Below, one piece after another: positions 1 through 64,000 of a stretch of DNA of 64,000 nucleotides. Origin of the DNA: a virus. Numbering within the stretch: position 1 is the stretch's first letter; every line of letters begins with the position of its first letter. The stretch lies in UHGV virus genome UHGV-0318153. One strand, given 5' to 3'. The position numbers were made by a program, and so were the translations under genes. The notes beneath the pieces are model-generated. The model was not told the origin of the DNA. It saw only the letters and a list, made by a program, of their open reading frames with translations, and searched no databases.

Positions 1-620
1 GTTAATCCTTTATTATCTCTATTATGATACCATTTCTTACTCCTGCTATTCTTACTTTAACAACTTTAATTATTGCTATTCTTGCTGCTATAATTCTTAC
101 TGCTATTATTACTCTATAACTTTTCGTTATATCTTCATAACTTTTAGTTATAGATTATTCTTAATAACTCTTGCTATTATTCTTTCTATTATATCTTTTG
201 CAGCATCTCTTATTGTTCATTTATTACCTTTATGACAATCTCTCGTTATATCATTAATAGCATCTTATTGTTGTCATCATTTGCTATTTTCATAATTAAT
301 CGTTTATTATTATATGACGAAATAGCTTATTATATAACTTTTAAATCTAATATTATTATCCTTTGTTGATTTATCTATAAGACTTTCAACAATAATTCTC
401 TTGATATTACATTTTCCATATCAATTATATTTACTTTTAGAACTGCATACAGTTGTTTCATTTGTTACAGCTTATGCAGTTCTTTTATTTGTAGCAATAG
501 TTATAACATCATCTGTTATTATAATATAATATATTGCTGTAAATAATAATTGTAATAATGATTGTTATATGTGAGAATATTATTATATTTGTAGTTGTAA
601 ATCTTTTAAATTAATTAATT

Positions 621-947
621 ATGAAACAGAAAAAAGAAAAACCTGAAACTCCAGCTCATGTATTAGCTTTATCCAATGTTGTTAGAAACAATGCTAATAT
701 TAGAGGTATCATTATTGAATATCTGAAAAGATGTTTTGGTGAAGATGTAAATGTATCTTTATTGACAGATAGATTTGTTATTATTAAAGATGGATTTAAA
801 CAAGAATATCGTTATAATAATAAGCAATTTCTTGAATGTTTTGCTGCTGCTTTTGATGAATTTAGTAATAGAACTGCTGTTTTGTTAGATGAATTTATTG
901 CTAAAGAAGTCAAACGTAGCTTGCCCGTAGAGGATAACGCTAAATAA
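621..947 (+). CDS. hypothetical protein (108 aa); C-terminal tail encoded by a dispersed-repeat copy (SLPVED)
   Basis: ATG ORF in the co-directional gene array; ORFs of this length are unlikely by chance in an AT-rich genome. Confidence 0.5.
   Translation: MKQKKEKPETPAHVLALSNVVRNNANIRGIIIEYLKRCFGEDVNVSLLTDRFVIIKDGFKQEYRYNNKQFLECFAAAFDEFSNRTAVLLDEFIAKEVKRSLPVEDNAK
917..935 (-). repeat. dispersed GC-rich element copy, B orientation (AGCTTGCCCGTAGAGGA)
   Basis: cgtagcttgcccgtagaggat; translated SLPVED. Confidence 0.9.
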
Positions 948-955
948 TATAATAT

Positions 956-1162
956 ATGATTAATCTTTTTATATTAAGTACACTTATTGTTATTGTTTTA
1001 GTTATGTTTATTATAAGTGTATTTGTTATATATTGTATTGTATCTGATATTCGATATGGTCGAGATATTGCACGATTTGATATTATAGCATTAATTGTTA
1101 GTATTATTGTAATTTTTGCTACTATAAATGGTATTATTAAATATATTGATTTATGCCTATAG
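956..1162 (+). CDS. small hydrophobic (2-TM-like) protein
   Basis: 68-aa ORF dominated by I/L/V/F stretches. Confidence 0.35.
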   Translation: MINLFILSTLIVIVLVMFIISVFVIYCIVSDIRYGRDIARFDIIALIVSIIVIFATINGIIKYIDLCL

Positions 1163-1310
1163 AATATGTAAAAACTATTGATAAAGAAGAAAATACTATT
1201 AGTATTGATTCTGATATTGTTAATAAAGATATGTCAGAAATAGATGTTGGCGAACTTTATGAAGATTATGTTAGCGAAGATAATGCATTTGGTTTTAATG
1301 ATTAAATAAA

Positions 1311-1760
1311 ATGAATATGAAGAAAGTTGTTATGGTTGCCATTCCCTACGGGCAAGCTGTTGTAGCTAAAACTAATAAAGAAAAGTTTTTAGATGCTATT
1401 GATTGGATTGAAGATTTTTGTAAAAAGTATGATGCAGATAGAACTGGTTTTCTTGAAGCTGTTGTTAAAGCTCAAGAATGTCCATTAAGTTATGCTTATT
1501 TGCTGTCAATCCTCTACGGGCAAGCTACAATAGCTAAAGATATGACAAAAGATGAAATCAAATATGTTAATTGCGTTGTTAATGATGCTATTAATACTAT
1601 TGTGAAAATCAATAAATCTTTATGTCATCATATTAATAATAGTATGAGCGAGTTTAACAAAATTGCTGATAATAATATTAATGAAATAATGGATAGATTT
1701 AAAGATATTCCAACTGATATTCTTGAAGCTATTGTAAAAAAAAGAAAATCTGAAAAATAA
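1311..1760 (+). CDS. hypothetical protein (149 aa) containing two in-frame dispersed-repeat copies (IPYGQA / ILYGQA)
   Basis: ORF; repeat copies at 1342-1358 and 1510-1529. Confidence 0.5.
   Translation: MNMKKVVMVAIPYGQAVVAKTNKEKFLDAIDWIEDFCKKYDADRTGFLEAVVKAQECPLSYAYLLSILYGQATIAKDMTKDEIKYVNCVVNDAINTIVKINKSLCHHINNSMSEFNKIADNNINEIMDRFKDIPTDILEAIVKKRKSEK
1342..1358 (+). repeat. dispersed element copy, A orientation, TTCCCTACGGGCAAGCT subtype
   Basis: translated IPYGQA. Confidence 0.9.
1510..1529 (+). repeat. dispersed element copy, A orientation (TCCTCTACGGGCAAGCTACA)
   Basis: translated ILYGQAT. Confidence 0.9.
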
Positions 1761-1764
1761 TTAT

Positions 1765-1983
1765 ATGTTTAACTGCAATTTCATAGTAAATAAACAAACT
1801 ACTCTTGCTTGTGAAAGTAGGAGTAGTTACTCTTCAACCGATGATGACGAAATGAAGTCGAAACTATTATTAATAGTCTTGGAGTTATTACAACTGCATA
1901 AATACATTGGGTTAATTATTTTGGTAGCCAGTATTGTCTGTGAAGATAGTGCTGGCTTTTGTTTTGATTATTGTTTAACTTAA
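1765..1983 (+). CDS. small Cys-motif protein (CESxSGF) with an intergenic paralogue at 26170-26313
   Basis: 72-aa ORF; shares the 16-mer TGCTTGTGAAAGTAG with 26213. Confidence 0.3.
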   Translation: MFNCNFIVNKQTTLACESRSSYSSTDDDEMKSKLLLIVLELLQLHKYIGLIILVASIVCEDSAGFCFDYCLT

Positions 1984-1997
1984 AATATATATTGATT

Positions 1998-3317
1998 ATG
2001 GAAAAGAAATATCCTGTTTTAAAATGTAATGAAGAACTTTGGGCAGAAATTAAACCAGTTCTTAATAATCTTGGTGTTAATGATTTTCCTAATGAACTTT
2101 TTTCTGATAGTACTAATGATTATAATTATATAGTTAGTAATTGGGGAACAGAAACATTAGATAAATTAAATATAGGTATAACTTATTATTCTAAAGTTCA
2201 TAGTATTAATGGTTTACGTTATCTTGTAAATACTAAAGAAGAATTTCTTTCTGCTGTTGCTAAACTTCTTGGTAAAGAATATCCTATTAAAGAAGAAACT
2301 GAACAATTTAATGGAGCTATTAAATATCCTTATATTAAATGTACTCAACGATTATATGATAGAATAAAAGATATTCTTGAAATTGTTGGTTATAATACTA
2401 TATATGTAGATAAAATAACAGAAGACGCTAATGAACTTATTATTAATTATGCTGATAATTTTGGGGATGTTACAAATTTGCTTGAAAATTGTGCTAATTC
2501 AAATAATCGTTATGAATGTTCTAATATTAGAGATTTTCTTACTGCTGCATGTAAATTAAAAGATTTTGAAGTTTATTATATTGATAATACGGAAGATAAT
2601 AATTCTGAAAATCATTATTTCGGCTATTGTATAAACAAAGAAGATAAAACTATTAGTATTTATGAAAATTTTGAAGAAGATGGTTTACAAGCTATTATAG
2701 TAGAAAAATCTGTTGTTCCTAAAAAGAAATTTAAAAAGAAAAAAGAAAACTATGTTGTTTCTTACGACCCTGCTGTTGGAGAATCTAGTACAGTTGTTGC
2801 TACTATTCCAGCAAAAGGTAATGATTTTGATAAAGATAAAGGTAGTGATTTAGATATAGATAAGCCTATGGAAAAGATTAATATTGCGGATAAATTAAAA
2901 CATTGTAAGAAAGGTACTAAACTTTATAGTCCTTTGTTTGGCGAAGTTGAATTTGAAAATGTTGATGATAAAATAGAAATAATTACACATACCGATGAAG
3001 AAGAAATATATAAAGCATATTTTGAAAAAGATGGTAAATATTATATAATTTATAAAGATGCTGAATGTCTTTTATTTCCTTCTAAAGATAATCGAGATTG
3101 GAATAATTTTCAAGTTCTTAAATCAGGGCATCATGTAATGGTTTCTGATGATGCACATGATTGGTGTTTAAGATTATATGTTACTGATAATAAAACTATT
3201 CATTTTAATTCAGATGATGATAAAGATGAAATGACATGGAAATATATTGTTCCTGTAGAAGATTTTGATTTTACTGCTGAAGATATTACTATTAATAAAG
3301 AAAAATCTATTATATAA
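1998..3317 (+). CDS. hypothetical protein (~440 aa)
   Basis: long ORF; start set at the internal Met to avoid overlap with the preceding ORF. Confidence 0.6.
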   Translation: MEKKYPVLKCNEELWAEIKPVLNNLGVNDFPNELFSDSTNDYNYIVSNWGTETLDKLNIGITYYSKVHSINGLRYLVNTKEEFLSAVAKLLGKEYPIKEETEQFNGAIKYPYIKCTQRLYDRIKDILEIVGYNTIYVDKITEDANELIINYADNFGDVTNLLENCANSNNRYECSNIRDFLTAACKLKDFEVYYIDNTEDNNSENHYFGYCINKEDKTISIYENFEEDGLQAIIVEKSVVPKKKFKKKKENYVVSYDPAVGESSTVVATIPAKGNDFDKDKGSDLDIDKPMEKINIADKLKHCKKGTKLYSPLFGEVEFENVDDKIEIITHTDEEEIYKAYFEKDGKYYIIYKDAECLLFPSKDNRDWNNFQVLKSGHHVMVSDDAHDWCLRLYVTDNKTIHFNSDDDKDEMTWKYIVPVEDFDFTAEDITINKEKSII

Positions 3318-3319
3318 TT

Positions 3320-3547
3320 ATGGATACTATTGCAAGCCTTTTAACCGATGCTATGGTTGATAATCTTATTAGTAAATATGCTAAATTCCATAAAGGAGAA
3401 ACTGTTCATTGTAAAACTAATCAACGCGAAGTTGTTATTGCTAATGTTATTTATGATAATACTACTGATGCAATATACTATGACATTCGATGCGGTCATT
3501 CCCAGTATCATGCGATTCCTGAATACTTATTGACTGCTACAGCCTAA
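3320..3547 (+). CDS. hypothetical protein (75 aa)
   Basis: ORF tightly packed after the preceding gene. Confidence 0.4.
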   Translation: MDTIASLLTDAMVDNLISKYAKFHKGETVHCKTNQREVVIANVIYDNTTDAIYYDIRCGHSQYHAIPEYLLTATA

Positions 3548-3562
3548 ATTTGCCACTTCTTT

Positions 3563-3636
3563 TGACTTCTGACAGACTTTTATATCAATTGTGATAATTT
3601 GTATTACTTTTGTGAGAAAGTCTGTCAGAAGTCAAA
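3563..3636. promoter_or_regulatory. inverted pair of the conserved TCTGACAGACTTT...GTGATA element
   Basis: 19-bp perfect inverted repeat (ttgacttctgacagacttt / aaagtctgtcagaagtcaa) flanking ~35 bp; same motif as at 20068, 41113 and 58731. Confidence 0.5.
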
Positions 3637-3685
3637 TAAATAGCTCATCCTGAATTTTTATATAATATAGAAATAAATAATTGAT

Positions 3686-3883
3686 ATGAAATGTTATAAA
3701 TGTACTAATAAATCTAATAATGTTCTTCTTGTTGCAGCTAATGATATAGAAGAATTACAACGTGTGATAGAACTTGCTGATGATTGTTATGTTTTAAAAA
3801 ATGATTATCATGATGTTACTATTGAGAGAATAAAAGAGTTGAATTATAATACTGATACGGCAACTATAATATTTGAAGTATGA
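3686..3883 (+). CDS. hypothetical protein (65 aa)
   Basis: ORF ~50 nt downstream of the conserved upstream element. Confidence 0.4.
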   Translation: MKCYKCTNKSNNVLLVAANDIEELQRVIELADDCYVLKNDYHDVTIERIKELNYNTDTATIIFEV

Positions 3884-3941
3884 AAAAGATAGATTATAAT
3901 AAAGAAGTGATTGAATATTTTGCTGCTAAATATAAAATAAA

Positions 3942-4403
3942 ATGAAAACAATAGAACAATATAAAGTTCTAAATAAAATATTTGATGATAAAGAGGAAGC
4001 TCTTGAATATGAAAATAGTATTCGTAATAATTTAGAATTAAGAGCTAAAAATCTAAAAGTATTTTATTGGCGTATGTTAGGTTATCCTGGACATTATACA
4101 GCTATTGAACTTATTAATCATTTTTGTCATTATCATAAATTTGATTTTGGCAAATGGAAAGGTGAGTATATTGGAGAAATTATGATGATTTTTCCTAAAT
4201 ATATTGAATGGTGTCTTGAAAATGTTTCTTTTTTTAAACTTAATAAAGAAGAAGAAGCTTTATATAATACTAGTTGGTCTTATAGTGTAGGCGGTGTATC
4301 TTGGGATATTACATTTGATGAAGTTAAAGATATTCCTGGAGATAGATATGACCATGCTTTAATTGATTGGGAAAGAGAACAACTTAAAAATGATACAAAA
4401 TGA
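3942..4403 (+). CDS. hypothetical protein (153 aa)
   Basis: ORF. Confidence 0.5.
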   Translation: MKTIEQYKVLNKIFDDKEEALEYENSIRNNLELRAKNLKVFYWRMLGYPGHYTAIELINHFCHYHKFDFGKWKGEYIGEIMMIFPKYIEWCLENVSFFKLNKEEEALYNTSWSYSVGGVSWDITFDEVKDIPGDRYDHALIDWEREQLKNDTK

Positions 4404-4651
4404 AAAGAAGAATATTAAATATAATTAATGCTGGAATAGCTACTGCTATGTCACATAATAATCCTATATATGGAATTCCTAATAATGATATGATTTTTGT
4501 TCCTAGAAATAGAAAACGTAATATTAGGACTGTAGCTGAAAGTAAGAAATGTAAATCTTGTAAGAAATTTGGTACAGGTCAATGTTATGTTAGATATGTT
4601 AGTCCATTAACTGCCACTTGTGAATATTATCAATCTAAAAGAAAGAAATAA
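4400..4651 (+). CDS. small Cys-rich (putative Zn-binding) protein
   Basis: CxxC..C..C pattern; ATGA start overlap with the preceding gene. Confidence 0.45.
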   Translation: MKRRILNIINAGIATAMSHNNPIYGIPNNDMIFVPRNRKRNIRTVAESKKCKSCKKFGTGQCYVRYVSPLTATCEYYQSKRKK

Positions 4652-4653
4652 TT

Positions 4654-4995
4654 ATGGAAATAACTTTAAGTAAAAATCATGGTCTTAATCCAAGTATAAT
4701 TAAATGTTTTATTTGTGGAAAAGAACATAGTATTGCTTTGTTTGGTAGACTTAAAGGAGATGCTCAAGCACCTAGAGAAATAGTAGATGGTAGTATATGT
4801 GACGATTGTCAAAAAGTTATTGATAATGGTAATGTATTTATCATTGAAGTTGAAAAACAAGAAGCAAATCCATATAGAACAGGAAGATTAGTTGCAGTTA
4901 AAAAAGAAATTGTCAATATACCTAATAATGGTATTCTATTTTGTCCTAAAGAAGATTTTGAACAAATGTTTGGTAAACAATTTAAAAATAAATAA
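4654..4995 (+). CDS. putative zinc-ribbon protein (113 aa)
   Basis: CFICG...CDDC four-Cys arrangement. Confidence 0.45.
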   Translation: MEITLSKNHGLNPSIIKCFICGKEHSIALFGRLKGDAQAPREIVDGSICDDCQKVIDNGNVFIIEVEKQEANPYRTGRLVAVKKEIVNIPNNGILFCPKEDFEQMFGKQFKNK

Positions 4996-4996
4996 T

Positions 4997-5431
4997 ATGA
5001 AATTAATACATTTCTTTAGACTAATACAAATGTCTATATTTCAAAAGACTGTTGTAAATATGATGTATAACAAAAGTTATGGTAATAACATGGCTTATGA
5101 TAATACTTGGTTCTTTTGTCCTCGTGTTGTTTGTAATGATGGATTTAGTATAAGTTTGCAAATTCATAATGGTAATTATTGTTCTTCTGAAAATGGTTAT
5201 AGAACTTTAGGTCACACTATGGAAACTGTTGAATTTGGTTTTCCTAATCAAGATGAAGAACTTCTTAAAGAATATGCAGAATGTCCTGAATCTATTACTG
5301 GAACTGTTGGTCAATTATCTATTGATATTGCTCAACAAATAATTGATAAACATGGTGGTATAGATTGGGATAAAACTGTTAGTGTTGAACAATTTAATGA
5401 TTTTATATATGGCAAAGAAAGTAGAAAATAA
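4997..5431 (+). CDS. hypothetical protein (~144 aa)
   Basis: ORF; start moved to the ATG at 4997 directly after the upstream stop. Confidence 0.45.
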   Translation: MKLIHFFRLIQMSIFQKTVVNMMYNKSYGNNMAYDNTWFFCPRVVCNDGFSISLQIHNGNYCSSENGYRTLGHTMETVEFGFPNQDEELLKEYAECPESITGTVGQLSIDIAQQIIDKHGGIDWDKTVSVEQFNDFIYGKESRK

Positions 5432-5705
5432 AGATGGTTTTCATATAATAGAACTAACTGTTGATGAAGCTATAAATAAATGTCAGTTTGGTTTTGCTAA
5501 TGAAATAATATGCGACCAATGTAATAAGGCTATTGAAGATAAAGATGAAATTATATATTTTATAGCTGTTCTTAATATGGCATTTTGTAAAGAATGTTAT
5601 GAAGATTTTATTTCAGAAGCTGAACATTATGAAGAAGATGAAGATTTTGAAAAAGAACAGTATAATGTTGTTGCTGAATTATTAGGCTTAGAGCTGGTTG
5701 AATAG
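5412..5705 (+). CDS. hypothetical Cys-containing protein (~97 aa)
   Basis: ORF; internal Met chosen as start. Confidence 0.4.
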   Translation, partial: AKKVENKDGFHIIELTVDEAINKCQFGFANEIICDQCNKAIEDKDEIIYFIAVLNMAFCKECYEDFISEAEHYEEDEDFEKEQYNVVAELLGLELVE

Positions 5706-5713
5706 TCTTACAT

Positions 5714-5733
5714 TTCCCTACGGGCAAGCTACA
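5714..5733 (+). repeat. dispersed element copy, A orientation, intergenic (just 3' of a stop, 5' of terminator)
   Basis: ttccctacgggcaagctaca. Confidence 0.9.
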
Positions 5734-5737
5734 ATTT

Positions 5738-5769
5738 GCAGGAGTAGTTAATACTACTTCTGCTTTTAT
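5738..5769 (+). terminator. rho-independent terminator-like hairpin
   Basis: gcaggagtagt-taat-actacttctgc (10/11-bp stem) followed by TTTTAT; lies directly after a dispersed-repeat copy. Confidence 0.55.
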
Positions 5770-5804
5770 TAATATTATTGTTTAATTTAAAACTTATGTA
5801 AAGT

Positions 5805-6095
5805 ATGGCAAAAAATTATGATGAAGTAAGTGTTATCAAAGCACTGAAAGCAATTAATGGAATTAAAATTGTAACTAATGACAAAATTGTTAGAATTAGT
5901 AAAGGCACAAGAATGAGTAATTCTGTATCTGGAAAAATTGATTACTTATGTAATTACAAAGGATATACAAGAATTATGACAGATGATGAAGCAATTGAAG
6001 TTCAGGATAGCTTGCCCGTAGAGGATAGAAAGGCAAACAAACGTGCTATGAAACAAGCTATAATGACTAATAATAAGAAACAATATAAGAGATAA
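5805..6095 (+). CDS. hypothetical protein (96 aa) with an in-frame repeat copy (SLPVED)
   Basis: ORF. Confidence 0.45.
   Translation: MAKNYDEVSVIKALKAINGIKIVTNDKIVRISKGTRMSNSVSGKIDYLCNYKGYTRIMTDDEAIEVQDSLPVEDRKANKRAMKQAIMTNNKKQYKR
6008..6026 (-). repeat. dispersed element copy, B orientation
   Basis: tagcttgcccgtagaggat; translated SLPVED. Confidence 0.9.
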
Positions 6096-6099
6096 TGTT

Positions 6100-6522
6100 A
6101 TGGTAACTTTTAATTTCTCTTTATCTGCTATTAAGAAAAAAGAGAAAAATAAACCTAAAACTAATGTAGTAACAACTGTTGAAGGTATTGTAGCTATTGT
6201 TAATAATGAATATAAATTAAAAGTTGATAATAGTTTATATGATATTGATAAAAATAGTATTGCTACTAAAGGAAAACGAATTATTTATGCTAAAAGATTA
6301 GATGAACGTGGTCATAGAATAAAAATAATTCGTAATGGTGAAGATACTTTTGATGTTGGTTCTGAATATTATTCAAGTATTGCTATAGGTTTAAAAGTTA
6401 AAGCTAATGTTTCTATTATTAATAATAAGAAAGTATGTGCTATAACTAAAATTTATCATGATACATTATTAAATGATATTGAAATAGAAACAATAAAAGA
6501 AATGTTTTTTGAATATGATTAG
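6100..6522 (+). CDS. hypothetical protein (140 aa)
   Basis: ORF. Confidence 0.45.
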   Translation: MVTFNFSLSAIKKKEKNKPKTNVVTTVEGIVAIVNNEYKLKVDNSLYDIDKNSIATKGKRIIYAKRLDERGHRIKIIRNGEDTFDVGSEYYSSIAIGLKVKANVSIINNKKVCAITKIYHDTLLNDIEIETIKEMFFEYD

Positions 6523-7948
6523 TTTAGACCAAAAAGCCGTCAAACCTAATTTTACTCCTAGTCAAGAAAAAGCTGTCGATAATATAATAAGTTTTATAGC
6601 TGAAGATTTTAATAAACTTAAAAATGTTCAAGCATTATCTGGCGCAGCAGGGTGTGGTAAAACTTTTGTTACAAATTATATAATTGAGCATAGTAAATAT
6701 AGTTCAAGTATGTTTTATCTTGCTGCTCCAACACATAAAGCTTGTCGTATATTATCTAACGCTACAGGAGGTAGAAAAGTAACTACTATACAAGCTGCTT
6801 TTGGGTTTAGACTTGATACTAATATTGAAGATTTTGACCCAAATTTACCTGCTTTTAAACCTATTGGTCCGCCTAAAGTTGCTAATGTAAAAGTTCTTGT
6901 TGTTGATGAAGCTAGTATGCTTAATAAAGCATTAGTTACTTATATTAATAAATACTGCGCTGATAGAAAAATTAAAGTTCTTTATATTGGTGATGCAAAT
7001 CAGCTTAGTCCTGTAAATGAGAAAGTTAGTACTGCTTTTAAAAATGCTTATAAAATTAGTGAACTTAAAGAAATTGTACGACAAGAAAAAGATAATCCTG
7101 TTACTGAATTGTTGGCAATGCTACGTGATGATATAAAACATAGAACATTTAATTTTCTTAGTTATATCTATAAAAACAGAGAAAATATAAATGGTGATAT
7201 TGGATATAAAGTATATACTCGTCAAGAATTTACAAATGTTGTTATAAATAAATTTTCTGATGAAAATTTTGCAACAAATGTTGATTTATATCGTATGGTA
7301 GCATATACTAATAATGCTGTATCTTATTGGAATAAAGTTATTCGTCAAACTATTGTTCGAAATGCTGATAAGACTATAATTAATAGAAATGATTTGATAA
7401 TGTCTTATACAACTATTGTTGATGATTTTAATGATATTATTATTAATAATAGTGAAGAATACATTATTAAAGATATAGTTAATTATGAAGATGAAACTTA
7501 TAATTTTAAAGGTTTTATGATAAAGTTTCAAGCTATACATGGTGGAGCTGTTACTAAGCCTTTATTTGTTATAAATCATTTTGATGCTTATACATTGAAA
7601 ACATATTGTGATGAGGTAAATTATCTTATTAATAAAGCAAAAAATGCTGATACTAGTACTCGTTCTTCTTGTTGGAAGAAATATTATGAGTTTAAGAGAA
7701 AGTATCTTTTGCTTGAAAATGTAGTTGATTATGCAGGTAAGATTATTATTTCAAGAGATATAGATTATGGATTTGCTTTAACAAGTCATCGAAGCCAAGG
7801 TAGTACTTATGATAATGTATTTGTTGATATAAATGATATGTGTTATGATAAGAATGGAAATCCTTATAATGATATTTCAGAATTATTACGTAGGTTATAT
7901 GTAGCTTGCAGTAGATGTAGGAATAAATTGTATATATGCTACGGATAA
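6509..7948 (+). CDS. SF1B DNA helicase (Dda/PIF1/RecD-like)
   Basis: Walker A GAAGCGKTF, Walker B VVDEASM and C-terminal SHRSQGSTYDNVFV motif. Confidence 0.85.
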   Translation: MNMISLDQKAVKPNFTPSQEKAVDNIISFIAEDFNKLKNVQALSGAAGCGKTFVTNYIIEHSKYSSSMFYLAAPTHKACRILSNATGGRKVTTIQAAFGFRLDTNIEDFDPNLPAFKPIGPPKVANVKVLVVDEASMLNKALVTYINKYCADRKIKVLYIGDANQLSPVNEKVSTAFKNAYKISELKEIVRQEKDNPVTELLAMLRDDIKHRTFNFLSYIYKNRENINGDIGYKVYTRQEFTNVVINKFSDENFATNVDLYRMVAYTNNAVSYWNKVIRQTIVRNADKTIINRNDLIMSYTTIVDDFNDIIINNSEEYIIKDIVNYEDETYNFKGFMIKFQAIHGGAVTKPLFVINHFDAYTLKTYCDEVNYLINKAKNADTSTRSSCWKKYYEFKRKYLLLENVVDYAGKIIISRDIDYGFALTSHRSQGSTYDNVFVDINDMCYDKNGNPYNDISELLRRLYVACSRCRNKLYICYG

Positions 7949-7949
7949 A

Positions 7950-8480
7950 ATGTTTTATATGACTGTTGATACTTGTGTTCATTGTCAGCATTGTATAAAT
8001 AGAATGTTTAATATTGGTCGTATTATTGATATTGGCATAGGATGTATAACTTCTGATATTGTTATTCTTTTGCCTATGTATGGTAATAAGAATTTTCGTA
8101 ATAAATTATTAGAAGATTTAAAAGCTATTTGGCTTGAATATACAGGACGAAATATGCTTGAACAATGTTACATTACATATAATATTAAATGTTCTACTTA
8201 TAATTGTTCATACAAACTTTATGAGAATAGTATGAGTAATTGTCGTAATATATTGAATGAAGAACTTATGAGAGTTCCTTATAGATATATGATTATGATT
8301 AATTCTACTCGTACTATTTTTCCTAATGGTTGTTCTAATAAGATTATCAATTATGGAAAGTATTGTTTTTATAATATAAAATTTCCATTTGATAAATATG
8401 ATGAAGCTGAGGTAAAGAAAGCTATAAAAACAGATTTTGTTAATGCTATAAAATATTATAATATGAGAAGATATACATGA
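7950..8480 (+). CDS. Cys-rich hypothetical protein (176 aa)
   Basis: ORF with several CxxC pairs. Confidence 0.45.
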   Translation: MFYMTVDTCVHCQHCINRMFNIGRIIDIGIGCITSDIVILLPMYGNKNFRNKLLEDLKAIWLEYTGRNMLEQCYITYNIKCSTYNCSYKLYENSMSNCRNILNEELMRVPYRYMIMINSTRTIFPNGCSNKIINYGKYCFYNIKFPFDKYDEAEVKKAIKTDFVNAIKYYNMRRYT

Positions 8481-9757
8481 TAAGAATAGAATGTTATGAT
8501 GTGGAAGTACTTCCTAACTTTTTTAGTATTTGTTTTATTGATTTAGCTAGTTATCTTGATACTTTTAAAGATGTTGTAGATAGTAAAGGAAAACCAATTC
8601 CTATTATCCAAAAAATATCTGTTAAAGAGTTATTACAAAGACTTGATGCTGTAAAATGTAAACAATTTTATATTACAGATAAAGATGATAGTCAGTTATT
8701 TTCAATGATAGAATATATTAATGGATTTAAAGCTAATGAACTTTATCCTCGTAGTGATTTATATGGTTATAATAGTCAAAGTTATGATAATCTTATGATT
8801 GCTGCTTTATTAATGTATTTTGGTCAAACAGATACTACAAAAGAACTTATTACAAAACTTTATGAAACATCAAAAAAGATAATTGAATTACAAGACAATA
8901 AAGATGGTGCTAAGAATGATTTTTTATTAAGAAGTTTGAGAAAATATCCATTACCATTTAAAGGTGTAGATGTTATGAAAATATTTGCTTTGAATAAAGC
9001 TGGAACTATTGTTGATAATAAAACTGGAGAAAAGAAATATGTTCCTAAAGGTTTAAAGCAAACTAGTATTAATCTACAATGGTATGAACTTCTTGAATAT
9101 GAGTTACCTGATATATGTGATAAAGATTATTACTATTATGCAAAAGATACAAGATATAAAGGTTATGATTATAAAAAGCTCACCAATATAATTGATAAAT
9201 GGGATAGATATATAATAGATGAATATATTCCAGATATGATGCATTATAATAAAAATGATGTATTTATTGTTTGTGAAATTGTTCGTCTTAATCCCGATGA
9301 AATTAAATCTCGATATGCTGTTTCTGCTTCTTATAAAGTAGATGTTCTTAATAGTAGTCGTAGTAATATGGCTAATGTTTTATTTCAAAAGTTTTACACT
9401 AAATATAGTGGTATTCCTTATGAAAAATGGAAAGATGGAAGAACTAAAAGAACTGCTATGAATTTAGGTAAGATTATTTTTAATTGTGTTGAATTTAAGA
9501 CACAGCAATTACAAGACTTACTTAAAGAAATAAAAAAGACTACATTATATAGAGTTAGCAAAGATGCTTTTGAGAAAGAAGTTATTATTGGCGATGTTAA
9601 TTATACTCTAGCTACAGGTGGACTTCATAGTAAAGATAGACCAATGGAGATATGGAGTACAACAGATTGGGATATATCTGGCAATTCCTCTACGGGCAAG
9701 CTACAAAAAGATAATGCTTTTACAATTATACATTGGGACATAAGTGACGCAGTGTCG
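8477..9757 (+). CDS. family-B DNA polymerase, exon 1 (3'-5' exonuclease domain and N-terminal half; ends inside motif A ...DAVS)
   Basis: Exo I-like YDVEV, Exo III-like YNKNDVF; terminates in D-A-V-S with the YPSIM remainder of motif A beginning the ORF at 10807. Confidence 0.75.
9685..9705 (+). repeat. dispersed element copy, A orientation, inside DNA polymerase exon 1
   Basis: ttcctctacgggcaagctaca; translated SSTGKLQ (a different frame from the LYGQA copies). Confidence 0.9.
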
Positions 9758-10808
9758 TAATCTCGTGAACTGCTGGAAACTCCTAAAGCTGTTATTACTA
9801 AAACAGAAGATGAAAATCTAAATGGCAATAGTTACGAAAGTAGAAAAGAAATAACAGATGATATATGGAATAATATTCCTAAGTATTTTAATAATGGACA
9901 ATCAGCAGCTAAGACTACTCATTATATTGCGAAATATAATAATAGTAAAGTTCATCGACTATCCGAAAGGAGTACACATTGTTGATAAATGTGGAAGTGC
10001 GAGAAATCTTGTTAATAATATTGCATTTTGAAAAATTAGATATTATCTTTGTCTATATGTTTAATTTTTAATAATATTGATTATGGTAAAATTTAATTTT
10101 TCATTAGTTAAAAAAGAAGTTTATGGTGTTGTTAGAGGTAATGGTGTTATTCCTTATGGAGATTTAGCAAAATACTCTAATGTTATTGGTGTTTATTATA
10201 TTAAATCTAAAACTACTAATAAACAATATATTGGAAGTAGTAAAAATGTACAAAGACGTATTGGAAAACATTTTAGTGAATTAAAATATAATAGACATAG
10301 AGATAAAGATTTGCAAGAAGAATATAATTTATATGGATATTCTAATTTTGAATGCGGATTATATGAAACTTGTAATATAAATGAACTTCTTATTAAAGAA
10401 AAAGAATGGCAAATTAAAATTGGAATAGATAATCTTTATAATCAGAAAATCTCTGGATATTATATTACAGAAGAATTAAGACAAATTCATGCTAGAGCTG
10501 ATAAAAGTTCACATAAAACTAAAGAATATAGAGAAAAAATGAGTAATATAAAAAGTAATTATATAGCTCAATATAATCTTGATGAAACTTTAATTAAAAT
10601 TTGGAATAGTTCTAAAGAAATATGTGATACTCTAGGTTATACTAGAAGTGTAATATTATGTGGATGTAATGGTAGTAAAAAACATCCTTATGGTTATTAT
10701 TGGAGATATTGTGATAGTAAAGGTAATTTATTAGAAAACGGTAGAAAAGGAAAACAAGATTAAGATATAGTCAGGTTCATAGTGAAAGCTATGATGTTAA
10801 TGTGCGTC
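9755..10808 (+). mobile_element. group I intron (IA-like) interrupting DNA polymerase motif A and carrying a GIY-YIG homing endonuclease ORF
   Basis: R-like element GTTCATCGACTATCCG at 9949-9964 and S-like element AAGATATAGTC at 10762-10772 form a P7 (GACTA/TAGTC); P9-like hairpin at 10776-10793; G at 10806 immediately before exon 2; splice junctions uncertain to about +/-3 nt. Confidence 0.7.
10077..10763 (+). CDS. GIY-YIG homing endonuclease (intron-encoded)
   Basis: GVYYIK...YIGSS...R..H..E motif order; C-terminal GYYWRY resembles HEG DNA-binding modules; stop codon overlaps the intron P7 3' strand. Confidence 0.8.
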   Translation: MIMVKFNFSLVKKEVYGVVRGNGVIPYGDLAKYSNVIGVYYIKSKTTNKQYIGSSKNVQRRIGKHFSELKYNRHRDKDLQEEYNLYGYSNFECGLYETCNINELLIKEKEWQIKIGIDNLYNQKISGYYITEELRQIHARADKSSHKTKEYREKMSNIKSNYIAQYNLDETLIKIWNSSKEICDTLGYTRSVILCGCNGSKKHPYGYYWRYCDSKGNLLENGRKGKQD

Positions 10809-11847
10809 TTATTATCCTTCAATTATGGCTGCATATAGTGTTGCACCTGCTCATATGGTTACTAGTGCATTTCGTAATCTTATTCAATGGATGAAAGATA
10901 CTCGTGTTACTGTAAAACATAGTGAAGAAGCAATTATAGATGGTATTCCTAAAGATGTCCTTGCACTTGTATTAAAAATTGTCATTAATAGTATATATGG
11001 TAAATTTGGAGATGAAAATAGTCCACTTTATGATAGACTTGCTACTCTTCAAGTTACTATAAATGGTCAATTAATGATTCTTATGCTTTGTGAAGAACTT
11101 GAACTTAATGGTATTCATGTATTGTCAGCTAATACAGATGGTATTATGGTTAAGTTGTATGAGAAAGATAAAGAATTATTTAATGATATAGCTGATAGAT
11201 GGCAAGAAAAAACTAAAATGAAAGCAGATGCTGATATTCTTCATTGTCTTATAGCAAGAGATATAAATTCGTATATAGCCTTATTTAGAGAAGAAAAGAA
11301 AGGAGTTAGAAAATTAAAGACAGAATTTAAAGGAGCAATGAATCCAGATATGTATCGTATTGACTTACAAAAAGGATATGATAAACCTATTGTTGCTAAA
11401 GCTGTTTATGAGTATTTTATTAATAAAGTTCCTATAATGGAAACTCTTCAAAAAGCTACTAATATTCTTGATTTTTGTATGACTCAAAATGTTGGTAGAC
11501 AATTTCATGTTGAAGAAACGAAAATTGTTAATGGAATGCTTACACGAATAGTTTGTCAGCGATATGTTAGATTTTATATTAGTAATGATGGATATACAAT
11601 AGAAAAAGTTCATAATATTACTAATAGTAGGTCAAGAATGGCAGCTGGAGTTAAAGTTTGTGTTGTTAATACTTTGGATGATACTAATATTAGTTTAAGG
11701 AATATTGATTTTAAATATTATTATAATGAATGTATGAAATTAATAGACCCAATTAAGTTAGGTATTACTCCTAAAGGTAAAGGAAAAAGTAAAATTCGAA
11801 AATTTAGTGGAATGTATAATACTTTATTTGATGATGTAGATGAATAA
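10807..11847 (+). CDS. family-B DNA polymerase, exon 2 (polymerase domain)
   Basis: begins (S)YYPSIM completing motif A; motif B KIVINSIYGKFG (Kx3NSxYG); motif C SANTDGIMV (DTDS-like). Confidence 0.8.
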   Translation, partial: SYYPSIMAAYSVAPAHMVTSAFRNLIQWMKDTRVTVKHSEEAIIDGIPKDVLALVLKIVINSIYGKFGDENSPLYDRLATLQVTINGQLMILMLCEELELNGIHVLSANTDGIMVKLYEKDKELFNDIADRWQEKTKMKADADILHCLIARDINSYIALFREEKKGVRKLKTEFKGAMNPDMYRIDLQKGYDKPIVAKAVYEYFINKVPIMETLQKATNILDFCMTQNVGRQFHVEETKIVNGMLTRIVCQRYVRFYISNDGYTIEKVHNITNSRSRMAAGVKVCVVNTLDDTNISLRNIDFKYYYNECMKLIDPIKLGITPKGKGKSKIRKFSGMYNTLFDDVDE

Positions 11848-13204
11848 AACATATATTGATATAGCTAATAAATGGAGAGAAAATAAATGTAAAGGTTGTT
11901 GCATACTTCTTGAACCTTATAATCCTGCTATATTAATAGAATATATAATGAAAAGAAGTATAGAAAAAAATCCAAATATAAAAGCACTTATTGTAGTTAA
12001 AGATTATGATGTTAGAACTCGTATTGTCAATTATTTAAAAGAAAACAATATAAGTCCTAATAATTATGCTTGTATTACTTCTGTTTATGTAAAAATAGGT
12101 GTACATTATGATTATGATATAGCTTTTTATGTTGGATTAACTGATATGTATCAAGCAAATTATATTAATAGTATAATTAAATATGGATTATTTATTATAA
12201 CAACAGATAAAATTCATCCTGATTCTCGTGCTTATCTTTATAAATATTTTCCTATATTAAATCAAGCTGATTATGCTGCTAAATATGCAACTAAATATAG
12301 CTTGCCCGTAGAGGAAATTCACATTGGAGTACAGTTTGCTAGACAAGATGAAAAAGAATTATATGATAAATATAGTGATTATATAAATAAAACTATTAAT
12401 ATATTTGGTAGCCTTGAAAATATAAATCGTGCTAGAGTAGGAGATAAAACTACAGGTCAATCTGCTGAAGCTGTAAGATTATCTATTGCTCAATATAATG
12501 GTTGGAATGAACATCTTGATGTAACTATACCTTTTAATAAGCAAATAGATGATTTATTTAATCCTATTAGTATAGAAGAAAGATGTTCTACTGCTTATAA
12601 TATTTTTCGTGAACGTAATAATTTAGTAAATAATAATGTAAATAAAATACCTATAATTATAGATTTATTAAATGGAGAATTAAAAGATAAAAAAGTAATA
12701 ATAGTTAGTAAGAATACTATTCTTGCAACAGAAGTTTATAAAGCTCTTAATAAAAATAATATACCATGTGGTGAATTTCATAATGATATTGAAGCTAGAC
12801 CTGTTTATGATGAAAATGTTGGAGATTTTATAAGATATAAGACTGGTAATCGAAAAGGAGAAGTAAAAAACTTCGCCGCACAAGCTATTTCCAGCCTTTC
12901 TGTGCAATCTTTCAACTCAAACAATATTAGAGTATTATCCATTAAAAATTGTTCGTCAGACAGCCTAGAAATCACGTGTGATGCGATTATATTCATGTCA
13001 CCAAATTGTTATAATATAAAAGAGTTCCTATATAGATATAATAAACTTACTTTTAATGTTGATAAAATAAAAATCTATAAATTATATATGATAGGTACAA
13101 ATGAAGAAAATGATTGTAGTCGGCTAAAACCTATTAATGAAAATCATGAAATAAAAAATATTACAGAGAATGAAAAATATTATGTTCAAAGTTTTGGTAG
13201 TTAA
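11840..13204 (+). CDS. hypothetical protein (454 aa), possibly ATPase/helicase-like; locally GC-elevated segment at 12870-12990
   Basis: long ORF; no clean catalytic motif recognised. Confidence 0.5.
   Translation: MNKTYIDIANKWRENKCKGCCILLEPYNPAILIEYIMKRSIEKNPNIKALIVVKDYDVRTRIVNYLKENNISPNNYACITSVYVKIGVHYDYDIAFYVGLTDMYQANYINSIIKYGLFIITTDKIHPDSRAYLYKYFPILNQADYAAKYATKYSLPVEEIHIGVQFARQDEKELYDKYSDYINKTINIFGSLENINRARVGDKTTGQSAEAVRLSIAQYNGWNEHLDVTIPFNKQIDDLFNPISIEERCSTAYNIFRERNNLVNNNVNKIPIIIDLLNGELKDKKVIIVSKNTILATEVYKALNKNNIPCGEFHNDIEARPVYDENVGDFIRYKTGNRKGEVKNFAAQAISSLSVQSFNSNNIRVLSIKNCSSDSLEITCDAIIFMSPNCYNIKEFLYRYNKLTFNVDKIKIYKLYMIGTNEENDCSRLKPINENHEIKNITENEKYYVQSFGS
12297..12316 (-). repeat. dispersed element copy, B orientation
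   Basis: atagcttgcccgtagaggaa; translated SLPVEE. Confidence 0.9.
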
Positions 13205-13258
13205 GAATAATTGCTTATATTTGTCATGTAATCAAAAACAATAAAGCTCTTTGACATT

Positions 13259-14185
13259 ATGACAGAAGATAAAGAAGTAAAAGAAAAGAAAGATGTTGCT
13301 ATTGTTAAACATGATGTTGGTAATTGTACAATAGATACTATTAATCTATTAGATGATGGACAACTTGCTGCTGCTAAAAGATTTCTTACTGAAATAGTAA
13401 GAAGTGAGAAAGGTGGTATTAAGACTATTAACGATGGTCTTGCTATTCTTATGAGAGCAAAAGATTTGGCTCTTCCTTTTAGCACTTGTATAGAACATAT
13501 TCATGTTGTCAGTGGTAAAACGGTAATAGATATTCATATTATCAAGGCTTTGTTGTCAAAGGCACAAGTAACTTGGGAATGTACTCACGATTATACTTGT
13601 CTGTATCAATATACAGATGGCAATATTGCTTATAATGAGAATAATCTACCTGAGTATTGTAAGAAATGCGCTACAGCTAAAGAAGCTGCTGAAATAACTA
13701 AAGAAAGTAATGGAGATATAGTTGGAGTTTATCAAGTTAGATATTATCAAGATTATAATGGTAATGTTTATGACGAATTTAAGTTGAATGGTAATTTTGC
13801 TATTGCTCCTAATAGAATGGTTGCTGCTGAAATTGCTAAACAAAATAAAATTCCAATATTTAGAATACCTCCACAACCTATTGATTATATTACTGAATAT
13901 AAATTTAAACGTGCTAGAAACATTGGTAATGAAATTCATATTCAAGAATGTACATCACATTTTAGTTATCAAGAAGCTCAACAAGCTGGTTTCTTTACTA
14001 AAGATACTTATCAAAAATATGCTAGAATAATGATTAGTCATAGAGCATTTACTCTTGGTGCTAGAGATATTGCTAGTGATATTTTGATGGGTTGTCAAGA
14101 AAAATTAGAGTGGAAACTTCAAGATAATGTCAATATTGATGATAATGATGTTATTGATGCAGAAGTTGAAACTGTAGAAGAATAG
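13259..14185 (+). CDS. hypothetical protein (308 aa); weak resemblance to RecT-like single-strand annealing proteins
   Basis: long ORF; the resemblance is impressionistic only. Confidence 0.5.
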   Translation: MTEDKEVKEKKDVAIVKHDVGNCTIDTINLLDDGQLAAAKRFLTEIVRSEKGGIKTINDGLAILMRAKDLALPFSTCIEHIHVVSGKTVIDIHIIKALLSKAQVTWECTHDYTCLYQYTDGNIAYNENNLPEYCKKCATAKEAAEITKESNGDIVGVYQVRYYQDYNGNVYDEFKLNGNFAIAPNRMVAAEIAKQNKIPIFRIPPQPIDYITEYKFKRARNIGNEIHIQECTSHFSYQEAQQAGFFTKDTYQKYARIMISHRAFTLGARDIASDILMGCQEKLEWKLQDNVNIDDNDVIDAEVETVEE

Positions 14186-14275
14186 AGTTGAATTAGTCAA
14201 ACTCTTAAAACTTTGATTAATGCTATTTGTATTAATATAATTAATTTATTTATTCACATTTAAAATTTTACAATT

Positions 14276-15106
14276 ATGAAAACATTTGGTAAATTGTCTT
14301 TCGGTATGTCAGTAGTTAATCTTGCAAAACGTGGTGTAGTTGCTGAGCCTGAACTTATTGCTAATACAACTCCTGGTTCTTTTAGATTGACTGCTCCTGT
14401 TACTCGTGCTTTGGGTATTGCAAGTGGTGATTATGTAATGTTTGTTGGTAACACTGCTGCTATTGATATGGCTATTGCACAGAAAGATGAAGAATTGGTA
14501 GCATGGTGTCAAGAAAATAATATTGATATTACTTCTCCTGCTGGTGTTGCTGCTATTCACGAAGCATTTGATATGTGGGCTGTTGCTAAAGGTATTCAAG
14601 AATTTGATGCTAAAGGTAATCCTGTAAAAGTTTCTGAAAGATGGACTAAGGATGCTAAGATGGCTTATGTAGCTAATGATTTTGACAATATCTTTGAAAG
14701 TGCAAAAGCTAACGGTGATGCTGATTTTGTTGCTGCTTTGACTGCTGAAGGTATGACTAAAGAAGCACAGATTGAAATGATTGCTAATTCATTGCAGCCA
14801 GAAATTGTTGATAAATATCGTGGTGCTAAATGTGCTAATCCTTCTAAATTGGTTGGTATTGGTAATGTTGTTACATTTGCTGATGCTTCTGTATGGTCAG
14901 CATTAAAGGCTAATATGGGAGAAACAATGAAATCTCATAGTCGTATTTTCTCTGTTGATATTACAGAACTTATGGATGTTGTTATTAATGATGGTTGCAA
15001 AGATGTAACAATTAAAGCTGCTGTATTGAAAGAATATCGTGATGTTGAATCTACTCGTAAGAAAGATAACGAGGAAGGAGAAAATGAAGAAACTTCTGCT
15101 GAATAA
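14276..15106 (+). CDS. Ala/Gly-rich hypothetical protein (276 aa) with acidic C-terminus; probably abundant
   Basis: GC-elevated codon usage; own terminator downstream. Confidence 0.6.
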   Translation: MKTFGKLSFGMSVVNLAKRGVVAEPELIANTTPGSFRLTAPVTRALGIASGDYVMFVGNTAAIDMAIAQKDEELVAWCQENNIDITSPAGVAAIHEAFDMWAVAKGIQEFDAKGNPVKVSERWTKDAKMAYVANDFDNIFESAKANGDADFVAALTAEGMTKEAQIEMIANSLQPEIVDKYRGAKCANPSKLVGIGNVVTFADASVWSALKANMGETMKSHSRIFSVDITELMDVVINDGCKDVTIKAAVLKEYRDVESTRKKDNEEGENEETSAE

Positions 15107-15131
15107 TCTTCTGTTATAAAAATGATTTTTA

Positions 15132-15176
15132 AAGGCTGTACATGATACTATAGTTGATTGTACAGCCTTATTTTGT
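15132..15176 (+). terminator. rho-independent terminator-like hairpin
   Basis: aaggctgtaca / tgtacagcctt perfect 11-bp stem followed by ATTTTGT. Confidence 0.55.
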
Positions 15177-15214
15177 ACAAAATAATTACTAATCTTTTAA
15201 AACTTAATTAAGTT

Positions 15215-16213
15215 ATGAACGAAATTAAATCTAATGTTGCTAGTGAAGCAAAACCTGAAGTTGCTAATGAAGCTAATGTTGAAACTCCTAAGAAAAAACG
15301 TAGAGGTTTAGGAAGTGTTCGTGGTGCTAGTAGATTGAAATTTTCTAAAGATGATTATAATCGTTCTAATGGTTTGTTTATTGGTCATCTTGATAGTGTT
15401 GAAATGAAATGGGCAACACAAAAAGAAGATAATGCTACATCATTTGCTGGTCTTGCAGTTCCTTATCTTGCATTTACTTTTGCTAGTAATCATGATAAAG
15501 AAGCTGATAGACGTTATATTACTCTTCGTGTAATGCCTGTTGAAAGTAGTGCATTAACTATTGAAGGTGGTGATGAAGAATGGAAATTTAATCAGCAAAT
15601 GGGATGGCTTAAACATATTCTTGATGTATTTGTTCTTCGTGGTAAACCAATGACAGAAGAAATGGAAGATAAACTTGCACTTTCTTATGTTGATACTGAT
15701 GAAGAAGGACAATATGTTCCTGTTGAGCCAGAAGAAGTATTAGCTGGTTGGAGAGCATTATTTGAAAACTTTATTGCTATTCTTGAAAATGATGGTAAAC
15801 CATATTATAAGAATGATAAAGGTGGAATTCTTCCTGTTTGGATGAAGTTGCTTAAATATGTTCGAGTTCGTGATAGAAAAACTAAAGAAATGTATTGGAC
15901 GCCTGTAGCTTCAGGTAATCAAGCTGGTGATTATAGTTTTACTAATTTTGTTGGTGAAGGTGCTATTGAAATTTATCATCAAGATAAAGCTCCTAATTTA
16001 AGAGTTGATGTTTCTAAAGAATCTGTAACGGATAAAGAAGTTCCAAATAAACCTAAAACTCCTAATATGCCAGCTATTCCAGGTGTACCTACTACTGGAG
16101 TAACACCTACTAATATTGGTATAGGTGGTGCTGCTCCTATTGGTGGTGCTGGAGCATTTGACCCTAATGCAAATTATGGTACTCCTGTTACTGGTGAAGA
16201 TTTACCATTTTAA
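15215..16213 (+). CDS. putative SSB-like DNA-binding protein (332 aa) with Gly/Pro-rich linker and C-terminal ...GEDLPF tip
   Basis: basic N-terminus, Gly/Pro-rich C-terminal region and terminal acidic + Phe tail reminiscent of SSB/T7 gp2.5 tails. Confidence 0.35.
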   Translation: MNEIKSNVASEAKPEVANEANVETPKKKRRGLGSVRGASRLKFSKDDYNRSNGLFIGHLDSVEMKWATQKEDNATSFAGLAVPYLAFTFASNHDKEADRRYITLRVMPVESSALTIEGGDEEWKFNQQMGWLKHILDVFVLRGKPMTEEMEDKLALSYVDTDEEGQYVPVEPEEVLAGWRALFENFIAILENDGKPYYKNDKGGILPVWMKLLKYVRVRDRKTKEMYWTPVASGNQAGDYSFTNFVGEGAIEIYHQDKAPNLRVDVSKESVTDKEVPNKPKTPNMPAIPGVPTTGVTPTNIGIGGAAPIGGAGAFDPNANYGTPVTGEDLPF

Positions 16214-16230
16214 TATTTAATTGTTAGTAG

Positions 16231-16267
16231 AATGGCTAGGACTTTAATTAGTTCTAGCCATTTTTTA
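16231..16267 (+). terminator. rho-independent terminator-like hairpin
   Basis: aatggctag / ctagccatt 9-bp stem followed by TTTTTTATT. Confidence 0.55.
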
Positions 16268-16274
16268 TTGTGTT

Positions 16275-17459
16275 ATGAGAAGAAGTGTGAATAATAGTAT
16301 TATTACTAAAGAACTTATACTATCTAAAGTTAGTCAAATAAGTATATTTGCAGCTTATACAGGACTATCTATTGAAACTATTCAAGATTGTATAGATAAT
16401 AATACTATGATTTCTAGTCCTTTTCGCATTGATGAACATCCCAGTTTTGGTTTTAGATATGATAATAGAAATAAACTTAAAGGTCGTGACTTCGCCGGGT
16501 ACTTTTGGGGTGATTGTTTTGATGCAGCCGCTTTTGTACTTTCTGCTAATAATCAATTTATTAATGTTAGCGAGAAACAATATTTTAGACTTGTTTTAAA
16601 TCATATAGCAAATACTTTTAAACATATAATTTATGGAACAGAAAAAGATGAAAATATTAATAATGAAATACAAGTTGGATTAAATATAATTCGTAATAGA
16701 AAAAATGTTATAGAACTTGTAATTCGTAATTGGGAAGATTATGATATAAATTATTGGAAACAATTTGATATAGATATTAGTTTACTTAATACTAATTTTG
16801 TTTATCCTATTGACCAATTTTATATTAATCGTAATATTAATCCTGAACCTAAATATTATCATAATAAAAAAGATTTATGTTATGGTTATATATTAGGACA
16901 AGATAAACATGGAATATATAACATTAAACTTTATTTTCCTAATCGTAAAAAAGGTGATGTTAGATTTATTACTAATTGTAATCATATTGAAGGTGTTCTT
17001 AATTTTAATACAAACGATAAATATGATTATATAATTATAACTAAATCTACTAAAGATAGACTTGCTTTAAAAAGTTATTTAAGCAAGACTACTATGTCAT
17101 CATTCCTCTACGGGCAAGCTACAATAGGCTTAATTAATATTCCATGTGAAAGTTATAAATTAAAAGATAGAGAGTATGAATATCTTCTTAATAATATAAA
17201 AGATAGATATAATATTATTAGTCTTATGGATAATGATATGGCTGGTAAAAAAGAAGCTATATGTTTAAAGAAGGAATTCAATATTACTCCTATACTTATT
17301 CCTAAAGAATATGAATGTAAAGATTTTGCTGAATTAAGACAAAATTATTCTATACAAGTTATTGACAATTTATTTAAAGACGTAATAAATTATATACAAG
17401 AAGATGAAAACATTGAAATTGATTGGAATACGGAAGAGAGCAATACTTTGCCGTTTTAA
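16275..17459 (+). CDS. DnaG-like DNA primase (Toprim)
   Basis: N-terminal SSPFRIDEHPSFGF resembles the CPFHxExTPSF primase zinc-binding region; Toprim DxD motif LMDNDMAGKKEA; C-terminal ...EESNTLPF; in-frame repeat copy (FLYGQAT). Confidence 0.6.
   Translation: MRRSVNNSIITKELILSKVSQISIFAAYTGLSIETIQDCIDNNTMISSPFRIDEHPSFGFRYDNRNKLKGRDFAGYFWGDCFDAAAFVLSANNQFINVSEKQYFRLVLNHIANTFKHIIYGTEKDENINNEIQVGLNIIRNRKNVIELVIRNWEDYDINYWKQFDIDISLLNTNFVYPIDQFYINRNINPEPKYYHNKKDLCYGYILGQDKHGIYNIKLYFPNRKKGDVRFITNCNHIEGVLNFNTNDKYDYIIITKSTKDRLALKSYLSKTTMSSFLYGQATIGLINIPCESYKLKDREYEYLLNNIKDRYNIISLMDNDMAGKKEAICLKKEFNITPILIPKEYECKDFAELRQNYSIQVIDNLFKDVINYIQEDENIEIDWNTEESNTLPF
17103..17123 (+). repeat. dispersed element copy, A orientation, inside primase
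   Basis: ttcctctacgggcaagctaca; translated FLYGQAT. Confidence 0.9.
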
Positions 17460-17484
17460 TAATTATGCAAAAGAAGTTGCTATA

Positions 17485-17832
17485 ATGATACCTTTAACTG
17501 ATGAACAAGTTGAAGAATTAGAAACAAATAGAAAAATTATCATTGATGATAAAACAATTACTAGTGATAATATATATTGCTATGGTGATATTGATTTATC
17601 AGATAAAGAAAATGTTGAATATATTAAGAAATTTAATTTAATTAATCAAGATGATTTTTCTAATACTATACATAGTAATTTTAATTATGAAGAAGGTATT
17701 GTTAAATATGAAGGTAAAATTCCTAAAACTTATTCAACAGATAATGTAATACTATGGTTTAAATATAATTATTTGCTTATTGGAAAACCAAAGAATGTAT
17801 TAATATATAGATGTAAAAAAGTTGATTTATGA
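17485..17832 (+). CDS. hypothetical protein (~115 aa)
   Basis: ORF; internal Met chosen as start. Confidence 0.4.
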   Translation: MIPLTDEQVEELETNRKIIIDDKTITSDNIYCYGDIDLSDKENVEYIKKFNLINQDDFSNTIHSNFNYEEGIVKYEGKIPKTYSTDNVILWFKYNYLLIGKPKNVLIYRCKKVDL

Positions 17833-18284
17833 TAGAATTAGATAAAATAGATATTAATTTTATTAATAGCGAAATCAATAATAAAGGACATTGTAAAGTT
17901 TTAGATGAATTATTACATAGTTTAGATGTTACAAGACATCTTCCTGATGGTATGAGAATAACAGCAACTACTTATTATACTTATCATGCTGATTTAGCAA
18001 GATATGATTATACTATTAAAGATGCTGTTGCAAAAAATATATTAAGTAATGAGCAATATAATTTGTATTGTAATAAACTTAATGAAAGAATTGCCGCTAA
18101 TCTTGAATATGAAAAACTTAATCCTCCAATAAATCCTTATAAAGATGGAAAAAGAAAAGTTAGTAAAAATCCTAGAAGTACTAGAAAAGCTAGAACAACG
18201 GATATGTTTACTGGAGAAACTACTATAAGTACTATTAATGATAAAGGCGGTATTGTTAGGTCAAAAAAGATTAAAAATGCCTGA
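17829..18284 (+). CDS. hypothetical protein (151 aa), basic C-terminus
   Basis: ORF. Confidence 0.45.
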   Translation: MIELDKIDINFINSEINNKGHCKVLDELLHSLDVTRHLPDGMRITATTYYTYHADLARYDYTIKDAVAKNILSNEQYNLYCNKLNERIAANLEYEKLNPPINPYKDGKRKVSKNPRSTRKARTTDMFTGETTISTINDKGGIVRSKKIKNA

Positions 18285-18319
18285 AGGTAAATTAGTATTT
18301 AATTTTAATAAGAAATAAT

Positions 18320-19510
18320 ATGCAATGGCTATTTAGAAGAAATAATGCTGGACAACCTTGTTGTTGGGGTGTTGAATTAAATAATAATTCAATAGTTGTA
18401 CAATATGGTATTGTTGGCAAAACTATTCATCAAGAGAAATATATTGTTACTCAAAAAGATGGTTTAAAAGAAGTTCAATCTCGTATTAATAGTAAACTTA
18501 AAGAAGGATATATATTTGCTAATGAAATACGTGATGATAATACTGTTAATGAATTTCCATCTTTAGATTATCTTAATAATTATCTTCCACATGATAGAAG
18601 TAATAACAACAATGATGTTCTTCTTGCTATGTTAGCTAAAACTTATAATAGTAATTTATGGAAGAAACATTCATTAATGTTAGGACAATGGAAGATTAAT
18701 GGTTTAAGATGTTTTATATCTGCTTATCAAGATAATGATATATTTGCTTCTGTTAGATTAAGATTTCAAAGTAGAGAAGGTGAGATTTGGACTAGTCTTG
18801 ATAATCTTGAAGATTATTTATTATCAGTATTGCCAAAAGAATTATTAGATTTAATGGTAAATGAACATTTTGTTCTTGATGGTGAAGTTTATCTTCCTGG
18901 TTATAGTATAAATGAGATTAATCATTTTGTTAAAAATAAGAGTGATGATAAAAATAAACTATTACAATTTTGGTGTTATGATTTAGCTATTGCTGATATG
19001 ACACAAGAGCATAGATTTAATATTCTTGATAATTATTTATGGAAACATCGTTTTATTTTTATAAGTAAAGATGTTCATTTAAATAATCAAAATAGACTAG
19101 TTTATTTACCTTATGTTGATATAACAAATGACAATGAAGCTATAAAATATAGAGATGAATTTATTAAAAATGGTTTTGAAGGTCTTATACTTCGTAATCC
19201 TTATGTTGAATATCAATTTGGTAAACGTAGAGTTGGTTTTCTAACTAAATATAAAGATAAAACTGATGGAAGATTTGTTATTATTGATATTCAAAAAGAA
19301 CAAAAAAGAGATTTACCTATTATAACTTGTCGTAATGATATTAATAATGAAACTTTTGATACAAGATTTAGTTATCCTCATGAACGACAAAAAGAAATAC
19401 TTGATAATAAAGAAAAATATATAGGTAGAAATGTGTTTATTACTTTTGGCGAAAGAAGTGGTATTACTAATTGTCCATTTCATATTAGAGAAGTTTATTT
19501 AATAGATTAA
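18320..19510 (+). CDS. ATP-dependent DNA ligase-like nucleotidyltransferase
   Basis: motif III FVLDGEVY, motif IV EGLILR, motif V LTKYKDK; motif I reads WKINGLR (KxNG instead of KxDG). Confidence 0.55.
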   Translation: MQWLFRRNNAGQPCCWGVELNNNSIVVQYGIVGKTIHQEKYIVTQKDGLKEVQSRINSKLKEGYIFANEIRDDNTVNEFPSLDYLNNYLPHDRSNNNNDVLLAMLAKTYNSNLWKKHSLMLGQWKINGLRCFISAYQDNDIFASVRLRFQSREGEIWTSLDNLEDYLLSVLPKELLDLMVNEHFVLDGEVYLPGYSINEINHFVKNKSDDKNKLLQFWCYDLAIADMTQEHRFNILDNYLWKHRFIFISKDVHLNNQNRLVYLPYVDITNDNEAIKYRDEFIKNGFEGLILRNPYVEYQFGKRRVGFLTKYKDKTDGRFVIIDIQKEQKRDLPIITCRNDINNETFDTRFSYPHERQKEILDNKEKYIGRNVFITFGERSGITNCPFHIREVYLID

Positions 19511-19511
19511 A

Positions 19512-19943
19512 ATGGCAAAGAATGTAAGATTTAATTTTGTAAAACGTAGCTTGCCCGTAGGGGATGTCAAGAAGGCTAAACCTACACAAAAGATAACAGG
19601 AGATATTAATCTTGAATTTGAAGTTATATCTAATAAAGTATTTGATAGAAATAAAAGTTATTATTCAGTATTTTTTCAAAGTGTAATTATATTTACTGAT
19701 TATAAAGCGAAATCATATCAAATATTACATAAATATGATGCTGAAACTAATGAACGAAGTTATTATGTTTGTCTTTATAAAGATAAAGTTGATAATGCTA
19801 TTCCATTAGTTAGAGATTATACAGGTGGATATAAAATTTATACTAAAGATATATTTTATGATATAACACAAGATACTAATATAGATGTAAAATTAGTTCA
19901 AGAAAGAGAAAATCCTAATTGTATTATTTATAAAATACGATGA
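19512..19943 (+). CDS. hypothetical protein (143 aa) with in-frame repeat copy (RSLPVGD)
   Basis: ORF. Confidence 0.45.
   Translation: MAKNVRFNFVKRSLPVGDVKKAKPTQKITGDINLEFEVISNKVFDRNKSYYSVFFQSVIIFTDYKAKSYQILHKYDAETNERSYYVCLYKDKVDNAIPLVRDYTGGYKIYTKDIFYDITQDTNIDVKLVQERENPNCIIYKIR
19547..19565 (-). repeat. dispersed element copy, B orientation (GGG variant)
   Basis: tagcttgcccgtaggggat; shares extended aaacgtagcttgcccgtag with copy at 917. Confidence 0.9.
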
Positions 19944-19985
19944 GAAGTTATTGCTGCTGATAATGATAATGAGTCATTGTCGGCA
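19944..19985 (+). terminator. rho-independent terminator-like hairpin
   Basis: tgctgctgataatga / tcattgtcggcagca (13/15 bp) followed by TTTTT. Confidence 0.5.
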
Positions 19986-20067
19986 GCATTTTTGTTTGTA
20001 TCCAAAATATATCAAAACATGGCTCAGAATAGGTCAGATTTTGCCTGTATTCGATTTTCTATATTGT

Positions 20068-20106
20068 CGTGATACATTGTAAGGATTTTGACAAAAGTCT
20101 GTCAGA
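20068..20106 (-). promoter_or_regulatory. conserved upstream element, reverse orientation (coding strand: CGTGATA...TTTTGACAAAAGTCTGTCAGA)
   Basis: ~115 nt upstream of the 20222 start; same motif family as 3563, 41113 and 58731. Confidence 0.5.
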
Positions 20107-20221
20107 ATGGCTAGAAATGCAAAATAGAAAATTTATTTCTGCCAGATATTTCTTGATTGTTTGTTTTGATAATATTGATAATAATATTATATTTGTTGTG
20201 TAAACTTATAAACTTAAAGAT

Positions 20222-20947
20222 ATGAAACAAGCTAAAATTATTGGTATTGCTGGCAAAGCACATAGTGGTAAAGATATTGCTGCTAGTATGATTGCTTATC
20301 AATTATTAGTTGATAATCCAACTTATAATGAATGGCATAAAAGACATTATGTTACAAATGCTTTATTAAGAGAAGATTTAATTATTCATTTTGCAGACCC
20401 TCTTAAACAAGTTCTTTCTATTATAACAGGACTTAGTATAAAACAAATTAATGAAAATAAAGATAAAGGTTATTATCTTTGGGATAAACAAGAATTGGTT
20501 GGAGATAATTATCTTGATGATTATAGATTAATTGATATTAAAAGTTTAGAAATTACAGGATTAATTAATTATATAAAACAATTTGATGGTAAAATAGTTA
20601 TTAGTATTAGAACTCTTCTTCAATTTATTGGAACAGAATTAATGAAGAAAAGATTTGATAACAATGTTTGGATTAGACCTACTATTAATAAAGCATATGA
20701 AATAGCTAATAGATATTCTTTATGTATTATACCAGATGTTAGGTTTAAAGATGAAGAAGAAGCTATTCATAATATAGGTGGTAAAGTTATTCGTATTTGG
20801 CGAAATGATGCTCATATAGAATATTATAATAGTAATCATAGTAGCGAAGAGATAAATATTGATGCTGATAAAACTATTGATAATAATGGTAGTTTACAAG
20901 ATTTATATAATGAAATAGCTAAAGTTATAAAAGATGAAGTATTGTAG
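20222..20947 (+). CDS. P-loop deoxynucleoside monophosphate kinase-like protein
   Basis: N-terminal GIAGKAHSGKD resembles T4 gp1-type dNMP kinase P-loop. Confidence 0.55.
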   Translation: MKQAKIIGIAGKAHSGKDIAASMIAYQLLVDNPTYNEWHKRHYVTNALLREDLIIHFADPLKQVLSIITGLSIKQINENKDKGYYLWDKQELVGDNYLDDYRLIDIKSLEITGLINYIKQFDGKIVISIRTLLQFIGTELMKKRFDNNVWIRPTINKAYEIANRYSLCIIPDVRFKDEEEAIHNIGGKVIRIWRNDAHIEYYNSNHSSEEINIDADKTIDNNGSLQDLYNEIAKVIKDEVL

Positions 20948-21347
20948 TTATAATGGTAGGCATTCCCTACGGGCAAGCTACAATGTACTTAAAAATCATC
21001 CTGATTATGGTGTTAATGCTGCACCTACTGTTTGTTATATATGTAAGAAACCGATGTTTTATACACCTTTCTTTAATACAATGAACAGAGATTGCTCAAA
21101 AGAAATTAATACTATCAATGGTGTAGTTTGTCCAGAATGTAAAGCAAAGTTAGAAATAGCTACGTTGTTTATTAAAACATTTGAAGAAGAAGATACAATT
21201 AGATTTGGTAGTTATATATTTATAAATGATAATGCTCTTGAAAATTATTTTGATAATGTTGAAGCATTGGATAAAATTAATTATATGCATCCAAAAGATT
21301 TTGATTTTCTTCGTAATGATATTAATTTAGATTTGTCGAATTTTTAA
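20934..21347 (+). CDS. hypothetical protein with Cys4 zinc-ribbon; in-frame repeat copy
   Basis: CYIC...CPEC. Confidence 0.45.
   Translation: MKYCSYNGRHSLRASYNVLKNHPDYGVNAAPTVCYICKKPMFYTPFFNTMNRDCSKEINTINGVVCPECKAKLEIATLFIKTFEEEDTIRFGSYIFINDNALENYFDNVEALDKINYMHPKDFDFLRNDINLDLSNF
20963..20982 (+). repeat. dispersed element copy, A orientation
   Basis: ttccctacgggcaagctaca. Confidence 0.9.
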
Positions 21348-21358
21348 TTATAATTGAT

Positions 21359-22249
21359 ATGAAAATTATTGAACCTTCAGTTGAACTTTGGCTTCAAGAA
21401 GATGCTAAAGCTCATGTTGCAAGATGTGCAAGAATTTGTTATGGTAGAGAAACAGGTAATGATGAAGCTACTATAAGAAGATTGATTAATGATAAACATT
21501 GGAGTATGTTTAGGCATGAAAGTATTTATGCAATAATACCTAATCATGATAAAAATTTAGGAGATTTAGCTACTTATTATGATAATTGTCCTTATATTAA
21601 TATTCATATGTTTGGTGGTTATACTTATGTTTCTACAAATAGAAATTTTATAATGGATAATGAAGATTATCCTTTTATTAAATTAATTAAACAATATCAA
21701 GTAGATAGACATAAATTTATTAGTATTGAAGAACATAGACAAATAACTATGCCTATGTTAAGATATACATTTAAAGTTACTACTCAAATTAGTACTAGTA
21801 GAGAACTTAATAGAGTTTCTCCTAATAGTATTGCTGAAAGAAGTACTAGATATGTATATGAAGATGGTAGTATTTGTAGACCACATTGGTTAAAAGATTA
21901 TAGTGTGGTTGAAACTTTATATGGTAAATATATTATTTATAAAGATGGTATTGAACAAGATAATATTGATGCTTGTAAAGTTCTTAAATATGTTGAGTCC
22001 TGTGATAGAGGATTTAATGATTATCAATATCTTGTAAAAACTGGTTTACATCGTCAAGATGCTAGAGGTGTTCTTCCTCTTGATACTGCTACAGAATGTG
22101 TCTACAGTTACTCTTATAAGGAATGGTGTCATATATTAGATTTAAGATATTATGGAACTACTGGACGACCACATGAAAACGCCCGTATAATTGCTGGTAT
22201 GATTAGAAATAAATTAATGGATTTAGGTTATGAATTTAGAGAAGGATAA
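21359..22249 (+). CDS. thyX: flavin-dependent thymidylate synthase (ThyX)
   Basis: ARICYGRE, HWSMFRHES (HxSxFEH-like), SRELNR....S...RY and DARGVLP blocks in ThyX order; the canonical RHR triplet is not intact. Confidence 0.65.
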   Translation: MKIIEPSVELWLQEDAKAHVARCARICYGRETGNDEATIRRLINDKHWSMFRHESIYAIIPNHDKNLGDLATYYDNCPYINIHMFGGYTYVSTNRNFIMDNEDYPFIKLIKQYQVDRHKFISIEEHRQITMPMLRYTFKVTTQISTSRELNRVSPNSIAERSTRYVYEDGSICRPHWLKDYSVVETLYGKYIIYKDGIEQDNIDACKVLKYVESCDRGFNDYQYLVKTGLHRQDARGVLPLDTATECVYSYSYKEWCHILDLRYYGTTGRPHENARIIAGMIRNKLMDLGYEFREG

Positions 22250-22412
22250 ATATGAAATAAAACCAAATATATTTGCTCCTAATCTTTGGTCTATATATCA
22301 TAATGAAGTAATTATATATTGTAATATTTATAAATCTGAATGTAAAAGAAAAATAAAAGAATTTGTAAAACAAGATAAACAAAATAATAAAAATTATGGA
22401 AGCAATGAATGA
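22230..22412 (+). CDS. small hypothetical protein (60 aa)
   Basis: short ORF overlapping the neighbouring gene ends. Confidence 0.25.
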   Translation: MNLEKDKYEIKPNIFAPNLWSIYHNEVIIYCNIYKSECKRKIKEFVKQDKQNNKNYGSNE

Positions 22413-23181
22413 ATCTCTTTATAGTATTGATTATAAATTATCTAATATTATTAATGAAATAATTGAAAATGGTGGAGAAATTACCGATGAATTAGCTGAA
22501 CAACTTGAAATTACTCAAGAAAATCTTAAATTAAAACTTGGTGATTATCGTCGTGCTATTGCTGAATTATCTGCCCGTATTGATTATTGTAAAAATGAAA
22601 AAACTCGTATTGATGTTTTAACTAAATCTAGACAAAGAGTTGTTGATAGATTAAAAGCTGCAATGTTAGATGCGGTTGTTAAATATGGAGATGAAAATAA
22701 ATCAGGAAACAAAGTTATTGATTTAGTTGATTCTAAATTAATGAGTCGTGCTAGCACAGTTTGTGAAATTGATACTAATCTTGTTTTAGAATTAAAAGAT
22801 GCTGTTTTTGATAGATTAAGAGAATTATGGAATAACAATATGTTGTTAGATTCTAATGAATTGCAAAGTATTGATGTTGATAGTTTTCTTAATACATTAA
22901 ATGCTAATTTTAATGCTGAATATTCTGAAGAAAATCAAATTAATTTTACAAAAGATGATTTAGAATCTACTAATGTTGAAATTAAATTTAATATACCTTT
23001 AATTAAACTTCTTGATAAATTAAATTATGATATTGTTAATACTTATTTTAACCATGAAGATACTGATGGAAGTTTATCTGTTGATATAGATAAAACAAGA
23101 TATAAGAATTATATTCTTAATCGAGAAGCTAAATTAAATGTTGCTCGACTTTGTGAAAATCAAACTTTAACTATTAAATAA
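22396..23181 (+). CDS. hypothetical protein (261 aa)
   Basis: ORF. Confidence 0.5.
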   Translation: MEAMNESLYSIDYKLSNIINEIIENGGEITDELAEQLEITQENLKLKLGDYRRAIAELSARIDYCKNEKTRIDVLTKSRQRVVDRLKAAMLDAVVKYGDENKSGNKVIDLVDSKLMSRASTVCEIDTNLVLELKDAVFDRLRELWNNNMLLDSNELQSIDVDSFLNTLNANFNAEYSEENQINFTKDDLESTNVEIKFNIPLIKLLDKLNYDIVNTYFNHEDTDGSLSVDIDKTRYKNYILNREAKLNVARLCENQTLTIK

Positions 23182-23183
23182 TT

Positions 23184-23471
23184 ATGAAAAAGAATACTCT
23201 TGCTTTAAATATTGGAGAAGAAGCATTTGTTGAAGGTTTTGGTATTGTTAGATGTATTAAATCTAATATAAAGTTTAATATATTTTCTTGTTTACAATGT
23301 TGTATGTATGGAAAACATAGAAGATGTATGTCTGGAGAATTAGTAAATATTGATAGTCTTGGATATTGTATTGGTGAATATAGAAATAAAAAAGGACTTG
23401 ACGATTGTGAAGAAGGAGTTATTTTTACTAGAGTTACTGCTGTTGTTAAACTTAAAGATATAGAATTATGA
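23184..23471 (+). CDS. hypothetical Cys-containing protein (95 aa)
   Basis: ORF. Confidence 0.4.
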   Translation: MKKNTLALNIGEEAFVEGFGIVRCIKSNIKFNIFSCLQCCMYGKHRRCMSGELVNIDSLGYCIGEYRNKKGLDDCEEGVIFTRVTAVVKLKDIEL

Positions 23472-24535
23472 GTTATAGAGTTATTGGACAACCCTGGCGA
23501 TATGCTGGGGTTGTCAATGTAGAAGATTGTAAAACTACAGAAGAAGTAATGATTAAAGCTGGTCTTAATTATGAAGTTAAGAAACATGAGCTTGTTGCCA
23601 AAATGCCTATTGATGTAATGAATATGGATAAAGCATTAGATGATTTTAATAATCTTAAAAAGAAAGATTCTGATGCACATATTTTAGGTAGTAATTTATA
23701 TACTACTTGTCCGAATGCTTATTGTACTTATCGAGATGATTATAAAATTCCTCTTGGAACTGTTAAGAAACAATATACTATTGTTCAAAATAAAGAGGCT
23801 TTTAAATTCTTTGATGATGCAATAGGTGCTAATGAAGCTAAATGGCAAACTGCTGGGTTCTTTGGTAATGGAGAAAGAATATTTGTTTCTGCTAAATTGC
23901 CTGACAATATTAGAGTAAAAGGTGATATTGTAGAAAATTATCTTTTGTTTGTTAATAATCATGATGGTAATGGTGGAGTTAAAATATTGTTTACTCCTAT
24001 TAGAGTTATTTGTCAGAATACTTTAGCTGCTGCTTTAAAAAATGGTAATGCTTTATCTTATAAACATACTAGTTCTGTTCATAAAAATATAGAAGAAGCC
24101 CATCGTGTATTAGGTATTACTAAACAAATTATACAAGCTACTAATGATGCATATAATTTATTAGAAAGTATTAAGATGACTGATGAACAAGTTATGAAAT
24201 ATATCTGTGAATTTTATTTGACAGATGAAGAAAAATCAAAACTTCTTAATACAGGTCATAATTATAAACAAGTTATATATCGAAATGGTTTAGCTTGTAA
24301 TGATGCAGAAATTAGTACACGTAAATTGAATATTATTAGTGATAATTGGGATTATTATAATGTTGGTATTGGTCAAAAAGAAATAGCTGGTACTGCATGG
24401 GGTGCTTATAATAGTATCTCAGGATATTATAGTAATGTTGATACTGCTACAGGCGCTAAACGAATGGATAGTATAATGTTTGGAGATAAAAGTAGAAAAT
24501 TAAAAGAAGCATTAGAATATGAATTTGCTATTTAA
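23468..24535 (+). CDS. hypothetical protein (355 aa)
   Basis: long ORF. Confidence 0.55.
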   Translation: MSYRVIGQPWRYAGVVNVEDCKTTEEVMIKAGLNYEVKKHELVAKMPIDVMNMDKALDDFNNLKKKDSDAHILGSNLYTTCPNAYCTYRDDYKIPLGTVKKQYTIVQNKEAFKFFDDAIGANEAKWQTAGFFGNGERIFVSAKLPDNIRVKGDIVENYLLFVNNHDGNGGVKILFTPIRVICQNTLAAALKNGNALSYKHTSSVHKNIEEAHRVLGITKQIIQATNDAYNLLESIKMTDEQVMKYICEFYLTDEEKSKLLNTGHNYKQVIYRNGLACNDAEISTRKLNIISDNWDYYNVGIGQKEIAGTAWGAYNSISGYYSNVDTATGAKRMDSIMFGDKSRKLKEALEYEFAI

Positions 24536-24541
24536 AATTAT

Positions 24542-25222
24542 ATGATTATGAAAAGAAATGAAAATTATGTAGAACACGCACTTAAAATGCTACTAAATGG
24601 TAGTAAAAATGGAGATGTACTTAATTATTTAATTGAACAAGATGAACTTAATAAAACAATACCTGTTAAATGTTGGAGAGAAAATAAAGATATACCTCTT
24701 CCTACTTATGCTCACGATGGGGATGCTTGTTGTGATTTATATGCTCAATCTATTGAGTATGATGATAAAAAAGATAGATATATTGTTCATACAGGACTTC
24801 ATATTGCTTTAGATAAAGATTATGAATGTGAATTAAGACCTAGAAGTTCTCTTAGTAAAACTGAATATTATATAGCTAATACACCTGGTACTATTGATGA
24901 GCCTTATAGAGGAGAAATAATGGTAGTATTTAAATCTAGAAACAATATTAGATTAATAAATATAATTGATAATATTAGAATTAATTTAGAGAAAATAAAT
25001 ATTAATAAACTTAATGAATGTCATTTTGAAATATTTAATATAATAGATAAAAATAGATACGAATTTAATGATATAAATGAATTTCCTTATAAAGTAGGAG
25101 ATAGAATTGCTCAAATTCTTGTTCGTAAAAGAACTAAAATTGAATGGCAAGAAGTTGATAAATTAGAAGATTTAGGTGAAACTGATAGAGGACAAGGTGG
25201 TTATGGAAGTTCAGGCAAATGA
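24542..25222 (+). CDS. dut: dUTPase with N-terminal extension and ~50-aa insertion between motifs 3 and 4
   Basis: motif 1 GDACCDLYA, motif 2 RSSLS, motif 3 TPGTIDEPYRGE, motif 4 GDRIAQILV, motif 5 RGQGGYGSSG. Confidence 0.85.
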   Translation: MIMKRNENYVEHALKMLLNGSKNGDVLNYLIEQDELNKTIPVKCWRENKDIPLPTYAHDGDACCDLYAQSIEYDDKKDRYIVHTGLHIALDKDYECELRPRSSLSKTEYYIANTPGTIDEPYRGEIMVVFKSRNNIRLINIIDNIRINLEKININKLNECHFEIFNIIDKNRYEFNDINEFPYKVGDRIAQILVRKRTKIEWQEVDKLEDLGETDRGQGGYGSSGK

Positions 25223-25472
25223 TTTAAAACCTTTAGATAATAATTCTCCAGTAAATGCTGGAGATTATTTTATTCATATTAAAACTGAGAATTTATATAA
25301 AGTTATAGAAGCAAGAGATAATCTTATTAAATTAAATGGTAAATGGAGTCCTGGAGTTATATATACTAGAGCTGATATTGAAAGTCAAATGTATGTTAGA
25401 ACTCTTGATGATTTTCGTAGTCATTTTAGTCTTGCTCATAGTTTTACAGATGAAGAAGTTGTACAAGTATGA
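25203..25472 (+). CDS. hypothetical protein (~89 aa)
   Basis: ORF; internal Met chosen as start. Confidence 0.4.
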   Translation: MEVQANDLKPLDNNSPVNAGDYFIHIKTENLYKVIEARDNLIKLNGKWSPGVIYTRADIESQMYVRTLDDFRSHFSLAHSFTDEEVVQV

Positions 25473-25729
25473 AAATAGTAGAAATTATAACAATTAAAGA
25501 TTGTCTTGCTTGTGAATTTGTGAGTAGTGTATTACAAGATATATGCAAAAATATAGATATAAAATGCAATATAGTAACTTGTAATAGAGATGTTGCTAAT
25601 ACAAAATATAAAACTAATGTATTTCCAACTGTTATAATAAGAGAAAACATTAGAGAAATAGCCAGAATATTTGGTTCTATGCCTGCTGATTTTTATAAAA
25701 GTGTAATTGATAAATTTGAAACATTGTAA
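25469..25729 (+). CDS. thioredoxin/glutaredoxin-like small redox protein
   Basis: CLAC (CxxC) motif near the N-terminus of an 86-aa protein. Confidence 0.35.
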   Translation: MKIVEIITIKDCLACEFVSSVLQDICKNIDIKCNIVTCNRDVANTKYKTNVFPTVIIRENIREIARIFGSMPADFYKSVIDKFETL

Positions 25730-25731
25730 TT

Positions 25732-25923
25732 ATGGAAGAAGAAATTGTTGGAATTTATGATGAAGATGGACAAGGTTATATTTGTGATTGTCCTATATGT
25801 GGTAATACTGTTCATATAGAAGAATATGCAGATGATGAAACAATAGATATGATTACTGATAATGAAGTAGTTGAAATCTATTGCGATAAATGTGATAGTT
25901 ATTTTGAAGCTCAATTAAGTTAG
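25732..25923 (+). CDS. small acidic Cys4 zinc-ribbon protein
   Basis: CDCPICGN...CDKCDSYF. Confidence 0.45.
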   Translation: MEEEIVGIYDEDGQGYICDCPICGNTVHIEEYADDETIDMITDNEVVEIYCDKCDSYFEAQLS

Positions 25924-25960
25924 AAAGGAGGTGAATATGAAAAAGATGTAATAGATAGTA

Positions 25961-26144
25961 TAGCTTGCCCGTAGAGGATATGAGATAATGCTACATTCCC
26001 TACGGGCAAGATACTGCCAGTAAATGTTATAATTTAGTTATTATTAATATTGACAATTTAGTTATTGTTGATATTACAGCTTGCCCGTAGGGAAGTGATG
26101 ATATAGCTAGCTATCATGCCTAGCAATCCTCTACGGGCAAGCTA
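25961..26144. promoter_or_regulatory. intergenic cluster of four dispersed-repeat copies arranged as two inverted pairs (potential cruciforms/hairpins)
   Basis: 25961-25980(-)/25996-26010(+) with ~15-nt spacer; 26078-26095(-)/26127-26144(+) with ~31-nt spacer containing the palindrome atagctagctat. Confidence 0.6.
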
Positions 26145-26339
26145 AAATAATCTAATTGATATTGGAAAAATGAAAGATATTAAAGATACTGTTGTTGATT
26201 TAAGTATTAAATTTATTGCCGCTATTGCTTGTGAAAGTAGTAGCGGTTTTATTTGTGATATGCTGGAACACCAATATTTTATTATATATAATAATATTAT
26301 TAAGGAGCTGTAAATAGCTGATTATCAGGCAGTTACAAA

Positions 26340-26416
26340 CATTTTGCATCACTCATTGCGTGATTGAAATCTAATTATTATATTTGCAATATCGGTCTGA
26401 ATCACTTATAGCGTGA
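26340..26416 (+). promoter_or_regulatory. direct repeat cacty-at-gcgtgattgaaat x2 immediately upstream of the 26417 gene
   Basis: two ~21-bp near-identical copies ~45 bp apart. Confidence 0.4.
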
Positions 26417-27229
26417 TTGAAATTTTATGTCGAATTTAATAATATTGTTATGGGAAAACTTAGTTTTAATGCTAATGAAGTTACTGATAAGAAACTTCTT
26501 AAAGAAGCATTTTATAAAGAATTTGAAGAATATTGGAAAACACTTGAAGAATCAAATGATAATGATTCTATTAATAATGCAATAGAAAATGTTGCTGAAT
26601 TAAAGAAAAAACAAAAGAAAATAAATGATAGTAAATATGTACCTTCTCCTTATGATAGTACAATTAAAGAAAATAGTAAAACTAAAAAAGTTGATAATGT
26701 ATCATTAACATTTAATAATGATACTGTTTCTTCTCCTTTTGTTCAATGCAACCCAATAACAGTTCATACTATTTTAAAAGTTAGTAGAGAAATATCTGGT
26801 TTTGGTAGAGCAAGACATGATAAATCTTCTGTTGTTGGAGAAGGCGGTTTAATAAAAATGTATATGTATATTGTTAGTATTGTTAAAAAAGATAGTAATT
26901 TTATTAAACTTGATAAAGAACGTGTTATGCAATATACAGGAGTTGGAACAAATGGATATGCAGAATATTTAAGAATATTAAATAGATTAAATGTTCTTGT
27001 TGAAATTAAAAATATGAGAAGTTGTTATGTTATAAATCATAATGTTATATACAATGGAGATAAAAAGTATTTATGTGAATGGCTTAATAAAGGTAATAAA
27101 GTTGAATTGAAAAAAGATGAAAATAAGAATTATACTTATATAGAAATAGATGAAAACAATAAAACTAAATTAAATAATATATTTAAGAATACAATATTTG
27201 AACCTTTTGAAGAAGCTAAAATTGAATGA
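26417..27229 (+). CDS. hypothetical protein (270 aa)
   Basis: ORF. Confidence 0.55.
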   Translation: MKFYVEFNNIVMGKLSFNANEVTDKKLLKEAFYKEFEEYWKTLEESNDNDSINNAIENVAELKKKQKKINDSKYVPSPYDSTIKENSKTKKVDNVSLTFNNDTVSSPFVQCNPITVHTILKVSREISGFGRARHDKSSVVGEGGLIKMYMYIVSIVKKDSNFIKLDKERVMQYTGVGTNGYAEYLRILNRLNVLVEIKNMRSCYVINHNVIYNGDKKYLCEWLNKGNKVELKKDENKNYTYIEIDENNKTKLNNIFKNTIFEPFEEAKIE

Positions 27230-27429
27230 TTATGAAAGAAAAAGAAGAACTTGTTATTGTAAAGAAATTTACTTATAATGGTAAAGAACAATTTGCTGTT
27301 CAACAAAAAGCAACTAATGGTAATTATTATACAGTCATTATAATGATAAATGGAAAAAGTGTAGCTGCTGTATATGATAAAGAAACCGATGCTAAAAGAA
27401 TGTGTAATTTATTAAAGAAATTGTTATGA
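27226..27429 (+). CDS. hypothetical protein (67 aa)
   Basis: ORF with ATGA overlap. Confidence 0.4.
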   Translation: MIMKEKEELVIVKKFTYNGKEQFAVQQKATNGNYYTVIIMINGKSVAAVYDKETDAKRMCNLLKKLL

Positions 27430-27705
27430 TATTACCTATAGTTGTTATTGCTATTATTGGATATATAATATCTAAAGTGTTTATTAGAGAAGATGATACT
27501 GAACAAGAACAATCTAATAAATTTGGTTTTGGTATTTTGATTGGAATAATATTATTTATTTTGTTTATTGTTTGGAGAATAGGAGAAACTAATTGAAATG
27601 AAAAGAATAATAGATATTATATTTGTCGGTGTTGTGATTGTTGCTATTATAGCTGGAGTTATTGATGATAACGAATATAGTTGTCGATATAACGACTTAT
27701 TTTAA

Positions 27706-27739
27706 GGCTCTCTGACGCATGATTGTCAAAAATCAATAC
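27706..27739 (+). promoter_or_regulatory. degenerate copy of the TCTGACR...TTGTCAAAAATCAATAC element
   Basis: ggctctctgacgcatgattgtcaaaaatcaatac. Confidence 0.3.
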
Positions 27740-27827
27740 AAACTATCATGCTAATATAGAAAATGCAACAGATGGCAAATCTGTAAGCGAGAAGGCATAG
27801 TAACGAATAGTTATGAATGTGAGTAGT

Positions 27828-27880
27828 AGTAGGCGGATGACTGGTTATTAACTGGTTGTCCGCCTATAATTTTTTTCAGT
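27828..27880. terminator. hairpin plus T-run at the convergence point of the two gene blocks
   Basis: ggcgga...tccgcc stem with T7 run; lies between the last + gene and the 3' end of the giant - gene. Confidence 0.35.
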
Positions 27881-27967
27881 TACTCCATCTTCAATATTAG
27901 CAATAATTCTATCAAGTATATTAATACGAAAATGCCCATAAGGAGCGGCATGATTATTACCATGTCA

Positions 27968-27986
27968 TTCCCTACGGGCAAGTTTC
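27968..27986 (+). repeat. dispersed element copy, A orientation, immediately 3' of the giant ORF stop
   Basis: ttccctacgggcaagtttc. Confidence 0.85.
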
Positions 27987-27995
27987 AGTGAGATA

Positions 27996-30900
27996 TTATT
28001 TTCTTATCCATTCACCTATTTTTTTAACAGGTATAACAGACAAAGCATTATCTCCAAGTTTATAATAACTGTTATTATCAGGCAATTCAATAATACGTTG
28101 TATATTACGATATACAGGTATATTTCTACCAATTATAACTTTAAGTTTATTTTCTCCAGCATAACGACCAGTTTTATATTCTCCTTCAAATCCATTATCA
28201 ATCAATGTTTGAACTCCAAATGCTAATCCTTTTAATAAATCATCACCACTTTGCCATATAGCAACAGGACTAGACCAAAGTTTTTCACCTTCACTAGCAA
28301 GACCAATAGGAGTAAATGCAAATGCTTCTGAAGCAAGTCTATCAGCCTGATACATTAATAAATTATACCAAATACTTTCTTCATTATCTTTATCACCTCC
28401 AGCTATTGCAGTCAAAGCAATTGCAGTAACTACAGCAGCACCTGTATAAACAAAATCAGCATAAGCACGTCTAATATTAGCACGTTCATTTTCTGATAAT
28501 AGATTATAATTAAGTTTAATATGAGTAATAAAACTAATAGCATTTTTACAATATTCTTGTATAGCTTGTAGTGTATCAAGTTCTTCTTGACTGCGTTTAT
28601 ATTTAGTTAAATGATAAGGAGTATTAATAAATTGCATAAGACTATTATAAGCACCTTTTTCAATAGTTTCTAATACTTCATCATAATAACCATGTCGTCT
28701 ATATCTTTTCTTAAATCCAGGATATAGATGTTTATGGAATTGCATTACAATACCACCCCACCATTCATTTTCAATTTTAGCAGCACCAATTTTATCATAT
28801 ACACCATGAACTTTCTTATTAACTTTGATAACTTTTTCTACAAGTTTTGCAAAGTCTTTGAGTTCAATATCTGCATCAGCTTTTAGATTTGCATAATCAT
28901 CAACAAGTTCAAATTGACTATAAACATCTGGCAATTCTTCAAACTTTTTCTTTGCTTCTTTCATCAACTCTTTACGTTTTCTTACAAATTCAATCATTCT
29001 TTCTTTTGTAAGATGTGTTCTAATAAAATCTGTTATAACATTATCATTAAACATATTATAATTAGCACGTCTATTTTCATCAGCAAGAATATCATTAAAG
29101 AATTTATCATAAGCATCACGTTCTTCTTCATTCAGTACAATCATTAATGCTTCTAATTCTTTTTCTCGTTTAAACATTTCAAACGATACTATTTTAACAT
29201 TACCATCAGCATCTTTAATTATACGATGATTTTTCATCATTGTCAAAAGAACAGTATTTTGCATATAATGTTCACCAGCAGTTTGTGGAGTAAATAACAA
29301 ACCTCTTAACTTCTTTATATTACCTTTTATATCATTAGCTGTCAATTCTGCTATTCTATCATAATCAACAACATTTGCCAGTTTTATAATACCATCTTGT
29401 AATGTAGTAGATTTATCATTATACATATTAGACATATAACTAATAGCACCACCAACATAAAGATTTTGACCAACTATCCAATCTTTCTCATTAAAGTATT
29501 CTCTAGCAAATCTTTCTGCTGCAAGGTTAGTCTGACCTGTAAGAATATTTGCAATACCACCAGTAATATTTAACATCATATATTTAGTACCAGCCATATT
29601 TTGAGCAATACTAGCAAACTTTAATAACTGTGGATTGGTATTATTTTTATAAGTATCTCTTACAACTCTACGAATATAATTTCTTAATTGAGCAGATGTA
29701 TTGCGATTACTTTCAGTTTTATATTCAACTTCACTTTCTGCACTTAATCTATAATCTTGTATTAATTCATTTTTATAATTAAGTTTATAAGCATCATAAC
29801 TCAACAAAGCATCATCAGCTGCATATAATTTACCTTTAATTAATCTAATAGCATCATATCTAGCACTATTTATTATAAACGATTTAAATACATTTTCCCA
29901 ATCTTTATTGATTAATTGATTATGTATCTTTTCATTTTCTTCTCTTATCTTAGCATTAACATCTTTAGCTTCTTGTTTACGTTTAATAAATTCAGCTTCA
30001 CTTTCACCAGGTTTAGGAAAATGAGGAACTTCAACATATTTAGAACTATTTCTATCCAATAACATTTGCAACATTGGATTATCTTTTTCTTCATCAGTAT
30101 TATAAGTTATATTTTCCAAATCTTGCCATTTAGTATCAGTAGGAATATTAGAACTAATACCAATAAATGCCATAGCTTCTTTAAATATATCTTTATAATC
30201 AAATTCTTTTTCTTTACTAATAGAAGGAAGATAACCTTGTTTTACATAATATTTATTACTATCAGTAAAAGCATATTGCATCATTATCTTCTTTAGATTA
30301 TTCAACAATTTTAATTCATATTCATTTAATGCTTTATAATTAGAATTATCATAACTTACTTCTTTACGAGTTCCATCTTCTTGCTTAGCTTTATATGTAC
30401 TACCTTCTTTATAAGTTGGATAATTCTTATCATATTTCTCATTAAGATAATCTTTATTAGGTTCTAAATCTGTCTGATTAATTCTAGCTTCCCATTTACC
30501 TTTAGCTTTATTACCGCTTTCATCTATATATTCAGTATGTGTCCATATTTTTAATGGTTCATATTGACGACTATAAGGATTATAATAATGATTATCAAAA
30601 TACCATTTTTTAAATTCTTCTTTACTCATATTATCTCTATTAGTTCTCATAACTTCATAATAATATTGAGTTTTAGTATTTTGAACGTGTTTATTAATCA
30701 ATCTTATATAATCAGTTTTATTTTTATTAACCCATTTACTTTCATCTTTAGGTTTAAGAACGCCATAGAATATTGTATTAGGAACAACATTACCTTCATC
30801 ATCTACAGTTTCAAATACTTTTTTCCATGCTTGATACCATTCATCACCATTTTTGTATGCTCTTGCTCTATCTGCTTCATAAGCCGCATTATTATATGTA

Positions 30901-33900
30901 ATAACACATTCTTCAGCAATAAATTCAGCAGCTTTTTTATTTTTAGTTTTATCAAGGTCATACAATTCTAACAACTTAGACAATTTATTCAAATCATCCA
31001 TAGTAAGTTTATCACTACCTGTATTAAGCACTCTAGCTGTACTATCCCAAACCTTATCAAGAATTTTATTAATTGCTTCTATATCTTCTATTTCATCTTC
31101 TGATTTAACTTTATCGTTTCTTAAATTATCATAGAATTCATATTCATAAATAACAACATCATCATCTTGACTTCTTAATATACCAGCATAAGGTAAACCA
31201 CTTCTTTTACTAAAATGAAAATTACGAACAGTTTCTTTTTTAATTCGTTCTATTTGTTCAGCTGTAAATTTTCTACCATCAAGAATACCAAATTCATCAC
31301 GAGCATTTGCTTGTTCAATAGCAATATTTAAAGCAGAAGTTTTACTAATAGTTGGGTCATTAAATGCAGTCAAGCAAGCATTGATTTCATTAATAAAATC
31401 AGCATCTGGTTTATACATCGCATTAGCTCTCAACCATGCTTTAGCTTTTCTATATTCTTTATTTTGCATAAGAATATTCATTGGAATAAGAAGTCGTCCT
31501 TCATGGTCACGAGCACCTTCAATATCAGATATTGTCTTTAAAGCATTATTAAGTTGTTCTTCAAAACCAACTTTAATATTTCTATCAAAGAATAATTCTT
31601 TTAAATATCTATTTCTATCAATAAATGCGTATAATGTTCTAGCAGCGGTTAAATCTTCATCATCTTTAATTTCATAATTATCATCAAAGTCAGAAGTCAT
31701 TAAACGAAGTTTAAGATATATTTGATGTATCTTTTCATCTTGTTCTTCTGTTGGAGTATTACCAATTATATTACTTAATATATCAGATTGTTCTTTCATT
31801 AATCTTTTATATTCAGCATATAATTCAGCAACTTTTGGATTTTTATTATATAATACAGCGTATTGATTAGCAATAGTTTCTCTTGTATAATCAACCATTA
31901 CTTCATTACCATCAATATCAATATCTTTAATGGGAATAAATTGTGATTCTGTAGTTGCAGCTATAAATGCATCATATTCTAATTTAGCTCTTAATGCCTT
32001 AACACTAAATTTATCTTTTGTTTCATCTACAGCTTTAATATATTCTTTATTAAGTTTGTCTTTCATTTCAAACCATTCTTTATTATTTGGCTGAACAAGA
32101 CGACCATTTTCATCAACAATTTTATTCCAATCAATAGATTTACCATTTTTAGCAGCTTCAGCTTTTAAATCAGAAAGCATTTTAGCAAATTGTTGTGCTT
32201 CAATTTTACCTCTAAATTCTCCTTCTTTAATAATAGCTTGACTTTCACCAACAACAGCTTGAACTAATTGATTATGATTAAATGCAATATCTTGTATATT
32301 CAAATCAAAAAATCCTGTATCTCCATAAAATGTAAGAGCATCTTGTAATCCAGATTTAATATTAGGATTAGTAGTGCTACTATTAATAAATTCTCCCCAA
32401 TAACTTCTTTTAGCTTGAAGTACAATAGTATCATTATTCAATTTATTAATAGCTTCTTTTATAGTTTCTAATGCTGCTTTTGTATCTTCATCATAACCTT
32501 CAATATTAATATCTCTAAATGAATATCTATCTTTAAACGATGTGATTGTATTAATAAGAGTAATAAACTTACGTTCAAGATTATTATCTTTCAACACTCT
32601 TTCTATAACTCTAGCATCATTTAATTTCAATTCATTGCCATCTTCATCAATAGTAAAATGATAAGCATCATATATTAATCTATCAGCAGTAGCTTTTACA
32701 AATTTAGCAACAGTAGAAGAAGCAACAGGAAGATTATTGGCGATTTCTTTTGTATCTTTATAGTTAATATTAGCATTATTAAGTATCTTCATCATACTTT
32801 CAGCTAATTTATTACCGCCAAAACTTTCTTGTCTAGCAATAGCAACTGTTTGTTTAATAGCAAAACTAGCTGCATCACGTTCTCCAATGCTACTATATCT
32901 TTTGCCATATTCCACTACGGGCAAGATACCGTAATCACTTTCTGGTTTATAATTAGGATATTCATCAAGAAAATCAATATAATCTTGATAAAGATTACTA
33001 GTATTTCCTCTAAGTCTATCGGCTACTTCTTCTGTAATTTTTGTAGCAACATATTTCTTACCATTTATAGCATTATTTATTATTAATTTATCTCCTGTAA
33101 ATCCAGTATTACGAAGAATTAATTGCGGTTTATCAAAGAAATTATTATTTGCAATAGCTAATGCTTCGTTTATGTTATTTGTTTCATCTATAGTTATTTC
33201 TGTAGCACCAACAAACTTATCTTTATATAAAGCATATTGTTCAGCAAGTTTTTCACTTTTATATCCATATACAATATCAAATAAAGATTTATATACATTG
33301 TTACGAGCAATTGAACTATCTTCTATTGTTTTATTGGTATCAATTTCATCAAGTTTGTTTAATGGATAATATGTAACATCTTCTATATGATTAATACCAT
33401 AATATAATTTTGCTGTATTACCACGTCTAATTTTTATTATCTTATAAGCTTCATCTTTATTCAATAATCCTAATTTATTAAAATCTTTTGTATTAGCTGT
33501 ATCATATGTATAAACAGTTATTGAACCATCATTATTAAATTCAATATCTTGAGCATGATTTACATTTTTCTTTATAATTTTATCTACATCTACAAATCTG
33601 GCAGGAAAATCATCATAATTTTGACGAACAAAACCAATAATTAATTTTTCTGAAACATTTGCAGTTGGTGTAATAAATCTATAATTATCAAAAGCTAATT
33701 TAGTACTAAATCCAATATTCATACCACCAACATTAGTAGGTTTTAATGGTAAAGTAGAAATAGCACGAGCAATATTACCAACTTTAAAATTATTTCCTTC
33801 TACAACATAAGTATATTTTACTAAATCTATTGCAGCTAATCTAATAATTGGATTACTACTTAAATAAGCTAAATCAAATAAATCATATAAATAATCATTT

Positions 33901-36900
33901 GTATAATTACCTTGATTAAGTTTAAGTTCATTTGATATATAACCTTTTTGCTTAATAGTAAATTCATTAAATTTATTTACTGATATAAAATCAAATATAC
34001 CTATATTATCAAAATTCTCTTTAATATAAAGAACTTTTTGAGCAGGACTTAATTTAGCAAAGGCTAATACTTCTTCTTTAGTTGGATTATTAATATCAGC
34101 TATTTTAAAATCAATATTTTTAGTATATTCACTTCCAATACCAGCAATTCTAGACATTTCATTTTCAATATCTATCTGTAGCTTGCCCGTAGAGGATTGC
34201 TTGATTAATACACTACCATCATCATCTAAAGCAATAGGATATATAATAGCTGGATTATTATCATTTACATATAATCTCTTAACTAAATATTTTTTATAAT
34301 CATTATAAAGTTTTTCTGATAGTTTTCCATTTTTTGTATATTTAGCTATATCATATATAAGTTCTACAAAATTAGGCTCTGCTGTTTCAAATACTTGTTG
34401 TCCAACTTTCAATGCAGTAACAGAAGAATATTTCAACATAGCAGCAAGAGAAGGATAACTACTATTTTTAATATCAGATTTAGCAAAAGTATTTATACCT
34501 TTACTAATACCAGGATAAATAGCTTCAACTACTGGAACTATTTCACCTTTTTTATTTTCAGCATATAGTTTATTATCATTTGTCAATATATCATCTATTT
34601 GTCTAAATATTCTATCTGTAGCATAATAACTAGGTTTAGCACCAAATTTATCTGCTGTCAATATACTAAGAGTATTATTAACAATACTACCTAATTGATT
34701 TAGTTTATTAAATTGCAGAAGAACCATAAAATCATGTATCTTCTTTTCTTCTTCTGTCATTTCATTACTAAATCGTTTTACATTTAATTCTCTATCAATA
34801 ATAGGAAAACCTACATCACCATAAACATTTGTTATATACCCTTTTTCATTATATTTACGATAAACAGCAGAAGCTAAATCTGACATATTTTTACCATCAG
34901 TTGTAATCCCCAAAGCAGTAGCAGCGTCATCAAGAGCTTTTGATAAAGGATTAATATATTCACTATTAGCAAATGATTGACTTTCATTCCAATACTTAAC
35001 AAGATTATCCATAGCAGGTTGATACATAAAACTAATAGCAGTCTTATAATCAATACCAGCATTAATCATAACTTTGAAGGCATTAAATGTATAAGTATTC
35101 TCATTATGAATAGCACCTTCTTTCATAACATCAAGAATATGTGCTGTAGTTTGAGAACTATAAGGAGTTAAAAGATAACCTTCAACATTTTTATTATCTT
35201 CACTCCAACCTTGATTTGTAAAATTAATTACGTTATTTTCAACTTTACCAAATCTATTTTTTTCTCCTATCTTTTGTTTATCTATTGTTTCTTTATCATA
35301 TCTAACAGGTATAGCAAACGGCAATCTTATTTTTGTTCTATTACCAATACTAGCAAATGTATCAAGATTAACAGATATAGCTTTAAGTTTAATACCAGAA
35401 CTAGCAGATTCTTTCCAATCTAATTGAGTAACAGCATCATGATTACCATAAGATTTATCATCAATAACATATTTATTACTAATATTAGCAATCTTCTTCA
35501 TCCAACTATTAGCTTCAGCAAGATTACTAAATTGAGATATACCCATATTTTCTTCAAAAGCAGCAGGACTATTAAGAATGTCAATAAAAGTCTGAACTAT
35601 ATTATTATTTCGTACATCTCTACTCACTCTTTCCTCTACGGGCAAGCTTAACCAAGATACATAATTAGGAAGATTATTATCATTAGCAAACTTTTCAGCT
35701 TCATTTAATTGTTCTTTAGTATTTTCTTCAATAACATCTTTTATTTTATTTCTATTAGTTTCGCTTAAAGCAACATTATCATCTTCTTGACTATCAAATA
35801 ATTCTTGAGTTGCTATATAAGTATCATAAACATTATCAAGTATTTTTGTTTGATTTTGTATTTCTCCACTTTCTTTTAAATTATATAGTCTTTCTATAGC
35901 AGAATCTATATATTCTTTAGAAGAAATACCATCTTCTTTTTTACCAATAGCTTGAATTATTTTATGAAGTTCTTTATCTTTAGTTTCTTTTGCTAATTGA
36001 TATATATTATATTTATCTTTAAATCGATTATCTAATGATTTAAGAATTTTAGCTTGATAATCTTCATTTAATTTTTTTCTATCTTCTTTTTCTTTATCTT
36101 TAATAAATTTAATAGAGCTTTCTATTTGACCATTATATTTACTTAATGCTTTTCTAGCAGCCATACCGACATTATCTTTAATATATCGAATATAGCCTTT
36201 TTCATTTAATGGATAATCATTTTCTGTTGGTTCAATAACTTTTCCATCTTTATTTAATGTTATATGTTTAGTCATTGCATAAACACTATCAACGTCAAAG
36301 TCAGAACCTGTTTGTGTTACCCATTCATCTGGAACTACAACTGTACTACCATAAGCATCAGGAAGAAATTCTACAACTTTCATTATAACAATAGATTGTT
36401 TACCTTCTGTTGGAATACGATAACCAATCATTGTTCGTAAATCTTCAGGAACTTCATTAATGTCTATTGGTATTTTCTTTGTTGTTCCATCTTCTTGTTT
36501 TATTGTTCTATATAAAGCATTGCTCCATCTTTTTAATCGAATTTCAGCATAATAAACAGGAATACCATTTATTTCACCTTGTTTTCTATATTCAAGTTTA
36601 TGATTATGTTCAGCTTCATGATTTGCAAGATATTCACTATCTTTTACTGTATCTTTATCTACAGTAAATCCAAAATCTGATAACTGAGCAGCGTGCCATC
36701 CTTCAATAGTTTGACGAGTAATACGTTTATTAAATAAAGCATTAGTAACATTTTCAAGTTTTGTACTAACATTATTCATAATTAATGGAAGTTGGTCACT
36801 GCCTTCAAGAGCGGTATCAAGAAATTCCATAAGAACTCTATCTGCTCCATTTTTTGCCATATTTTCTTTAACAAGCTGCAAGAATACTTTTCTATTTAAA

Positions 36901-39900
36901 CCAACTATAGCACCATCTTTAAGTTTAATATTGCCACTATTATCTAATTCTATTCCTAATTCTGTAGCAACTTCAACAAAACTTTGTTTAATATTAGCTG
37001 TATAGTTATTAAAGAATTTATTAACAAGATTATTATGATGTTCATCGTTTGGAAGATTATCCAACATCTTCTTTAATATCTGAATACCAGCTTTGTTTTC
37101 TTCATCAACCATATGTTCAGGAACTTCTTGCTGACGATATAAATAATTATAGCTATATGGTTCAATAACATCTCTAGCTTGTTCTTTAAATTCATCAAGA
37201 TGTATATTTCCATCATTATCCCATAAAGTTATAATATTATGATTAGCAGCTTTTGAAGTTTCAATAGTATTTAATTGGTCAATACCAATTTCTTTCATTG
37301 CATTATAAACTTGTTCAAGTTCTGTTCCTTTAATAAGTTTTGGCAATAAAACAAATTCAGCATTTTTAATTTGTCGAGGAACTTCAATACCTGTTTTAGT
37401 ATCATAATATAAATCATAATAGAAGTTCTTTTGTATCGGAACTTTATTTTCAAAAGCAGTCCAATCTATTTCTTCAATAGGAGTATCATTTGTTAATGCT
37501 TCTATAAGACTAGCATATTTATTTAATTCTCCAGCAGCAGTAATTCGTCTTATCCATTCTTCTTGAGTAATATAAGACTGAGCATCATTAGTCTTTGTTT
37601 TTTCATCTTTAAATGGTTTCAACAAACTAGCTTTTGTTTCTTCTGATAACTTGGCTTTATTTAATTGTTTTTCAAGTCTATCGATTACTTCTTGTTTTGA
37701 TGTTTTATTTGTATTATAAACTGTAACAGCTTTAAACTTATCATAAAGTTTAATTGGTTCTTTTGTTGTATAATCTATTACAGCTTTTTTACCATCAGCA
37801 GTTGGCATATCTATTGTTTCTTGTACAATTTTAGCAGGGTCTGTACTAGTTCTAGTAAAATCTACAACTCCAAATGGAGAACCACCAGCTTGAATTTCTT
37901 TTAATCGTTTAAGAACATCTTGATTACCTTTATAAAACTTACTCTTTCCGTTAAATAAATGGTCATAATTAACTTGATTTATAATAGTATTAATAAGATA
38001 TTCTCTTATATTTTCATCAGAGAAATTTTCCAAGAATGTACTAAATTCTCCACGAAGATAATTTGTAGCATTTTTAAGATAACTATCAAGATAAGTTTTA
38101 ATAGTTTCATTAATTGCATTATCTACAATAGATTGATAATTTGTATCAAATACAATTTTACCATTTTCAACTTTTACTCGTTTTTCTCTATCACCATATA
38201 ATACATCAATAACCTTACCATTACCCATAAGATTATGATAAAGAGAAACATCAGCAAATTTACTATTTAAATCAGATAGTTTAAATACAGCTCCTGTTAG
38301 AACATATTTTCCATCTACTATGTCATAAACTTTACCATTTCTATTTTTTTCATAATTCAAATATAATTCATTAGCATTATAATCATCTTTAAGAACAAGT
38401 TGTCCTTCTGACATTATAAGATTACCATTAGCATCTTCTTTAAATATTCTTCTAGCAGAAGTATAAGCATCAAGAATTTCTTGATAAATAATATTTCTTA
38501 AAGCATCAACTACTGGATGGTTAATATCAAATTCAATACCAATATTTTGACGTTGTAATAAATATATTTGATTATTAATATAAGCAAGTTTACTATTATT
38601 TACTTGAGTTTTAGTAACTTGACCGTCACTAATTAAGCCTTTAATAATAGCATTTGCCAAATAGAATTGTCCATTAATTTCTTTTAATTGTCCTGTAATA
38701 GCATATTTTGCTCCATGTTTATCAACAAAAGCAAAACTAGGAGAATTATTTCCAACTTTATAATATTTATTTACATCAACAGGAATATTAATTTTTTCTC
38801 CATTAATCAAATCAACAAGATTTTTTGAACTAATAATATTTAATTTATTAGTCAGCCAATCTGTATATTTTTCATCTTTTAAATCTATTACATTTAAAGC
38901 ATTTACTTTATTTGTTGCTTCTTGTCTAAATTTATTATATTGTTCTTCATTATATTTATAAAGACCATCTAATGATAATATTGGCATAGTAGCAACAAAA
39001 GTTTTAGGAGCATCTGAAGGAATACTCATAAAGAAATTAGCGGTAGCAAATTTATGTTCTTGACCATTTATAACTACAGTCTTTTCTTCATTCTTTACAT
39101 AATTCATAAGTCCTGTTAATAGATAATCTCCTTTAGACATATCTTTATATAATACAGATGTATTAGTACGTCTATCAGCAGAACCATTAACAAGAGATAT
39201 TTTAACTAATTCATTAGCATATTCAGTAAGTTTATAAACATCACCAACTTTTCTAAAAAGACCTGGCTGTAGCTTGCCCGTAGAGGATACACGCTCTATT
39301 AATACATTACTATAGTTATATCCAGTACCAGCAAATTTTTGTCTAGCGTATGCTTCAATAGCTTCTTCACTACTAAATATCAAAGGAAAATTAGTAAGAT
39401 AACTTCTATTAATAACATCAGAACTTAAATTATTAGCACCATTTCTACTATTAAGATTAACTTTAACATTAGTATAAGGAGCTATTTTTTTACTAAATTC
39501 ATATATAAATGGCAAATAACTATCAGGAATAAAACTATTTAAATCTGATACATCTTCACCTTTTGATAATTTTTCAATATAATTATTTTTATTATTAATT
39601 GTATCAGAAATAATTTTACTAATAGTTGCAATATTATATAATAAAGATTTATATTCATCTTTATAATTATCAGCCATATTTTGCAATGATTGATAATCAA
39701 TATCAGGTACTATAAGTTTTAATGCTTCATGTACATTTTCAATAGTTGCGTCTTTTATATCAATATTAAATTTTTGTAATGTAGTTTCATCAGCATTTTT
39801 AATACCTAATTTAATATCATTTACAACTATTTCTGTCGGATTAGAAGAAAGATTACTAATTCTTACTTGATAACCACCTTGATAATCATAATAAGTTTCA

Positions 39901-41018
39901 ATTTTAGGTATAACAGGTTTATCAAACACCATCATAAATTTATAAGCAAGATTTTTATCTGCTTTTAAATCATTATATAATGTTACAAGACCTTTTAAAT
40001 TTGATTTACGTTTAGCAATATCTGCAATAGAATTTACAAAATTATCTACACTACTTTTATCAGTTTCTGTAAATAATACTCCAGCAAGATATTGTCCATC
40101 CATAAATTGAATAAATCCAGCTTCAGCACCTCTATCATATTGATAAATAGGATTACCTTTTTTATCTAAAGTATAATCAATAGAAATAAGTTTTGGAATA
40201 CTATTAAGTTTATATTTAACAACTTCTTCTATATGTCCTTTAAAATCACTCTTTTCACCAATGTTCAATTCCCATGATTTAGACATATCATCAACAGTAT
40301 CTACATCTTCTGTATTACTTCCTTCCTCTTCTTGACTACCTTTATTTTCATCTTCAACGGCTTCAAATTCTAAATCAATTTGACCATATAATGCAGCAAC
40401 ATCTCGCTTCATTTTTAATTCTTCAATAAATGTTTTATCAGAAAGACTTTCAAATGCAGCAAGTTGATTACGAAGAATATTATTGTCTAATTTTTCAATG
40501 ATATTCTTTAATGCAATAGTTCTTGATGTTTCAGCAATAAGTTTATTATATTCTTCTTTTAATTCATCATTATTATTAATTTCTTTTTTGACATTAAATT
40601 CAATAAATCTTATTAATGTTGATTTAAAATCATTTATAATATCACCTAAAGATTTATATTTATTAGTAGCATTAAATTTATCGTTTGAATAAACTTTACT
40701 AATATTGCTAGCAATAAAATCCAACGCTTCTATTTTAGCAAGTTTACTAGTAAATCTTCCTGTTTGATGTTTATCAATACCTTCTTGTAAAGATTGTAAA
40801 TTCTTTGTTTTAGCATTATAAACTTCTTTCAATATTTCAAATGCTTGTTTAGGAGAAGTTTTAGCATTAATATCTTTTTTATCTAAAGCTTTTTGAAATT
40901 CAGCAGTACCAACTGTAGCTAAATAATCATTATAAAGTTGTGTACCAATAGCAACATTGTTCTCAATATAAGAACGAAGTTTAGGATAATTGTTAAGTGT
41001 AAGATTAGAACAACTCAT
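27996..41018 (-). CDS. giant 4340-aa virion protein, putative virion-packaged RNA polymerase (DFDVD metal-binding-like motif)
   Basis: uninterrupted 13-kb ORF; GSDFDVDSV motif encoded near 36286-36306 resembles the NADFDGD double-psi-beta-barrel catalytic loop; six in-frame dispersed-repeat copies. Confidence 0.5.
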   Translation of the reverse strand: MSCSNLTLNNYPKLRSYIENNVAIGTQLYNDYLATVGTAEFQKALDKKDINAKTSPKQAFEILKEVYNAKTKNLQSLQEGIDKHQTGRFTSKLAKIEALDFIASNISKVYSNDKFNATNKYKSLGDIINDFKSTLIRFIEFNVKKEINNNDELKEEYNKLIAETSRTIALKNIIEKLDNNILRNQLAAFESLSDKTFIEELKMKRDVAALYGQIDLEFEAVEDENKGSQEEEGSNTEDVDTVDDMSKSWELNIGEKSDFKGHIEEVVKYKLNSIPKLISIDYTLDKKGNPIYQYDRGAEAGFIQFMDGQYLAGVLFTETDKSSVDNFVNSIADIAKRKSNLKGLVTLYNDLKADKNLAYKFMMVFDKPVIPKIETYYDYQGGYQVRISNLSSNPTEIVVNDIKLGIKNADETTLQKFNIDIKDATIENVHEALKLIVPDIDYQSLQNMADNYKDEYKSLLYNIATISKIISDTINNKNNYIEKLSKGEDVSDLNSFIPDSYLPFIYEFSKKIAPYTNVKVNLNSRNGANNLSSDVINRSYLTNFPLIFSSEEAIEAYARQKFAGTGYNYSNVLIERVSSTGKLQPGLFRKVGDVYKLTEYANELVKISLVNGSADRRTNTSVLYKDMSKGDYLLTGLMNYVKNEEKTVVINGQEHKFATANFFMSIPSDAPKTFVATMPILSLDGLYKYNEEQYNKFRQEATNKVNALNVIDLKDEKYTDWLTNKLNIISSKNLVDLINGEKINIPVDVNKYYKVGNNSPSFAFVDKHGAKYAITGQLKEINGQFYLANAIIKGLISDGQVTKTQVNNSKLAYINNQIYLLQRQNIGIEFDINHPVVDALRNIIYQEILDAYTSARRIFKEDANGNLIMSEGQLVLKDDYNANELYLNYEKNRNGKVYDIVDGKYVLTGAVFKLSDLNSKFADVSLYHNLMGNGKVIDVLYGDREKRVKVENGKIVFDTNYQSIVDNAINETIKTYLDSYLKNATNYLRGEFSTFLENFSDENIREYLINTIINQVNYDHLFNGKSKFYKGNQDVLKRLKEIQAGGSPFGVVDFTRTSTDPAKIVQETIDMPTADGKKAVIDYTTKEPIKLYDKFKAVTVYNTNKTSKQEVIDRLEKQLNKAKLSEETKASLLKPFKDEKTKTNDAQSYITQEEWIRRITAAGELNKYASLIEALTNDTPIEEIDWTAFENKVPIQKNFYYDLYYDTKTGIEVPRQIKNAEFVLLPKLIKGTELEQVYNAMKEIGIDQLNTIETSKAANHNIITLWDNDGNIHLDEFKEQARDVIEPYSYNYLYRQQEVPEHMVDEENKAGIQILKKMLDNLPNDEHHNNLVNKFFNNYTANIKQSFVEVATELGIELDNSGNIKLKDGAIVGLNRKVFLQLVKENMAKNGADRVLMEFLDTALEGSDQLPLIMNNVSTKLENVTNALFNKRITRQTIEGWHAAQLSDFGFTVDKDTVKDSEYLANHEAEHNHKLEYRKQGEINGIPVYYAEIRLKRWSNALYRTIKQEDGTTKKIPIDINEVPEDLRTMIGYRIPTEGKQSIVIMKVVEFLPDAYGSTVVVPDEWVTQTGSDFDVDSVYAMTKHITLNKDGKVIEPTENDYPLNEKGYIRYIKDNVGMAARKALSKYNGQIESSIKFIKDKEKEDRKKLNEDYQAKILKSLDNRFKDKYNIYQLAKETKDKELHKIIQAIGKKEDGISSKEYIDSAIERLYNLKESGEIQNQTKILDNVYDTYIATQELFDSQEDDNVALSETNRNKIKDVIEENTKEQLNEAEKFANDNNLPNYVSWLSLPVEERVSRDVRNNNIVQTFIDILNSPAAFEENMGISQFSNLAEANSWMKKIANISNKYVIDDKSYGNHDAVTQLDWKESASSGIKLKAISVNLDTFASIGNRTKIRLPFAIPVRYDKETIDKQKIGEKNRFGKVENNVINFTNQGWSEDNKNVEGYLLTPYSSQTTAHILDVMKEGAIHNENTYTFNAFKVMINAGIDYKTAISFMYQPAMDNLVKYWNESQSFANSEYINPLSKALDDAATALGITTDGKNMSDLASAVYRKYNEKGYITNVYGDVGFPIIDRELNVKRFSNEMTEEEKKIHDFMVLLQFNKLNQLGSIVNNTLSILTADKFGAKPSYYATDRIFRQIDDILTNDNKLYAENKKGEIVPVVEAIYPGISKGINTFAKSDIKNSSYPSLAAMLKYSSVTALKVGQQVFETAEPNFVELIYDIAKYTKNGKLSEKLYNDYKKYLVKRLYVNDNNPAIIYPIALDDDGSVLIKQSSTGKLQIDIENEMSRIAGIGSEYTKNIDFKIADINNPTKEEVLAFAKLSPAQKVLYIKENFDNIGIFDFISVNKFNEFTIKQKGYISNELKLNQGNYTNDYLYDLFDLAYLSSNPIIRLAAIDLVKYTYVVEGNNFKVGNIARAISTLPLKPTNVGGMNIGFSTKLAFDNYRFITPTANVSEKLIIGFVRQNYDDFPARFVDVDKIIKKNVNHAQDIEFNNDGSITVYTYDTANTKDFNKLGLLNKDEAYKIIKIRRGNTAKLYYGINHIEDVTYYPLNKLDEIDTNKTIEDSSIARNNVYKSLFDIVYGYKSEKLAEQYALYKDKFVGATEITIDETNNINEALAIANNNFFDKPQLILRNTGFTGDKLIINNAINGKKYVATKITEEVADRLRGNTSNLYQDYIDFLDEYPNYKPESDYGILPVVEYGKRYSSIGERDAASFAIKQTVAIARQESFGGNKLAESMMKILNNANINYKDTKEIANNLPVASSTVAKFVKATADRLIYDAYHFTIDEDGNELKLNDARVIERVLKDNNLERKFITLINTITSFKDRYSFRDINIEGYDEDTKAALETIKEAINKLNNDTIVLQAKRSYWGEFINSSTTNPNIKSGLQDALTFYGDTGFFDLNIQDIAFNHNQLVQAVVGESQAIIKEGEFRGKIEAQQFAKMLSDLKAEAAKNGKSIDWNKIVDENGRLVQPNNKEWFEMKDKLNKEYIKAVDETKDKFSVKALRAKLEYDAFIAATTESQFIPIKDIDIDGNEVMVDYTRETIANQYAVLYNKNPKVAELYAEYKRLMKEQSDILSNIIGNTPTEEQDEKIHQIYLKLRLMTSDFDDNYEIKDDEDLTAARTLYAFIDRNRYLKELFFDRNIKVGFEEQLNNALKTISDIEGARDHEGRLLIPMNILMQNKEYRKAKAWLRANAMYKPDADFINEINACLTAFNDPTISKTSALNIAIEQANARDEFGILDGRKFTAEQIERIKKETVRNFHFSKRSGLPYAGILRSQDDDVVIYEYEFYDNLRNDKVKSEDEIEDIEAINKILDKVWDSTARVLNTGSDKLTMDDLNKLSKLLELYDLDKTKNKKAAEFIAEECVITYNNAAYEADRARAYKNGDEWYQAWKKVFETVDDEGNVVPNTIFYGVLKPKDESKWVNKNKTDYIRLINKHVQNTKTQYYYEVMRTNRDNMSKEEFKKWYFDNHYYNPYSRQYEPLKIWTHTEYIDESGNKAKGKWEARINQTDLEPNKDYLNEKYDKNYPTYKEGSTYKAKQEDGTRKEVSYDNSNYKALNEYELKLLNNLKKIMMQYAFTDSNKYYVKQGYLPSISKEKEFDYKDIFKEAMAFIGISSNIPTDTKWQDLENITYNTDEEKDNPMLQMLLDRNSSKYVEVPHFPKPGESEAEFIKRKQEAKDVNAKIREENEKIHNQLINKDWENVFKSFIINSARYDAIRLIKGKLYAADDALLSYDAYKLNYKNELIQDYRLSAESEVEYKTESNRNTSAQLRNYIRRVVRDTYKNNTNPQLLKFASIAQNMAGTKYMMLNITGGIANILTGQTNLAAERFAREYFNEKDWIVGQNLYVGGAISYMSNMYNDKSTTLQDGIIKLANVVDYDRIAELTANDIKGNIKKLRGLLFTPQTAGEHYMQNTVLLTMMKNHRIIKDADGNVKIVSFEMFKREKELEALMIVLNEEERDAYDKFFNDILADENRRANYNMFNDNVITDFIRTHLTKERMIEFVRKRKELMKEAKKKFEELPDVYSQFELVDDYANLKADADIELKDFAKLVEKVIKVNKKVHGVYDKIGAAKIENEWWGGIVMQFHKHLYPGFKKRYRRHGYYDEVLETIEKGAYNSLMQFINTPYHLTKYKRSQEELDTLQAIQEYCKNAISFITHIKLNYNLLSENERANIRRAYADFVYTGAAVVTAIALTAIAGGDKDNEESIWYNLLMYQADRLASEAFAFTPIGLASEGEKLWSSPVAIWQSGDDLLKGLAFGVQTLIDNGFEGEYKTGRYAGENKLKVIIGRNIPVYRNIQRIIELPDNNSYYKLGDNALSVIPVKKIGEWIRK
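32910..32930 (+). repeat. degenerate dispersed element copy (TTCCACTACGGGCAAGATACC)
   Basis: minus-strand gene reads ILPVVE. Confidence 0.7.
34176..34197 (-). repeat. dispersed element copy, B orientation (CTGTAGCTTGCCCGTAGAGGAT)
   Basis: giant gene reads SSTGKLQ. Confidence 0.9.
35631..35650 (+). repeat. dispersed element copy, A orientation
   Basis: ttcctctacgggcaagctta; giant gene reads SLPVEE. Confidence 0.9.
39267..39288 (-). repeat. dispersed element copy, B orientation
   Basis: ctgtagcttgcccgtagaggat; giant gene reads SSTGKLQ. Confidence 0.9.
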
Positions 41019-41055
41019 ATTAGTAAGTATTTAATTAATAATATTAATAACAACA

Positions 41056-41102
41056 TCATGTTCTGACTATGACAAATTGAAAAATTGATGCCTTGTCAGA
41101 AC
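41056..41102. other. 13-bp perfect inverted repeat (atcatgttctgac / gtcagaacatgat) in the 5' leader of the giant gene
   Basis: arms at 41056-41068 and 41090-41102. Confidence 0.5.
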
Positions 41103-41112
41103 ATGATTTTTA

Positions 41113-41146
41113 GGCTGTCTGACGGACTTTTATCAAAAATTGATAC
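41113..41146 (+). promoter_or_regulatory. conserved upstream element (GGCTGTCTGACGGACTTTTATCAAAAATTGATAC) ~95 nt upstream of the 41018 start
   Basis: near-identical to the copy at 58731-58764, which is similarly placed upstream of the 58586 start. Confidence 0.5.
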
Positions 41147-41149
41147 ATA

Positions 41150-44100
41150 CTACATACAATACATAGAAAGTTCGCCAGTGGTCAGCATTTGGCGTGCAGT
41201 GGCTTGTAATGATGGTGAAATGTTATTGACAACCGAATTGAAATTTGTTATTTGTCGCTCATCAATAGAACTAAATGCAAATCTATCATCAGCAAAATCA
41301 TCTTCAACATTATTATCTTCTTGCACATTATTGGCATTTATTTCTTCTTGTTTTTCTTCTTCAACTTTATTTATATCTTGTTCATCTTTGAAATCTAATG
41401 TTGTTTGAATAACTTTTTTCGGTTGCGTTCTTTTACTTCTACTTTTAGTTATCTTATTAAGCAACATCATTTCTCTGTATAACAAAGAATTTCTATCAAC
41501 TTCAATACCAAGCATATCTGCTATTACAAGTAATAATTCTTGAAATAAATTCTTTACTTTATCTTTAAATCTACTACTTGCTGGTATCTTATTTAAAGCT
41601 GACATTAAATCTCTATTAGTTAAAGACTCAACAAGAAATTCTTCAAGATTAATATCTCTATCTTGACTTATATCAATAAATTGTTTTAGATATGGTAAAT
41701 CTTCATTATTAGGTTCTTTCTTTTCTAATTCTTCAACATATTGTTTATATCTATTATATATATCTTCAATAATATTTAATGCTTTTTCTTTATTATAAAT
41801 TGTATCAAGTTGTTTATGTAGACTTTCATGAATGATAGTTCTAATTAATCTACCATAATTCATATTACCAATACGATTACCATTTAAAGTAATTTCTTTT
41901 GTATTAATATCATACAAAGCATATATAGGTTTTGCTTCTGTATCAATTATATTATCAATATTAATAACTTCTGGTAATATACCAATACGTTCTAATGCTT
42001 CAATATATTCCAACACTTCATTGTTATTACGAAACATTTCACGTAAAGCATTATTAGTTTTATTAATAGCTAATTGTTTAATAACAAATTCTGCATTAAC
42101 TTTGTTATCTAATAAATTAGCTGTATTAACCCAACTTGTTTCATCGGCTTTAAATACAACTTGAACTGTTGTTAAATTAGTTTTATGAAATATTCCACTA
42201 ATAGTATTATCTTCATTTTTTGGTAAATTTTGTAAATTAGTTGAAAGAAAATTATTACTAACAAGAAAATCTTGATAACTATTAAATTCTTTACTAACTT
42301 TACCAACAGATATTATTGTTTTACCATTTTCTCTTTTATAATATTTTGTAGCAACAGGTATTTTAACTTTATCATTTATAAAACTAAATGGAATACCAAT
42401 TGTAGCATTTGTAAATAAATTATTAATATTTTTCTTTAATTCATTTTGAATATATTCATCATTAATAGTTCTTATTGTAGCACCACGAGCTTTATCGGTA
42501 ATATTATATTTAGTATCTTCAATACTATTTATTTGTAATTTTCTACCACTAGCATCATCATAAATACTAAATAGCCATTTATTATCTTTAGTTTGAAAAC
42601 CAATACTATTACCTCTTCTACCAGGTTTTACATTTATATTAATTAAACCGCTATTGCCTGTTAAAGCAAATACATCATTAGAGAATTGTTTAAAACTATA
42701 AGTATTATCTGATATAAATCTAGTAATAATGTTCTTTAACTCTTCTTGTGTAGCATCTATTAATTGTTTACCGAATGGACTAATATCATTACTTGATAAT
42801 TCTTTTTGATAACAATAAGCATAACTAGTTTGTCCATTTTCTCTAGGTATAGCAATCATAGTCATACCAACAATAGGATAACCATTAACAATATTTGGAA
42901 CAAGAGAATTAGCAAATTGTAAATTATTAGGTTTAGTAATTGTAACTAATGGATATTTATCTTCATTATAATCATCTATTACTTTTGTTATATTATTTAA
43001 TTTAGATTTATCTTTTGGGTCTGATAAATTAATTGTTCCTTTATATAATTTATCAATAACAAATTTACCTTTAGCTTTTTTAGTTGCAACAACATGTGCT
43101 TGAGCATAACTATTAGCTAATTTATTAAACCAATTATTAACACTTTCTTCTATATTAAAATTATCTGCCGCAACTCTAGCATAAAGTTTTCCAATATGCA
43201 TTACAATATTTTCTATTTGCTTTTCTGCTTCTTCTTGTATTTCGCTTAATGTTTGTCTAAAATTAATAAATTCTGGATAACTAGATAATTCTGTAAATAT
43301 TTGGTCACGATAAATTTTAACATCATCTTTTTTATTTCTAGAAAAAGCAAATGCTCTTAAAGCAGACTCTAAATCTTCGGTTGGTTCAGTAAATACTTTT
43401 AATATAAAGTCTTTTAATTTACTTTTAGCAAAACTTTCATTTAAAGCAATGTCATATAACCAACCTTCATTAGTAGTTCTATAAACACCTTCATTATCTA
43501 TTTGTGGTACACCAAGATAACCAACAAAATTTCCATCTTTTCTTAATATAATTCTACCAAGATAAGTATCATATTCATATTCTAATTCATCGCCAGGATT
43601 TAATTTTGTTATAGTTTCAAAATCAGTATCATCAATATTAGCATTATTTGGAATATATTCTTCAAGTTTAGCTTTTTCTCTACTTGTTAATGTTAATAAT
43701 CTATTTTTATATTGTTCTTTGCTAAGATTTAATATTGTATCATTATCAGTTAATACATATTCTGTATTATTTTTACTATATATAAATGATTTAATTTCAT
43801 CATATAAAAATTCTGCTACTAATCTATTATTAGATAAATTATAAATATATTGTGTTAAAGTATCAGCGTTAATATAAGTTTTACCTTTTATAGTACGACC
43901 ATAAGTTTTACCATTATCTGCTTGCTTTTTAGCAAATTCTTCTAATATAGCAATTATATGTCGTTGTTTCTTATTAGGTTTTTTCTTAATAATAGACAAT
44001 GTAGCATTTTTCAATAAAACTCTATCACTTTCTGATATAGCACTTTGTAATTGATTATTATCACCAAATACAGCTAAATCATCAGTAAAAGCGCTAATAG

Positions 44101-47077
44101 TATTCATCCATGTATTATCTACTATTTCTTTACTAAATCCTAATTCTAATAATTTATTTAATATTGCTTCTTTATTATTATTAGCAAATTGAGCAAATTC
44201 ATTATCATTTAATTCATCAATATTAATATTAGAAGCAACAGCAATACTATCTAATTGATTATATAATTCTTCAGAAGCAGCATCATATAATTCATTTTCA
44301 CTTAATTCAGCAAGATTAAGAGTTGGCTGTGCTGTGGCTGTAGTAGCATTATCCTCTACGGGCAAGTTACTGCTAGCTTTATCATCTTTAGTATCTGTTG
44401 CAACTGGAGCAACTTCAGGCGTTATAGTAGTTTCAGGAGTTTCTGATGTATCAGTCGTTGCATCTTCTTCTAGCTTGCCCGTAAAGGATGTGATGCCATC
44501 ATCAACAGGCTTGCCATCTAATTCTGGTACATCATCATCTTTATTTACAGTTTCATCATAAGCAACTTGTCTATTTAATTCTTCATCTATAAACTCTTTT
44601 TGTAATTCAAGATTGTTTAAATCATATTCGGCTTCTTGTAAAACTTTTAAAGATGTATTATAAGCATCTGCATCTTTTTCTTCCATATTGGCAACATCAA
44701 AATTATCTCTATATTTTCTATATAAATCATTTTGAGTTTTAATAGCATTGTTTATAATTTTTCTTCTACTTTCATCAAGAACATTTCTAAGTTCTGTTAC
44801 TCTTTTCTTTAAAGCTGGTTCTGTCAAATCAACACTCTTTTCATTTAATCTATAATTCAAGTCATTATCAAACTTTCCATATATAGTATTAAATTCATCA
44901 GAATAATTATCACGAACTTTCTTTGCAGTATCAATTATTTGTTTGTCATTTACAACACCATTTTCATCATATAAATCAGCTGGTTGTATTTTTTCTAATT
45001 GTTTCTTTTGATTTTCTAATTCATCTAATAATTGTTTCTTTTCTCTTTTTGATAAATTAGCATCAGTTTTTGTATTAAATATTTGATTTTCAATAGCACG
45101 TATTCTATTTCTATAAACAAGTTTTTCAATAGCAGAAACATCTTCTTGACTAATATTTATATTATCATCAGCCATTACTTTATTATATAAATTATCATTA
45201 TATAACTTCAATGTATCATATAATTGTTTTTTATTATTTTCTTCTACTAATTGTCTTGCTATAATACGACCAATATCAAAATTACCACCAACTTTATTTA
45301 CTTTATCAAATACATTCAAATACAATTTTTTTGTATTATCAAGTCTTTCAATAAATTGTTTTTGTAATTCTAATGCTTCATTATCTTTAAGATTAAGTTT
45401 TTCTTTAAATCCTTTTGCTATATTTGTATCTCTAGCAAATTCTTCTAACAATTCAAGATTACCATTATCAATAGCATCTATTATCATTCCATCAAAATAA
45501 GAATTACGAGCAAGTTTTTCTAGTTCTTGACGTTCTGTATCATTGGTAATATCGGCAGCAACTTGATTTCCTTCAGCATCTTTAATTGTTATATAAGGGT
45601 TTTTATTTTGATTAATACTATTAATAGCTTCATTATATCTTTGAAAATGTAATTGTCTATTTAGTATTTCTTGTTTCTTTTTATCTTCAGCATTTGTCCA
45701 TTCTTTATTTAGCTTTCTTTGAATAAATTCGCCAGCAGCATCAGCAGCACCACTAAATACTACACCACCAATAACACCCCAAAAAGCTGACTCCCACATC
45801 ATTGGGTCTTTAAGATAATCTTTAACAGTCTTAATATCAGTATCTTTATCAAAAGCAAGTTTAGCTAATTCCATACCTTTTTCACTACCGATATAGTTTA
45901 TAGCTTCTTCTATACCTTCTGTCCATTCATTACGAGTGCCTGTTGCAATACCATAGCCAATATCTTTTATCTTATCTATTGCTTTATCTTTAAAAGTAGT
46001 TTTAGCTATTGCTTCTTGTATAACAGCAGCTTCATCGCCAAATTTTGCAGCAGCAGCCTTATTAAGTTTTTGTAATTTTCTAGTATTACTACCTTGTAAT
46101 GCTTTTGACCACATATTCTTTAATCCATATACTTGTGCTATATCAAACATAGTATTCCATAGATTAAAATCAAAACTTTCATCTCCTGCATTATTTGCTA
46201 TATCTTTTGCTATTTCTTCATTTGTTTTATTTGCATATTCTGGATTGTTTTTATCAAATTCAGCACGTTGCTTAGTGTCCATACTATTAAGTTCTTTAAT
46301 AGCATAATCATAAGCATTTTGACTAGTTTGATTAGCTTCTTGATAATTTTCTAACATGCGCATTGTAATACCAGTCTTAGTAGCATCTATACCTTTAGCA
46401 GCAAGTTCTCTAGTTTTCTCTGATAATTTCAATACATTTGCTAATTTATTACCAGCTTTATTAATACTAAGTAAACTACCAATTTTAGATAATCCTTTAC
46501 TAACTCCAACTCCAGGAACCATTAAAGTTAAACTACTAGCTATACTAGGAGCATTACTAGCCCACCATGCAAAATCTGTAACATCAAATGCTTTAGTTGG
46601 GTCTTCTTTATATATCGGCATTTGTTCATTAATAGACTCTTTAAATTGTGCAAGAGATTCTATAATATCAGGTCTTTCATAAGATAAATCTCCATCCATT
46701 GCATCTATTAATATAGAAGCTAAATCAGCAGCACCTAATACAGTTCCTGTTGTTATTTCATTTAATGTTTGACCAATAGCATAAGCACCTTGTTCAAATA
46801 CAGATTGATTATTAGCACGTTCTTTATTTAATTCTTCAACTGTATTAACAGGATTAACTGTAACATCATATTCTGTATATTTAGTTGGGTCGCCTAAATA
46901 ACTAAGTCCATATTGATTAGGTATAACATTTTCTAATATATTGGATGCAAAGTCATCACGTTTATTATAATCTGTATTAACAATAGAAGGAGGCTCTAAA
47001 GCCCCCTTTTTAGTTTTAGGATTATATTCTGGATTAGGTCTTTTATCTTTACCTTTAATAATATCTATTATGTTCAT
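41150..47077 (-). CDS. giant 1975-aa acidic virion protein with HExxH (zincin-like) motif and a Thr/Asp-rich low-complexity linker
   Basis: IIHESLHKQLD encoded near 41815-41850; linker TDTSETPETTITPEVAPVATDTKDD... carries two repeat copies. Confidence 0.55.
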   Translation of the reverse strand: MNIIDIIKGKDKRPNPEYNPKTKKGALEPPSIVNTDYNKRDDFASNILENVIPNQYGLSYLGDPTKYTEYDVTVNPVNTVEELNKERANNQSVFEQGAYAIGQTLNEITTGTVLGAADLASILIDAMDGDLSYERPDIIESLAQFKESINEQMPIYKEDPTKAFDVTDFAWWASNAPSIASSLTLMVPGVGVSKGLSKIGSLLSINKAGNKLANVLKLSEKTRELAAKGIDATKTGITMRMLENYQEANQTSQNAYDYAIKELNSMDTKQRAEFDKNNPEYANKTNEEIAKDIANNAGDESFDFNLWNTMFDIAQVYGLKNMWSKALQGSNTRKLQKLNKAAAAKFGDEAAVIQEAIAKTTFKDKAIDKIKDIGYGIATGTRNEWTEGIEEAINYIGSEKGMELAKLAFDKDTDIKTVKDYLKDPMMWESAFWGVIGGVVFSGAADAAGEFIQRKLNKEWTNAEDKKKQEILNRQLHFQRYNEAINSINQNKNPYITIKDAEGNQVAADITNDTERQELEKLARNSYFDGMIIDAIDNGNLELLEEFARDTNIAKGFKEKLNLKDNEALELQKQFIERLDNTKKLYLNVFDKVNKVGGNFDIGRIIARQLVEENNKKQLYDTLKLYNDNLYNKVMADDNINISQEDVSAIEKLVYRNRIRAIENQIFNTKTDANLSKREKKQLLDELENQKKQLEKIQPADLYDENGVVNDKQIIDTAKKVRDNYSDEFNTIYGKFDNDLNYRLNEKSVDLTEPALKKRVTELRNVLDESRRKIINNAIKTQNDLYRKYRDNFDVANMEEKDADAYNTSLKVLQEAEYDLNNLELQKEFIDEELNRQVAYDETVNKDDDVPELDGKPVDDGITSFTGKLEEDATTDTSETPETTITPEVAPVATDTKDDKASSNLPVEDNATTATAQPTLNLAELSENELYDAASEELYNQLDSIAVASNINIDELNDNEFAQFANNNKEAILNKLLELGFSKEIVDNTWMNTISAFTDDLAVFGDNNQLQSAISESDRVLLKNATLSIIKKKPNKKQRHIIAILEEFAKKQADNGKTYGRTIKGKTYINADTLTQYIYNLSNNRLVAEFLYDEIKSFIYSKNNTEYVLTDNDTILNLSKEQYKNRLLTLTSREKAKLEEYIPNNANIDDTDFETITKLNPGDELEYEYDTYLGRIILRKDGNFVGYLGVPQIDNEGVYRTTNEGWLYDIALNESFAKSKLKDFILKVFTEPTEDLESALRAFAFSRNKKDDVKIYRDQIFTELSSYPEFINFRQTLSEIQEEAEKQIENIVMHIGKLYARVAADNFNIEESVNNWFNKLANSYAQAHVVATKKAKGKFVIDKLYKGTINLSDPKDKSKLNNITKVIDDYNEDKYPLVTITKPNNLQFANSLVPNIVNGYPIVGMTMIAIPRENGQTSYAYCYQKELSSNDISPFGKQLIDATQEELKNIITRFISDNTYSFKQFSNDVFALTGNSGLININVKPGRRGNSIGFQTKDNKWLFSIYDDASGRKLQINSIEDTKYNITDKARGATIRTINDEYIQNELKKNINNLFTNATIGIPFSFINDKVKIPVATKYYKRENGKTIISVGKVSKEFNSYQDFLVSNNFLSTNLQNLPKNEDNTISGIFHKTNLTTVQVVFKADETSWVNTANLLDNKVNAEFVIKQLAINKTNNALREMFRNNNEVLEYIEALERIGILPEVINIDNIIDTEAKPIYALYDINTKEITLNGNRIGNMNYGRLIRTIIHESLHKQLDTIYNKEKALNIIEDIYNRYKQYVEELEKKEPNNEDLPYLKQFIDISQDRDINLEEFLVESLTNRDLMSALNKIPASSRFKDKVKNLFQELLLVIADMLGIEVDRNSLLYREMMLLNKITKSRSKRTQPKKVIQTTLDFKDEQDINKVEEEKQEEINANNVQEDNNVEDDFADDRFAFSSIDERQITNFNSVVNNISPSLQATARQMLTTGELSMYCM
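44351..44370 (+). repeat. dispersed element copy, A orientation, in the low-complexity linker of the 1975-aa protein
   Basis: atcctctacgggcaagttac; reads NLPVED. Confidence 0.85.
44471..44489 (-). repeat. dispersed element copy, B orientation (GTAAAGGA variant), same linker
   Basis: tagcttgcccgtaaaggat; reads FTGKLE. Confidence 0.8.
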
Positions 47078-47081
47078 AATC

Positions 47082-49730
47082 TTATTCTTTTAAATCATTT
47101 AATAAAGATGTTCTAATATATTCATAATCATTAAGTCTACCATAAGCTGTTGCAATTTTAGCAGCTATATTATTTATTTGTTCTTTTATGGCATCATTTA
47201 TTTCATCAGGTGTATAGCTTGTATCTTGATATATATCTCCAGATATTAAACTATCTTTTATTTGATGATAATTTTCAATACTTTCTGTTATATCAACAGC
47301 AGCTTTTCTAGAAATAGGATAAGTTCCTGTATCTGTTTTATATACAAATTGATTATTACCTAAACAATCTATAGTTTGCCCACCTAATGTTGGAGTTTCA
47401 ATAGAACTTGTTAAATATATTTTTCTATTAGTTTCATTACCTAAAGTGATTTTATCTGAAGCAATTGTTTTAGGACTATTATCAAATTCATTAGCTGCTT
47501 GTTCTAATATAAGACCAGGAATAAAGAATGTTTGAGCATCACCTTTAGGCGTTCCATCTTGGTCAGTCGCTGCATATATTGTAATATTTGTACCATTACC
47601 ATGAACAGCATTGTGAGCAGCACTTGCTGTATATCTACCAGCACCTACAGCAGCTTTAATTAATTTTCCTACTTCTAATCTATCTTCACTTTCAATTTGT
47701 TTACTTAATGTTCCAACACCATCAGTATCTTCAGTTGTAAATATATTTACTTGAGGATAATTAGCACTAATAAGTTTATTTTCTAAATCAGCTTTTAGTT
47801 GTTTATCATAAAGATTATATTGTTGTTCATCAATTTTACCTAAAGTATAATCATGCAATAACTTTTGTTCAGTAAAAGTTTGATAAGGAAGATTTTCATT
47901 AGATACAGTAATTTGTTGAGGAGCAATATCAGCAAATCTACGTTTTACATTATTATTAGCATTTTCATATATTCTGTATATATCATGCATTAATAATGGT
48001 ACTGCATATTTATCATTATAATTTGCACCTCCATTTCTTGTTACTGTATTACCATTTGCAGTTAAAACATTATAGTGAACATCATCAAATAATGATTCAC
48101 CAAAACTCATTCTATCTTTGCTTTCTTTTATAGCATTAGCAAAAGATATAATTTGATTATAATTATCTTTATCTAATTCAATATATTTATTACCAGCAGA
48201 ATCAACACCTATTCTATATCCTAATTCTTTTAAACCACTATTTGTATTACCTGATAATATAGTTTTTAGATTAGTATAAAAATTATCACTATCTGTTGTT
48301 ATTCTTAAATATTTACCAGCATCACCAAATATTGAATTAACTTTATCAATAACTTGTTTACCTTCAGCTGTTGTAGCATCAATATCTGCTCCACCATTTA
48401 CTTTAGAAATAAATCGCATTGTTGAAGCATCTTCTTTTCCTAAACCTTTTGTCAATTCTTTATAATTAACATTAGCTTCTTCTAATTTACGAATAGCTTT
48501 TCTACTTTCTAATATTAATTTAGATTTTTCAGCTGGAGTTAAATTACTATTAGCAACAGTTGTTTCTATTAAATTTTTCCAATCAGCAGAAGTAGCATTA
48601 GACATATCTTGTTTAATACCTTCACCTGTTATTGTTTTAACTATTTCATTTAATTTAGCTGTAGAGTTTTGTTTATCTGTTTGAAGATTTGCAGCATAAT
48701 CATAATTAATAGTAATAGGAGTTCCTTCTGTACTATATCCAGGTAATCTATAAGGGTCTTGTAATTGTTTTTGTGCTGATGCTTGTTGAGCTTTTAAAGC
48801 AGCTTTATAAGTTGCAAGACCATTACCATAAGTAGTAGTTGTATAACTTCTATTATATATAGCAGCTTGAATACCTGGTTCTAGTCTTTTTTGCAGATAT
48901 TGTTCAGGAGATAAAGTAGCACCATTTTTATCTTCAACATCAGGATTTGCTCCATATTTATTTTGTTTATAAATAGCAACATCATAATCTTGTTTAAGAC
49001 TAGCTTTAATTCCAGGCGTTGTTTCAATATATGCTTGAATACCTTTCATTATTTTATCTCTGCCAAGACTTTCCCATTGATTAGTTGTAGTATTATATAC
49101 TTGACCATCAAAAACATTATCTGCTGTTGGGTCTGTTATTACTTTTCCATTTTTATCTAAAAATCTTGTAATATTACTTCTACCAGCATCTTTAGCAGCT
49201 AATTCTATACCACCTTTTAATATATTAATTAATGGTATTTCTGATACAACTTCTTTTGTTGGTTTCCAATCTGTACCACCAATAATATTACCATTATCAT
49301 CAAATTTATCTTGATAACTATAAGTATTTATTTCTTTAAAAACATTTTTATAATCTTCTGATAAATCTGTTCTTTTATCTAAATCTTCTATATATTGTTT
49401 ATACTGTTGTTGAGCTTTTAATCTACCACGAACATCAGCTCCTGTAAGCATTTTTGTTCCTTGTGTTATAATATCATTCAGTGCATATCCTTTAAAACCA
49501 TCTATTGACGCATCATTTATCATTGTCTGAAGTTCATTCATTTTATTAGTACGCCATTCATCTTCTGTACTATTTAAATCTAATTCAGCAAATTTTTGTT
49601 GTATAAGATTTTCTTTTTCAATAGCTAAATCATGTCTTTGTTGTAAATAATCATAAGTTTTAGCAACTTCTTCTAGATTATGTTTAGGAGTATAAGCATA
49701 ATCTTTATATCTAAATGTATTTAAAGCCAT
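47082..49730 (-). CDS. large structural/tail-associated hypothetical protein (882 aa)
   Basis: long ORF in the virion-protein block. Confidence 0.6.
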   Translation of the reverse strand: MALNTFRYKDYAYTPKHNLEEVAKTYDYLQQRHDLAIEKENLIQQKFAELDLNSTEDEWRTNKMNELQTMINDASIDGFKGYALNDIITQGTKMLTGADVRGRLKAQQQYKQYIEDLDKRTDLSEDYKNVFKEINTYSYQDKFDDNGNIIGGTDWKPTKEVVSEIPLINILKGGIELAAKDAGRSNITRFLDKNGKVITDPTADNVFDGQVYNTTTNQWESLGRDKIMKGIQAYIETTPGIKASLKQDYDVAIYKQNKYGANPDVEDKNGATLSPEQYLQKRLEPGIQAAIYNRSYTTTTYGNGLATYKAALKAQQASAQKQLQDPYRLPGYSTEGTPITINYDYAANLQTDKQNSTAKLNEIVKTITGEGIKQDMSNATSADWKNLIETTVANSNLTPAEKSKLILESRKAIRKLEEANVNYKELTKGLGKEDASTMRFISKVNGGADIDATTAEGKQVIDKVNSIFGDAGKYLRITTDSDNFYTNLKTILSGNTNSGLKELGYRIGVDSAGNKYIELDKDNYNQIISFANAIKESKDRMSFGESLFDDVHYNVLTANGNTVTRNGGANYNDKYAVPLLMHDIYRIYENANNNVKRRFADIAPQQITVSNENLPYQTFTEQKLLHDYTLGKIDEQQYNLYDKQLKADLENKLISANYPQVNIFTTEDTDGVGTLSKQIESEDRLEVGKLIKAAVGAGRYTASAAHNAVHGNGTNITIYAATDQDGTPKGDAQTFFIPGLILEQAANEFDNSPKTIASDKITLGNETNRKIYLTSSIETPTLGGQTIDCLGNNQFVYKTDTGTYPISRKAAVDITESIENYHQIKDSLISGDIYQDTSYTPDEINDAIKEQINNIAAKIATAYGRLNDYEYIRTSLLNDLKE

Positions 49731-49732
49731 AG

Positions 49733-51937
49733 TTATTTATTTAATATATAATCCATTATTTCTTGCGGTATCTCTTTGTATCTTGCCCGTAGGGAACGCA
49801 ACACTTCTTCATCACGTAATCTAGCATTTCTATTTATCATATAATTATTAAGACTTCCGCCAATATTACTAAATAGATTACCAATACCAGCTGCATAATT
49901 ACCAAGTTGTGTTGTTCTAACATTATTATTAAATAATAGTTCTTTAATTAAATTGTTAGTATTAAATTGGTCTACGGCAAGTTTAGAATTTGCATTAAAT
50001 TGGTCTACTGCAAGTTTATTACCAATATTAGCCCTATCAACCATCATCTTCAACTGTGCTTTCTGCATTGCTTGTTGCGCTCTTGTAGTTAAGAATTGAT
50101 TATAAGTAGCAGCATTAGCTTGAGCAACTTGCTGTGCATTTAATCTATCTTTATTCATCAATTCTGTTTCTATATTTTCTTTCTGACCATAAACTTGATT
50201 TTTAGATTCTTGTGATTGAATAGCAGCACGTTGTTTTCTAGCTAATGCAACTCTACTACTAGAAGTATTTCTATCAATTTCATTCATAGTTCTTCTAGTT
50301 TCATCTTCAATTTTAGCTAATTGAGGGTTGGCATTATATCGAGTTTTAAGTTTAGCAGCAGCAACAGTAACAGGTGCTTCCAAATCTTTAATTTCAGCAA
50401 GTTTAATTTCAGGAAGATTGGCTAAAGTAGGAGCAGTCATTGTTGGTAAATCAACAGTTGGTATTTTACTATTTATAATAGCACTACTAATAAAATCAAT
50501 AGCACTTCCCCCTAAATTAGTATATAAATTAATTTTATCAAGATTGTTATTAAACCAATCAGTAAATCTATTAAATCTACTTGGTTTTGTATATTGTCTT
50601 GCTAAATTAATTGTATCAACATCTTCTATTTCTTTTGCCATGCTAGCCAAAGAAGGTCTTTTATAAACATCTTCTGTATATCTAGGAATAGAAATTTTAT
50701 CTGGTTGAGTATAAGGAACAGCTAAAGAAGTATCATTAACTATTGGTTTAACTAAATTATTAGTTGATTTTGCATTTGAACTAACAGTTCTTTTGGCAGT
50801 AGTTGATGTAGTTTTAGGATTATAAAAATATGTTCCAATATTACCAACATTTAATTGTGGAATACTAATTGTATTTGTATCAGATGTATTGTTTGCAGGT
50901 TTGCTTGTAGATTTATTTGATATAGTAATTGTGTCAGGAATATATTTTTCTTGAGCTTTTAACCAATCGACAGCTTTAATAGCATTTGTAATGCCATAAG
51001 GATTAGCTTTAGACAAATCAGCTGAAACAGGTACAGCTTCATTTCTTGCATCTACATAATATTTTTGCCCTTTATAATCAAAAGTATCTCCGATTTTATA
51101 TTTATCATTATTTATTCTAAAATCTGTACCAACTTTAGCTTTCTTTCTACCACCGCATTTCATGGTATGAATAAGTCCATTTTTTACATTTCCATTAATA
51201 GTTGTTATCATATTACCTCCATAATTAAATTTAGGATATATATTTAAATTTTTATAATTACGAGTAAAATCTAATCCATCTTGTATTGTATTTATTCTAA
51301 TAGTATCTCCTCTTTCTTCAGCAGATATTTGACCATCCCATTTATTATGTTTATATTTAGGATTAGTAAAATCATGTAATCCACCATTTATATTTTGCAC
51401 TTCTGGATAAATATAATTATTTCCATCTTTATCTGTGCCAACACTTAATTTATGTGTAGCAATTGCTCCAGGAATTTCCCAATCTTTAATATATTGTCTA
51501 TTATTTTGTTTTAATCTTTTAGCAAAATCTTTATCACTATTATTTATTTTATCTATTATATATTGTATATTATTTAATTTATTACCACCATTTCTATATT
51601 TTGTGCCATCATCTTTAATTCTATTTTTATCTTTAAAACTTTCTTGTGCATTAAACACAACATCAGGATTGGCACCACCAAGAACTAATTTAGCTGGAGA
51701 GCCTGCCCGTAGGAAAGGAACAGAACTAAATACTCTTACTTCATTAGGTTTCATCTGCATTACTTCTCCACCTTCAACTTCTAAATCTTTTCCAACATCA
51801 ACTCCACCATTAGAATGTTTACGTCCAGCAATATAATACATATTATTGCCTAAATCAATAGCTTTACCACCACGAATAATATTAGGTGTAATGGTACTAT
51901 TACTATTAATCGGTCTTACAATTTTATTCTTTCTCAT
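49733..51937 (-). CDS. structural hypothetical protein (734 aa) with coiled-coil C-terminal region and in-frame tandem KLAVDQFN duplication
   Basis: long ORF; tandem ~30-bp repeat at 49964-50023. Confidence 0.6.
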   Translation of the reverse strand: MRKNKIVRPINSNSTITPNIIRGGKAIDLGNNMYYIAGRKHSNGGVDVGKDLEVEGGEVMQMKPNEVRVFSSVPFLRAGSPAKLVLGGANPDVVFNAQESFKDKNRIKDDGTKYRNGGNKLNNIQYIIDKINNSDKDFAKRLKQNNRQYIKDWEIPGAIATHKLSVGTDKDGNNYIYPEVQNINGGLHDFTNPKYKHNKWDGQISAEERGDTIRINTIQDGLDFTRNYKNLNIYPKFNYGGNMITTINGNVKNGLIHTMKCGGRKKAKVGTDFRINNDKYKIGDTFDYKGQKYYVDARNEAVPVSADLSKANPYGITNAIKAVDWLKAQEKYIPDTITISNKSTSKPANNTSDTNTISIPQLNVGNIGTYFYNPKTTSTTAKRTVSSNAKSTNNLVKPIVNDTSLAVPYTQPDKISIPRYTEDVYKRPSLASMAKEIEDVDTINLARQYTKPSRFNRFTDWFNNNLDKINLYTNLGGSAIDFISSAIINSKIPTVDLPTMTAPTLANLPEIKLAEIKDLEAPVTVAAAKLKTRYNANPQLAKIEDETRRTMNEIDRNTSSSRVALARKQRAAIQSQESKNQVYGQKENIETELMNKDRLNAQQVAQANAATYNQFLTTRAQQAMQKAQLKMMVDRANIGNKLAVDQFNANSKLAVDQFNTNNLIKELLFNNNVRTTQLGNYAAGIGNLFSNIGGSLNNYMINRNARLRDEEVLRSLRARYKEIPQEIMDYILNK
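49779..49797 (-). repeat. dispersed element copy, B orientation (TATCTTGCCCGTAGGGAAC)
   Basis: gene reads RSLRAR, yet another reading frame. Confidence 0.85.
51701..51718 (-). repeat. degenerate dispersed element copy (GCCTGCCCGTAGGAAAGG)
   Basis: gene reads FLRAGS. Confidence 0.6.
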
Positions 51938-52045
51938 TGTTATAAAAATTAATCATTCTCATGCGTTCTAAGCGATTTTCTGACATCGACCTTTGCAATT
52001 AATCAATCGAAAAAAGATAATCGCTTAGACGCAAAAAGAATGTGG

Positions 52046-52744
52046 TTAGTATTTGCGTTTTGACCTATTTCGGAATACTGATTTGCCACCTGCACGGAAT
52101 CTCATAGTCGGCATATTATTTTGTCCATTATTGGTAACAGCACTAGTTCCAACATATTGTGCATTATTTTGTCCAACTTGTTTACCTGTATAACTATTAG
52201 CAATAGATTTATCTACTTCAAGATTAGCAACTACAGGGTTATGATATTTAAGTCTATCACTATAATCAAGTTTATAAGCTGGAACTCCAGTTTGAGCAGT
52301 CGCAGCAGATATAATATTTCCAATACCACTATCAACAGCTGAAGCTATACCAAACCATGCTTTTTGTCTATCACCACATTTGCATTTCTTTTTACCACCA
52401 TATCGCATAAATCTATTCTTAAATTCTTTATTAATATCGGCAGTAGTTCCATACGCTTGTGTTAAACTTTGCGCACTTTGTATTCCAACTTTTTGAGCAG
52501 AAAGTTCATTTTGTTGTTTATTAAGTTCTTCTTGCGCTTCAACTTCTGCAAGTTGTTGTTGGTAATTAGCATCAATTTGGGCTTGAGCATTTGCCATTTG
52601 TTGATTAATAGCAGCTTGTTGATTTGCAGCTTGTATTTTTGCAGCTTGCGCTTGTGCTTGTGCTTGTTTTTTTTGTTTACGAGCACCTATAATACCACTA
52701 ATAATACCAAATAATGCTTTTTGTCTTTTACATCTATTTTTCAT
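52046..52744 (-). CDS. Gln/Ala-rich coiled-coil protein (232 aa)
   Basis: QAQAQAQAAKIQAANQQAA... low-complexity helix-former; two CxC pairs. Confidence 0.5.
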   Translation of the reverse strand: MKNRCKRQKALFGIISGIIGARKQKKQAQAQAQAAKIQAANQQAAINQQMANAQAQIDANYQQQLAEVEAQEELNKQQNELSAQKVGIQSAQSLTQAYGTTADINKEFKNRFMRYGGKKKCKCGDRQKAWFGIASAVDSGIGNIISAATAQTGVPAYKLDYSDRLKYHNPVVANLEVDKSIANSYTGKQVGQNNAQYVGTSAVTNNGQNNMPTMRFRAGGKSVFRNRSKRKY

Positions 52745-52746
52745 AA

Positions 52747-55700
52747 TTATTTATTAAAATAAGATTGAACATCTTTTATTACTATCTCTCGTGCATTATC
52801 TCTAAATATAATTCTAACAACTATATATTTTCCTGCCATTAATTTATTATCATTGTATCTATTATCATTAAGAGTTAAATCTGGATTTATTTCTCCGCTA
52901 ATTCGATTTGTAATATTTTCATATTTATAATCAGCAACTTTGTTTTTGAAATAATTAAAATTCCATCTACCAAAATCATAAAATGGTTTTTTATAATCTT
53001 TAATAGATTTTCTTTCTTCTCTTATATTAAGTTCTCCACTATAACAACAATTACTATATAACTTTACTTTTAATATTTCAAATGGAGTATCATACTTATT
53101 AGTTATATATGTTATAAAATCAAGAACTTTTATTTGATTATAATTGCCATTATTAAAATATACATCTATATAAGAACAAGTTACATTATCTATTATTTCA
53201 TTATAAAAATCTTTATTTAAAACATTATCTATATATTCATTATAAGTTGTTTTAGAAAACTCTTTTAATTTAAAAACAGTATCCTTATCTATTATATAAA
53301 TATTATCTTTCATTGATATAAAAGGATAATTGCTTGTATAACTATGAGCAGATAACCAATCATTATTAACAAGATTATAACTTAATATATTACTATTATT
53401 ATCTTCATCTATAAAATTAAATAATAATCTACTTCTTACATTATCTTCTCCTATATAAATATGTTTAATATTTTTACTTCTAATATAATTTATAATGCCA
53501 GTAGTTATTTCTGTAATAGAATTATTATCATAACGATAAATTACTTTAGCATTGGAATCATAAAATATATAACCATAACTACCAACACTATAAGATATAA
53601 AATCTTGAAAACCAGCAAAACCTCTTTCTGTAGTAAATACTTCTTGATAATTAACTTCAAATACATCTGGCATTAACATCTGTACATCTTTATCTTGTGT
53701 TTTTAATGTATTATCAACATTGAATACAAACATTGATTTTTCAGTATGTACAATTAATAATGTGCCAGCAGCCACAATGTTTGTTATCGCACCTTTATTT
53801 TCTGTTATTCTTTTATATGCTTCAACTTGAAAATTCTTCCATCTATTTTCAATAGATTCATCAGATATAACATCACTACGATAAACAGTTTGATAATAAT
53901 TCTCAATAGTGTTTGATATTAAATCGCTTCTATAATTATATATCAACTTTGTTAGATAATCATAATAACAAGCCTCAAGTTTAAATAATTCATTAGCTCT
54001 ACTAGGTTCTATTACGGTATTAATTTTTTGTATATTTGTTGAATCATCACTATAATTATAAGCTATTGTTCTAGGAAGATAATTAGCTTTTTTAGCAAAC
54101 AAAGGATAATGACTAAAATGTAAATATCTAACAGCAAATACATGTGGTTCACGAGTGCCATCAGCTATAACATTATCTTGATAAAATAATTTCTTTGTTG
54201 TATAATTAGTAGGATTAGCAACTGTATCTGATATTAAAACACCATCATAATGGAATTGATAAACACTATTCATTTGCAAATAATAATTATTATTATATTT
54301 ATAATTTGCATCATCTCCATAATTTCCAGTTGCTCCTGTTTTTAATTTAATAAATCCTAATGGTATTAATTTTTTATCTTTCTTACCATAGAACGTTTTA
54401 GCTATTTCATAATGTCCATTCGAATCTACTGTTCCTCTTATACCAACATATAATTGATTTGTATTAAAAGTAATTACTTTATTTGCTGTAATTTTTAAAT
54501 GTCCTTCTCTACCAATATTAGTATCTATATTTGGAGTAATAATATTTGTACCCGATACATCATATTTTTCCCCATCAATCAAATTACTATTTTCATAAAC
54601 ATCATAAAATTTTGTTTCATTTTCACTAGAACTTCTTGCTGTTTTACCGCTTAATGTAGCAATTTGTTTTATTATACCAACATCAGTATATCCACCTATT
54701 GTATCAAATTCAGGATAATTAAAATAAAAAGTAGCAGCACTAAGACCTGTTTTATAAGTTGCATTATATAAATAACTATTTATAGCTGTAATCAATCCTT
54801 CGCCTATTTCAACATATTCAGGTTCTTCATAACTAATAAAATAACCAACAGCATCGTCTATTATTGGTATATTTTCAAATACAAATCTAATACCAACTTT
54901 CATATTTTGGTCAGCTCTATAAATATAATCACCGTTATTATTTATATAGCTTTCCATTTTATAATTCATGCCGTTAGTTGTATAACTATTTAATGTTCTA
55001 ATTTGAACACCATCGCTATAAGTTCCATCTTTATAAACATAATGTATAAAGAAAGAATAATAACAATAATTTGTTATATAAGTTTGTTCTTCATTTTTAC
55101 TTAATGTTGATAATTCATCATTTGTTCCAACACAATAAATTCTTACACCAGATGTATCAATATTTTTTAATTTAGTATTAGGATTATCAACTTTATAATT
55201 ACCAAGATAAACTCTATTTCTATAATTACATAAAGTTCCAACATTATAAAAAGATTGCTCACTTACTGTTAATTCATCAAGACTTATAATTTCATCTAAT
55301 AATGATACATTAACTGTTTTAACAACATCATAATCATATTTTACTGTACGTCTAGCTTCAGTTCCACCGTTATAATTAATAATATATCCTAATTCAAATT
55401 GAGTATATAACTTACTTGTTTCTAATATATCATTAATATTTACAACAACATTTAAACTAATATTACAATATTCTAAATCATCGTTATAATAATCATCTAT
55501 TTTAACAACAGTAGGCGTTTTATCGCTTTCAATTTCTCCAACTAAAGCTAAATCTAATGTTTGTTTAGCAATTTGATAATTATATTTATCATAAACAATA
55601 ATAGGCATTCCTATTGGAAACCATAATGTTTTTTCATATTCATTAATATAATAACGAATAAAGAAAACATAAGTACCTGTTCTAATTTTAGAACCTTTAT

Positions 55701-56178
55701 TCAAATAATAATTACTAAAGTTTGCTATTGGAACAATCGGTCTATTTGTATAAATATCATCATCATTATAATTAGCAATATAAACAAATCTATCAAGATT
55801 GATTGTTTTTAAAGCAACATCTTTAGTTGCATTTCTTTCACTAAATGATATTATTAATTCATTATTTACATTATAAGTATATGTTCCAAATACTTCTCCA
55901 CCACACCATTTCCAATTGGTTGTTAATTCTTTATAACTCCCATCTGTCTTAATTCTTGCAATTTTATTATTATCAAAAAATAAAACAAATTCTTCATTAC
56001 AAGAAATTACACCAACAATATTATAACCAGCAGGAATATTAGAAAAATCTATTAATGAATTTTCATTTTGAATATTAATACCATCTGCTGTTAAAATAAT
56101 ATTACTAGCGTGACAAAGTTTACCATCAGACATTTGGTCATACGGAGTATCTAAATCTAATTGCGGTATTACTTTCAT
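52747..56178 (-). CDS. large tail-like structural protein (1143 aa), Asn/Tyr-rich
   Basis: long ORF; composition typical of tail fibre/spike proteins of AT-rich phages. Confidence 0.6.
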   Translation of the reverse strand: MKVIPQLDLDTPYDQMSDGKLCHASNIILTADGINIQNENSLIDFSNIPAGYNIVGVISCNEEFVLFFDNNKIARIKTDGSYKELTTNWKWCGGEVFGTYTYNVNNELIISFSERNATKDVALKTINLDRFVYIANYNDDDIYTNRPIVPIANFSNYYLNKGSKIRTGTYVFFIRYYINEYEKTLWFPIGMPIIVYDKYNYQIAKQTLDLALVGEIESDKTPTVVKIDDYYNDDLEYCNISLNVVVNINDILETSKLYTQFELGYIINYNGGTEARRTVKYDYDVVKTVNVSLLDEIISLDELTVSEQSFYNVGTLCNYRNRVYLGNYKVDNPNTKLKNIDTSGVRIYCVGTNDELSTLSKNEEQTYITNYCYYSFFIHYVYKDGTYSDGVQIRTLNSYTTNGMNYKMESYINNNGDYIYRADQNMKVGIRFVFENIPIIDDAVGYFISYEEPEYVEIGEGLITAINSYLYNATYKTGLSAATFYFNYPEFDTIGGYTDVGIIKQIATLSGKTARSSSENETKFYDVYENSNLIDGEKYDVSGTNIITPNIDTNIGREGHLKITANKVITFNTNQLYVGIRGTVDSNGHYEIAKTFYGKKDKKLIPLGFIKLKTGATGNYGDDANYKYNNNYYLQMNSVYQFHYDGVLISDTVANPTNYTTKKLFYQDNVIADGTREPHVFAVRYLHFSHYPLFAKKANYLPRTIAYNYSDDSTNIQKINTVIEPSRANELFKLEACYYDYLTKLIYNYRSDLISNTIENYYQTVYRSDVISDESIENRWKNFQVEAYKRITENKGAITNIVAAGTLLIVHTEKSMFVFNVDNTLKTQDKDVQMLMPDVFEVNYQEVFTTERGFAGFQDFISYSVGSYGYIFYDSNAKVIYRYDNNSITEITTGIINYIRSKNIKHIYIGEDNVRSRLLFNFIDEDNNSNILSYNLVNNDWLSAHSYTSNYPFISMKDNIYIIDKDTVFKLKEFSKTTYNEYIDNVLNKDFYNEIIDNVTCSYIDVYFNNGNYNQIKVLDFITYITNKYDTPFEILKVKLYSNCCYSGELNIREERKSIKDYKKPFYDFGRWNFNYFKNKVADYKYENITNRISGEINPDLTLNDNRYNDNKLMAGKYIVVRIIFRDNAREIVIKDVQSYFNK

Positions 56179-56999
56179 TATCCTCTAGGTTTAAATGTAT
56201 AATTATAAAAATAATTTTGCCATTCTTTAGTATCAATATCTCCTTGTATTGTATTAATAACACTTGCCTTAGCTTTACTCTTTAATTGCATCCACATATA
56301 ATAAGGATTAGTACCATATTGACTAGCATTAAGATTAAATACAGGATGTTTCATACCACGACATAACATCTTATACATACAATAATAAGCAAGTGCTTCT
56401 ATAAGATTGCCATCGTTTGGAATAACAGGTATTTCTTCTTGAAAATATTCACTATATTGAGTTTCAACTTCAAGATTTTCTATATAAATATAATCAGTAT
56501 TAAAATTTAATTCAATATGATTAGCATCTACTAGCACATAGTTTCTTTCCTCTACGGGCAAGATATAACGGTCAAATGTTATATTTCTTTTATTAATATC
56601 ATCATCGTTATTATGAACAGCAATACTTTCTCCATAAGTAACATCAGACATACCAGAAACTATAGACATTGTATCAGATAGTTCTTCATTATCTGTCTGT
56701 AGCTTGCCCGTAGGGAACTGACAGCCACAATCAACTTTGTCATTTATATTAGCAATAGCACATCCTCTTTTATCATAAACTTTTAATTCATTATTAATTA
56801 TATTACAAGGACTATATGCTATTCTATTATTAACATTAAGTTTTCGTTTTTTCTTAATAACAGAAAGTATTTTTAATTGTTGCATAGCATCAACACACCA
56901 TGCAGGAACTCTATTAATCCAATCACTATTATCAGGATTGAAATCGTTGTCTATTTTTGCGATTATAGACTCCATTGGTAAATTTGTCTTGTTCAGCAT
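56178..56999 (-). CDS. hypothetical structural protein (273 aa) carrying two in-frame repeat copies
   Basis: ORF. Confidence 0.5.
   Translation of the reverse strand: MLNKTNLPMESIIAKIDNDFNPDNSDWINRVPAWCVDAMQQLKILSVIKKKRKLNVNNRIAYSPCNIINNELKVYDKRGCAIANINDKVDCGCQFPTGKLQTDNEELSDTMSIVSGMSDVTYGESIAVHNNDDDINKRNITFDRYILPVEERNYVLVDANHIELNFNTDYIYIENLEVETQYSEYFQEEIPVIPNDGNLIEALAYYCMYKMLCRGMKHPVFNLNASQYGTNPYYMWMQLKSKAKASVINTIQGDIDTKEWQNYFYNYTFKPRG
56547..56567 (+). repeat. dispersed element copy, A orientation
   Basis: ttcctctacgggcaagatata; gene reads ILPVEE. Confidence 0.9.
56697..56718 (-). repeat. dispersed element copy, B orientation
   Basis: ctgtagcttgcccgtagggaac; gene reads FPTGKLQ. Confidence 0.9.
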
Positions 57000-57894
57000 T
57001 TCGTATAAAGTTTAAATAAGACATCTTATCATGTTTAAGTAATATTCCTAATTTATGCGTTATATCACAATTAAGAGCATATATTTCTTCTTTATTTTTA
57101 CATTTACTAGCAATTTCTTCTTGTGTCATTCCACGTAAATTAGCATTTATAGTTTTAATACGTTCAAATTCTGTACTAGTTTTTCGACCAACATATCGAA
57201 GCGTCATTTCTAATTTATAATAATAATTATCTCTTTTATAAGTAATATATTTAACACCATTATATTTAACACCATGTAATTTTGCTATTTCAGCATCTTC
57301 TTTATTATAAGGAATCAAACCTTTAGCACGAATTTCATCTAATTTAGTTTTAGTAGCTTTAAGGTCTGCCATTCTTTTATCTTTTTTACAACCATCAGTT
57401 TTATATCTATTAATAAGAAATTCAATCTTTTCATCAGCAAAAGAATACATATATCCTTCTAATAAACATTTATGAACCCCATATCTATAATAATTATAAA
57501 CAATTCTTTTATATTCAGCAAAACTTAAATTTGCTCTTTTATCAAGTAATACTTTTTTCTTTAATAAGATATGAACTCTTTTTACATCATTAAGATATAC
57601 ATTTAAATTATATAAAACACTACTATTAGAATTATATGCTTCTCCATGACGCATTAATTGTATAACTTCTAATCGTAATTCTTTATTTAATATTCCATCT
57701 TTTATTTCTGGATAATCATCAAGATTAATATCAAAAGTTTTCTTTATATAATCTTTTTTAGAAAAGACAATTTCTTCATGTCTATTTTTTACTTCTAAAG
57801 CTAGTTTTAATTCTTGTTCGACTTTTGTTTTAACATCATTAGTTTCACTTTGAAACTTAGTATAAAAATGTTGCAAATCTATTTCTACTTTCAT
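56932..57894 (-). CDS. hypothetical protein (320 aa)
   Basis: ORF. Confidence 0.5.
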   Translation of the reverse strand: MKVEIDLQHFYTKFQSETNDVKTKVEQELKLALEVKNRHEEIVFSKKDYIKKTFDINLDDYPEIKDGILNKELRLEVIQLMRHGEAYNSNSSVLYNLNVYLNDVKRVHILLKKKVLLDKRANLSFAEYKRIVYNYYRYGVHKCLLEGYMYSFADEKIEFLINRYKTDGCKKDKRMADLKATKTKLDEIRAKGLIPYNKEDAEIAKLHGVKYNGVKYITYKRDNYYYKLEMTLRYVGRKTSTEFERIKTINANLRGMTQEEIASKCKNKEEIYALNCDITHKLGILLKHDKMSYLNFIRNAEQDKFTNGVYNRKNRQRFQS

Positions 57895-57899
57895 AATTA

Positions 57900-58586
57900 T
57901 TATTTAATTAAATTATCTACAGGTGTTTCATTAGTTTCTCTAGGAACTTGAAGCATATTGCGTTTAAATATAACATCTTTAATACTACCAATCATATCTT
58001 CAGGAAGAAGAAATTCATTATCATCTAATTCATCATTATCTTTTATATAATCTCCTTCAACATCTATTGTTTCTGTTTGTATCAAATGTGGATATTCAAA
58101 TACACTTTCAATAATAATATTTTCAGCATTTCTTATATTATCATTATCTCCGTATATATAAATATAACCATTAACATAATCATAAACAGGAGTTTTACAA
58201 AAACCAGCTAAAAGATGATAAAATTTAGCAGTAGCTTCTTTTGCAAACGATATACTTCTATTACCATATCCAATAGTTCTAACAGATAAAAAAGGCATAC
58301 CATTGGTTAATCTAACAGGAGTAGGCACTTTATTCTTACTACGTTTAATAGCAGGAATTAATAATTCACCACTACCATAAACATCTCCATCAGGAACATC
58401 TATAATTTCTATTCTAAATCTTTGTTCTAGACCTTTGTCTATTACTCTGTTAGTACCATAACTTTTTCTTATTAATTCATTGCGAGTATGAATAATAGCT
58501 TGACGAATGTTACGTCTTAAAGGTACATTATTAGGTTGACCAACAGCATGAGTTATTTCACTAATTAATTGATTTAAAGTTGCCAT
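57900..58586 (-). CDS. hypothetical protein (~228 aa; start set at MATLNQ)
   Basis: the N-terminal 32 codons of the ATG-maximal ORF are low-complexity M/L/I and overlap the upstream element, so the internal start was preferred. Confidence 0.5.
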   Translation of the reverse strand: MATLNQLISEITHAVGQPNNVPLRRNIRQAIIHTRNELIRKSYGTNRVIDKGLEQRFRIEIIDVPDGDVYGSGELLIPAIKRSKNKVPTPVRLTNGMPFLSVRTIGYGNRSISFAKEATAKFYHLLAGFCKTPVYDYVNGYIYIYGDNDNIRNAENIIIESVFEYPHLIQTETIDVEGDYIKDNDELDDNEFLLPEDMIGSIKDVIFKRNMLQVPRETNETPVDNLIK

Positions 58587-58730
58587 ATCATCATGTATTA
58601 AGTTTATCACAAAACTATTATTGATAACGAATAACATTATGTCATTAACCATCATTAACAACATTAATAACATCATTATCAATATTATTATAAAATAAAA
58701 ATAATTGCTACTATCGCTGACGCATTCTCA

Positions 58731-58764
58731 GACTGTCTGACGGACTTTATCCAAATCGTGATAT
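58731..58764 (+). promoter_or_regulatory. conserved upstream element (GACTGTCTGACGGACTTTATCCAAATCGTGATAT)
   Basis: matches 41113-41146; preceded by a partial copy (gctgacgcat) at 58712-58721. Confidence 0.5.
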
Positions 58765-58927
58765 TTACATCATAACGATATACAAAATCGAACAGAGAGC
58801 CAAAAAATGCCCTCTACGTTGATGTTCGATATAATTTTGTATGTCAATCGGAATAAAATCATAGTCAGCCAATCGAGAAAATCATCATCAGCAATAATAG
58901 CAATTATATTATTATCACTACTAGTAG

Positions 58928-58949
58928 TTGTAGCTTGCCCGTAGGGAAG
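58928..58949 (-). repeat. dispersed element copy, B orientation, immediately 3' of the fibre-repeat gene stop
   Basis: ttgtagcttgcccgtagggaag. Confidence 0.9.
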
Positions 58950-58952
58950 TAC

Positions 58953-59414
58953 TTATGCCTTCATCTGCCCAGCAGCAGTCATAGCATCAATTATACTATC
59001 AATGGCAGTTTTAAGATTAGCAACGGTATCATCAGCAGGTTTAGCAACTTTTGCAGCTTGTTTAACAAGTCCTAATGTACTTTCAGTAGCAGCAGTATAA
59101 GTAGTATTAGTATCTGTCCAAGGAACATTAACAAACATTTTACCATTACTATCTAATTGTACAGCATAATTTTTACTAGCTGTTGTATATCCAATTTTAA
59201 CTCCACCGAGAGTTGTACTAGTAGCTTGAGTTAATGCTTTAAGTTCATCAAGTTTCTTTTTATCTTCTTTACTCATTAAACCATCTTCAGCTTGTGTGGC
59301 TTTATCAATACCAGCAGCTTTAGCAATTTTATCATAAATACTAATAAGACCAGCACGAACTTTAGTGCCATAAGGGATTGTTTCAACAAACTTAATAAAT
59401 TGTTTTCTTTCCAT
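58953..59414 (-). CDS. fibre-repeat-containing structural protein (153 aa)
   Basis: two ATxTTLGxVK repeats (ATSTTLGGVKIG / ATESTLGLVKQA) similar to phage tail-fibre repeat units; GC-elevated codons. Confidence 0.45.
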   Translation of the reverse strand: MERKQFIKFVETIPYGTKVRAGLISIYDKIAKAAGIDKATQAEDGLMSKEDKKKLDELKALTQATSTTLGGVKIGYTTASKNYAVQLDSNGKMFVNVPWTDTNTTYTAATESTLGLVKQAAKVAKPADDTVANLKTAIDSIIDAMTAAGQMKA

Positions 59415-59436
59415 AATTGTAAGTTTTAATGATTAA

Positions 59437-62400
59437 TTATTTAGTTATTACTGTTATTTTATTTGTATCAACATCAATAGATATAGAATATTTATCTGGA
59501 TTATCTACAGGTTTACCAGCTTTAGTAAATTGAATACCATTTTGCTCTATTAAATCTACTATATTTTTTGGTATTTCTTTTTCTTCATCAAATACTAATG
59601 TAGCCCAATAGAAAGGTTTACCATCTGTAGTACTTTCAATATAAAATCCATCATCTTTATCAGATTTCATAAATACAGCAACTCTATCATTTTTAGCAAC
59701 ATCGAAACTAAAAGAATTCGACATTACTATTTTAGGATTAACTCTATTTGCTTCAATAGTTGTTGCTGTTCTACTATTTGGTATTTCTGTAAAACTACCA
59801 TCTCCATTAATTTTAGCCCACCAAAATTCTACATTATTTACAGTAGATTGTTCGTTTCTAACAAGAAAACCGTATTCAGCACTTTCTACTTTTCCATCAA
59901 CAAGAAATTTATAATCTCCTTGTAATTTATCGGGGTCATAAGCTCCTGCATCTTGCCAGCTATTATCGTTTATAATATTTTTATCTCCGACTGTTTTTCC
60001 AATAGGAACTTTTGTGTCTGTACTATTACAAGTATATCTTAATGCAGCCATTCCTTTTGGAGTATAACAAGTAGTTTTTACATAACCTTTTTGATTTTCT
60101 ATAATTTTTGCATCATCATGTTCATTACTTATAATAAATACATGATTAAAACTTGGTGTTATATCTCCTTCAAAATCATTTAATATTAAACTAGTAGGTA
60201 TTTGAGATTCAATAGGATATAATATAATAGCAAATTCTTTAGCATCTGTTGGTATAGTTAATGAGCCTGATTTGGTATGTACTCCATTTATAACATCTTC
60301 TGTTATAAATATATCATCTGTAATTATCCAACCATTATTGAATACAGGTGAACTATTATTATAACTTAATACTTCTGGAGTAGGAGCTTCAAATTCATTA
60401 CCAATATATTTAAGTATAGATACTTTAAAAACATTATTTTTATCTGTAATTTTTACACTTGCTTTATATGTTTTTCCTTTACATAAATGAGTATCTATTT
60501 TATTATATCTTTTATAAATAGAAAATATAGGCAAATCAACACCATTATCTTTAATAATTAATTGATAATTATCAATTTTAATTTTAGCTTTTGATTTAAT
60601 GTTTATATGAACATTATCACCTAAATAAAAATCTTCATTGTCAGCTTCATATTCAGCTTTTGGATATATTAAATCTCTAGCTAAGTTTAGATTATTTACT
60701 CCATAATATTTATTATCAAAATTAATTCTATATCCTATAAATGTCATAAATGCAGCAAGAGCATTACCATAACCACTATCTTTTGTCATAGCTTGTAGCA
60801 TAATGCAAGATTTGCTTCCAATAGATATTAGTTCTTCATTAGCAAAATTACATTTAATACCAAAATGAACTCTAGTAAATGCTTTAGCTTGAATTTGTCC
60901 AAGATATAATTCTTTTCTTTCTTTATCACCTTGTTTATAATCAATTTGAACAAACATTGGGTTACCATATATATCTGTCATAAATTGATTATTATCATCC
61001 ATTAAACCAACTTGAATATTACCATCTTGTGTAACACCTGTTGCTGTTTCAAAAGGAGAACATTCAAAATAAACAGCAGCTAAAAAAGTAGTACCACCAC
61101 TAATATTAGGGCCATCTGTTGTAGATATATCTTGAATAACAAAAGATTTAGTATTTAAATCTTGATAAACAGCTTGTCCACCTTGAACTTTTAAATCACC
61201 AAAATATAATCTTTCTTTAGCATTTTTACTATTAATTAATTCATCTTCACCTAATGCAGCAAATATACCTTCTTCATTATCTTTAGAAGCAACAGACAAA
61301 TCAGCATCAATTATTTCGTTTCCTTCACTATCTTGACCAGCAGGAATAGCGGATATTCTAATACTACCATCAAGTGATTGTAGCATTTTAGATTTAAATG
61401 CTTTGTTCTGTATTTTATCTTTAAATACAAATGAAACATCTCCTAAAGCAATTCCTGTTTCATTAGCATCATCATCATGTTCAATGAATAATGGTTTTTT
61501 AAATTTTAAATTCTTTACTTCAGGAACAATATTTCCTTTTTCATCAGAAGTACCAATAGTAGAAACTTGAGTTTTAGCATGAGAAATAAATTCCCAACCT
61601 TGTTCATTCTTTAATGGAATAAAATATCCAGCATAGCTATTTTCTTTAAATATTATACTACTTTTAGTAGTAACACCTTCCATATGTTCTCCTTGAACTA
61701 CATCTATTTCAACACTACCTGTAGTTATACCTTTAGAATATAATACTTCAACCATAATTATTTGATTAGAAGTATAAGGAGGAAGAACTTGAGCAATATT
61801 TTGTCCTTCAGAAGTAATTTGATATACCATTAATAAAGTAGTTGCATCTTTAAATGGAGATTGTGTAAAATCTACAGCATTTACTTCTTCATATCTATTT
61901 GTATAAAATAAAGCTTTAATTTCATCAGCAGTTAATCCTTTAACAGCAGGATGTTGATTATTTTCTAAAGCAATAAAAGCTGAATTAGCTTTTAATAATC
62001 TATCAAAATTATCAGCTTTAACATTTGACAAATCAGCAGCAGCTAATTTAGCATCAATACCTTTATCATATAATTTAGCTAAATCAACATCTTCTAAATC
62101 ATTTTTAGCAAGATTAGCATTTTTAATTGCATTATCTAATTTTGTTGATAATTGTTTAACTATTTCTGCATCAACTTTATTAGATAATACTTTTGCTATT
62201 TCTGTTGATATATCATTTGGTAAATTATTATTAATAGCTTTTGTTACAGCATTTGTAACATCAACAGATAATTCATTTTGTATAATTGGAGAAACAATAC
62301 CTTTTAAATTCAAAGCTAAATATTTATCTACAATAGACTTTATTTCATTTGGGTCTATAGTTTGTGTAGCTATATCGTCTCCATATAATATAACATCAGC

Positions 62401-62745
62401 TATAGCATAATCTTGAAGATTACGAACATCAGCATTTGCTGTAATACTAATATCTAATTCTTGTTTAATGTATTTACCTAATATATCTTCTGGGGTTGTA
62501 AATCTATTACCTTCAATACTTACAGTTCCAGATTTAAAATTAGGAACAATATGCAATATAACTAAATTATATTTAATAACACAATTGGTTAATACACCTT
62601 TATTTATTTCAAATTCAAAAGGAGTATTTGGATTAGTATAAACTTTACCTTTAAAATGAATACTAGTAGGGTCTATAGGTAATCCATTATCTTTTCTAAA
62701 TTGCAAACCAATATATTGGTCACTAAGAGTTGCAATACTTTTCAT
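59437..62745 (-). CDS. large tail fibre/spike-like structural protein (1102 aa)
   Basis: long ORF adjacent to the fibre-repeat protein. Confidence 0.55.
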   Translation of the reverse strand: MKSIATLSDQYIGLQFRKDNGLPIDPTSIHFKGKVYTNPNTPFEFEINKGVLTNCVIKYNLVILHIVPNFKSGTVSIEGNRFTTPEDILGKYIKQELDISITANADVRNLQDYAIADVILYGDDIATQTIDPNEIKSIVDKYLALNLKGIVSPIIQNELSVDVTNAVTKAINNNLPNDISTEIAKVLSNKVDAEIVKQLSTKLDNAIKNANLAKNDLEDVDLAKLYDKGIDAKLAAADLSNVKADNFDRLLKANSAFIALENNQHPAVKGLTADEIKALFYTNRYEEVNAVDFTQSPFKDATTLLMVYQITSEGQNIAQVLPPYTSNQIIMVEVLYSKGITTGSVEIDVVQGEHMEGVTTKSSIIFKENSYAGYFIPLKNEQGWEFISHAKTQVSTIGTSDEKGNIVPEVKNLKFKKPLFIEHDDDANETGIALGDVSFVFKDKIQNKAFKSKMLQSLDGSIRISAIPAGQDSEGNEIIDADLSVASKDNEEGIFAALGEDELINSKNAKERLYFGDLKVQGGQAVYQDLNTKSFVIQDISTTDGPNISGGTTFLAAVYFECSPFETATGVTQDGNIQVGLMDDNNQFMTDIYGNPMFVQIDYKQGDKERKELYLGQIQAKAFTRVHFGIKCNFANEELISIGSKSCIMLQAMTKDSGYGNALAAFMTFIGYRINFDNKYYGVNNLNLARDLIYPKAEYEADNEDFYLGDNVHINIKSKAKIKIDNYQLIIKDNGVDLPIFSIYKRYNKIDTHLCKGKTYKASVKITDKNNVFKVSILKYIGNEFEAPTPEVLSYNNSSPVFNNGWIITDDIFITEDVINGVHTKSGSLTIPTDAKEFAIILYPIESQIPTSLILNDFEGDITPSFNHVFIISNEHDDAKIIENQKGYVKTTCYTPKGMAALRYTCNSTDTKVPIGKTVGDKNIINDNSWQDAGAYDPDKLQGDYKFLVDGKVESAEYGFLVRNEQSTVNNVEFWWAKINGDGSFTEIPNSRTATTIEANRVNPKIVMSNSFSFDVAKNDRVAVFMKSDKDDGFYIESTTDGKPFYWATLVFDEEKEIPKNIVDLIEQNGIQFTKAGKPVDNPDKYSISIDVDTNKITVITK

Positions 62746-62752
62746 AATAATA

Positions 62753-62977
62753 TTAAGATTTTGGCGTTAATTTTCCATTTATTTCATCTAACTTATCATT
62801 AATAGCTTTTATATCATCTTTAGTTGCAATATTATCCTTATTAGCTATTTTTGTTAATAATTTGATTACTTGTGTACAAAATACAGTCCAATTCATAATT
62901 ATAGCATTTAATTGATTAATACTAATATAATGATAAGTCATTGTAGCTTGCCCGTAGAGGAATACATGACTTATCAT
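62753..62977 (-). CDS. small hypothetical protein (74 aa) whose N-terminus is encoded by a repeat copy
   Basis: short ORF; may be spurious. Confidence 0.25.
   Translation of the reverse strand: MISHVFLYGQATMTYHYISINQLNAIIMNWTVFCTQVIKLLTKIANKDNIATKDDIKAINDKLDEINGKLTPKS
62941..62962 (-). repeat. dispersed element copy, B orientation
   Basis: ttgtagcttgcccgtagaggaa. Confidence 0.9.
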
Positions 62978-62988
62978 TACGCTTTTAC

Positions 62989-63339
62989 TTATTCACTTTT
63001 ATCATTAATAACTTCATCAACTTTTCTATAATTAATACCTAATTTATCACAAATAGGAGCAGCTAACCATTTCCAAAATACAGGAGCAAGAATAGCACTA
63101 TTTAATAACATTTTCATATCATCGTATCCTATTTTAATATAAACAGCACTAACTATACCAATACAAACAATCAATACTAGTCTTTTTTGCCATGCTGGAA
63201 CTTTTTTTCTACCATTCATATCATCAATGACTTTGATAATAAAATAAGTAAGTCCATTAATAGTAATCATAAAAGAAAAATCAAAGTTGTTTATTATCAA
63301 ATCTATTATCTTTTCTATCATAAAGCAAAACATAACCAA
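62989..63339 (-). CDS. small membrane protein (holin-like)
   Basis: hydrophobic segment VLIVCIGIVSAVYIKIG plus amphipathic C-terminus. Confidence 0.35.
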   Translation of the reverse strand: MVMFCFMIEKIIDLIINNFDFSFMITINGLTYFIIKVIDDMNGRKKVPAWQKRLVLIVCIGIVSAVYIKIGYDDMKMLLNSAILAPVFWKWLAAPICDKLGINYRKVDEVINDKSE

Positions 63340-63551
63340 ATTAATAAACCACCAAGAATAGCTGGAACAGCTCCATCTACTATTGATTTCAAATAAGTTT
63401 TATTATTATGTATGCCTTCATAAGCAGCACATCCAATAGCAACAAAACTAACAGGTATCATACAAGTAATTGTCATACCAAATGTAATTCCAAACAATGC
63501 AGCTACAGCTATCGCTATAATTGCATAAAGTAAATGAGTTTTTGTAATCAT
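63318..63551 (-). CDS. small 3-TM membrane protein (holin-like)
   Basis: 77 aa with three hydrophobic stretches. Confidence 0.4.
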   Translation of the reverse strand: MITKTHLLYAIIAIAVAALFGITFGMTITCMIPVSFVAIGCAAYEGIHNNKTYLKSIVDGAVPAILGGLLIWLCFAL

Positions 63552-63862
63552 AATTATAATATTAAGTTAATTATTAAAAGCATCTTAAGTAAGAACAATA
63601 GAAACAACTATAATATTAATTTCTGAATAGAATATTTCAGTTTGACGAATACAAGTTGTTATAGATTATTCAAATAAATTATATTCGAGAACAAAGAACT
63701 TATCGGATGGCTCATGGACAGTGTCTACAGCTAGTTATAACTTATATGCATATATTATTAGCTCTTCGTTTACTCTATCTATTGTTAAAGGACAAGATGG
63801 CAACGGGCTTATTAAAATCAATAGGCCTAATATTATAATCGAGTCCATTTAAACTATGATTA

Positions 63863-64000
63863 AAATTCTTTCCACTCTCCCCATGAATTACCACCATTAG
63901 AAGACATACGGGTAAACCGTTTATTGTCATATATGGACATTGCTATTTGCGTGTGATATTCACCTTGACTGAAATATAATAAATTCCCATAAGTGAATAA
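63863..64000 (-). CDS. 3' end of a gene running off the window (C-terminus ...SNGGNSWGEWKEF)
   Basis: open frame reaching the window edge; GC-richer than surroundings. Confidence 0.25.

Follow-up and report, generated by a model that had tools for sequence, protein, structure and literature searches.

The GC-rich motif (A/T)TCC(T)CTACGGGCAAGCTACA, which recurs 27 times in the 64,000-nt stretch of UHGV-0318153 analysed here (the window), looks like a set of apparently undescribed sites that a protein recognises, rather than a mobile mini-element. UHGV-0318153 is a Crudevirinae crAss-like gut phage of the family Intestiviridae. Its motif, first noted from this sequence alone, is not peculiar to this genome but is one lineage-specific "dialect" of an element common to the crAss-like phages of the family. 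We found no prior description of the motif in the searchable literature, which agrees with the earlier remark that no such element had been described for these phages.

Allowing up to three mismatches, TCCTCTACGGGCAAGCT matches the window 26 times, compared with 0.00 times in 100 dinucleotide-preserving shuffles. The core CTACGGGCAAG at ≤1 mismatch adds a decayed copy at ~51702 and brings the total to 27. The claim of some 27 copies beyond chance therefore holds (26–27 versus 0 in shuffled controls), and the mismatch-tolerant count confirms both orientations, with 13 copies on the + strand and 14 on the − strand. GC content is 25–30% in the window, where 26 of 30 TACGGG hexamers fall within motif copies. 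Information content extends over ~20–21 positions, aTcCtCTACGGGCAAGCTAca. Both claimed length subtypes, CATTCCTCTACGGG and CATTCC-CTACGGG, are real, as are the visibly decayed copies at 32911 and 51702. The "near-copy tandem" at 49964–50023 is instead a ~33-bp direct repeat with only partial likeness to the motif, one G missing. No hairpin was seen in single copies, and Rfam gave zero matches for the motif. The motif is no repeat from the host: in a check of 185,579 species genomes the 19-mer was present only in a mis-binned copy of the UHGV-0318153 phage and in one chance match.

The individual copies and their surroundings are listed in the table below. While 18 of the 27 copies do lie in ORFs, in line with the description "mostly inside ORFs", the nine intergenic ones represent a 4-fold enrichment relative to the ~7% of non-coding DNA, and 13 of 27 are ≤100 nt from a gene boundary (23% expected). 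Three sense frames and one antisense frame are used, and the four-copy intergenic cluster spans 25962–26143, both as first described. About 55 bp from the DNA polymerase copy lies a group I intron, which has a GIY-YIG endonuclease.

Table. Motif copies and associated features of the window.
Feature	Coordinates	Strand	Context
Copy, exact 17-mer	918..934	−	antisense, 3' end of ORF 621-947
Copy, short subtype TTCC-CTACGGGCAAGCT	1342..1358	+	sense, 31 nt past ATG of ORF 1311-1760
Copy, exact	1510..1526	+	sense, ORF 1311-1760; sole close direct-repeat pair, 167 bp from 1342 copy
Copy, short subtype	5714..5730	+	intergenic, 8 nt past stop of ORF 5382-5705; approximate counterpart crAss 6021+
Copy, exact	6009..6025	−	antisense, ORF 5805-6095; convergent partner of 5714, 300 bp off
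Copy, exact	9686..9702	+	sense, DNA polymerase B exon 1; orthologous crAss 10168+, cr110 12072+, cr11 93484+
Copy, exact	12299..12315	−	antisense, SNF2 ATPase gene (SLPVEE); orthologous in 5/5 genomes compared, including ΦcrAss002
Copy, exact	17104..17120	+	sense, DnaG-type primase (LYGQAT); orthologous crAss, cr110, ΦcrAss002; Delmidovirus frame PLRGV
Copy, 1 mismatch	19548..19564	−	antisense, 36 nt past ATG of ORF 19512-19943; indel-free against motif-less Delmidovirus
Copy, short subtype	20963..20979	+	sense, N-terminal extension of zinc-finger ORF 20934-21347; Delmidovirus positional counterpart
Palindrome P1 (divergent pair)	25962..26012	25962-25978 −, 25996-26012 +	intergenic; 17-nt spacer
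Two ~22-bp AT-rich direct repeats AATTTAGTTATTRTTRATATT, iteron-like	26033..26078	+	between P1 and P2; read from sequence
Palindrome P2 (divergent pair)	26078..26143	26078-26094 −, 26127-26143 +	32-nt spacer holding palindrome ATAGCTAGCTAT
RepL-like ORF	26417..27229	+	~270-450 bp downstream of P1/P2; context, candidate partner
Copy, short subtype, 3 mismatches	27968..27984	+	intergenic, 11 nt beyond stop of giant RNAP ORF 27996-41018; gene-block junction
Decayed copy TCCACTACGGGCAAGAT	32911..32927	+	antisense, giant RNAP ORF
Copy, exact	34180..34196	−	sense, giant RNAP ORF (SSTGKLQ); gap-free against motif-less orthologues
Copy, exact	35632..35648	+	antisense, giant RNAP ORF (SLPVEE); orthologous crAss 36949+, cr110, cr11
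Copy, exact	39271..39287	−	sense, giant RNAP ORF (SSTGKLQ); gap-free against DSNGNII, AANGDII, LSNGKVI, hence arose in place
Convergent pair	44352..44488	44352-44368 +, 44472-44488 −	ORF 41150-47077 (RNAP-associated protein); pair also in Delmidovirus
Copy, short subtype, 3 mismatches	49780..49796	−	sense, near 3' end of ORF 49733-51937
Decayed copy, core CTACGGGCAGG	51700..51716	−	sense, ORF 49733-51937
Convergent pair	56548..56717	56548-56564 +, 56701-56717 −	tail-tubular gene 56178-56999; brackets variable insert
Copy, short subtype	58932..58948	−	intergenic, 4 nt past stop of ORF 58953-59414
Copy, exact	62945..62961	−	intergenic, 27 nt past stop of ORF 62989-63339; orthologous crAss 63704−

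Other members of the family carry their own versions of the motif. Carjivirus communis, the prototypical crAssphage, has 31 copies of CCATCCTC[T/C]ACGGGG[G/A]GT, Delmidovirus genomes have 26 copies each of TCCTCTACGGGGGGTCTC, and ΦcrAss002 has ~30 copies of CTCCTYTAYGGGGGAA. These dialects are exclusive: the window holds 25 CTACGGGCAAG with every other type absent, C. communis 31 CCTC[CT]ACGGGG and ΦcrAss002 ~30 CCTYTAYGGGGGAA, with no foreign-dialect copy in any genome compared. C. communis also has "long forms", with GC-rich hairpin DNA of the type (AGCGN)n placed between CTAC...CTAC.

For about one third of the window copies, other genera have a copy of like orientation at the orthologous position, in some cases in another reading frame. 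Nine of 27 lie within ±45 nt of a same-orientation C. communis copy where ~0.4 would be expected, nine are common to Delmidovirus, and the SNF2 and primase sites are common to the window and ΦcrAss002. Depending on the genus, the primase site is read as LYG or PLRGV and the second tail-tubular copy as LPVEE or TPRGGY. Antisense copies, such as those at the SNF2 and RNAP LPVEE sites, are also kept at orthologous positions. Site positions persist between genera and subfamilies even as their sequence shifts in step with the lineage, and the motif is often where a BLAST HSP between two genera ends.

Among close strains the motif core is 3–5 times more conserved than its flanks, with differences at 6/600 core versus 164/3360 flanking positions in C. 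communis strains (P=1e-6) and 8/506 versus 123/2714 in the window lineage (P=0.0013). The core is under purifying selection whatever the reading frame. Together with the orthologous sites in different frames, this bears out the proposal that conservation acts on the nucleic acid rather than the peptide. The lineage-specific 3' extension is conserved no better than the flanks among close strains, and its uniformity within a genome could alternatively stem from a copying process.

Several copies align without gaps to motif-less orthologues (SSTGKLQ with SNGKVIP, LYGG with LYGD) and therefore arose in place without an indel; the giant RNAP gene shows such gap-free gain or loss. New sites can form in place by substitution where coding DNA tolerates SSTG, LYG, LPVE or PLRG. 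This matters for the possibility that a tiny mobile DNA (of the MITE, REPIN, Rickettsia-palindromic-element or yeast mtDNA GC-cluster type) has the motif as its terminal inverted repeat or consists of it entirely, being tolerated as in-frame insertions and uniform through recent copying. Convergent pairs do bracket variable intragenic inserts, as in the tail-tubular gene, where the insert measures 53 aa in the window, 71 in crAss, 56 in Delmidovirus and ~25 in ΦcrAss002 and is absent from ΦcrAss001. In C. communis one copy represents a clean insertion of 7 aa (21 bp), and one patch-like presence/absence difference separates strains of that species (a within-species gain or loss), which together hint at a copy mechanism, and some copies may have a mobile origin. 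The long forms, the single uniform dialect of each genome and the nearly always inverted close pairs would also suit such an element. However, gap-free replacements of ordinary coding sequence are not insertions, no presence/absence polymorphism was seen among relatives 93–99% identical, and copy-and-paste does not predict orthologous positions kept despite a dialect switch. The core is held by purifying selection while insert interiors diverge freely, the loci are evenly spaced, single copies lack a hairpin, and Pfam and PHROGs scans revealed no transposase, RAYT or HUH gene. The in-frame mini-insertion that the initial annotation likened to Rickettsia palindromic elements or GC clusters is weakened by the gap-free copies, the lack of polymorphism and of a hairpin, and the stable positions with concerted change. 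A purely selfish mini-element is mostly not supported, and we consider it unlikely.

The loci are evenly spaced in three genomes (CV 0.43–0.47, P≤0.0004), at roughly one locus per 3 kb over the whole genome. Inverted neighbours are closer (medians 1.6 and 3.0 kb) than direct ones (4.2 kb; P=0.001 and 0.012), and a hand count from the site lists gave 11 inverted close pairs and 1 direct. Orientation changes at 22 of 29 steps in ΦcrAss002 (hand count) and at 21 of 30 in C. communis (P=0.02). Palindromes made of tight divergent pairs stand next to RepL-like genes, and in the window these flank iteron-like AT-rich repeats. Sixteen pairs of inverted neighbours are tight (≤200 bp); they are partly orthologous and hence non-independent. 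Eight of them have a RepL-like gene no more than 800 bp away, compared with 5% expected (binomial P=4e-7). For divergent pairs only, the hand count is 7 of 9; the convergent ones are all intragenic and far from RepL. Spacers of the tight pairs vary from 14 to 34 nt, unlike those of a fixed dimer operator. The RepL-like ORF of the window matches crAss gp43 RepL by tblastn (E=1e-5) and groups by jackhmmer with gp43, gp88 and Delmidovirus paralogues.

Even spacing on both strands, the trend to alternating orientation, and site clusters that adjoin RepL-like replication genes and iteron-like repeats might also be expected of sites where the backbone is cleaved or synthesis starts, namely nicks of the T5, tf or phiKMV type, primer or replication starts on both strands, hot spots of recombination, or multiple pac-like sites at which packaging of a circularly permuted genome begins. 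The GIY-YIG group I intron near the polymerase copy can be counted on the same side, as can the description of ΦcrAss002 as terminally redundant and circularly permuted (PMC10136315). Inverted copies only 25–45 bp apart would, however, turn nicks into double-strand breaks, and the known nick systems are single-strand only; the T5-type reading first offered does not fit copies on both strands. Known DnaG-type primases recognise trinucleotides, which speaks against priming, and cleaved hot spots tend toward loss by conversion rather than conservation. Sites of this kind are in our opinion improbable.

The motif appears very unlikely to be an RNA-level element or to signal transcription by the giant RNA polymerase, whether as a T7-like promoter or as a sequence-specific pause site or terminator. 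T7-group promoters are ~20 bp long with a conserved core and a lineage-specific part, which the motif mirrors. Three copies had been placed just 3' of stop codons; this is correct (5714, 27968, 58932), a fourth lies at 62945, and all four are sense relative to the upstream transcript. A sense-oriented copy also lies 270–550 bp upstream of RepL-like genes. Against this, antisense copies make up 7 of the 18 intragenic ones in the window and 10 of the 21 in C. communis, and antisense copies are conserved at the orthologous SNF2 and RNAP sites. The distance to start codons is not fixed, no T-run follows palindromes P1 and P2, and neither an Rfam match nor structure in single copies was detected. 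Passive homology blocks ("linker sequences") for RecT-mediated module exchange between co-infecting relatives are extremely unlikely: the phage encodes RecT, many copies sit at gene or domain boundaries and HSPs often stop at the motif, but thirty 20-bp repeats scattered in both orientations would at the same time cause lethal intragenomic rearrangements, the three placeable large indels relative to close relatives are ~340 bp, ~100–190 bp and 1.9 kb from the nearest copies, and no foreign-dialect copies mark imported modules.

The evidence favours a site for a phage DNA-binding protein, one of the options (with packaging or modification proteins) in the initial annotation, although the reader protein itself was not found. 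More specifically, we give about an even chance to the copies being an array of asymmetric sites that act in cis and are bound by a sequence-specific DNA-binding factor, tied to the RepL replicon and probably encoded by the phage. RepL itself is a weak candidate for the reader, because each genome has 1–3 divergent RepL-like paralogues but a single dialect, and jackhmmer grouping detected no RepL-like gene in ΦcrAss002, though the motif is present there. Pfam and PHROGs searches of the small ORFs adjoining the palindromes gave no regulator. DNA uptake sequences (DUS) and mycobacteriophage stoperators have a similar architecture, and the motif is a member of neither; two thirds of its sites lie inside ORFs in both orientations, which is unusual for transcription regulators and unlike stoperators.

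In the favoured DNA-binding model, the 27 copies would be recognised as sequence, not structure, by one sequence-specific factor, and natural selection would keep the sites at their genome-wide density. The reader protein would co-evolve with its sites. Parallels are the T7-group RNA polymerases and their promoters, the repressors of cluster-A mycobacteriophages and their stoperators, and ComP and the DUS dialects. The palindromes close to RepL might serve as origin or operator, and the dispersed single sites would extend the action of the same protein over the genome. The protein may act by silencing or as a roadblock while the phage is in a carrier or plasmid state, may titrate an initiator, or may bridge, partition or compact the replicon.

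The window belongs to a crAss-like phage (subfamily Crudevirinae) and shows synteny with Carjivirus communis, the prototypical crAssphage (BK010471), at ~73% nucleotide identity over the alignable parts. IMG/VR contains relatives of the window at 93–99% identity. Two contigs of the MAG “Clostridia bacterium HGM13660” (CAAECB010000035.1 and CAAECB010000037.1, 21.5 and 63 kb) are 90–96% identical to the window and are the same phage, mis-binned into a bacterial genome.

A search of the window (G+C 25–30%) with the GC-rich word TCCTCTACGGGCAAGCT at ≤3 mismatches gave 26 matches, against none in 100 dinucleotide-preserving shuffles. This composition-matched control bears out the initial annotation, which had considered the recurrence to be far above chance. 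The core CTACGGGCAAG, searched at ≤1 mismatch, added a decayed copy at 51702, which brings the count to 27, with 13 copies in + and 14 in − orientation. The information content of the motif covers ~20 positions, aTcCtCTACGGGCAAGCTAca, and the consensus is asymmetric. The two length subtypes described initially, CATTCCTCTACGGG and CATTCC-CTACGGG, were confirmed by the mismatch searches, as was the decayed copy, there placed near 51701; the copies directly 3′ of stop codons and the four-copy intergenic cluster at 25962–26143 are also as first described. Up to ~28 kb the genes of the window are encoded on the + strand, and from there onwards on the − strand. Eighteen of the 27 copies are internal to ORFs (11 sense, 7 antisense), and the non-coding DNA, ~7% of the window, holds the other nine. 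Window copies use three sense frames and one antisense frame and occur in variable linkers and at gene termini. The intragenic copies of C. communis are likewise divided, 11 sense versus 10 antisense. At 49964–50023 the window carries a ~33-bp direct repeat, ATTAAATTGGTCTAC(G/T)GCAAGTTTA, that resembles the motif core minus one G. The initial annotation knew of no such element in crAss-like phages, and the full-text literature, searched by sequence string and by keywords that were partly ill-aimed, yielded no description of it; nor is the motif mentioned in the phage-plasmid study of C. communis (PMC10983915) or in the 2023 Crassvirales review.

The motif is one dialect, that is, one lineage-specific version, of an element common to the family Intestiviridae.

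Lineage-specific versions of the dispersed motif in the genomes compared
Genome	Copies	Orientation	Consensus
Window	27, of which 25 with exact core CTACGGGCAAG	both	(A/T)TCC(T)CTACGGGCAAGCTACA
C. communis	31	both	CCATCCTC[T/C]ACGGGG[G/A]GT
Delmidovirus cr110_1, cr11_1	26 each	both	TCCTCTACGGGGGGTCTC
ΦcrAss002 (Churivirinae, cultured)	~30	both	CTCCT[T/C]TA[C/T]GGGGGAA

The dialect of ΦcrAss002, which infects B. xylanisolvens, can also be written as CTCCTTTACGGGGGAA, and further crAss-like contigs of 90–98 kb carry CCTCTACGGG followed by CAAG, GGAG, GGAT or CGGAG. Each genome uses its dialect exclusively: the window has its CTACGGGCAAG cores and not one site of the GGGG[AG]G type, and the converse holds in the other genomes compared. 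The Intestiviridae motif was not found in positions 1–50000 of ΦcrAss001 (Steigviridae; MH675552). The same region is enriched in a different word, CTCCAGAAG(G), with 14 exact copies of CTCCAGAAG and 17 copies of CTCCAGAAGG at ≤1 mismatch, in both orientations, which may be an analogous element of another crAss family. A 14-mer scan of IMG/VR gave mostly single chance matches among the matches listed. A host or bacterial repeat was ruled out, since representative bacterial genomes contain the 19-mer only in the mis-binned phage copy and in one chance match.

Positions of the sites are conserved as well. Nine of the window copies have a C. communis copy within ±45 nt in the same orientation, where ~0.4 would be expected by chance, nine are common to Delmidovirus, and those of the SNF2 ATPase and primase genes recur even in ΦcrAss002. 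Orthologous sites each carry the dialect of their own genome and can be read as different peptides between genera. The primase copy is translated as ..LYG.. in the window and C. communis and as ..PLRGV.. in Delmidovirus, while the second copy in the tail-tubular gene gives LPVEE in three genomes and TPRGGY in C. communis. We therefore consider the DNA, not the peptide, to be what is conserved, in agreement with the initial annotation.

Comparison of close strains indicates that the core, the conserved inner part of the motif, is under purifying selection independent of reading frame. Between BK010471 and the C. communis strains ZA and C0531BW4 (96% identical overall), the core CCTC-ACGGGG shows 6 differences in 600 positions (1.0%) versus 164 in 3360 (4.9%) for the flanks (Fisher P=1e-6). 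Between the window and four close relatives, the core CTACGGGCAAG shows 8 in 506 (1.6%) versus 123 in 2714 (4.5%; Fisher P=0.0013). Significance was confined to this per-position core analysis, as a cruder test of the whole ~21-nt stretch against its flanks gave P=0.12 and P=0.88. Conservation of the lineage-specific 3′ extension among close strains was not measurably above that of the flanks.

Judged by alignments, the majority of testable copies are not insertions. In a protein alignment of the giant RNA polymerase from five genomes, the window copies 39271 (VSSTGKLQP) and 34180 are matched, with no gap, by DSNGNII, AANGDII and LSNGKVI elsewhere, and the C. communis copy 39093 is also gap-free. 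The LYGG-encoding copy of C. communis and ΦcrAss002 pairs with VLYGD of the window, the same amino acids in AT-rich codons. Copy 19548 (ORF 19512–19943) shows no indel relative to the Delmidovirus protein. All window copies covered in relatives of 93–99% identity are present there. Only two cases proved to be insertions. The C. communis copy 30489 is a clean 7-aa (21-bp) insertion in the polymerase alignment. In the tail-tubular gene, a convergent pair of copies flanks a variable insert of 53 aa in the window, 71 in C. communis, 56 in Delmidovirus, ~25 in ΦcrAss002 and none in ΦcrAss001. An invertible coding segment (shufflon) was rejected for this gene because in three of four genomes the reading frame is lost to stop codons when the segment between the inverted copies is flipped. 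At ~68480–68520 of BK010471, within the gene of tail protein gp63, the motif is perfect, whereas strains ZA and C0531BW4 have ACCTCGACAGG, 9 nt fewer. The difference comprises a 9-nt indel and, over 30 nt, ~8 substitutions; the flanks are nearly identical, and the site falls in a hypervariable loop of the tail protein. It reflects either patch-like gain or loss of the motif or simply the hypervariability of the loop.

Relative L015 has ~1.5 kb of additional DNA at the intergenic window position 62755–62843, roughly 100–190 bp from motif copy 62945. The DNA polymerase B gene is split into two ORFs (8477–9760 and 10825–11847) by a ~1.07-kb interruption (9760–10825) that begins ~55 bp downstream of a motif copy. 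ORF 10077–10763 within it encodes a GIY-YIG endonuclease (Pfam E=1.3e-9), and relative L009 lacks this endonuclease part (10040–10750). The interruption resembles a group I-type intron in which the homing endonuclease is optional. About seven C. communis copies are “long forms” (6021, 28078, 28172, 44954, 58728, 93668 and 95864 of BK010471), in which the motif precedes a GC-rich stretch of 25–50 bp made up of (AGCGN)n mini-hairpins, itself followed by CTAC-TAAT, as if GC-rich DNA had been inserted between two CTAC repeats. Two of them are in-frame within genes; the window has short forms only.

These observations bear on the suggestion of the initial annotation that the copies are in-frame mini-elements, similar to Rickettsia palindromic elements or yeast mtDNA GC clusters. 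Like these elements and MITEs/REPINs, the motif is short GC-rich DNA in an AT-rich genome and lies in frame in genes, inverted pairs of it flank inserts, and there is one clean 21-bp insertion. A selfish mini-element may explain the origin of some copies, including the bracketed inserts and the long forms of C. communis. The comparison breaks down because the testable copies are mostly gap-free non-insertions, single copies are neither palindromic nor hairpin-forming, and the sites are stable among close relatives, with the hypervariable loop in C. communis as the one exception. Positions kept across subfamilies with concerted switching of dialect, gap-free origins and selection on the core would all be left unexplained, and we consider a selfish mini-element unlikely.

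Spacing of the loci is more even than a random arrangement would give in the window, C. communis and cr110_1 (CV 0.43–0.47, P≤0.0004), and the largest gaps are below expectation; copies <500 bp apart were merged for this test and the simulated controls were not merged likewise, which gives a slight bias toward evenness. Inverted neighbours are nearer to each other (medians of 1.6 and 3.0 kb) than direct ones (4.2 kb; P=0.001 and 0.012), and among close pairs, counted by hand, 11 were inverted and 1 direct. Orientation changes between neighbours in 21 of 30 cases in C. communis (P=0.02) and, by hand count, in 22 of 29 in ΦcrAss002; as the sites are partly orthologous, the genomes do not count as independent of one another.

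Two classes of tight pairs can be distinguished. Divergent pairs (a − copy followed by a + copy) form intergenic palindromes, and convergent pairs (+ then −) are intragenic and flank variable inserts. A RepL-like gene lies within 800 bp of 8 of the 16 tight inverted pairs (5% expected, P=4e-7). By hand count, such a gene is near 7 of 9 divergent tight pairs and near none of the convergent intragenic pairs. The palindromic pairs of the window, P1 (25962–26012) and P2 (26078–26143), have equivalents in every genome compared. They sit 270–450 bp upstream of the RepL-like ORF (26417–27229), and between them, at 26033–26078, are two ~22-bp AT-rich direct repeats, AATTTAGTTATTRTTRATATT. From its sequence, the region of P1, P2 and the repeats looks like an origin or operator, and the repeats look iteron-like. 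For C. communis, which has two RepL genes, a P1-like phage-plasmid nature has been proposed (PMC10983915), and a motif pair lies directly upstream of the RepL gene at which that study predicted an origin. The RepL-proximal palindromes of this genome are located at ~28.1–28.2 kb and ~95.7–95.9 kb. Hi-C data from the same study revealed one segment in contact with all other loci, for which the authors invoke linear ends (PMC10983915). Bridging of dispersed sites to the palindromic cluster could equally account for this pattern.

Sites of enzyme action, such as nicks, primers, pac sites or recombination sites, would fit the even spacing on both strands and the link to RepL. The close inverted pairs do not fit such sites, and we regard this explanation, too, as improbable. 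The nick-site consensus of T5/tf-like phages, raised by the initial annotation, agrees poorly with the data, because nick sites of the T5, tf or phiKMV type are single-strand interruptions found on one strand only, whereas the motif is divided almost equally between the strands, with inverted pairs 25–45 bp apart. Chi is a 5–8 nt word for host RecBCD/AddAB and is co-oriented with replication, while the motif has a core of 10–12 nt plus an extension and no strand bias. The phage encodes a Gam-like nuclease inhibitor.

A role as signals for the giant RNA polymerase, or as RNA elements, is very unlikely because many conserved copies are antisense. In T7-group phages, a conserved ~23-bp promoter word recurs ~17 times at positions that are themselves conserved; part of it is lineage-specific and evolves together with the phage polymerase. 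These promoters provide a precedent for selection-driven concerted change of dispersed sites. However, T7 promoters all point with transcription and lie between genes, while the motif has both orientations and is mostly intragenic. Folding of single copies of all dialects on both strands gave MFE values of 0 to −1 kcal/mol, no better than shuffled sequences, and the putative stem is broken in the window dialect, which rules out an intrinsic hairpin or UNCG-like stem-loop. A known RNA family or tRNA-derived sequence was ruled out by scans of the window, which gave no Rfam match at the gathering threshold, no tRNA and no tmRNA. Passive recombination linkers are the least credible explanation, to which we attach hardly any weight, as lethal intragenomic rearrangements would also be expected.

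An inspection of 29 distinct ORFs with Pfam and PHROGs, including those beside the palindromes, gave no HTH protein and no repressor. The only matches were to the GIY-YIG endonuclease, DUF932, a Gam-like protein, dUTPase and a tail ring protein. The “IHF-like” proteins of the crAssphage annotation are poor candidates for the protein that reads the motif because they match the tail ring protein family. RepL is a weak candidate as well: Crudevirinae genomes have 1–3 divergent RepL paralogues and a single dialect, and no RepL-like ORF is detectable by jackhmmer in ΦcrAss002 despite its ~30 motif copies, which argues against RepL as a universal reader. A 67-aa ORF at 27226–27429, without family assignment, is conserved in Delmidovirus (jackhmmer E=8e-28 after iteration), where it also adjoins a motif pair, and is a candidate for a small DNA-binding protein.

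Among DNA uptake sequences (DUS of Neisseriaceae, USS of Pasteurellaceae), USS copies are evenly spaced. DUS/USS resemble the motif in having a short asymmetric core with an extended consensus, both orientations, many intragenic copies in permissive regions, and placement restricted by a stop codon in some frames (PMC3630211). Their intergenic copies are often non-overlapping inverted pairs capable of forming stem-loops, as are P1 and P2 here, and DUS dialects follow phylogeny and evolve in step with their receptor, ComP (PMC3630211). The motif shares with DUS the exclusive dialects per genome and the origin of copies in place through substitution. Yet DUS/USS serve bacterial natural transformation via a type IV pilin and number thousands of copies, against ~30 in a phage of 64–97 kb. 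Competence recognition of the ComP type does not apply, as the carrier is a phage and the 19-mer is absent from bacterial genomes bar two explained matches.

Stoperators of cluster A mycobacteriophages (L5, Bxb1) are 20–30 asymmetric 13-bp sites per ~50-kb genome for a monomeric repressor, with subcluster-specific variants that co-vary with the repressor and positions that are syntenic in related phages (PMC6550527, PMC9283540). The 27 asymmetric copies in 64 kb are comparable. Stoperators follow the direction of transcription (PMC6550527), while the motif does not, given its sense and antisense copies in the window and C. communis. In addition, two-thirds of the motif sites are within ORFs, and no repressor was found by Pfam/PHROGs among the ORFs scanned. 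Stoperators are bound by the immunity repressor and block transcription elongation.

The C1 operators of phage P1, asymmetric 17-bp sites dispersed over a phage-plasmid genome, occur singly or in inverted pairs that overlap, and the kilA-repL operon is under the control of one of them. DnaA boxes, which are asymmetric 9-mers, concentrate at the origin and at the gene for the initiator, with further boxes scattered over the rest of the genome. The tight divergent pairs beside RepL-like genes, with half of the tight inverted pairs within 800 bp of one, are similar to both. P1 operators are located at promoters, while the motif is inside ORFs and evenly spaced, and boxes for a RepL-type initiator would not be expected to combine one dialect with several divergent paralogues or to persist where RepL is undetectable. 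Dispersed recognition-site arrays are a known kind, and the motif has the defining features of no named family compared here.

With moderate confidence, and by analogy, we propose that the array consists of sites for a sequence-specific, probably phage-encoded DNA-binding factor. This reading is based on the family-invariant asymmetric core, the lineage-specific extensions, the switching of dialect at fixed positions, the origin of copies in place, frame-independent purifying selection, even spacing and palindromic doublets at replication-initiator genes, and on the fact that stoperators and their repressor, DUS dialects and ComP, and T7-group promoters and their polymerase show the same set of features. 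For the putative factor, the RepL-proximal palindromes would be an origin or operator, and its action would extend to the single sites across the genome. There it may serve in silencing or roadblocking, in titration of an initiator, or in bridging and partition of the replicon in a carrier or plasmid state. A more far-reaching proposal, tentative and rather doubtful as a whole, is a “self-tag” system of Intestiviridae crAss-like phages, the prototypical crAssphage included. In it, a co-evolving phage protein would read ~30 evenly spaced asymmetric sites. Through the palindromic sites it would control the RepL replicon, and it would also organise, silence or partition the entire genome in a non-lytic carrier or plasmid state. 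The dialects would then keep co-resident crAss lineages apart, as a barrier of incompatibility, immunity or recombination.

The crAss-like phages are the most abundant human gut viruses. A conserved, lineage-versioned cis-element at ~30 positions per genome is a handle on their replication, non-lytic persistence and gene regulation. The motif can be used as bait for its reader protein, with direct tests in cultured ΦcrAss002, and as a simple signature for sorting Intestiviridae lineages. It also flags candidate origins or operators beside the RepL genes of the proposed phage-plasmid C. communis. A role of the sites in silencing, partition or immunity, if there is one, would explain in part the long-term non-lytic persistence of crAssphage.

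Follow-up and report, generated by a model that had tools for sequence, protein, structure and literature searches.

Is the short sequence that recurs ahead of several genes in a relative of p-crAssphage a signal for transcription and, if so, of which kind? Together with its near relatives, p-crAssphage ranks among the most abundant human gut viruses. No promoter has been defined for the virion RNA polymerase (RNAP) of any crAss phage, the study of phi14:2 having found no early-gene motif. The window analysed here is a stretch of 64,000 nucleotides of the virus genome UHGV-0318153. Within it, the 13-base core of the recurring motif, AAAGTCYGTCAGA, occurs five times as against 0.13 expected (one mismatch was allowed, but all five matches are exact), at 3568-3580(-), 3617-3629(+), 20094-20106(+), 41118-41130(-) and 58736-58748(-), and none of 100 shuffled sequences contained five or more matches. 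The recurrence reported in the earlier note is thus not random, while a search of the window allowing three mismatches shows no excess over chance (33 matches, 26.9 expected).

The conserved unit is not the ~35 bp first described but a hairpin-forming one of ~120 bp, of which the 13-base motif makes up no more than the 3' arm. The unit starts with an upstream box (AAC..CGTAGA..TTCTTTTG) followed by the 5' arm, continues with a conserved AT-rich centre of ~45 nt (ATTTTCATATAT..ATGATTAATCTATCACGAT), and finishes with the 3' arm, which has GAGCC at its end, and a TTAAAAT box that hardly varies. A stem of 13-20 bp encloses the ~45-50 nt of the centre and ends ~10 nt before TTAAAAT. Copies were found using nhmmer and a covariance model (CM). 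In an alignment of 73 copies, sequence conservation falls on the AT-rich centre and on the TTAAAAT box (whose 'AA' is invariant in all 73), neither of which the earlier note had picked out, and the arms vary. In relatives, the position of the 13-mer holds other sequences (TTCAGCAGAGAGC, TGCCGTGACGAGC, TCGCATGGCGAGG or AATCGCTTAGAACGC), each of them complementary to the upstream arm of the same copy, and arms differ even among the copies of the p-crAssphage genome (GCTCTCTGTTGAA, GCCCTACATTGAA and others). We found no prior description of this element, no GenBank annotation and no Rfam match.

The window contains six full copies and one partial copy located inside a gene, hereafter c1 to c7. 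On the + strand, c1 (3532..3655; CM score 66.5 bits, E = 5.5e-11) lies upstream of a 65-aa ORF (3686-3883). Its arms (3562-3580 and 3617-3635), which had been taken for a copy at 3568 and an inverted partner at 3617, form a perfect 19-bp inverted repeat within this single element; they are followed by a TAAAT box (3637-3641), and the RNA fold reaches -38.9 kcal/mol (z = -8.7). The second + strand copy, c2 (20010..20132; 60.1 bits), precedes the dNMP kinase gene (20222), with its left arm at 20043-20058, its right arm at 20094-20106 and TAGAAAT at 20112-20118. Its stem is weak, as only 7 of 17 pairs are Watson-Crick and the closing stem is missing from the minimum-energy fold (z = -0.8).

On the - strand, c3 (41092..41245; 52.1 bits) is located upstream of the gene for the 4340-aa virion RNAP (start 41018) and is conserved in relatives L155-L158. 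The ORF upstream (stop 41152-41150) overlaps by its 3' end with the left arm of c3 (41183-41167), and the right arm (41130-41113) adjoins TAAAAAT (41112-41106). The leader that follows holds, as previously stated, a perfect 13-bp inverted repeat (41055..41107, - strand; ATCATGTTCTGAC / GTCAGAACATGAT), in which 41107-41095 pairs with 41067-41055; this repeat reuses the GTCAGA/TCTGAC hexamer. Copy c4 (58710..58832, - strand; 91.8 bits) precedes the tail ring protein gene (CrAss_Ring_2, Pfam PF25702) and displays CGTAGA (58818-58813), a left arm (58801-58784), a right arm (58748-58731) and TGAGAAT (58730-58724), the arms being paired in the RNA fold (z = -3.1). A full copy missing from the original list, c7 (51941..52065, - strand; 66.5 bits), is found upstream of the gp47 homologue (ATG 51937), where the element is conserved most widely, with orthologous copies in 48 of 58 gp46 loci. 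Its arms (52032-52019, GCGTCTAAGCGATT, and 51977-51963, AATCGCTTAGAACGC) are unlike those of other copies in sequence; they are followed by TGAGAAT (51961-51955), and its RNA fold has a z-score of -4.2. TGTCAGA still adjoins its right arm.

Two copies depart from this pattern. The sequence at 27706-27739, previously regarded as degenerate, belongs to a full-length, high-scoring copy, c6 (27685..27829, - strand; 70.5 bits), with arms at 27760-27776 and 27706-27723 (+ strand coordinates) and TTAAAAT at 27705-27699. This copy comes after the gene for the giant RNAP and the terminator of that gene (the terminator scan has a call at 27829-27867), has no downstream gene for ~2 kb, runs antisense into small + strand ORFs and is conserved in the close relative L301. 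The copy placed at 12930-12966 does lie in coding sequence, but it comprises only the right-hand third of the element: c5 (12942..12976, + strand; nhmmer E = 0.002, model positions 61-95 only) consists of the right arm and TAGAAAT, inside an SNF2-like ORF (11840-13204) in which the matching bases are the codons D-S-L-E. Only the p-crAssphage lineage has these codons too (p-crAssphage: L001, 12418), 72 of 80 other RecT loci lack them, and c5 is probably a coding-constrained similarity rather than a full element. All copies that have a downstream gene share its orientation, as the earlier note proposed; the orphan c6 has none. The note gave a distance of 50-110 nt to the start codon; the cores lie ~57, 116, 100 and 150 nt from the ATG of the genes at 3686, 20222, 41018 and 58586, respectively. 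The last distance would be 54 nt with TTG 58682 as start, but the Pfam match favours 58586.

Beyond the window, p-crAssphage carries four copies by nhmmer and CM (BK010471 5009-5131, 19564-19686, 26307-26429 and 52735-52859), while the CM detects none in its late module of ~45 kb. About 100 further copies were detected in related metagenomic phages, the range of the element being the p-crAssphage-like phages (family Intestiviridae, subfamily Crudevirinae). Copies in relatives are located on the gene strand in 57 of 57 and 39 of 39 cases; 96 of 101 copies are intergenic, and the next ATG ORF starts at a median of 37 nt (interquartile range 35-47). The element occupies orthologous positions in clades with protein identities of only 30-50%. 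Homologues of gp26, gp47 and gp10 in relatives all carry it, so that the condition by which the earlier note would have been refuted, a motif missing upstream of orthologous genes, is not borne out. A conserved 19-mer is absent from bacterial chromosomes: 7 of 185,579 species genomes match, all of them in MAG contigs, several of which are as long as a crAss-like genome, and none titled Bacteroidales.

The element heads the virion RNAP operon and several replication-module units. About 30 nt before c2, the preceding transcription unit is closed by an intrinsic terminator (19952..19998, + strand; a stem of 16 pairs and then a T run), and an equivalent terminator precedes the p-crAssphage orthologue of c2, so that a new transcript has to start there. 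Moreover, the gap between element and ATG is only ~25 nt in many copies; a promoter, if any, must thus lie in or before the element.

The element does not fit the consensus of a host-type promoter. It resembles Bacteroidetes sigma-A promoters in being AT-rich, in lying upstream of genes and in containing TTTG strings, but it does not match TTTG-N19-21-TAnnTTTG, as the earlier note had recognised: the TA of the -7 box is missing from the family consensus, and the spacing is wrong. No column block of the 73-copy alignment corresponds to TAnnTTTG; ahead of the 5' arm, the T run has the form TTCTTTTG, GTCTTTTG or TTTGTTTG, without the A of the -7 box (TACTTTTG occurs in c1 only), and TTT(C/G) and TTTG are separated inside the element by a constant 23 nt instead of the required 19-21. 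Host-type boxes occur separately, at other genes of these genomes, and also follow c2 and c4 in tandem. For example, a canonical Bacteroidetes-type promoter (20165..20195, + strand; TTTG-N19-TATATTTG) stands between c2 and ATG 20222, and a pattern search found a full consensus outside the element at 13193-13223. An intrinsic terminator can be set aside as well because there is no U tract: the 3' arm is followed by CCTTAAAAT, without a U/T run, and the terminator scan skips the elements.

The arms vary between copies yet stay complementary. Paired cells amount to 77.8%, versus 68.3% for shuffles and 37-42% with a slid partner; there are 141 compensatory cells versus 59, and none of 500 shuffles reached the observed covariation. 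Twelve of 17 stem pairs are changed on both sides, with, for example, an A-T to G-C double change between the window and relative L213, and RNAalifold independently recovers the identical stem. In the copies upstream of gp26, c2 included, the conserved sequence is kept and the stem largely lost, which indicates that pairing is not indispensable.

Taken together, the element most likely controls where or how transcription of the operons starts. It may quite plausibly be a phage-specific promoter cassette in which the hairpin plays a role, possibly used by the ssDNA-dependent virion RNAP. Promoter function is deduced here from position. The earlier suggestion of a phage-specific promoter survives in that this is a non-random cis-element tied to gene starts; the 13-mer is not the conserved recognition sequence, and the term promoter would suit at best the whole cassette. 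The 3' arm and TTAAAAT would form the core promoter, with a start a few nucleotides downstream and a ~30-nt leader; the conserved centre would be the binding site of a phage factor or of the polymerase; and pairing of the arms, as a hairpin or cruciform holding the AT-rich centre open, would be part of activation or regulation. The hairpin promoters of the N4 virion RNAP offer an analogy, which would fit the ssDNA-only activity of a crAss-like virion RNAP in vitro. In phi14:2, the virion RNAP (gp66) accepts ssDNA templates only, and no motif is known for early promoters (bioRxiv 10.1101/2020.03.07.982082). Several observations stand against such a cassette. The phi14:2 RNAP operon is transcribed by the host RNAP and not by the virion RNAP (bioRxiv 10.1101/2020.03.07.982082); a loop of 45-50 nt is much longer than that of any known extruding promoter hairpin (3 nt in N4), and to extrude it from a DNA duplex would come at a high cost; c6 lacks a gene that it could drive; the stem is largely lost in the copies upstream of gp26, of which c2 is one; TTAAAAT is not the Bacteroidetes -7 box; and covariation of this kind is a classic signature of RNA structure. 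A more specific version, in which the element is the promoter of the two-barrel crAssphage virion RNAP and the arms, helped by supercoiling and SSB, clamp a ~45 nt AT-rich bubble in single-stranded form as a defined entry site for the ssDNA-dependent polymerase, appears doubtful. If true, it would represent a structural promoter class distinct from the sigma and N4 types, in the most abundant human gut phage lineage.

Alternatively, the arms could pair in a transcribed leader or polycistronic mRNA, the element being a cis-acting RNA that serves as a processing site, a 5' stabiliser, or a signal for polymerase modification or antitermination placed before very long operons. We regard this main rival as possible, if on the unlikely side. 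The compensatory changes and the RNAalifold consensus stem favour it, as do the strong folding z-scores of c1, c4, c7 and the p-crAssphage copies and the strict sense-strand orientation. A stem length of 13-20 bp is compatible with an RNase III-type processing site. In compact loci, the whole gp48-gp47 intergenic region consists of the element, with no terminator before it; and as the 5' arm of c3 lies inside the upstream ORF, an RNA spanning both arms must exist if these genes are co-transcribed. Furthermore, the stem has decayed precisely in the post-terminator copies upstream of gp26, where read-through would be lowest, and the right arms of c2 and c3 have alternative complementary partners downstream. 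However, the sense strand shows no bias of G.U over A.C mismatches (30 versus 21 family-level events), and the 45-nt loop and flanks are conserved in sequence without predicted structure, which is unusual in a processing hairpin. Nor is there a recognisable promoter upstream of the 5' arm, where the region is partly coding and lacks a -33/-7 pair. Finally, no Rfam family is matched: Rfam 15 gave nothing at the gathering threshold in the whole window and, in E-value mode, nothing for c4 and only generic long-hairpin miRNA-type matches, far below threshold, for a p-crAssphage copy. An RNA element would constitute a new family of phage cis-regulatory RNAs.

The earlier note also considered an operator for a phage regulator. 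Such a repressor or activator would bind sites of the GTCYGTCAGA type, arranged as inverted repeats, which now seems improbable. Right arms in the window lineage are more alike than pairing needs, 11 of the 19 GTCAGA hexamers fall within 1.2 kb of element regions (0.36 expected), and c7 retains this hexamer by its right arm despite its differing arms. Nevertheless, arms differ within a genome and between clades but remain complementary, which a single binding specificity cannot explain; the variable sequence at the 13-mer position in relatives likewise makes a fixed-sequence operator unlikely, and the half-sites would stand ~60 bp apart. Still less probable is a replication signal in single-stranded DNA, namely a stem-loop of the lagging-strand template that serves in priming or is of the ssi type. 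The element changes orientation between the two divergent gene modules; were replication to start where these diverge, it would be on the lagging-strand template throughout, which would also explain the orientation of c6; but the short, fairly constant distances to start codons, the terminator-element-gene arrangements and the ~45-kb p-crAssphage late module devoid of copies all argue against it. Least credible is a selfish MITE-like miniature element spread within the genome: although this is a short multi-copy unit with terminal inverted repeats, of which the window lineage has extra copies relative to p-crAssphage (c1, c3, c4 and the orphan c6), its centre is conserved and its 'terminal repeats' variable (the opposite of a MITE), it occupies orthologous positions across distant clades, its 19-mer is not in bacterial chromosomes, and copies are co-oriented with genes throughout.

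As a conserved structured element at operon heads that is distinct from host-type promoters, it is a concrete, testable candidate for a phage-specific layer of control, and its covariance model could mark transcription-unit boundaries in uncultured Crudevirinae genomes.

Among known systems, T7 RNase III sites and the HK022 put antitermination RNA are also repeated, related, covarying stem-loops placed tens of nucleotides before start codons at the boundaries of operons or gene blocks. Hairpins of those systems are compact and have no long conserved sequence in the loop, whereas our element has a conserved loop of ~45 nt, no sequence similarity to them and no Rfam match. The middle promoters of phi14:2 have the same positional role, upstream of RNAP-module and tail or 'IHF' genes. 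They differ in being ordinary Bacteroidetes consensus promoters used by the host RNAP (A tract and TTTG-N20-TAnnTTTG), while the element lacks this pair of boxes and has a covarying stem. Upstream of phi14:2 g070, g075, g108 and g110, we observe a tripartite motif (A tract, TTTG/TTGCAT and, ~20 nt later, TAnnTTTG) that does not appear in the 73-copy alignment, and the CM has no match in L293, the 50-kb half of the phi14:2 genome with the middle and late modules.

In promoter recognition of the N4 type, the virion RNAP acts on DNA that is single-stranded or supercoiled, and the process depends on gyrase and SSB. The N4 stem is 5-7 bp with a 3-nt loop and is centred at -11, as opposed to 13-20 bp around a ~45 nt centre with a stem ending ~10 nt before a -10-like box; N4 hairpins occur in three copies at the first-injected genome end, while copies of the element are scattered over two modules; and the polymerases are unrelated (T7-like in N4, two-barrel in crAss phages). 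On the other hand, both are phages with a giant virion-packaged RNAP requiring a single-stranded template. In N4 hairpin promoters, some bases of the stem are conserved and others vary but remain paired (PMC4496689), and the element shares with N4 early promoters an inverted repeat in which part of the stem is free to vary as long as pairing is kept.

The 13-mer core of the motif, AAAGTCYGTCAGA, is found exactly at positions 3568 (-), 3617 (+), 20094 (+), 41118 (-), and 58736 (-) of the window, i.e. five matches when 0.13 are expected (none of 100 shuffles reached five), and its recurrence is thus confirmed. Looser matching of the core in the window gave nothing above chance. The constant orientation of the element and its approximate distances to downstream genes are as the earlier note gave them, and the 13-bp inverted repeat reported in one leader is real (41107-41055). 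The proposed unit of ~35 bp was not borne out, as aligned copies are conserved over ~95-120 nt; what had been read as a copy plus an inverted partner at 3568/3617 corresponds to both arms of one element, the motif itself being the 3' arm in copies of this lineage. Overall, the observation is confirmed and extended, while its interpretation as a phage promoter or operator is partly supported.

The window belongs to a crAss-like phage syntenic with p-crAssphage (Carjivirus communis, BK010471; Intestiviridae, Crudevirinae). Nucleotide identity between them is ~75-78% in the few conserved stretches aligned by BLAST, and the proteins of the genes compared are 30-50% identical. Rightward genes up to ~27.7 kb form the replication module; from 27,996 on, genes are leftward, starting with a virion RNA polymerase (RNAP) gene (27996-41018, 4340 aa), followed by RNAP-associated and tail genes. 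The element copy at 58710-58832 (c4) had no BLAST match among GenBank phages, and the lineage is known from IMG/VR contigs only. In the product of the gene following c4 (57900-58682, -), a match to Pfam CrAss_Ring_2 (tail ring protein 2; E 6.6e-54) begins at residue 38, which favors translation starting at the ATG at 58586; its syntenic counterpart in p-crAssphage is labelled "IHF subunit" in BK010471, a label that is probably outdated. In the replication module, three ORFs (8477-9760, 10077-10763, and 10825-11847) occupy the region 8477-11847, where p-crAssphage has a single gene, gp16 (family B DNA polymerase, 775 aa), and a TAnnTTTG box lies in the 316-nt gap among them. The polymerase region may have been split or replaced here, or may contain an intron.

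A profile built from the aligned window copies and used to search for further ones recovered an additional window copy, upstream of the gene starting at 51937, and, in p-crAssphage, divergent versions ahead of gp10, gp26, and gp47. The exact core was not found in p-crAssphage, but the view that the motif is not conserved was overturned by these profile searches: the element is conserved with different arms. Scanning the collection with the core followed by four unspecified nucleotides and CT (14 specified bases) returned ~120 single matches in unrelated contigs, essentially the chance level. Alignments of dNMP kinase, gp46, and RecT proteins served to gather ~170 related loci from IMG/VR; alignments including p-crAssphage proteins were needed, as the single-protein search with dNMP kinase returned just two near-identical relatives. 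Iterated nhmmer then gave 109 matches in 77 loci. The consensus reads AAC-N5-CGTAGA-N8-TTCTTTTG, the 5' arm, a centre ATTTTCATATAT..ATGATTAATCTATCACGAT, ~8 variable nt, and a 3' arm finishing in GAGCC, followed by TTAAAAT. By eye, TATCACGAT contains no more than an approximate match to an IHF-type site (WATCAANNNNTTR). At the loci of gp47 homologues (L159-L171, L200-L205, and 52040-52065 in the window), the AAAC..CGTAGA block overlaps the stop codon of the preceding gene, a gp48 homologue, and its C-terminal tail rich in lysine and arginine, and coding and non-coding constraints therefore coincide there.

A covariance model was used to search the window, the p-crAssphage genome, and the 50-kb half of phi14:2, another crAss-like phage, that carries its middle and late modules. 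It identified six full window copies: 3532-3655 (+; c1), 20010-20132 (+; c2), 27685-27829 (-; c6), 41092-41245 (-; c3), 51941-52065 (-; c7), and 58710-58832 (-; c4). The complete p-crAssphage genome has four, upstream of gp10, gp26, gp38, and gp47, with none in its late module (~45 kb), and none was found in the phi14:2 half. A partial copy inside an SNF2-like ORF (12942-12976, +) was rejected as unproven as a conserved internal promoter, since the similarity coincides with shared codons and concerns two lineages only. Among relatives, all copies lie on the gene strand (57/57 at gp46 loci and 39/39 at RecT loci), and 96 of 101 are intergenic. Ahead of gp47, where the RNAP operon begins, 48 of 58 loci carry the element; among RecT loci the figure is only 26 of 80, so the element is limited to p-crAssphage-like clades. 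We also searched 185,579 species genomes for the conserved 19-mer of the centre and found it in seven, all MAG contigs and none titled Bacteroidales; several measure 89-98 kb, a length typical of crAss-like phage genomes. The larger contigs (~70-98 kb) sit in MAGs labelled Lachnospiraceae, Clostridia, or "bacterium", and the shorter ones in MAGs labelled Mycoplasma or Rhodospirillaceae. In three of the seven (L296, L297, and L298), the covariance model confirmed a complete element, and mis-binning of crAss-like phage genomes into bacterial MAGs is the most likely origin of these contigs, rather than host chromosome. GenBank crAssphage records have no feature annotated at the element position, Rfam gave no match, and no description was found in the literature; the element thus appears previously undescribed.

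The arms vary among copies and clades, yet they are complementary inside each copy (e.g. GCTCTCTGTTGAA/TTCAGCAGAGAGC, GCCCGTCATGGCA/TGCCGTGACGAGC, GCCCGTCATGCGA/TCGCATGGCGAGG, GACTTCTGACAGACTTT/AAAGTCTGTCAGAAGTC, and GCGTCTAAGCGATT/AATCGCTTAGAACGC). Covariation was tested column by column for a stem of 17 pairs in 73 distinct copies, with 500 shuffles and a slid-partner control. Paired cells amount to 77.8%, versus 68.3% after shuffling and 37-42% with the partner column slid; compensatory cells number 141 versus 59 shuffled, and the covariation score is 0.376 versus 0.205 shuffled and at most 0.12 slid. None of the 500 shuffles reached the observed values, and 12 of the 17 pairs show changes on both sides. 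Comparing the window with L213, a close relative, reveals an A-T to G-C double change in c1. Without a supplied structure, RNAalifold predicted this stem only (six of eight predicted pairs covary) and no structure in the 45-nt centre. Arm pairing within versus between copies, a less informative comparison than the column-wise test, gave 10.7 versus 9.0 Watson-Crick pairs of 17, a modest contrast because many arms share the consensus. Folded singly, c1 (z -8.7), c7 (z -4.2), c4 (z -3.1), and p-crAssphage copies (z -3.4 and -9.0) have paired arms, but c2 and c6 do not. In all clades, copies upstream of gp26 have largely lost the stem and kept the conserved sequence. Downstream of c3 and c2 lie additional complements of the right arm (41055-41107 and 20138-20150; TCTGAC/GTCAGA, and TTCTGCCAGAT versus GTCTGTCAGAA), which on sequence grounds would allow alternative, attenuator-like pairings.

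Host-type promoters are separate from the element. A study of phi14:2 reported that middle and late genes use the host RNAP and a tripartite motif, and that the virion RNAP transcribes the early genes, which constitute the replication module; this enzyme was reported to be active only on single-stranded DNA in vitro, with no promoter motif found for it (bioRxiv 10.1101/2020.03.07.982082). Read directly, phi14:2 middle promoters consist of an A tract and TTTG-N20-TAnnTTTG, the standard Bacteroidetes consensus, which the element lacks; no host-type promoter was found inside it, and no -35 or -33 box upstream of its CGTAGA block. The full host-type consensus (TTTG-N19-21-TAnnTTTG) occurs in the window at 13193-13223 and 20165-20195, and five rightward genes are preceded, at 25-35 nt, by TAnnTTTG boxes (starts 621, 10077, 13259, 20222, and 26417); in p-crAssphage, such boxes precede late genes too. 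The element thus represents an upstream signal of a second, distinct class; c2 and c4 each lie in tandem upstream of a host-type box. As several replication-module genes of the window have host-type boxes at typical distance, timing and polymerase assignment may differ in this lineage from those reported for phi14:2.

The TTAAAAT box precedes the next ATG ORF by a median of 37 nt (interquartile range 35-47; 101 copies), and many copies leave ~25 nt between element and ATG, so that no other promoter fits downstream. An intrinsic terminator lies ~30 nt upstream of c2 and likewise of its p-crAssphage orthologue. Position, orientation, upstream terminator, short fixed distance to the start codon, and near-invariant TTAAAAT box all point to a transcription-start cassette. 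One copy, c6, comes after the RNAP gene and a strong terminator and has no gene downstream of it. It is antisense to small transmembrane ORFs (27426-27705) and to a 270-aa ORF (26417-27229) that sits where p-crAssphage has RepL and has no Pfam match. It is kept in the only close relative available and could drive an antisense RNA. Adjoining c6, at the convergence of the rightward and leftward modules, is a very strong stem-loop (27829-27875; 18 pairs and a T run), probably the terminator of the rightward module and possibly bidirectional.

We tentatively favor a promoter specific to the phage, with a role for hairpin formation, given the evidence on position and starts and the paired arms, which recall the logic of N4 promoters. 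The main rival, a stem acting in RNA as a leader, processing, stabilizing, or antitermination structure, seems less likely. Covariation is the classic RNA signature, some copies lie within necessarily polycistronic transcripts (c3 overlaps the upstream ORF), and loss of the stem coincides exactly with a terminator lying ahead of the element; however, the centre is conserved in sequence yet structure-free, no promoter is recognizable upstream, and a wobble-bias test (RNA versus DNA) gave no clear excess of G.U over A.C (30 G.T versus 21 A.C family-level events). Variation in the arms makes an operator of fixed sequence unlikely, even though GTCAGA clusters strikingly at the elements of this lineage, where 1.2 kb holds 11 of its 19 occurrences. 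We give little weight to a replication signal or a MITE. According to a MITE census, its viral matches are unrelated to crassphages (PMC11602168).

If the element is a hairpin promoter, the virion RNAP would be an attractive candidate user. This apparently undescribed element would add a new variant to phage-specific, structure-containing promoter or leader signals. In the hairpin promoters of the N4 virion RNAP, certain stem bases are conserved, and the rest may vary provided that they still pair (PMC4496689); the maintained arm pairing around a conserved AT-rich centre follows a similar logic, although the dimensions differ.

Follow-up and report, generated by a model that had tools for sequence, protein, structure and literature searches.

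A probable mobile group I intron with a GIY-YIG endonuclease gene in motif A of the DNA polymerase gene of a crAss-like gut phage

The family-B DNA polymerase (PolB) gene of the viral genome UHGV-0318153 is broken inside its catalytic motif A, and we conclude, with a probability of about 0.93, that the interruption is a mobile group I intron that probably belongs to subgroup IA, would be removed by self-splicing, and carries the gene of an I-TevI-like homing endonuclease in its P8 loop. The predicted intron is 1061 nt long, lacks P2, and occupies positions 9742 to 10802 of the window (the whole stretch of 64,000 nt that was analyzed; all of the features described here lie on its plus strand). 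This reading is based on the sequence and its structure, on covariation and homology, and on the patchy occurrence of the element among relatives. A sequence-only reading had proposed a group I intron with a GIY-YIG endonuclease at this site, and the core elements, the guide sequence, the covariation, and the Rfam matches, which are partial for the intron itself and extend to homologous introns that carry no ORF, support that proposal. The extent it had given, 9755 to 10808, was incorrect; the borders used here were set by the P1/P10 guide and the frame-restoring junction.

The closest records to the window are Crudevirinae crAss-like phages (cr110_1 and p-crAssphage), with 71 to 75% nucleotide identity, and no record in the phage collection exceeded ~75% identity. 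By these sequence affinities, the source of the window is a crAss-like gut phage nearest to the alpha-group Crudevirinae. Among 22 relatives of its PolB, 13 have no intron, 8 have an intron in motif A (without an ORF in 2 of the 8), and 1 has an intron in motif B. Intron-plus, ORF-less, and intron-less alleles occur side by side in close relatives: the PolB of L140 is 98% identical to that of the window and contains a near-identical ribozyme from which the ORF is absent, and L074 and L147 carry an ORF-less sister intron at the same insertion site. Within the window, a core-motif search and tblastn revealed neither a second intron nor a paralogue of the endonuclease.

The upstream ORF (8477 to 9760) ends, as the sequence-only reading had reported, in HWDISDAVS-stop. 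Exon 1 is shorter, extending from 8477 to 9741, and encodes the exonuclease domain through to the catalytic Asp of motif A, with CAT TGG GAC AT (H W D I-) at its 3' end; the assignment comes from the ORF list, from alignment to the intron-less PolB proteins of cr110_1 and p-crAssphage, and from PHROG 1252 (DNA polymerase), which matches both exons. Exon 2 (10803 to 11847) begins with T GCG TCT TAT TAT CCT (-I A S Y Y P) and has a Pfam DNA_pol_B score of 23.8 bits against a cutoff of 23. Its frame reads ASYYPSIMAAY, KIVINSIYGKFG, and SANTDG, and so holds the remainder of motif A together with motifs B and C, in line with what had been claimed for the downstream ORF. When position 9741 is joined to position 10803, a single frame stays open through HWDIASYYPSIM, and the spliced protein has 769 amino acids. 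In this product, DIASYYPS, KIVINSIYG, and NTDG align with DFRSLYPS, KILANSVYG, and DTDG of solved archaeal (Thermococcus-type) PolB proteins, so that motifs A (DxxSLYPS), B (KxxxNSxYG), and C (DTD) follow in order; the interrupted gene is a family-B DNA polymerase.

The position of the splice sites is fixed by the internal guide sequence. This contiguous 11-nt stretch (9746 to 9756) pairs with the last five bases of exon 1 and the first six bases of exon 2, exactly at the junction that restores the frame. The P1 hairpin (9737 to 9756) consists of exon GACAU (9737 to 9741) and guide GUGUC (9752 to 9756); it is only 5 bp long, and its U9741·G9752 wobble marks the 5' splice site between 9741 and 9742. 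The P10 part of the guide, GACGCA (9746 to 9751), is complementary to UGCGUC (10803 to 10808), and this pairing is recovered in the minimum free energy (MFE) fold. A UAA codon (9758 to 9760) that lies immediately 3' of P1 stops the read-through translation of exon 1 inside the intron. At the other end, the terminal G (omega-G) is G10802, with the 3' splice site between 10802 and 10803; a terminal G stands at the frame-restoring junction in 9/9 related introns. Across the predicted ligated RNA junction (9741 to 10803), CATTGGGACAT is joined to TGCGTCTTATTATCC (in longer form, ATACATTGGGACAT to TGCGTCTTATTATCCTTC).

The sequence-only reading had placed the junction at DAVSYYPSIM or DAVSSYYPSIM and had regarded it as ambiguous within about 3 nt. 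The 5' splice site, however, follows U9741, with the last sense codon of the upstream ORF lying 16 nt further downstream, and the junction is therefore not ambiguous to that degree; the earlier site lay about 16 bases too far downstream, and the peptide SDAVS-stop is the P1 loop and guide sequence, that is, intron RNA, read as protein. We rejected a DAVS/SYYPSIM junction, since the four extra residues that it implies are absent from intron-less alleles and P1 and P10 set the junction at 9741/10803. The mature junction, HWDI/ASYYPSIM, restores the motif A of the intron-less relatives (HFDIASYYPSIM), which read H(F/A)DI(A/N)S(Y/M)YPSI at this point of the alignment. Guide and exons also change together among relatives: in L003 and L074, P1 shows a compensatory change (GACGU/GCGUC), the guide changes in step with exon 2 (GACGAU/GUCGUC in P10, as seen in L003), and compensatory guide/exon changes were found at four other insertion sites.

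The catalytic core begins directly behind the UAA codon. The 5' strand of P3 (UCUCGUG, 9761 to 9767) pairs with UGCGAGA (9998 to 10004), the 3' strand being placed by the Rfam alignment, the MFE fold, and a per-sequence helix table; the corresponding strands of L003 are UUUUGUG and CGCAAAA. Element P, consisting of J3/4 and the 5' strand of P4 (AACUGCUGGAAA, 9768 to 9779), is followed by P5 with a peripheral P5a-c extension (9781 to 9898; UCC at 9781 to 9783 with GGA at 9896 to 9898), by element Q (AAUCAGCAGC, 9900 to 9909), which includes the 3' strand of P4 (9770 to 9776 with 9902 to 9908, 7 bp), and by the P6/P6a hairpin (9908 to 9949; inner helix 9921 to 9928 with 9933 to 9940). Element R, J6/7 plus the 5' strand of P7, is GUUCAUCGACUAU (9950 to 9962). 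An R-like element had been noted at 9949 to 9964; the element is there, but GTTCATCGACTATCCG occupies 9950 to 9965. As had also been proposed, P7 is formed from the R-like and S-like elements by the 6-bp pairing of GACUAU (9957 to 9962) with AUAGUC (10767 to 10772). Between P7 and the 3' strand of P3 lie P7.1 and P7.2 (9962 to 9993), comprising UCC-GAAA-GGA (9962 to 9971) and CACAUU (9975 to 9980) paired with AAUGUG (9988 to 9993). The strands of P8, AAUCUUGUU (10005 to 10013) and AACAAGAUU (10753 to 10761), are complementary and enclose a 739-nt loop that contains the endonuclease gene; in the ORF-less introns of L140 and L074, P8 is closed by short loops. Element S, J8/7 plus the 3' strand of P7 (AAGAUAUAGUC, 10762 to 10772), was located by the Rfam consensus alignment and the core-motif search. 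The P9-like hairpin and terminal G that had been predicted before exon 2 correspond to P9 (UCAUAGU-GAAA-GCUAUGA, 10777 to 10794), which shows compensatory changes in 6/7 pairs, and to G10802.

Elements P, Q, R (GUUCAUCGACUA, 9950 to 9961), and S align to the Rfam consensus. In the classification of Michel and Westhof, subgroup IA is distinguished by two extra hairpins, P7.1 and P7.2. Both are present in the MFE fold and in all relatives, and P7.2 is a hairpin in every relative although its sequence differs in each. The presence of P, Q, R, and S and of helices P3 to P9, P7.1, and P7.2 in this structural model suggests that the intron belongs to subgroup IA.

Comparison with the Rfam model RF00028 (Intron_gpI) had been put forward as a check on the group I assignment. 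In the whole window, nothing reached the gathering score (curated at 50 bits); in a reduced search space, two sub-threshold halves matched, 9761 to 10004 (21.8 bits; E = 0.0055) and 10682 to 10794 (20.6 bits; E = 0.012), because the ORF in the P8 loop splits the match. The ORF-less twin in L140 gave a full-length match of 46.3 bits (E = 8.6e-11), just under the cutoff, and the ORF-less sister intron of L074 and L147 passed it with 67.4 bits. When L003 to L005 were searched together at E ≤ 1, no Rfam match was returned, owing to the filters, the search space, and the splitting by the ORF. Furthermore, the P3-P5 region, including the P5 extension, shares 71 to 78% identity with group I introns from Clostridium, Bacillus, and Staphylococcus phages, and one portion of the ribozyme shows 78% identity to a stretch of Clostridium phage D-1873 that is annotated as "Group I catalytic intron."

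Folding and covariation point the same way. The MFE fold of the ORF-trimmed intron contained P3, P4, P5, P6, P7.1, P7.2, P8, P9, and P10 (z = -2.66), and RNAalifold predicted P4, P5, P5a, P5b, P6, P7, and P9 from nine related introns. In these nine introns, 96.5% of the pair cells were canonical, compared with 31 to 49% when the partners were slid, and two-sided (compensatory) changes were seen in 20 pairs, compared with 2 to 7; none of 500 shuffles attained the observed covariation values, which support the secondary structure from P3 to P9. P4 and P7 are invariant in this set and are therefore uninformative, neither supporting nor contradicting the structure, and P7 was part of the search pattern that found the relatives. 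In MAFFT alignment A3, P1, the 3' strand of P3, P7.2, and P8 were out of register, and these helices were tabulated for each sequence rather than counted on the alignment; in every relative the two strands of P3, of P7.2, and of P8 can pair although their sequences differ. In a cross-pairing control, a guide or helix strand of one intron was paired with the partner from another, G·U pairs being allowed, and the mean helix length was greater for own than for foreign partners in P9 (7.4 versus 4.8 bp), P1 (5.7 versus 3.9 bp), and P10 (5.6 versus 4.0 bp). Own and foreign partners were not separated for P3 and P6, which are AU- and pyrimidine-rich helices, and no weight is therefore placed on this control. 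Taken together, the helices, the guide, and the Rfam half-matches exceed chance, given the E values of the halves, the placement of an 11-nt guide at the junction, and a covariation above that of the controls.

These observations bear on whether PolB might be truly split, as in the T4-type 43A/43B arrangement, with a 427-amino-acid fragment ending in SDAVS and a 340-amino-acid fragment starting with MAAYSV that assemble without splicing, and with a free-standing GIY-YIG gene between them. Both fragments are open, the second has an ATG at 10825, and the GenBank records of relatives such as cr3_1 annotate "DNA polymerase" twice with a homing endonuclease in between. However, no start codon for exon 2 lies upstream of SYYPSI. 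Because the first ATG follows this motif, a two-piece enzyme would be without most of motif A, a motif that does not vary among intron-less relatives or solved PolB structures. In addition, the spacer is kept as an RNA structure with compensatory changes and not as protein, the ORF-less spacers at the same site (L140 and L074) match the group I intron model over its full length, and the guide pairs with both exon ends. We consider a split polymerase very improbable.

The gap also contains, as had been described, a GIY-YIG ORF. It encodes 226 amino acids from the ATG at 10083 (10083 to 10763; a TTG lies at 10077), and its stop codon (10761 to 10763) overlaps the 3' strand of P8 and element S (AAGATATAGTC, 10762 to 10772), again in agreement with the sequence-only reading. 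The catalytic domain matches Pfam PF01541 (38.7 bits against a cutoff of 22.6; E = 1.3e-9), the PHROG matches are homing endonucleases, and the I-TevI catalytic domain (1MK0) is recovered with E = 7.7e-10. In the 1MK0 alignment, Y38, Y49, R59, H63, and H72 correspond to Y6, Y17, R27, H31, and H40 of I-TevI, and the counterparts of Glu75 and Asn90 can be placed to within one or two positions. The C-terminal region (residues 142 to 213), which PHROGs also places in a family annotated as HNH endonuclease, presumably binds DNA. Judging by a dN/dS of 0.15 relative to L024, the ORF is evolving under purifying selection.

Removal at the protein level, as an intein, was also considered, as archaeal family-B polymerases are well known to carry inteins in motif A. 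This explanation was rejected: exon 1, the endonuclease ORF, and exon 2 lie in three different frames, stop codons occur at 9758 to 9760 and beyond, and GIY-YIG is the sole domain, Pfam having revealed no Hint or intein domain.

A decayed group I intron that splices poorly, leaving a PolB pseudogene or depending wholly on a protein cofactor or on a second polymerase from another source, would be in keeping with the Rfam score below the family threshold, the absence of P2, and the short P1. Against this stand the exons, both of which are intact and encode protein sequence 94 to 98% identical to that of relatives with the same intron, the core helices and guide, which are all intact and covarying, and the purifying selection on the endonuclease; a non-exhaustive look at the ORF list of the window did not bring a second polymerase gene to notice. 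We regard decay as highly unlikely, on a par with the split polymerase.

If the intron is functional, as we expect, splicing would follow the usual group I pathway. The guide (GACGCA-GUGUC) would first pair with the end of exon 1 in the pre-mRNA to form P1, and an exogenous guanosine held in P7 would attack after U9741. The guide would then position exon 2 through P10, G10802 would fill the G site, and the exons would be ligated to give an mRNA for a continuous polymerase with D-I-A-S-Y-Y-P-S in motif A. No active polymerase is expected without splicing, because the catalytic Asp is encoded in exon 1 and the SYYPS of motif A in exon 2. When a co-infecting phage has a polymerase allele that lacks the intron, the endonuclease presumably cleaves this allele near the insertion site, and repair of the cut would copy the intron in (homing).

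The evidence tips slightly in favor of a broader proposal, in which crAss-associated IA ribozymes form a family with one scaffold that, by swaps of the guide and of the P8-loop endonuclease, may have come to occupy at least five conserved replication-gene sites, with homing still under way in the alpha (Crudevirinae-like) lineage. Counted for the family were motifs A and B of PolB, two SF1-helicase sites, and a site in another gene. Endonuclease-plus, ORF-less, and intron-less alleles circulate together in phages with 94 to 98% identical polymerases, which would amount to such an active cycle. The alpha lineage belongs to the crAss-like phages, the most abundant phages of the human gut; if the proposal is true, homing could play a part when co-infecting crAss-like phages compete.

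The element is an ordinary mobile group I intron of a well-known kind; its mechanism is textbook, and knowledge of introns is therefore unchanged. Automatic pipelines report two polymerase fragments and an endonuclease, as in cr3_1, or intron RNA as protein, and base-exact splice sites allow the correct annotation of the 769-amino-acid polymerase; the same recipe, a guide sequence plus elements R and S, should also serve for relatives. For uncultured gut phages, the occurrence of endonuclease-plus, ORF-less, and intron-less alleles in near-identical genomes offers a natural system in which to study how introns home and how they are lost.

The most familiar counterpart is the T4 td intron with I-TevI (subgroup IA2), which shares the P, Q, R, and S core and P7.1/P7.2 and in which the frame of the upstream exon likewise ends shortly inside the intron. 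The catalytic domain of I-TevI is homologous to that of the endonuclease described here, which joins an N-terminal GIY-YIG domain to a C-terminal region. The two systems differ in host gene (thymidylate synthase in td, family-B DNA polymerase here), in host phage (a T-even coliphage versus a crAss-like phage of Bacteroidota), and in architecture, since the ORF lies in P6a in td and in the P8 loop of an intron without P2 here. Self-splicing IA-type introns with homing endonucleases also occupy conserved DNA polymerase sites in Bacillus phages SPO1 and SP82 (I-HmuI), T7-like PhiI, and Staphylococcus phages Twort and K; in these phages, however, the polymerase belongs to family A and the endonuclease is mostly of the HNH type. 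In T4-related phages such as Aeh1, the family-B polymerase gene 43 is broken into 43A and 43B by DNA with a homing-endonuclease-like ORF. Unlike those parts, which are translated separately and then assemble, the gene described here contains a complete ribozyme with P1/P10 and offers no exon 2 start that preserves motif A. Among crAss-like phages themselves, group I introns with endonuclease ORFs have been reported in core replication and structural genes, including PolB (Yutin et al. 2021, PMC7886860; PMC10136315). Those introns belong to the Delta and Zeta groups and were found via endonuclease protein domains, and alpha-gamma group genomes were stated to have no mobile-element insertions (PMC7886860; PMC10136315). 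The present intron, in contrast, lies in a genome nearest to the alpha group, with its ribozyme, splice sites, and guide mapped to the base, and it indicates that group I introns are not limited to the Delta and Zeta groups of crAss-like phages.

The reading of the PolB interruption as a group I intron is supported by our analysis, with revised splice sites. The sequence-only reading had located the frames correctly: the upstream ORF (8477-9760) closes in ...HWDISDAVS-stop, the GIY-YIG ORF occupies 10077/10083-10763, and the downstream frame runs ...C-A-S-Y-Y-P-S-I-M-A..., followed by KIVINSIYGKFG and SANTDG. These frames and stop codons rule out an intein. The proposed junction, DAVS to SYYPSIM, did not hold: "SDAV" has no counterpart in the intron-less PolB alleles of cr110_1 and p-crAssphage, which align as HFDI-ASYYPSIMA and HADI-NSMYPSIIA, respectively, and A-S-Y-Y-P-S (GCG TCT TAT TAT CCT) is already in frame just upstream of the exon 2 proposed there. 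Joining U9741 (…CAT TGG GAC AT) to U10803 (T GCG TCT…) yields a single 769-aa open frame with HWDIASYYPSIM. At the intron's 5' end, AAGU-GACGCA-GUGUC-GUAA, the guide GUGUC (9752-9756) pairs with the end of exon 1, GACAU (9737-9741), forming P1, whose cleavage site bears the canonical U·G, and the adjoining GACGCA (9746-9751) is fully complementary to UGCGUC, the six bases that open exon 2, and forms P10. Because P1, P10, and the terminal G10802 specify the frame-restoring junction, the intron is 9742-10802 (1,061 nt). The earlier junction, considered ambiguous within 3 nt, misses the 5' position by about 16 nt; the boundary is thus fixed at 9741/10803, and "SDAVS-stop" results from translating the P1 loop and guide as protein.

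Rfam gave no group I match at the curated threshold in the whole window; Intron_gpI run on 9650-10900 gave two partial matches, one at 9761-10004 (21.8 bits, E = 0.0055), spanning P3, P4, P5, P6, J6/7-P7, and P3', and one at 10682-10794 (20.6 bits, E = 0.012), spanning J8/7-P7' and P9. The match is in two pieces because a 739-nt ORF-bearing loop splits the model. Elements P (AACUGCUGGAAA, 9768-9779), Q (AAUCAGCAGC, 9900-9909), R (GUUCAUCGACUA, 9950-9961), and S (AAGAUAUAGUC, 10762-10772) were aligned to the Intron_gpI consensus. The S-like AAGATATAGTC had been correctly placed at 10762-10772, overlapping the endonuclease stop codon; the R-like GTTCATCGACTATCCG is present, but at 9950-9965, one base from its earlier coordinates. 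P7 and P3' are separated by two hairpins, P7.1 (UCC-GAAA-GGA) and P7.2 (CACAUU…AAUGUG), which are a mark of subgroup IA group I introns, and a perfect 9-bp P8 (AAUCUUGUU, 10005-10013, with AACAAGAUU, 10753-10761) encloses the endonuclease gene.

Thermodynamic folding of an ORF-trimmed copy with 6 nt of the P8 loop left (z = -2.66 versus shuffles) recovered P3, P4, P5 and its extension, P6, P7.1, P7.2, P8, P9, and P10. P1 and P7 were absent; P7 cannot appear because it is pseudoknotted with P3, and the guide sequence was occupied by P10. The P3-P5 extension (9759-9913; intron nt 18-172) shares 71 to 78% DNA identity with group I introns of Bacillota phages, namely, Clostridium phages c-st and D-1873, Bacillus cereus phages, and Staphylococcus Kayvirus-type phages, and one such matched region is annotated "Group I catalytic intron." This likeness hints that ribozyme modules may have been exchanged between Bacillota and Bacteroidota phages.

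An exact scan of IMG/VR with a 15-mer of the R element matched more than 120 loci, and the S element follows downstream in at least 73 of these. The closest relatives at the same PolB site include the introns of L024 and L138 (96% identical, with the endonuclease), L003, L103, and L114 (related endonuclease), and L074 and L147, whose 279-nt ORF-less intron scores 67.4 bits in Rfam, above the 50-bit cutoff. L140 (936-1285 of IMGVR_UViG_3300045988_098176), with a 98% identical PolB, has an ORF-less copy of the window's ribozyme of about 350 nt (46.3 bits with the whole model, E = 8.6e-11), whose 34-nt P8 loop preserves ~25 nt from the start of the loop in the window. Presence or absence of the endonuclease ORF is here a polymorphism between near-identical phages.

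Between the window and L003, compensatory changes occur in P1, P10, P3, P8, and P9. From a nine-sequence alignment, RNAalifold independently predicted P4, P5, P5a, P5b, P6, P7, and P9; its 47 pairs had 96.5% canonical cells, versus 31 to 49% when partners were slid by 1 to 3 columns, and 20 of them showed two-sided changes, versus 2 to 7 when slid. None of 500 shuffles reached any observed covariation measure. P4 and P7 were invariant across this set, P7 being part of the search pattern that found the relatives; P1, P3', P7.2, and P8 were tabulated by script because MAFFT could not register them, and a cross-pairing control did not separate own from foreign partners for P3 and P6. A polymerase made as two polypeptides would leave this conserved, covarying RNA and the ORF-less versions unexplained; it would also be without SYYPSI, as fragment 2 has its first ATG only at 10825, and we regard it as very improbable. 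As a group I intron, the element would be removed by standard two-step splicing guided by P1 and P10; this splicing is required, since exon 1 supplies the catalytic Asp of motif A and exon 2 supplies SYYPS.

The 226-aa ORF contains a GIY-YIG domain (PF01541, E = 1.3e-9), matches homing endonuclease families in PHROG, and aligns with the I-TevI catalytic domain (1MK0, E = 7.7e-10), with two Tyr, an Arg, and two His in place. Its dN/dS against the 92% identical L024 homologue is 0.15; therefore, the endonuclease has been maintained as a protein. With core, guide, exons, and endonuclease all intact, a dead intron is unlikely. The ORF is a separable module, since sister introns hold different GIY-YIG-like ORFs in the P8 loop and two have none. 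The window and L003 share a conserved leader in the P8 loop, ahead of the endonuclease start (10014-10082; TTGAAAA-TTAGATATTATCTT). Within it, TATCTTTG (10044-10051) fits TAnnTTTG, the Bacteroidetes -7 promoter motif, and may be the endonuclease's own promoter.

Among 22 PolB relatives in IMG/VR, 13 were uninterrupted, 8 had the motif-A intron (six with an ORF and two without), and 1 had a motif-B intron; such patchy presence despite high host-gene identity is the pattern expected of a homing element. Presumably, the endonuclease would cleave intron-less alleles during coinfection, and this would be how the intron spreads. The same scaffold occurs at other sites conserved in crAss-like replication genes, each copy having its own matching guide, a frame-restoring junction ending in G, and a P8 with a different GIY-YIG-like ORF or none: SF1 helicase HKS/QGS (L027, 560-1528; L035, 1875-2150), SF1 helicase YIG/DAS (L032, minus strand, intron 408-1692 in reverse-complement numbering), PolB motif B GKLG/FEKG (L053, 10821-11878; L141), and one further gene (L040, minus strand, intron 10870-12036 in reverse-complement numbering; L079; L081). 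Intron-core matches in or next to crAss-like helicase genes were also seen in ctcc615 (L005, MH552500.1, 1417-1580) and OQ198719.1 (71042-71098), one preceding a gene annotated as GIY-YIG and the other inside a "DNA helicase" CDS; as they are not annotated as introns, these gene models are probably wrong. In cr3_1 (L004, NC_055874.1, 3333-4339), GenBank lists a "homing endonuclease" flanked by two CDSs that are both labeled "DNA polymerase." This split, much further downstream than motif A, is probably another intron; the locus had no Rfam match at E ≤ 1.

In the window itself (1-64000), no Rfam family, tRNA included, reached its gathering score, and neither core-motif scans nor tblastn revealed another group I intron or a paralogue of the endonuclease. 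The region around the intron has 71 to 75% nucleotide identity to the helicase/UDG/PolB/SNF2 block of the Crudevirinae crAss-like phages cr110_1 (Delmidovirus) and p-crAssphage (Carjivirus communis), and no record of the phage collection exceeded ~75% identity to the window; IMG/VR contigs encode PolB proteins that are 94% (L138) and 98% (L140) identical. A 176-aa ORF that separates PolB from the SF1 helicase (7950-8480) lies where crAssphage and cr110_1 have a "putative uracil-DNA glycosylase" and had no significant match in Pfam or PHROG.

Phage genes, DNA polymerase genes among them, are well known to be interrupted by group I introns that encode GIY-YIG or HNH endonucleases, as in T4 td/I-TevI, SPO1, PhiI, and Twort. 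The window's intron is a precisely mapped, new example of a known element, and its mechanism is not new; its value is that the 769-aa polymerase can be annotated correctly and that the element points to a possible active cycle of intron gain and loss in an abundant gut phage lineage. In crAss-like phages, PolB and further core genes of the Delta and Zeta groups have been reported to carry group I introns, found via endonuclease domains, and alpha-gamma genomes were stated to lack such insertions (Yutin et al. 2021, PMC7886860; 2023 review, PMC10136315). The window is nearest to the alpha-group Crudevirinae.

Follow-up and report, generated by a model that had tools for sequence, protein, structure and literature searches.

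The window, a 64,000-nucleotide stretch of the virus genome UHGV-0318153, is colinear with the prototype crAssphage (Carjivirus communis). The features that the original prediction listed for an island at 25924-26416 were all located to within 3 nt; its strand labels follow the opposite convention to the motif orientation used here. The left edge of the island is the stop codon of the last gene of the upstream replication and nucleotide-metabolism operon (25732-25923, + strand), which encodes a 63-aa zinc-ribbon protein, has weak zinc-ribbon matches in Pfam and is conserved in relatives. A Shine-Dalgarno-like AAAGGAGGTGA and a mini-ORF, ATG AAA AAG ATG TAA, follow at 25926-25951 on the + strand; AAAGGAGGT and the mini-ORF are retained in relatives L152, L155 and L149, and in L154 the ATG has become ATA. 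The island holds not only this conserved mini-ORF but also a 47-codon ORF, likewise conserved, and a terminator, and so looks less wholly non-coding than had been claimed. Rfam 15 returned no match in the window at gathering thresholds, and the matches in the island were sub-threshold and at chance level.

Four copies of a dispersed motif lie between 25961 and 26144, with cores at 25964-25978 (+), 25996-26010 (-), 26080-26094 (+) and 26127-26141 (-). Copy 1 (variant A, TAGCTTGCCCGTAGAGGAT; 25961-25979, +) can pair with copy 2 (variant B, reading ...CTTGCCCGTAGGGAAT on the - strand; 25995-26013, -) to form hairpin 1, which has a 15-nt loop, and copy 3 (variant B; 26077-26095, +) can pair with copy 4 (variant A; 26126-26144, -) to form hairpin 2. 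These two hairpin-capable inverted pairs had been predicted and are present, but an alternative nested pairing of copies 1 with 4 and 2 with 3 had been overlooked. Pairing 1:2 covers 19 nt with 84% complementarity and a 15-nt gap, and pairing 3:4 covers 26 nt with 81% complementarity and a 26-nt gap; in the nested form, 1:4 covers 24 nt with 92% complementarity and 2:3 matches at 15 of 15 positions. ViennaRNA favours the nested form and, as a folding check, gave an island far more stable than its shuffles both as DNA (whole-island z = -9.9) and as RNA (z = -5.9). In relative 110116 hairpin 2 has a C>T change in one arm and the matching G>A in the other, copy 3 having the same C>T as copy 4, and the five variants hold too little covariation to separate the two-hairpin form from the nested one. 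Read from the sequence, hairpin 1 contains a G.U pair that favours + strand RNA.

Between the two hairpins is an AT-rich spacer (26014-26076), conserved in L152, L154 and L149, in which a 21-nt sequence is repeated in tandem (26031-26051 and 26055-26075; 90% identity, period 24). Analogous AT-rich spacers of ~75-105 nt are found within the motif pair in crAssphage and in L153. The palindrome reported in the loop of hairpin 2 was likewise confirmed as ATAGCTAGCTAT (26103-26114); its core, AGCTAGC, is shared by every relative, and four of the five also have the full 8-bp palindrome AGCTAGCT. The island is the sole place in the window with at least three motif copies, as the prediction of a unique cluster implied, but close inverted pairs also occur at 920/1342, 5714/6011, 44352/44474 and 56548/56703.

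Terminators in and downstream of the island

The 47-codon ORF (26170-26313, + strand) is intact in five relatives and absent from L153. Within it, a terminator scan identified a terminator-like RNA hairpin, GCCGCTATTGC-TTGTGAAA-GTAGTAGCGGT, followed by a T-run (26218-26257, +), which probably terminates the upstream operon. Hairpins of the same type are found at ~1794-1830 and 1925-1965, the loop pattern occurring exactly three times, and the stems of the three differ by compensatory and G.U pairs that are valid on the + strand only. The similarity of the 47-codon ORF to the ORF at 1765-1983 is real, but what had been described as paralogy is the recurrence of a terminator-like RNA hairpin whose stem changes are compensatory.

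The + strand gene block is closed by a strong intrinsic terminator with an 18-bp stem and a T-run (27829-27867, +; terminator scan). Both this hairpin and that at 26218-26257 have the GC-rich stem, short loop and 3' U-run of rho-independent terminators; hairpins 1 and 2, with loops of 15 and 26 nt and no T-run, were not called by the scan. Directly after the stop codon of the 4340-aa RNAP gene, a motif copy (27968-27982), its degenerate inverted partner (27933-27945) and a U-run form a terminator-like hairpin (27933-27982, - strand) with z = -3.8 on - strand RNA. Its stem, as read from the sequence, requires G.U pairs and would thus be functional only on - strand RNA. A motif copy is also present at the RNAP-gene junction in L044, L151 and ctbg_1. 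The GC-skew analysis suggested for locating an origin showed a flip at ~27.9 kb that coincides with the gene-strand switch, so skew cannot separate replication from transcription here.

Dyad sites and the RepL-like gene

The predicted 21-bp direct repeat was confirmed at 26350-26370 and 26403-26423, with no third copy in the window. The first 21-mer is included in dyad site 1 (26348-26370, +), and dyad site 2 (26401-26423, +) lies 53 bp after it and ends 27 nt before the ATG of the next gene; both sites read ATCAC-N7-GTGAT and then TGAAAT. Between them is TATATTTG (26379-26386, +), which matches the Bacteroidetes -7 promoter box, TAnnTTTG. L152-L155 and the divergent L149 allele have the same octamer at that place, and no convincing -33 box was found. 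CRISPR arrays have repeats of 28-37 nt, unique spacers of 30-40 nt and at least three units or cas genes; the 21-mers, which end in ATTGAAAT, number only two, with a 53-bp period and ~22-30 bp between them. We rejected a CRISPR-like mini-array, as the 21-mers lie directly upstream of a start codon and the unit as a whole is exchanged along with the allele of the gene that follows.

The downstream gene (26450-27229, +) encodes 259 aa from the ATG at 26450, within an ORF that opens with TTG at 26417. Its product is homologous to crAssphage gp43 (BLASTP E 3e-8); gp43 and gp88 exceed the cutoff of the Pfam RepL family, PF05732, and hhalign supports the RepL assignment with 93% probability (E 3e-7). 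The window protein itself has no direct Pfam match, and its profile has no meaningful match among PDB sequences. On this transitive sequence evidence, the gene is a remote RepL-family homologue.

Comparison with relatives separates two kinds of element in the island. The ATCAC-N7-GTGAT dyads are conserved with RepL-like alleles of 65-89% identity, including that of L153 (65% identical), which has one inverted pair in a different motif dialect. The 42%-identical allele (L149/110116) has dyads of the form ATCCC-N7-GGGAT and keeps the motif pairs of the window. The 21-mers thus vary together with the RepL allele, and the inverted pair is written in the motif dialect of the genome it sits in. The co-inheritance of dyads and RepL allele could be explained by linkage alone.

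A non-coding gap of 476-718 bp precedes every homologue of the RepL-like gene that was fetched. In crAssphage, the regions before both repL genes (28040-28720 and 95745-96140) contain, in order, an inverted motif pair with an AT-rich spacer, a terminator, direct repeats with internal palindromes and repL. The island is the counterpart of the region preceding gp43, the last + strand repL of the prototype: it occupies the syntenic place where the + strand replication module ends, has the same order of elements, and differs in motif dialect (ACYCCCCGTRGAGGATGGA in crAssphage), in having two pairs rather than one, and in dyad sequence. Conservation of the inverted pairs among relatives, proposed as a check, holds even where the dialect differs (L153), but not in L151 and L044, which have at this position an ordinary terminator and one motif copy, with neither repL nor pairs. 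By the refuting condition set for the prediction, the island is therefore accessory rather than universal, and the RepL module is dispensable for the phage lineage.

A dispersed motif in Intestiviridae

The dispersed motif is 18-20 bp long (tgTAGCTTGCCCGTAGRGRA); the window contains 27 matches to its pattern, where 0.28 would be expected. At least four Intestiviridae lineages carry the motif, among them those of the prototype crAssphage and crAss002, and each has its own dialect, built of a core, CCC-R-T-R-R-AGG, and a lineage-specific 5' tetranucleotide. The first 50 kb of crAss001 (Steigviridae) contained no clear equivalent, and a weak enrichment of CTCCAGAAGGA there may be codon-driven. 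Literature searches by motif strings and keywords found no description of the motif, which is apparently undescribed; the phi14:2 RNAP paper reports no motif common to early promoters.

Both strands carry the motif (13+/13- in the window, 18+/14- in crAssphage, 11+/17- in crAss002 and 11+/12- in ctbg_1), at one copy per 5-8 kb on each. Spacing was even on six of the eight strands tested, and orientation alternated in 76 of 108 cases (p = 1e-5). Of 12 sites that could be compared with crAssphage, seven have an orthologue there in the same orientation (p = 9e-10). Within the window, 18 of 26 copies fall inside ORFs, in any reading frame. A protein-level cause was rejected, as copies are translated in four frames (SLPVE, SSTGKL, LYGQA, SLRAS) and one orthologous site is in different frames in two phages. 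Folds of 155 nt around single copies were no more stable than background, the exceptions being the island and the copy at 27968.

These properties bear on the suggestion that a cognate protein reads the dispersed elements at the island, for which we see no support: copies that stand singly already show even spacing and alternate between strands, and it is the 21-mers rather than the dispersed motif whose changes track the RepL allele. RepL was rejected as the reader because its allele and the dyads are uncoupled from the motif dialect. An IHF-like reader was also rejected, since the window homologue of crAssphage gp52, annotated as IHF/histone-like, matches the Pfam tail ring protein 2 family. 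The neighbouring homologue of gp51 gave no informative match. A recombination hot spot or mosaic boundary was discarded too: of 42 identity breakpoints between relatives, 12% lay no more than 150 bp from a site, and 10% would do so at random (p = 0.45).

Several known systems resemble the motif in part. DUS/USS and Chi are short oriented motifs that occur on both strands and within genes in all frames, evenly spread, with lineage dialects and intergenic inverted pairs. The motif shares the strand, frame, spread, dialect and inverted-pair traits of DUS/USS but is a property of the phage genome, and it is much longer than any known Chi. Uptake sequences are defined by hundreds to thousands of copies in the host chromosome; a scan of 185,579 bacterial species genomes for TAGCTTGCCCGTAGRGRA found none with genome-wide density, and we rejected a host uptake sequence. 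The scan returned 30 stretches, the multi-copy ones being the phage itself binned in a MAG and seven copies in one 'Deltaproteobacteria' MAG, which belong to a different repeat with no shared proteins at those loci. Cluster A mycobacteriophages have ~25-35 asymmetric dispersed stoperators, read by one phage protein, that are mostly intergenic and co-oriented with transcription, whereas the motif is mostly intragenic and alternates in orientation. Nick consensus sites are known in T5, phiKMV and tf, which has 14 in 46 kb; their positions are conserved among relatives, and the lineage-differing consensus suggests co-evolution with the enzyme (PMC3517423). The motif resembles these sites in density, conserved positions and lineage-specific consensus. 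However, known nick sites are all on one strand and the motif uses both equally in all four phages counted; as nick sites, inverted copies 30-50 bp apart would give double-strand breaks.

Models for the island and the motif

Given that the 21-mers follow the RepL allele and the inverted pair follows the genome dialect, we propose that the island is a RepL control region and plausibly an origin of replication, the origin role being a candidate one; judged from sequence, we put the probability of this reading at about one half. In the proposed mechanism, the upstream operon would end at the left edge of the island, where the four motif copies could form hairpin- or cruciform-capable inverted repeats around the AT-rich, tandemly repeated spacer. 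The terminator-like hairpin inside the 47-codon ORF would probably close the upstream transcript. The two 21-23-bp dyads, 53 bp apart and flanking the -7-like box, would be probable RepL-like binding sites, acting as operators and/or iterons, and the repL-like gene would come next, at the distal end of the replication module. If RepL binds the dyads and the DNA melts in the AT-rich stretch enclosed by the GC-rich motif arms, the island would act as a RepL-dependent origin. The dispersed motif would be a separate genome-wide strand-specific cis signal that the island employs as an inverted pair.

This arrangement resembles known systems in part. Plasmids of the pSN2 type encode a RepL-family initiator with a cis site near or within its own gene. 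The P1 lytic replicon (RepL/oriL) does so too (PMC10983915). The window protein is, by comparison, only a remote RepL relative. The oriV of IncQ/RSF1010 combines iterons, an AT-rich region and the inverted priming signals ssiA/ssiB. The island has the same modular layout of initiator-binding repeats (here putative), AT-rich DNA and a large inverted repeat of two strand-specific signals, but IncQ has no dispersed copies, its initiator and primase are unrelated, and the motif as priming signal is an analogy only. A crAssphage origin has been proposed, from Ori-Finder and Nanopore coverage, to lie directly upstream of a repL gene, which is the first repL and not the syntenic last one (PMC10983915). 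That preprint (Schmidtke et al.) mentions neither the motif nor the hairpins (PMC10983915).

A purely transcriptional role for the island, with no origin, is possible but somewhat unlikely. Hairpins 1 and 2 lie within the upstream operon's 3' UTR, where they might do no more than stabilise RNA, or be processing sites; 26218-26257 would be the terminator and the dyads would be operators of an autoregulated promoter for a wHTH regulator. The dyad symmetry fits RNA hairpins in a 5' UTR equally well. The canonical terminator at 26218-26257, the ordinary terminators that L151 has at the equivalent position and crAssphage has downstream of its motif pair, and the conserved -7-like box between the dyads are all consistent with this, as are the G.U pair of hairpin 1 and the resemblance of the motif-built hairpin at 27933-27982 to an RNA terminator with G.U pairs. 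Against it, hairpins 1 and 2 have no U-runs, the link to RepL-family genes is seen three times, and no transcriptional role is obvious for the AT-rich tandem repeats that the arms enclose.

A selfish mobile mini-element (REP/REPIN-, MITE- or GC-cluster-like), with the island as a tolerated insertion hot spot, is an improbable explanation of the motif. A GC-rich 18-20-mer in a 26% GC genome, intergenic enrichment in crAssphage (11 of 32 copies), an extra GC-rich module on some crAssphage copies and REPIN-like inverted doublets would all suit such an element, and motif divergence over short evolutionary distances (3.7%) is not significantly below that of the flanks (5.7%), as purifying selection would require. 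However, all 19 alignable window copies recur in a 90-95% identical relative, which leaves no presence/absence polymorphism, and the seven sites orthologous with crAssphage, the even spacing and the alternating orientation are not what random insertion produces. No transposase or RAYT is annotated in crAssphage, and the copies show no consistent terminal-inverted-repeat polarity, close pairs being both convergent and divergent. REP/BIME/REPIN elements are likewise short GC-rich repeats that form hairpin-capable inverted doublets, but REPs are extragenic and RAYT-mobilised, in contrast to copies that lie largely in ORFs at positions orthologous across deep divergence. A packaging (pac/cos) or genome-end site, regions that typically hold inverted and direct repeats in non-coding DNA as the island does, is very improbable, since the island sits in the replication module beside repL, the 64-kb window has no terminase gene, the terminase is ~60 kb from the equivalent region in the colinear crAssphage, and the module is missing from relatives that must still package DNA. 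Of the roles first suggested (origin, packaging or nicking site, regulatory switch), what stands is a conserved node of cis regulation, no mere chance gap, that immediately precedes a RepL-family initiator-like gene, with no sign of pac/cos.

For the motif itself, three traits taken together point to a strand-specific machine that moves along the DNA: it is conserved across lineages, it is evenly spaced on most strands and its orientation alternates. In a more speculative reading, somewhat less likely than not, it would be an Intestiviridae "punctuation", carried also by the most abundant human gut phage: a strand-specific, alternating 17-20-bp signal kept at orthologous sites inside genes and across reading-frame shifts and co-evolving with a putative phage-encoded reader. 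The repL-adjacent inverted pairs would be an origin-proximal use of this signal. One candidate role is single-strand initiation (priming); another is polar attenuation of a processive helicase-nuclease. DnaG-type primases can use a CTA/TTA trinucleotide. The complementary strand of the motif reads ...CTA/TTA... and would template a purine-rich AGAGGA primer.

Few viruses of the human gut are as abundant as crAss-like phages, and how they replicate and persist is debated, including a recent phage-plasmid proposal. The present analysis identifies a conserved RepL control module and, within it, candidate sites for initiator binding. The motif occurs in the cultured crAss002 and in the culturable crAssphage, and its dialects could serve as markers of Crassvirales lineages.

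The non-coding island and its downstream gene

The non-coding island at 25924-26416 contains all of the elements listed for it in the original prediction. The dispersed 18-20-bp motif, whose full form in the window is tgTAGCTTGCCCGTAG(A)GGA(W) and whose variants A (...GTAGAGGA) and B (...GTAGGGAA) differ by a single base, matches the window 27 times where 0.28 matches are expected, and four copies lie in the island (25964+, 25996-, 26080+ and 26127-). The two proposed hairpin-capable inverted pairs, copies 1:2 (hairpin 1) and 3:4 (hairpin 2), were borne out. Pairing is also possible between copies 1 and 4 (24 nt, 92%) and copies 2 and 3 (15/15), and this nested form is the minimum-energy fold (DNA z = -9.9, RNA z = -5.9). 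Five sequence variants keep the two-hairpin and nested forms about equally well; the single informative change lies in contig 110116, where the two arms of hairpin 2 carry matching substitutions (C>T and G>A), and it slightly favors the local hairpins. The 21-mer direct repeat occurs twice, at the island only, within two dyads of the form ATCAC-N7-GTGAT (26348-26370 and 26401-26423). After the stop of a zinc-ribbon gene, 25926-25951 carries a perfect Shine-Dalgarno-like AAAGGAGGTGA and a 4-codon mini-ORF, a signal unusual among Bacteroidetes-type translation signals. AAAGGAGG is kept in 5 of 6 relatives examined; L151 has AAAGGAAAT instead, and the mini-ORFs of L153 and L151 differ from that of the window.

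Judged by gene order and protein matches, the window (26% GC) is colinear with the prototype crAssphage, Carjivirus communis (BK010471.1). Megablast returned short matches alone, each to crAss-like phages. The order common to both genomes is helicase, UDG, PolB, SNF2 ATPase, ThyX, Gp157/Gam-like, DUF932, dUTPase and an opposite-strand giant RNAP; in the window, the + strand gene block runs to ~27.9 kb and is followed by a - strand block beginning with a 4340-aa ORF. Relatives in IMG/VR include close ones (90-99% identity) and distant ones (30-46% amino-acid identity). Two contigs of this crAss-like phage (CAAECB010000035.1 and 037.1; 21.5 and 63 kb), ~95% identical to the window, come from a MAG labelled 'Clostridia bacterium HGM13660', which is likely a binning artefact and not host evidence. 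The family-B DNA polymerase seems split across 8477-11847: its N-terminal part (8477-9760) aligns with crAssphage PolB, its C-terminal part (10825-11847) matches Pfam DNA_pol_B, and a GIY-YIG endonuclease ORF (10077-10763; Pfam E 1e-9) lies between them, probably marking the insertion of an intron or a homing endonuclease. The break has a motif copy ~75 nt ahead of it, at 9686.

Downstream of the island, an ORF opens at 26417, with its ATG at 26450, and encodes a 259-aa RepL-like protein for which a direct Pfam or PHROG match is absent. The protein aligns with crAssphage gp43 across the RepL region of gp43 (E 3e-8). Both gp43 and gp88 of crAssphage exceed the Pfam RepL cutoff, and the window protein's family profile matched a gp43+gp88 profile with 93% probability. 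By this homology, the island lies directly ahead of a RepL-family-like gene that occupies the position of crAssphage gp43, the last gene of the + block.

The 47-codon ORF in the island had been described as paralogous to the ORF at 1765-1983. The similarity is present and centers on a hairpin, GCCGCTATTGC-TTGTGAAA-GTAGTAGCGGT followed by TTTTATTTG, that a terminator scan called as a terminator. Its loop, TTGYYTGTGAARRTAG, occurs exactly three times in the window (1805, 1934 and 26225), in + strand hairpins at 1794-1830, 1925-1965 and 26218-26257, two of which precede a T-run. Their stems are unlike yet paired through compensating differences, with G.U pairs valid on the + strand only. The shared loop and compensating stems mean that the paralogy is best explained as a repeated terminator-like RNA hairpin. 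The 47-codon ORF is nevertheless intact in five relatives and may also be translated; the three hairpins share the reading frame of the small ORFs (peptide xCExS). The 26218-26257 hairpin is likely the terminator of the upstream operon; in crAssphage a terminator likewise follows the motif pair. Convergent terminators lie at the strand switch, 27829-27867 (+) and 27933-27982 (-), the latter combining a motif copy with a degenerate copy in inverse orientation (GCCCATAAGGAG); its G.U pairs work in RNAP mRNA only.

Recurrence of the architecture beside repL

A non-coding gap of 476-718 bp precedes every RepL-like homologue that could be placed on a contig. Three relatives with RepL 80-89% identical (L152, L154 and L155) keep all four motif copies, the AT-rich tandem repeats, the small ORF/hairpin and the ATCAC-N7-GTGAT pair. 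L153 (RepL 65% identical) has the same dyad 21-mers as the window and a single inverted motif pair in another dialect, or lineage-specific form (ACTCCCCGTAAAGGATGGA, ~105 nt of AT-rich DNA, TCCCTTACGGGGAGT). In contig 110116 the motif pairs are those of the window, the RepL allele beside them is 42% identical, and the dyads are ATCCC-N7-GGGAT and TTCCC-N7-GGGAT. Dyad sequence thus follows the RepL allele, inverted-pair sequence follows the genome's motif dialect, and a pair is retained beside repL whatever the dialect. This uncoupling speaks for the dyads as cognate sites of the RepL-like protein and against RepL as the reader, the protein presumed to recognize the dispersed motif. Every allele has the octamer TATATTTG between its dyads; it matches the Bacteroidetes -7 box TAnnTTTG, which fits a promoter with the dyads as its flanking operators.

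Conservation of the inverted pairs, which holds in these relatives, fails in L151 and L044. Both lack repL and pairs at the island position, where they have an ordinary terminator and one motif copy, which makes the module accessory. In crAssphage, the same arrangement is found ahead of either repL gene. In the first region (28040-28215), a motif pair around ~75 nt of AT-rich DNA is followed by a terminator, gp42, repeats and gp43; in the second (95745-95880), the pair surrounds ~95 nt of AT-rich DNA, and two direct repeats of 27 nt with a CCATACATGG palindrome lie between it and gp88. A 2024 preprint proposed crAssphage to be a phage-plasmid with two repL genes and predicted an origin immediately upstream of the first, with Nanopore coverage support; the motif repeats go unmentioned there (PMC10983915).

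Comparison with contig 3300045988_098176 revealed strong mosaicism, with 84% identity over 21-23 kb and 99% over the island and repL-like gene; the dUTPase protein is 87% identical and the adjoining island 99.6%. The dUTPase-to-island segment is a variable cassette site (L152 674-1270; L155 601-1032; L154 1052-1969), occupied in relatives by an HNH/NUMOD4 endonuclease, a dCMP deaminase or a Phage_gp49_66/Sequestin protein.

The dispersed motif in crAss-like phages

Judging from its counterparts in other genomes, the motif is not specific to the window phage. Prototype crAssphage carries 32 copies of t(a/t)gACYCCCCGTRGAGGATGGA, 11 of them intergenic, cultured crAss002 (Churivirinae) 28 copies of TTCCCCCRTARAGGAG, and mouse phage ctbg_1 (Whopevirus) 23 copies of CTGGCCCGTARAGRG versus 0.3 in shuffles; distant relatives of the window have TAGCTTGCCCGTAGAGGG. 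No clear equivalent was present in the initial 50 kb of crAss001 (Steigviridae). Inside ORFs lie 18 of 26 window copies, in four different translation frames, and fold analysis revealed no unusual local structure around single copies. Seven crAssphage copies bear an extra ~25-nt GC-rich module (CGCTYCGCT-like) 5' of the motif (L145 6021, 28077, 28172 and 44953; L146 8727, 43667 and 45864, or 58727, 93667 and 95864 in the record). The module mostly includes a small hairpin with a varying stem (e.g. GGCAC-TAC-GTGCC, GAGC-TTC-GCTC), and two of the seven copies are intragenic.

For 12 window sites, the protein around the site could be aligned with crAssphage (22-55% identity); at 7 of these, crAssphage has a site at the orthologous position and in the same orientation (p = 9e-10). 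The seven involve PolB, SNF2 ATPase, a 394-aa replication protein, RNAP and the tail tubular protein. One is read in differing frames (ILPVEE versus QTPRGGY), so the constraint acts on DNA and not protein, and a copy right behind the RNAP stop was found in four lineages. Orthologous sites bear their own genome's dialect. This implies that they changed in concert, which would be expected of sites co-evolving with one reader. Short-term divergence of the motif (3.7%) and its flanks (5.7%) did not differ significantly, and the evidence for constraint is thus long-range.

The sites are also regularly placed. With pairs <500 bp apart merged first, the spacing CV was 0.45-0.58 in three genomes versus ~0.8 expected at random. 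Spacing was significantly even on 6 of 8 strands: crAssphage + (CV 0.31, p <0.001) and - (0.50, p 0.006), window + (0.41, p 0.001), crAss002 - (0.40, p <0.001), and ctbg_1 - (0.40, p 0.001) and + (0.56, p 0.039); window - (0.73, p 0.23) and crAss002 + (1.03, p 0.77) were not significant. Of 108 pairs of adjacent sites, 76 differ in orientation (p = 1.4e-5), and 16 of 17 motif pairs <500 bp apart were inverted (p = 1.4e-4).

Several identities for the motif were rejected: a host uptake-type sequence by a scan of bacterial genomes, a mosaic-breakpoint marker by breakpoint comparison between relatives, an element with insertion polymorphism by retention of 19/19 alignable copies in a 90-95% identical relative, and a known RNA family by the lack of any Rfam match at gathering thresholds. 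MAG213 'Deltaproteobacteria' (JBLMZC01) has seven copies of the repeat aaaCTTGTCCGTATAGCTTGCCCGTAGGGGAt, within which the phage motif's 18-mer is found exactly; microsatellite-like runs (GAGAATTGA..., GTTGTCGGTT...) border the copies. No homologues of window proteins were found in these seven loci (L118, L121, L124, L125, L128, L133 and L139); the common 18-mer could reflect coincidence or a shared reader.

Proposed function and novelty

We assign a probability of about 0.5 to a joint reading of the island in which binding of the two dyads by the RepL-like protein would give autoregulation, origin recognition or both, the AT-rich repeats enclosed by the GC-rich arms would melt, and the motif arms would act as strand-specific signals or form a cruciform. 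This layout resembles that of the IncQ oriV.

For the motif at large, the even spacing seen on most strands, together with the alternation in orientation, points with lower confidence to a strand-specific process travelling along DNA. Such a process could prime synthesis on a single-stranded template, attenuate a helicase-nuclease in a polar manner, or nick the DNA. We saw no orientation bias by genome half, which speaks against simple bidirectional lagging-strand priming from a single fixed origin. Nick motifs of T5, phiKMV and tf resemble the crAss motif in how densely they occur, in their conserved positions and in having a consensus specific to each lineage (PMC3517423); a nick motif of this one-strand type was nevertheless rejected, and inverted copies just 30-50 bp apart speak against constitutive nicking of all sites.

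The motif system appears to be undescribed so far. We found no published description of the motif sequences, which given incomplete literature coverage is absence of evidence only, and the phi14:2 RNAP paper does not mention the motif. The island adds a new case to the RepL-linked control or origin-like regions, and the dispersed motif is a larger result than the island itself.
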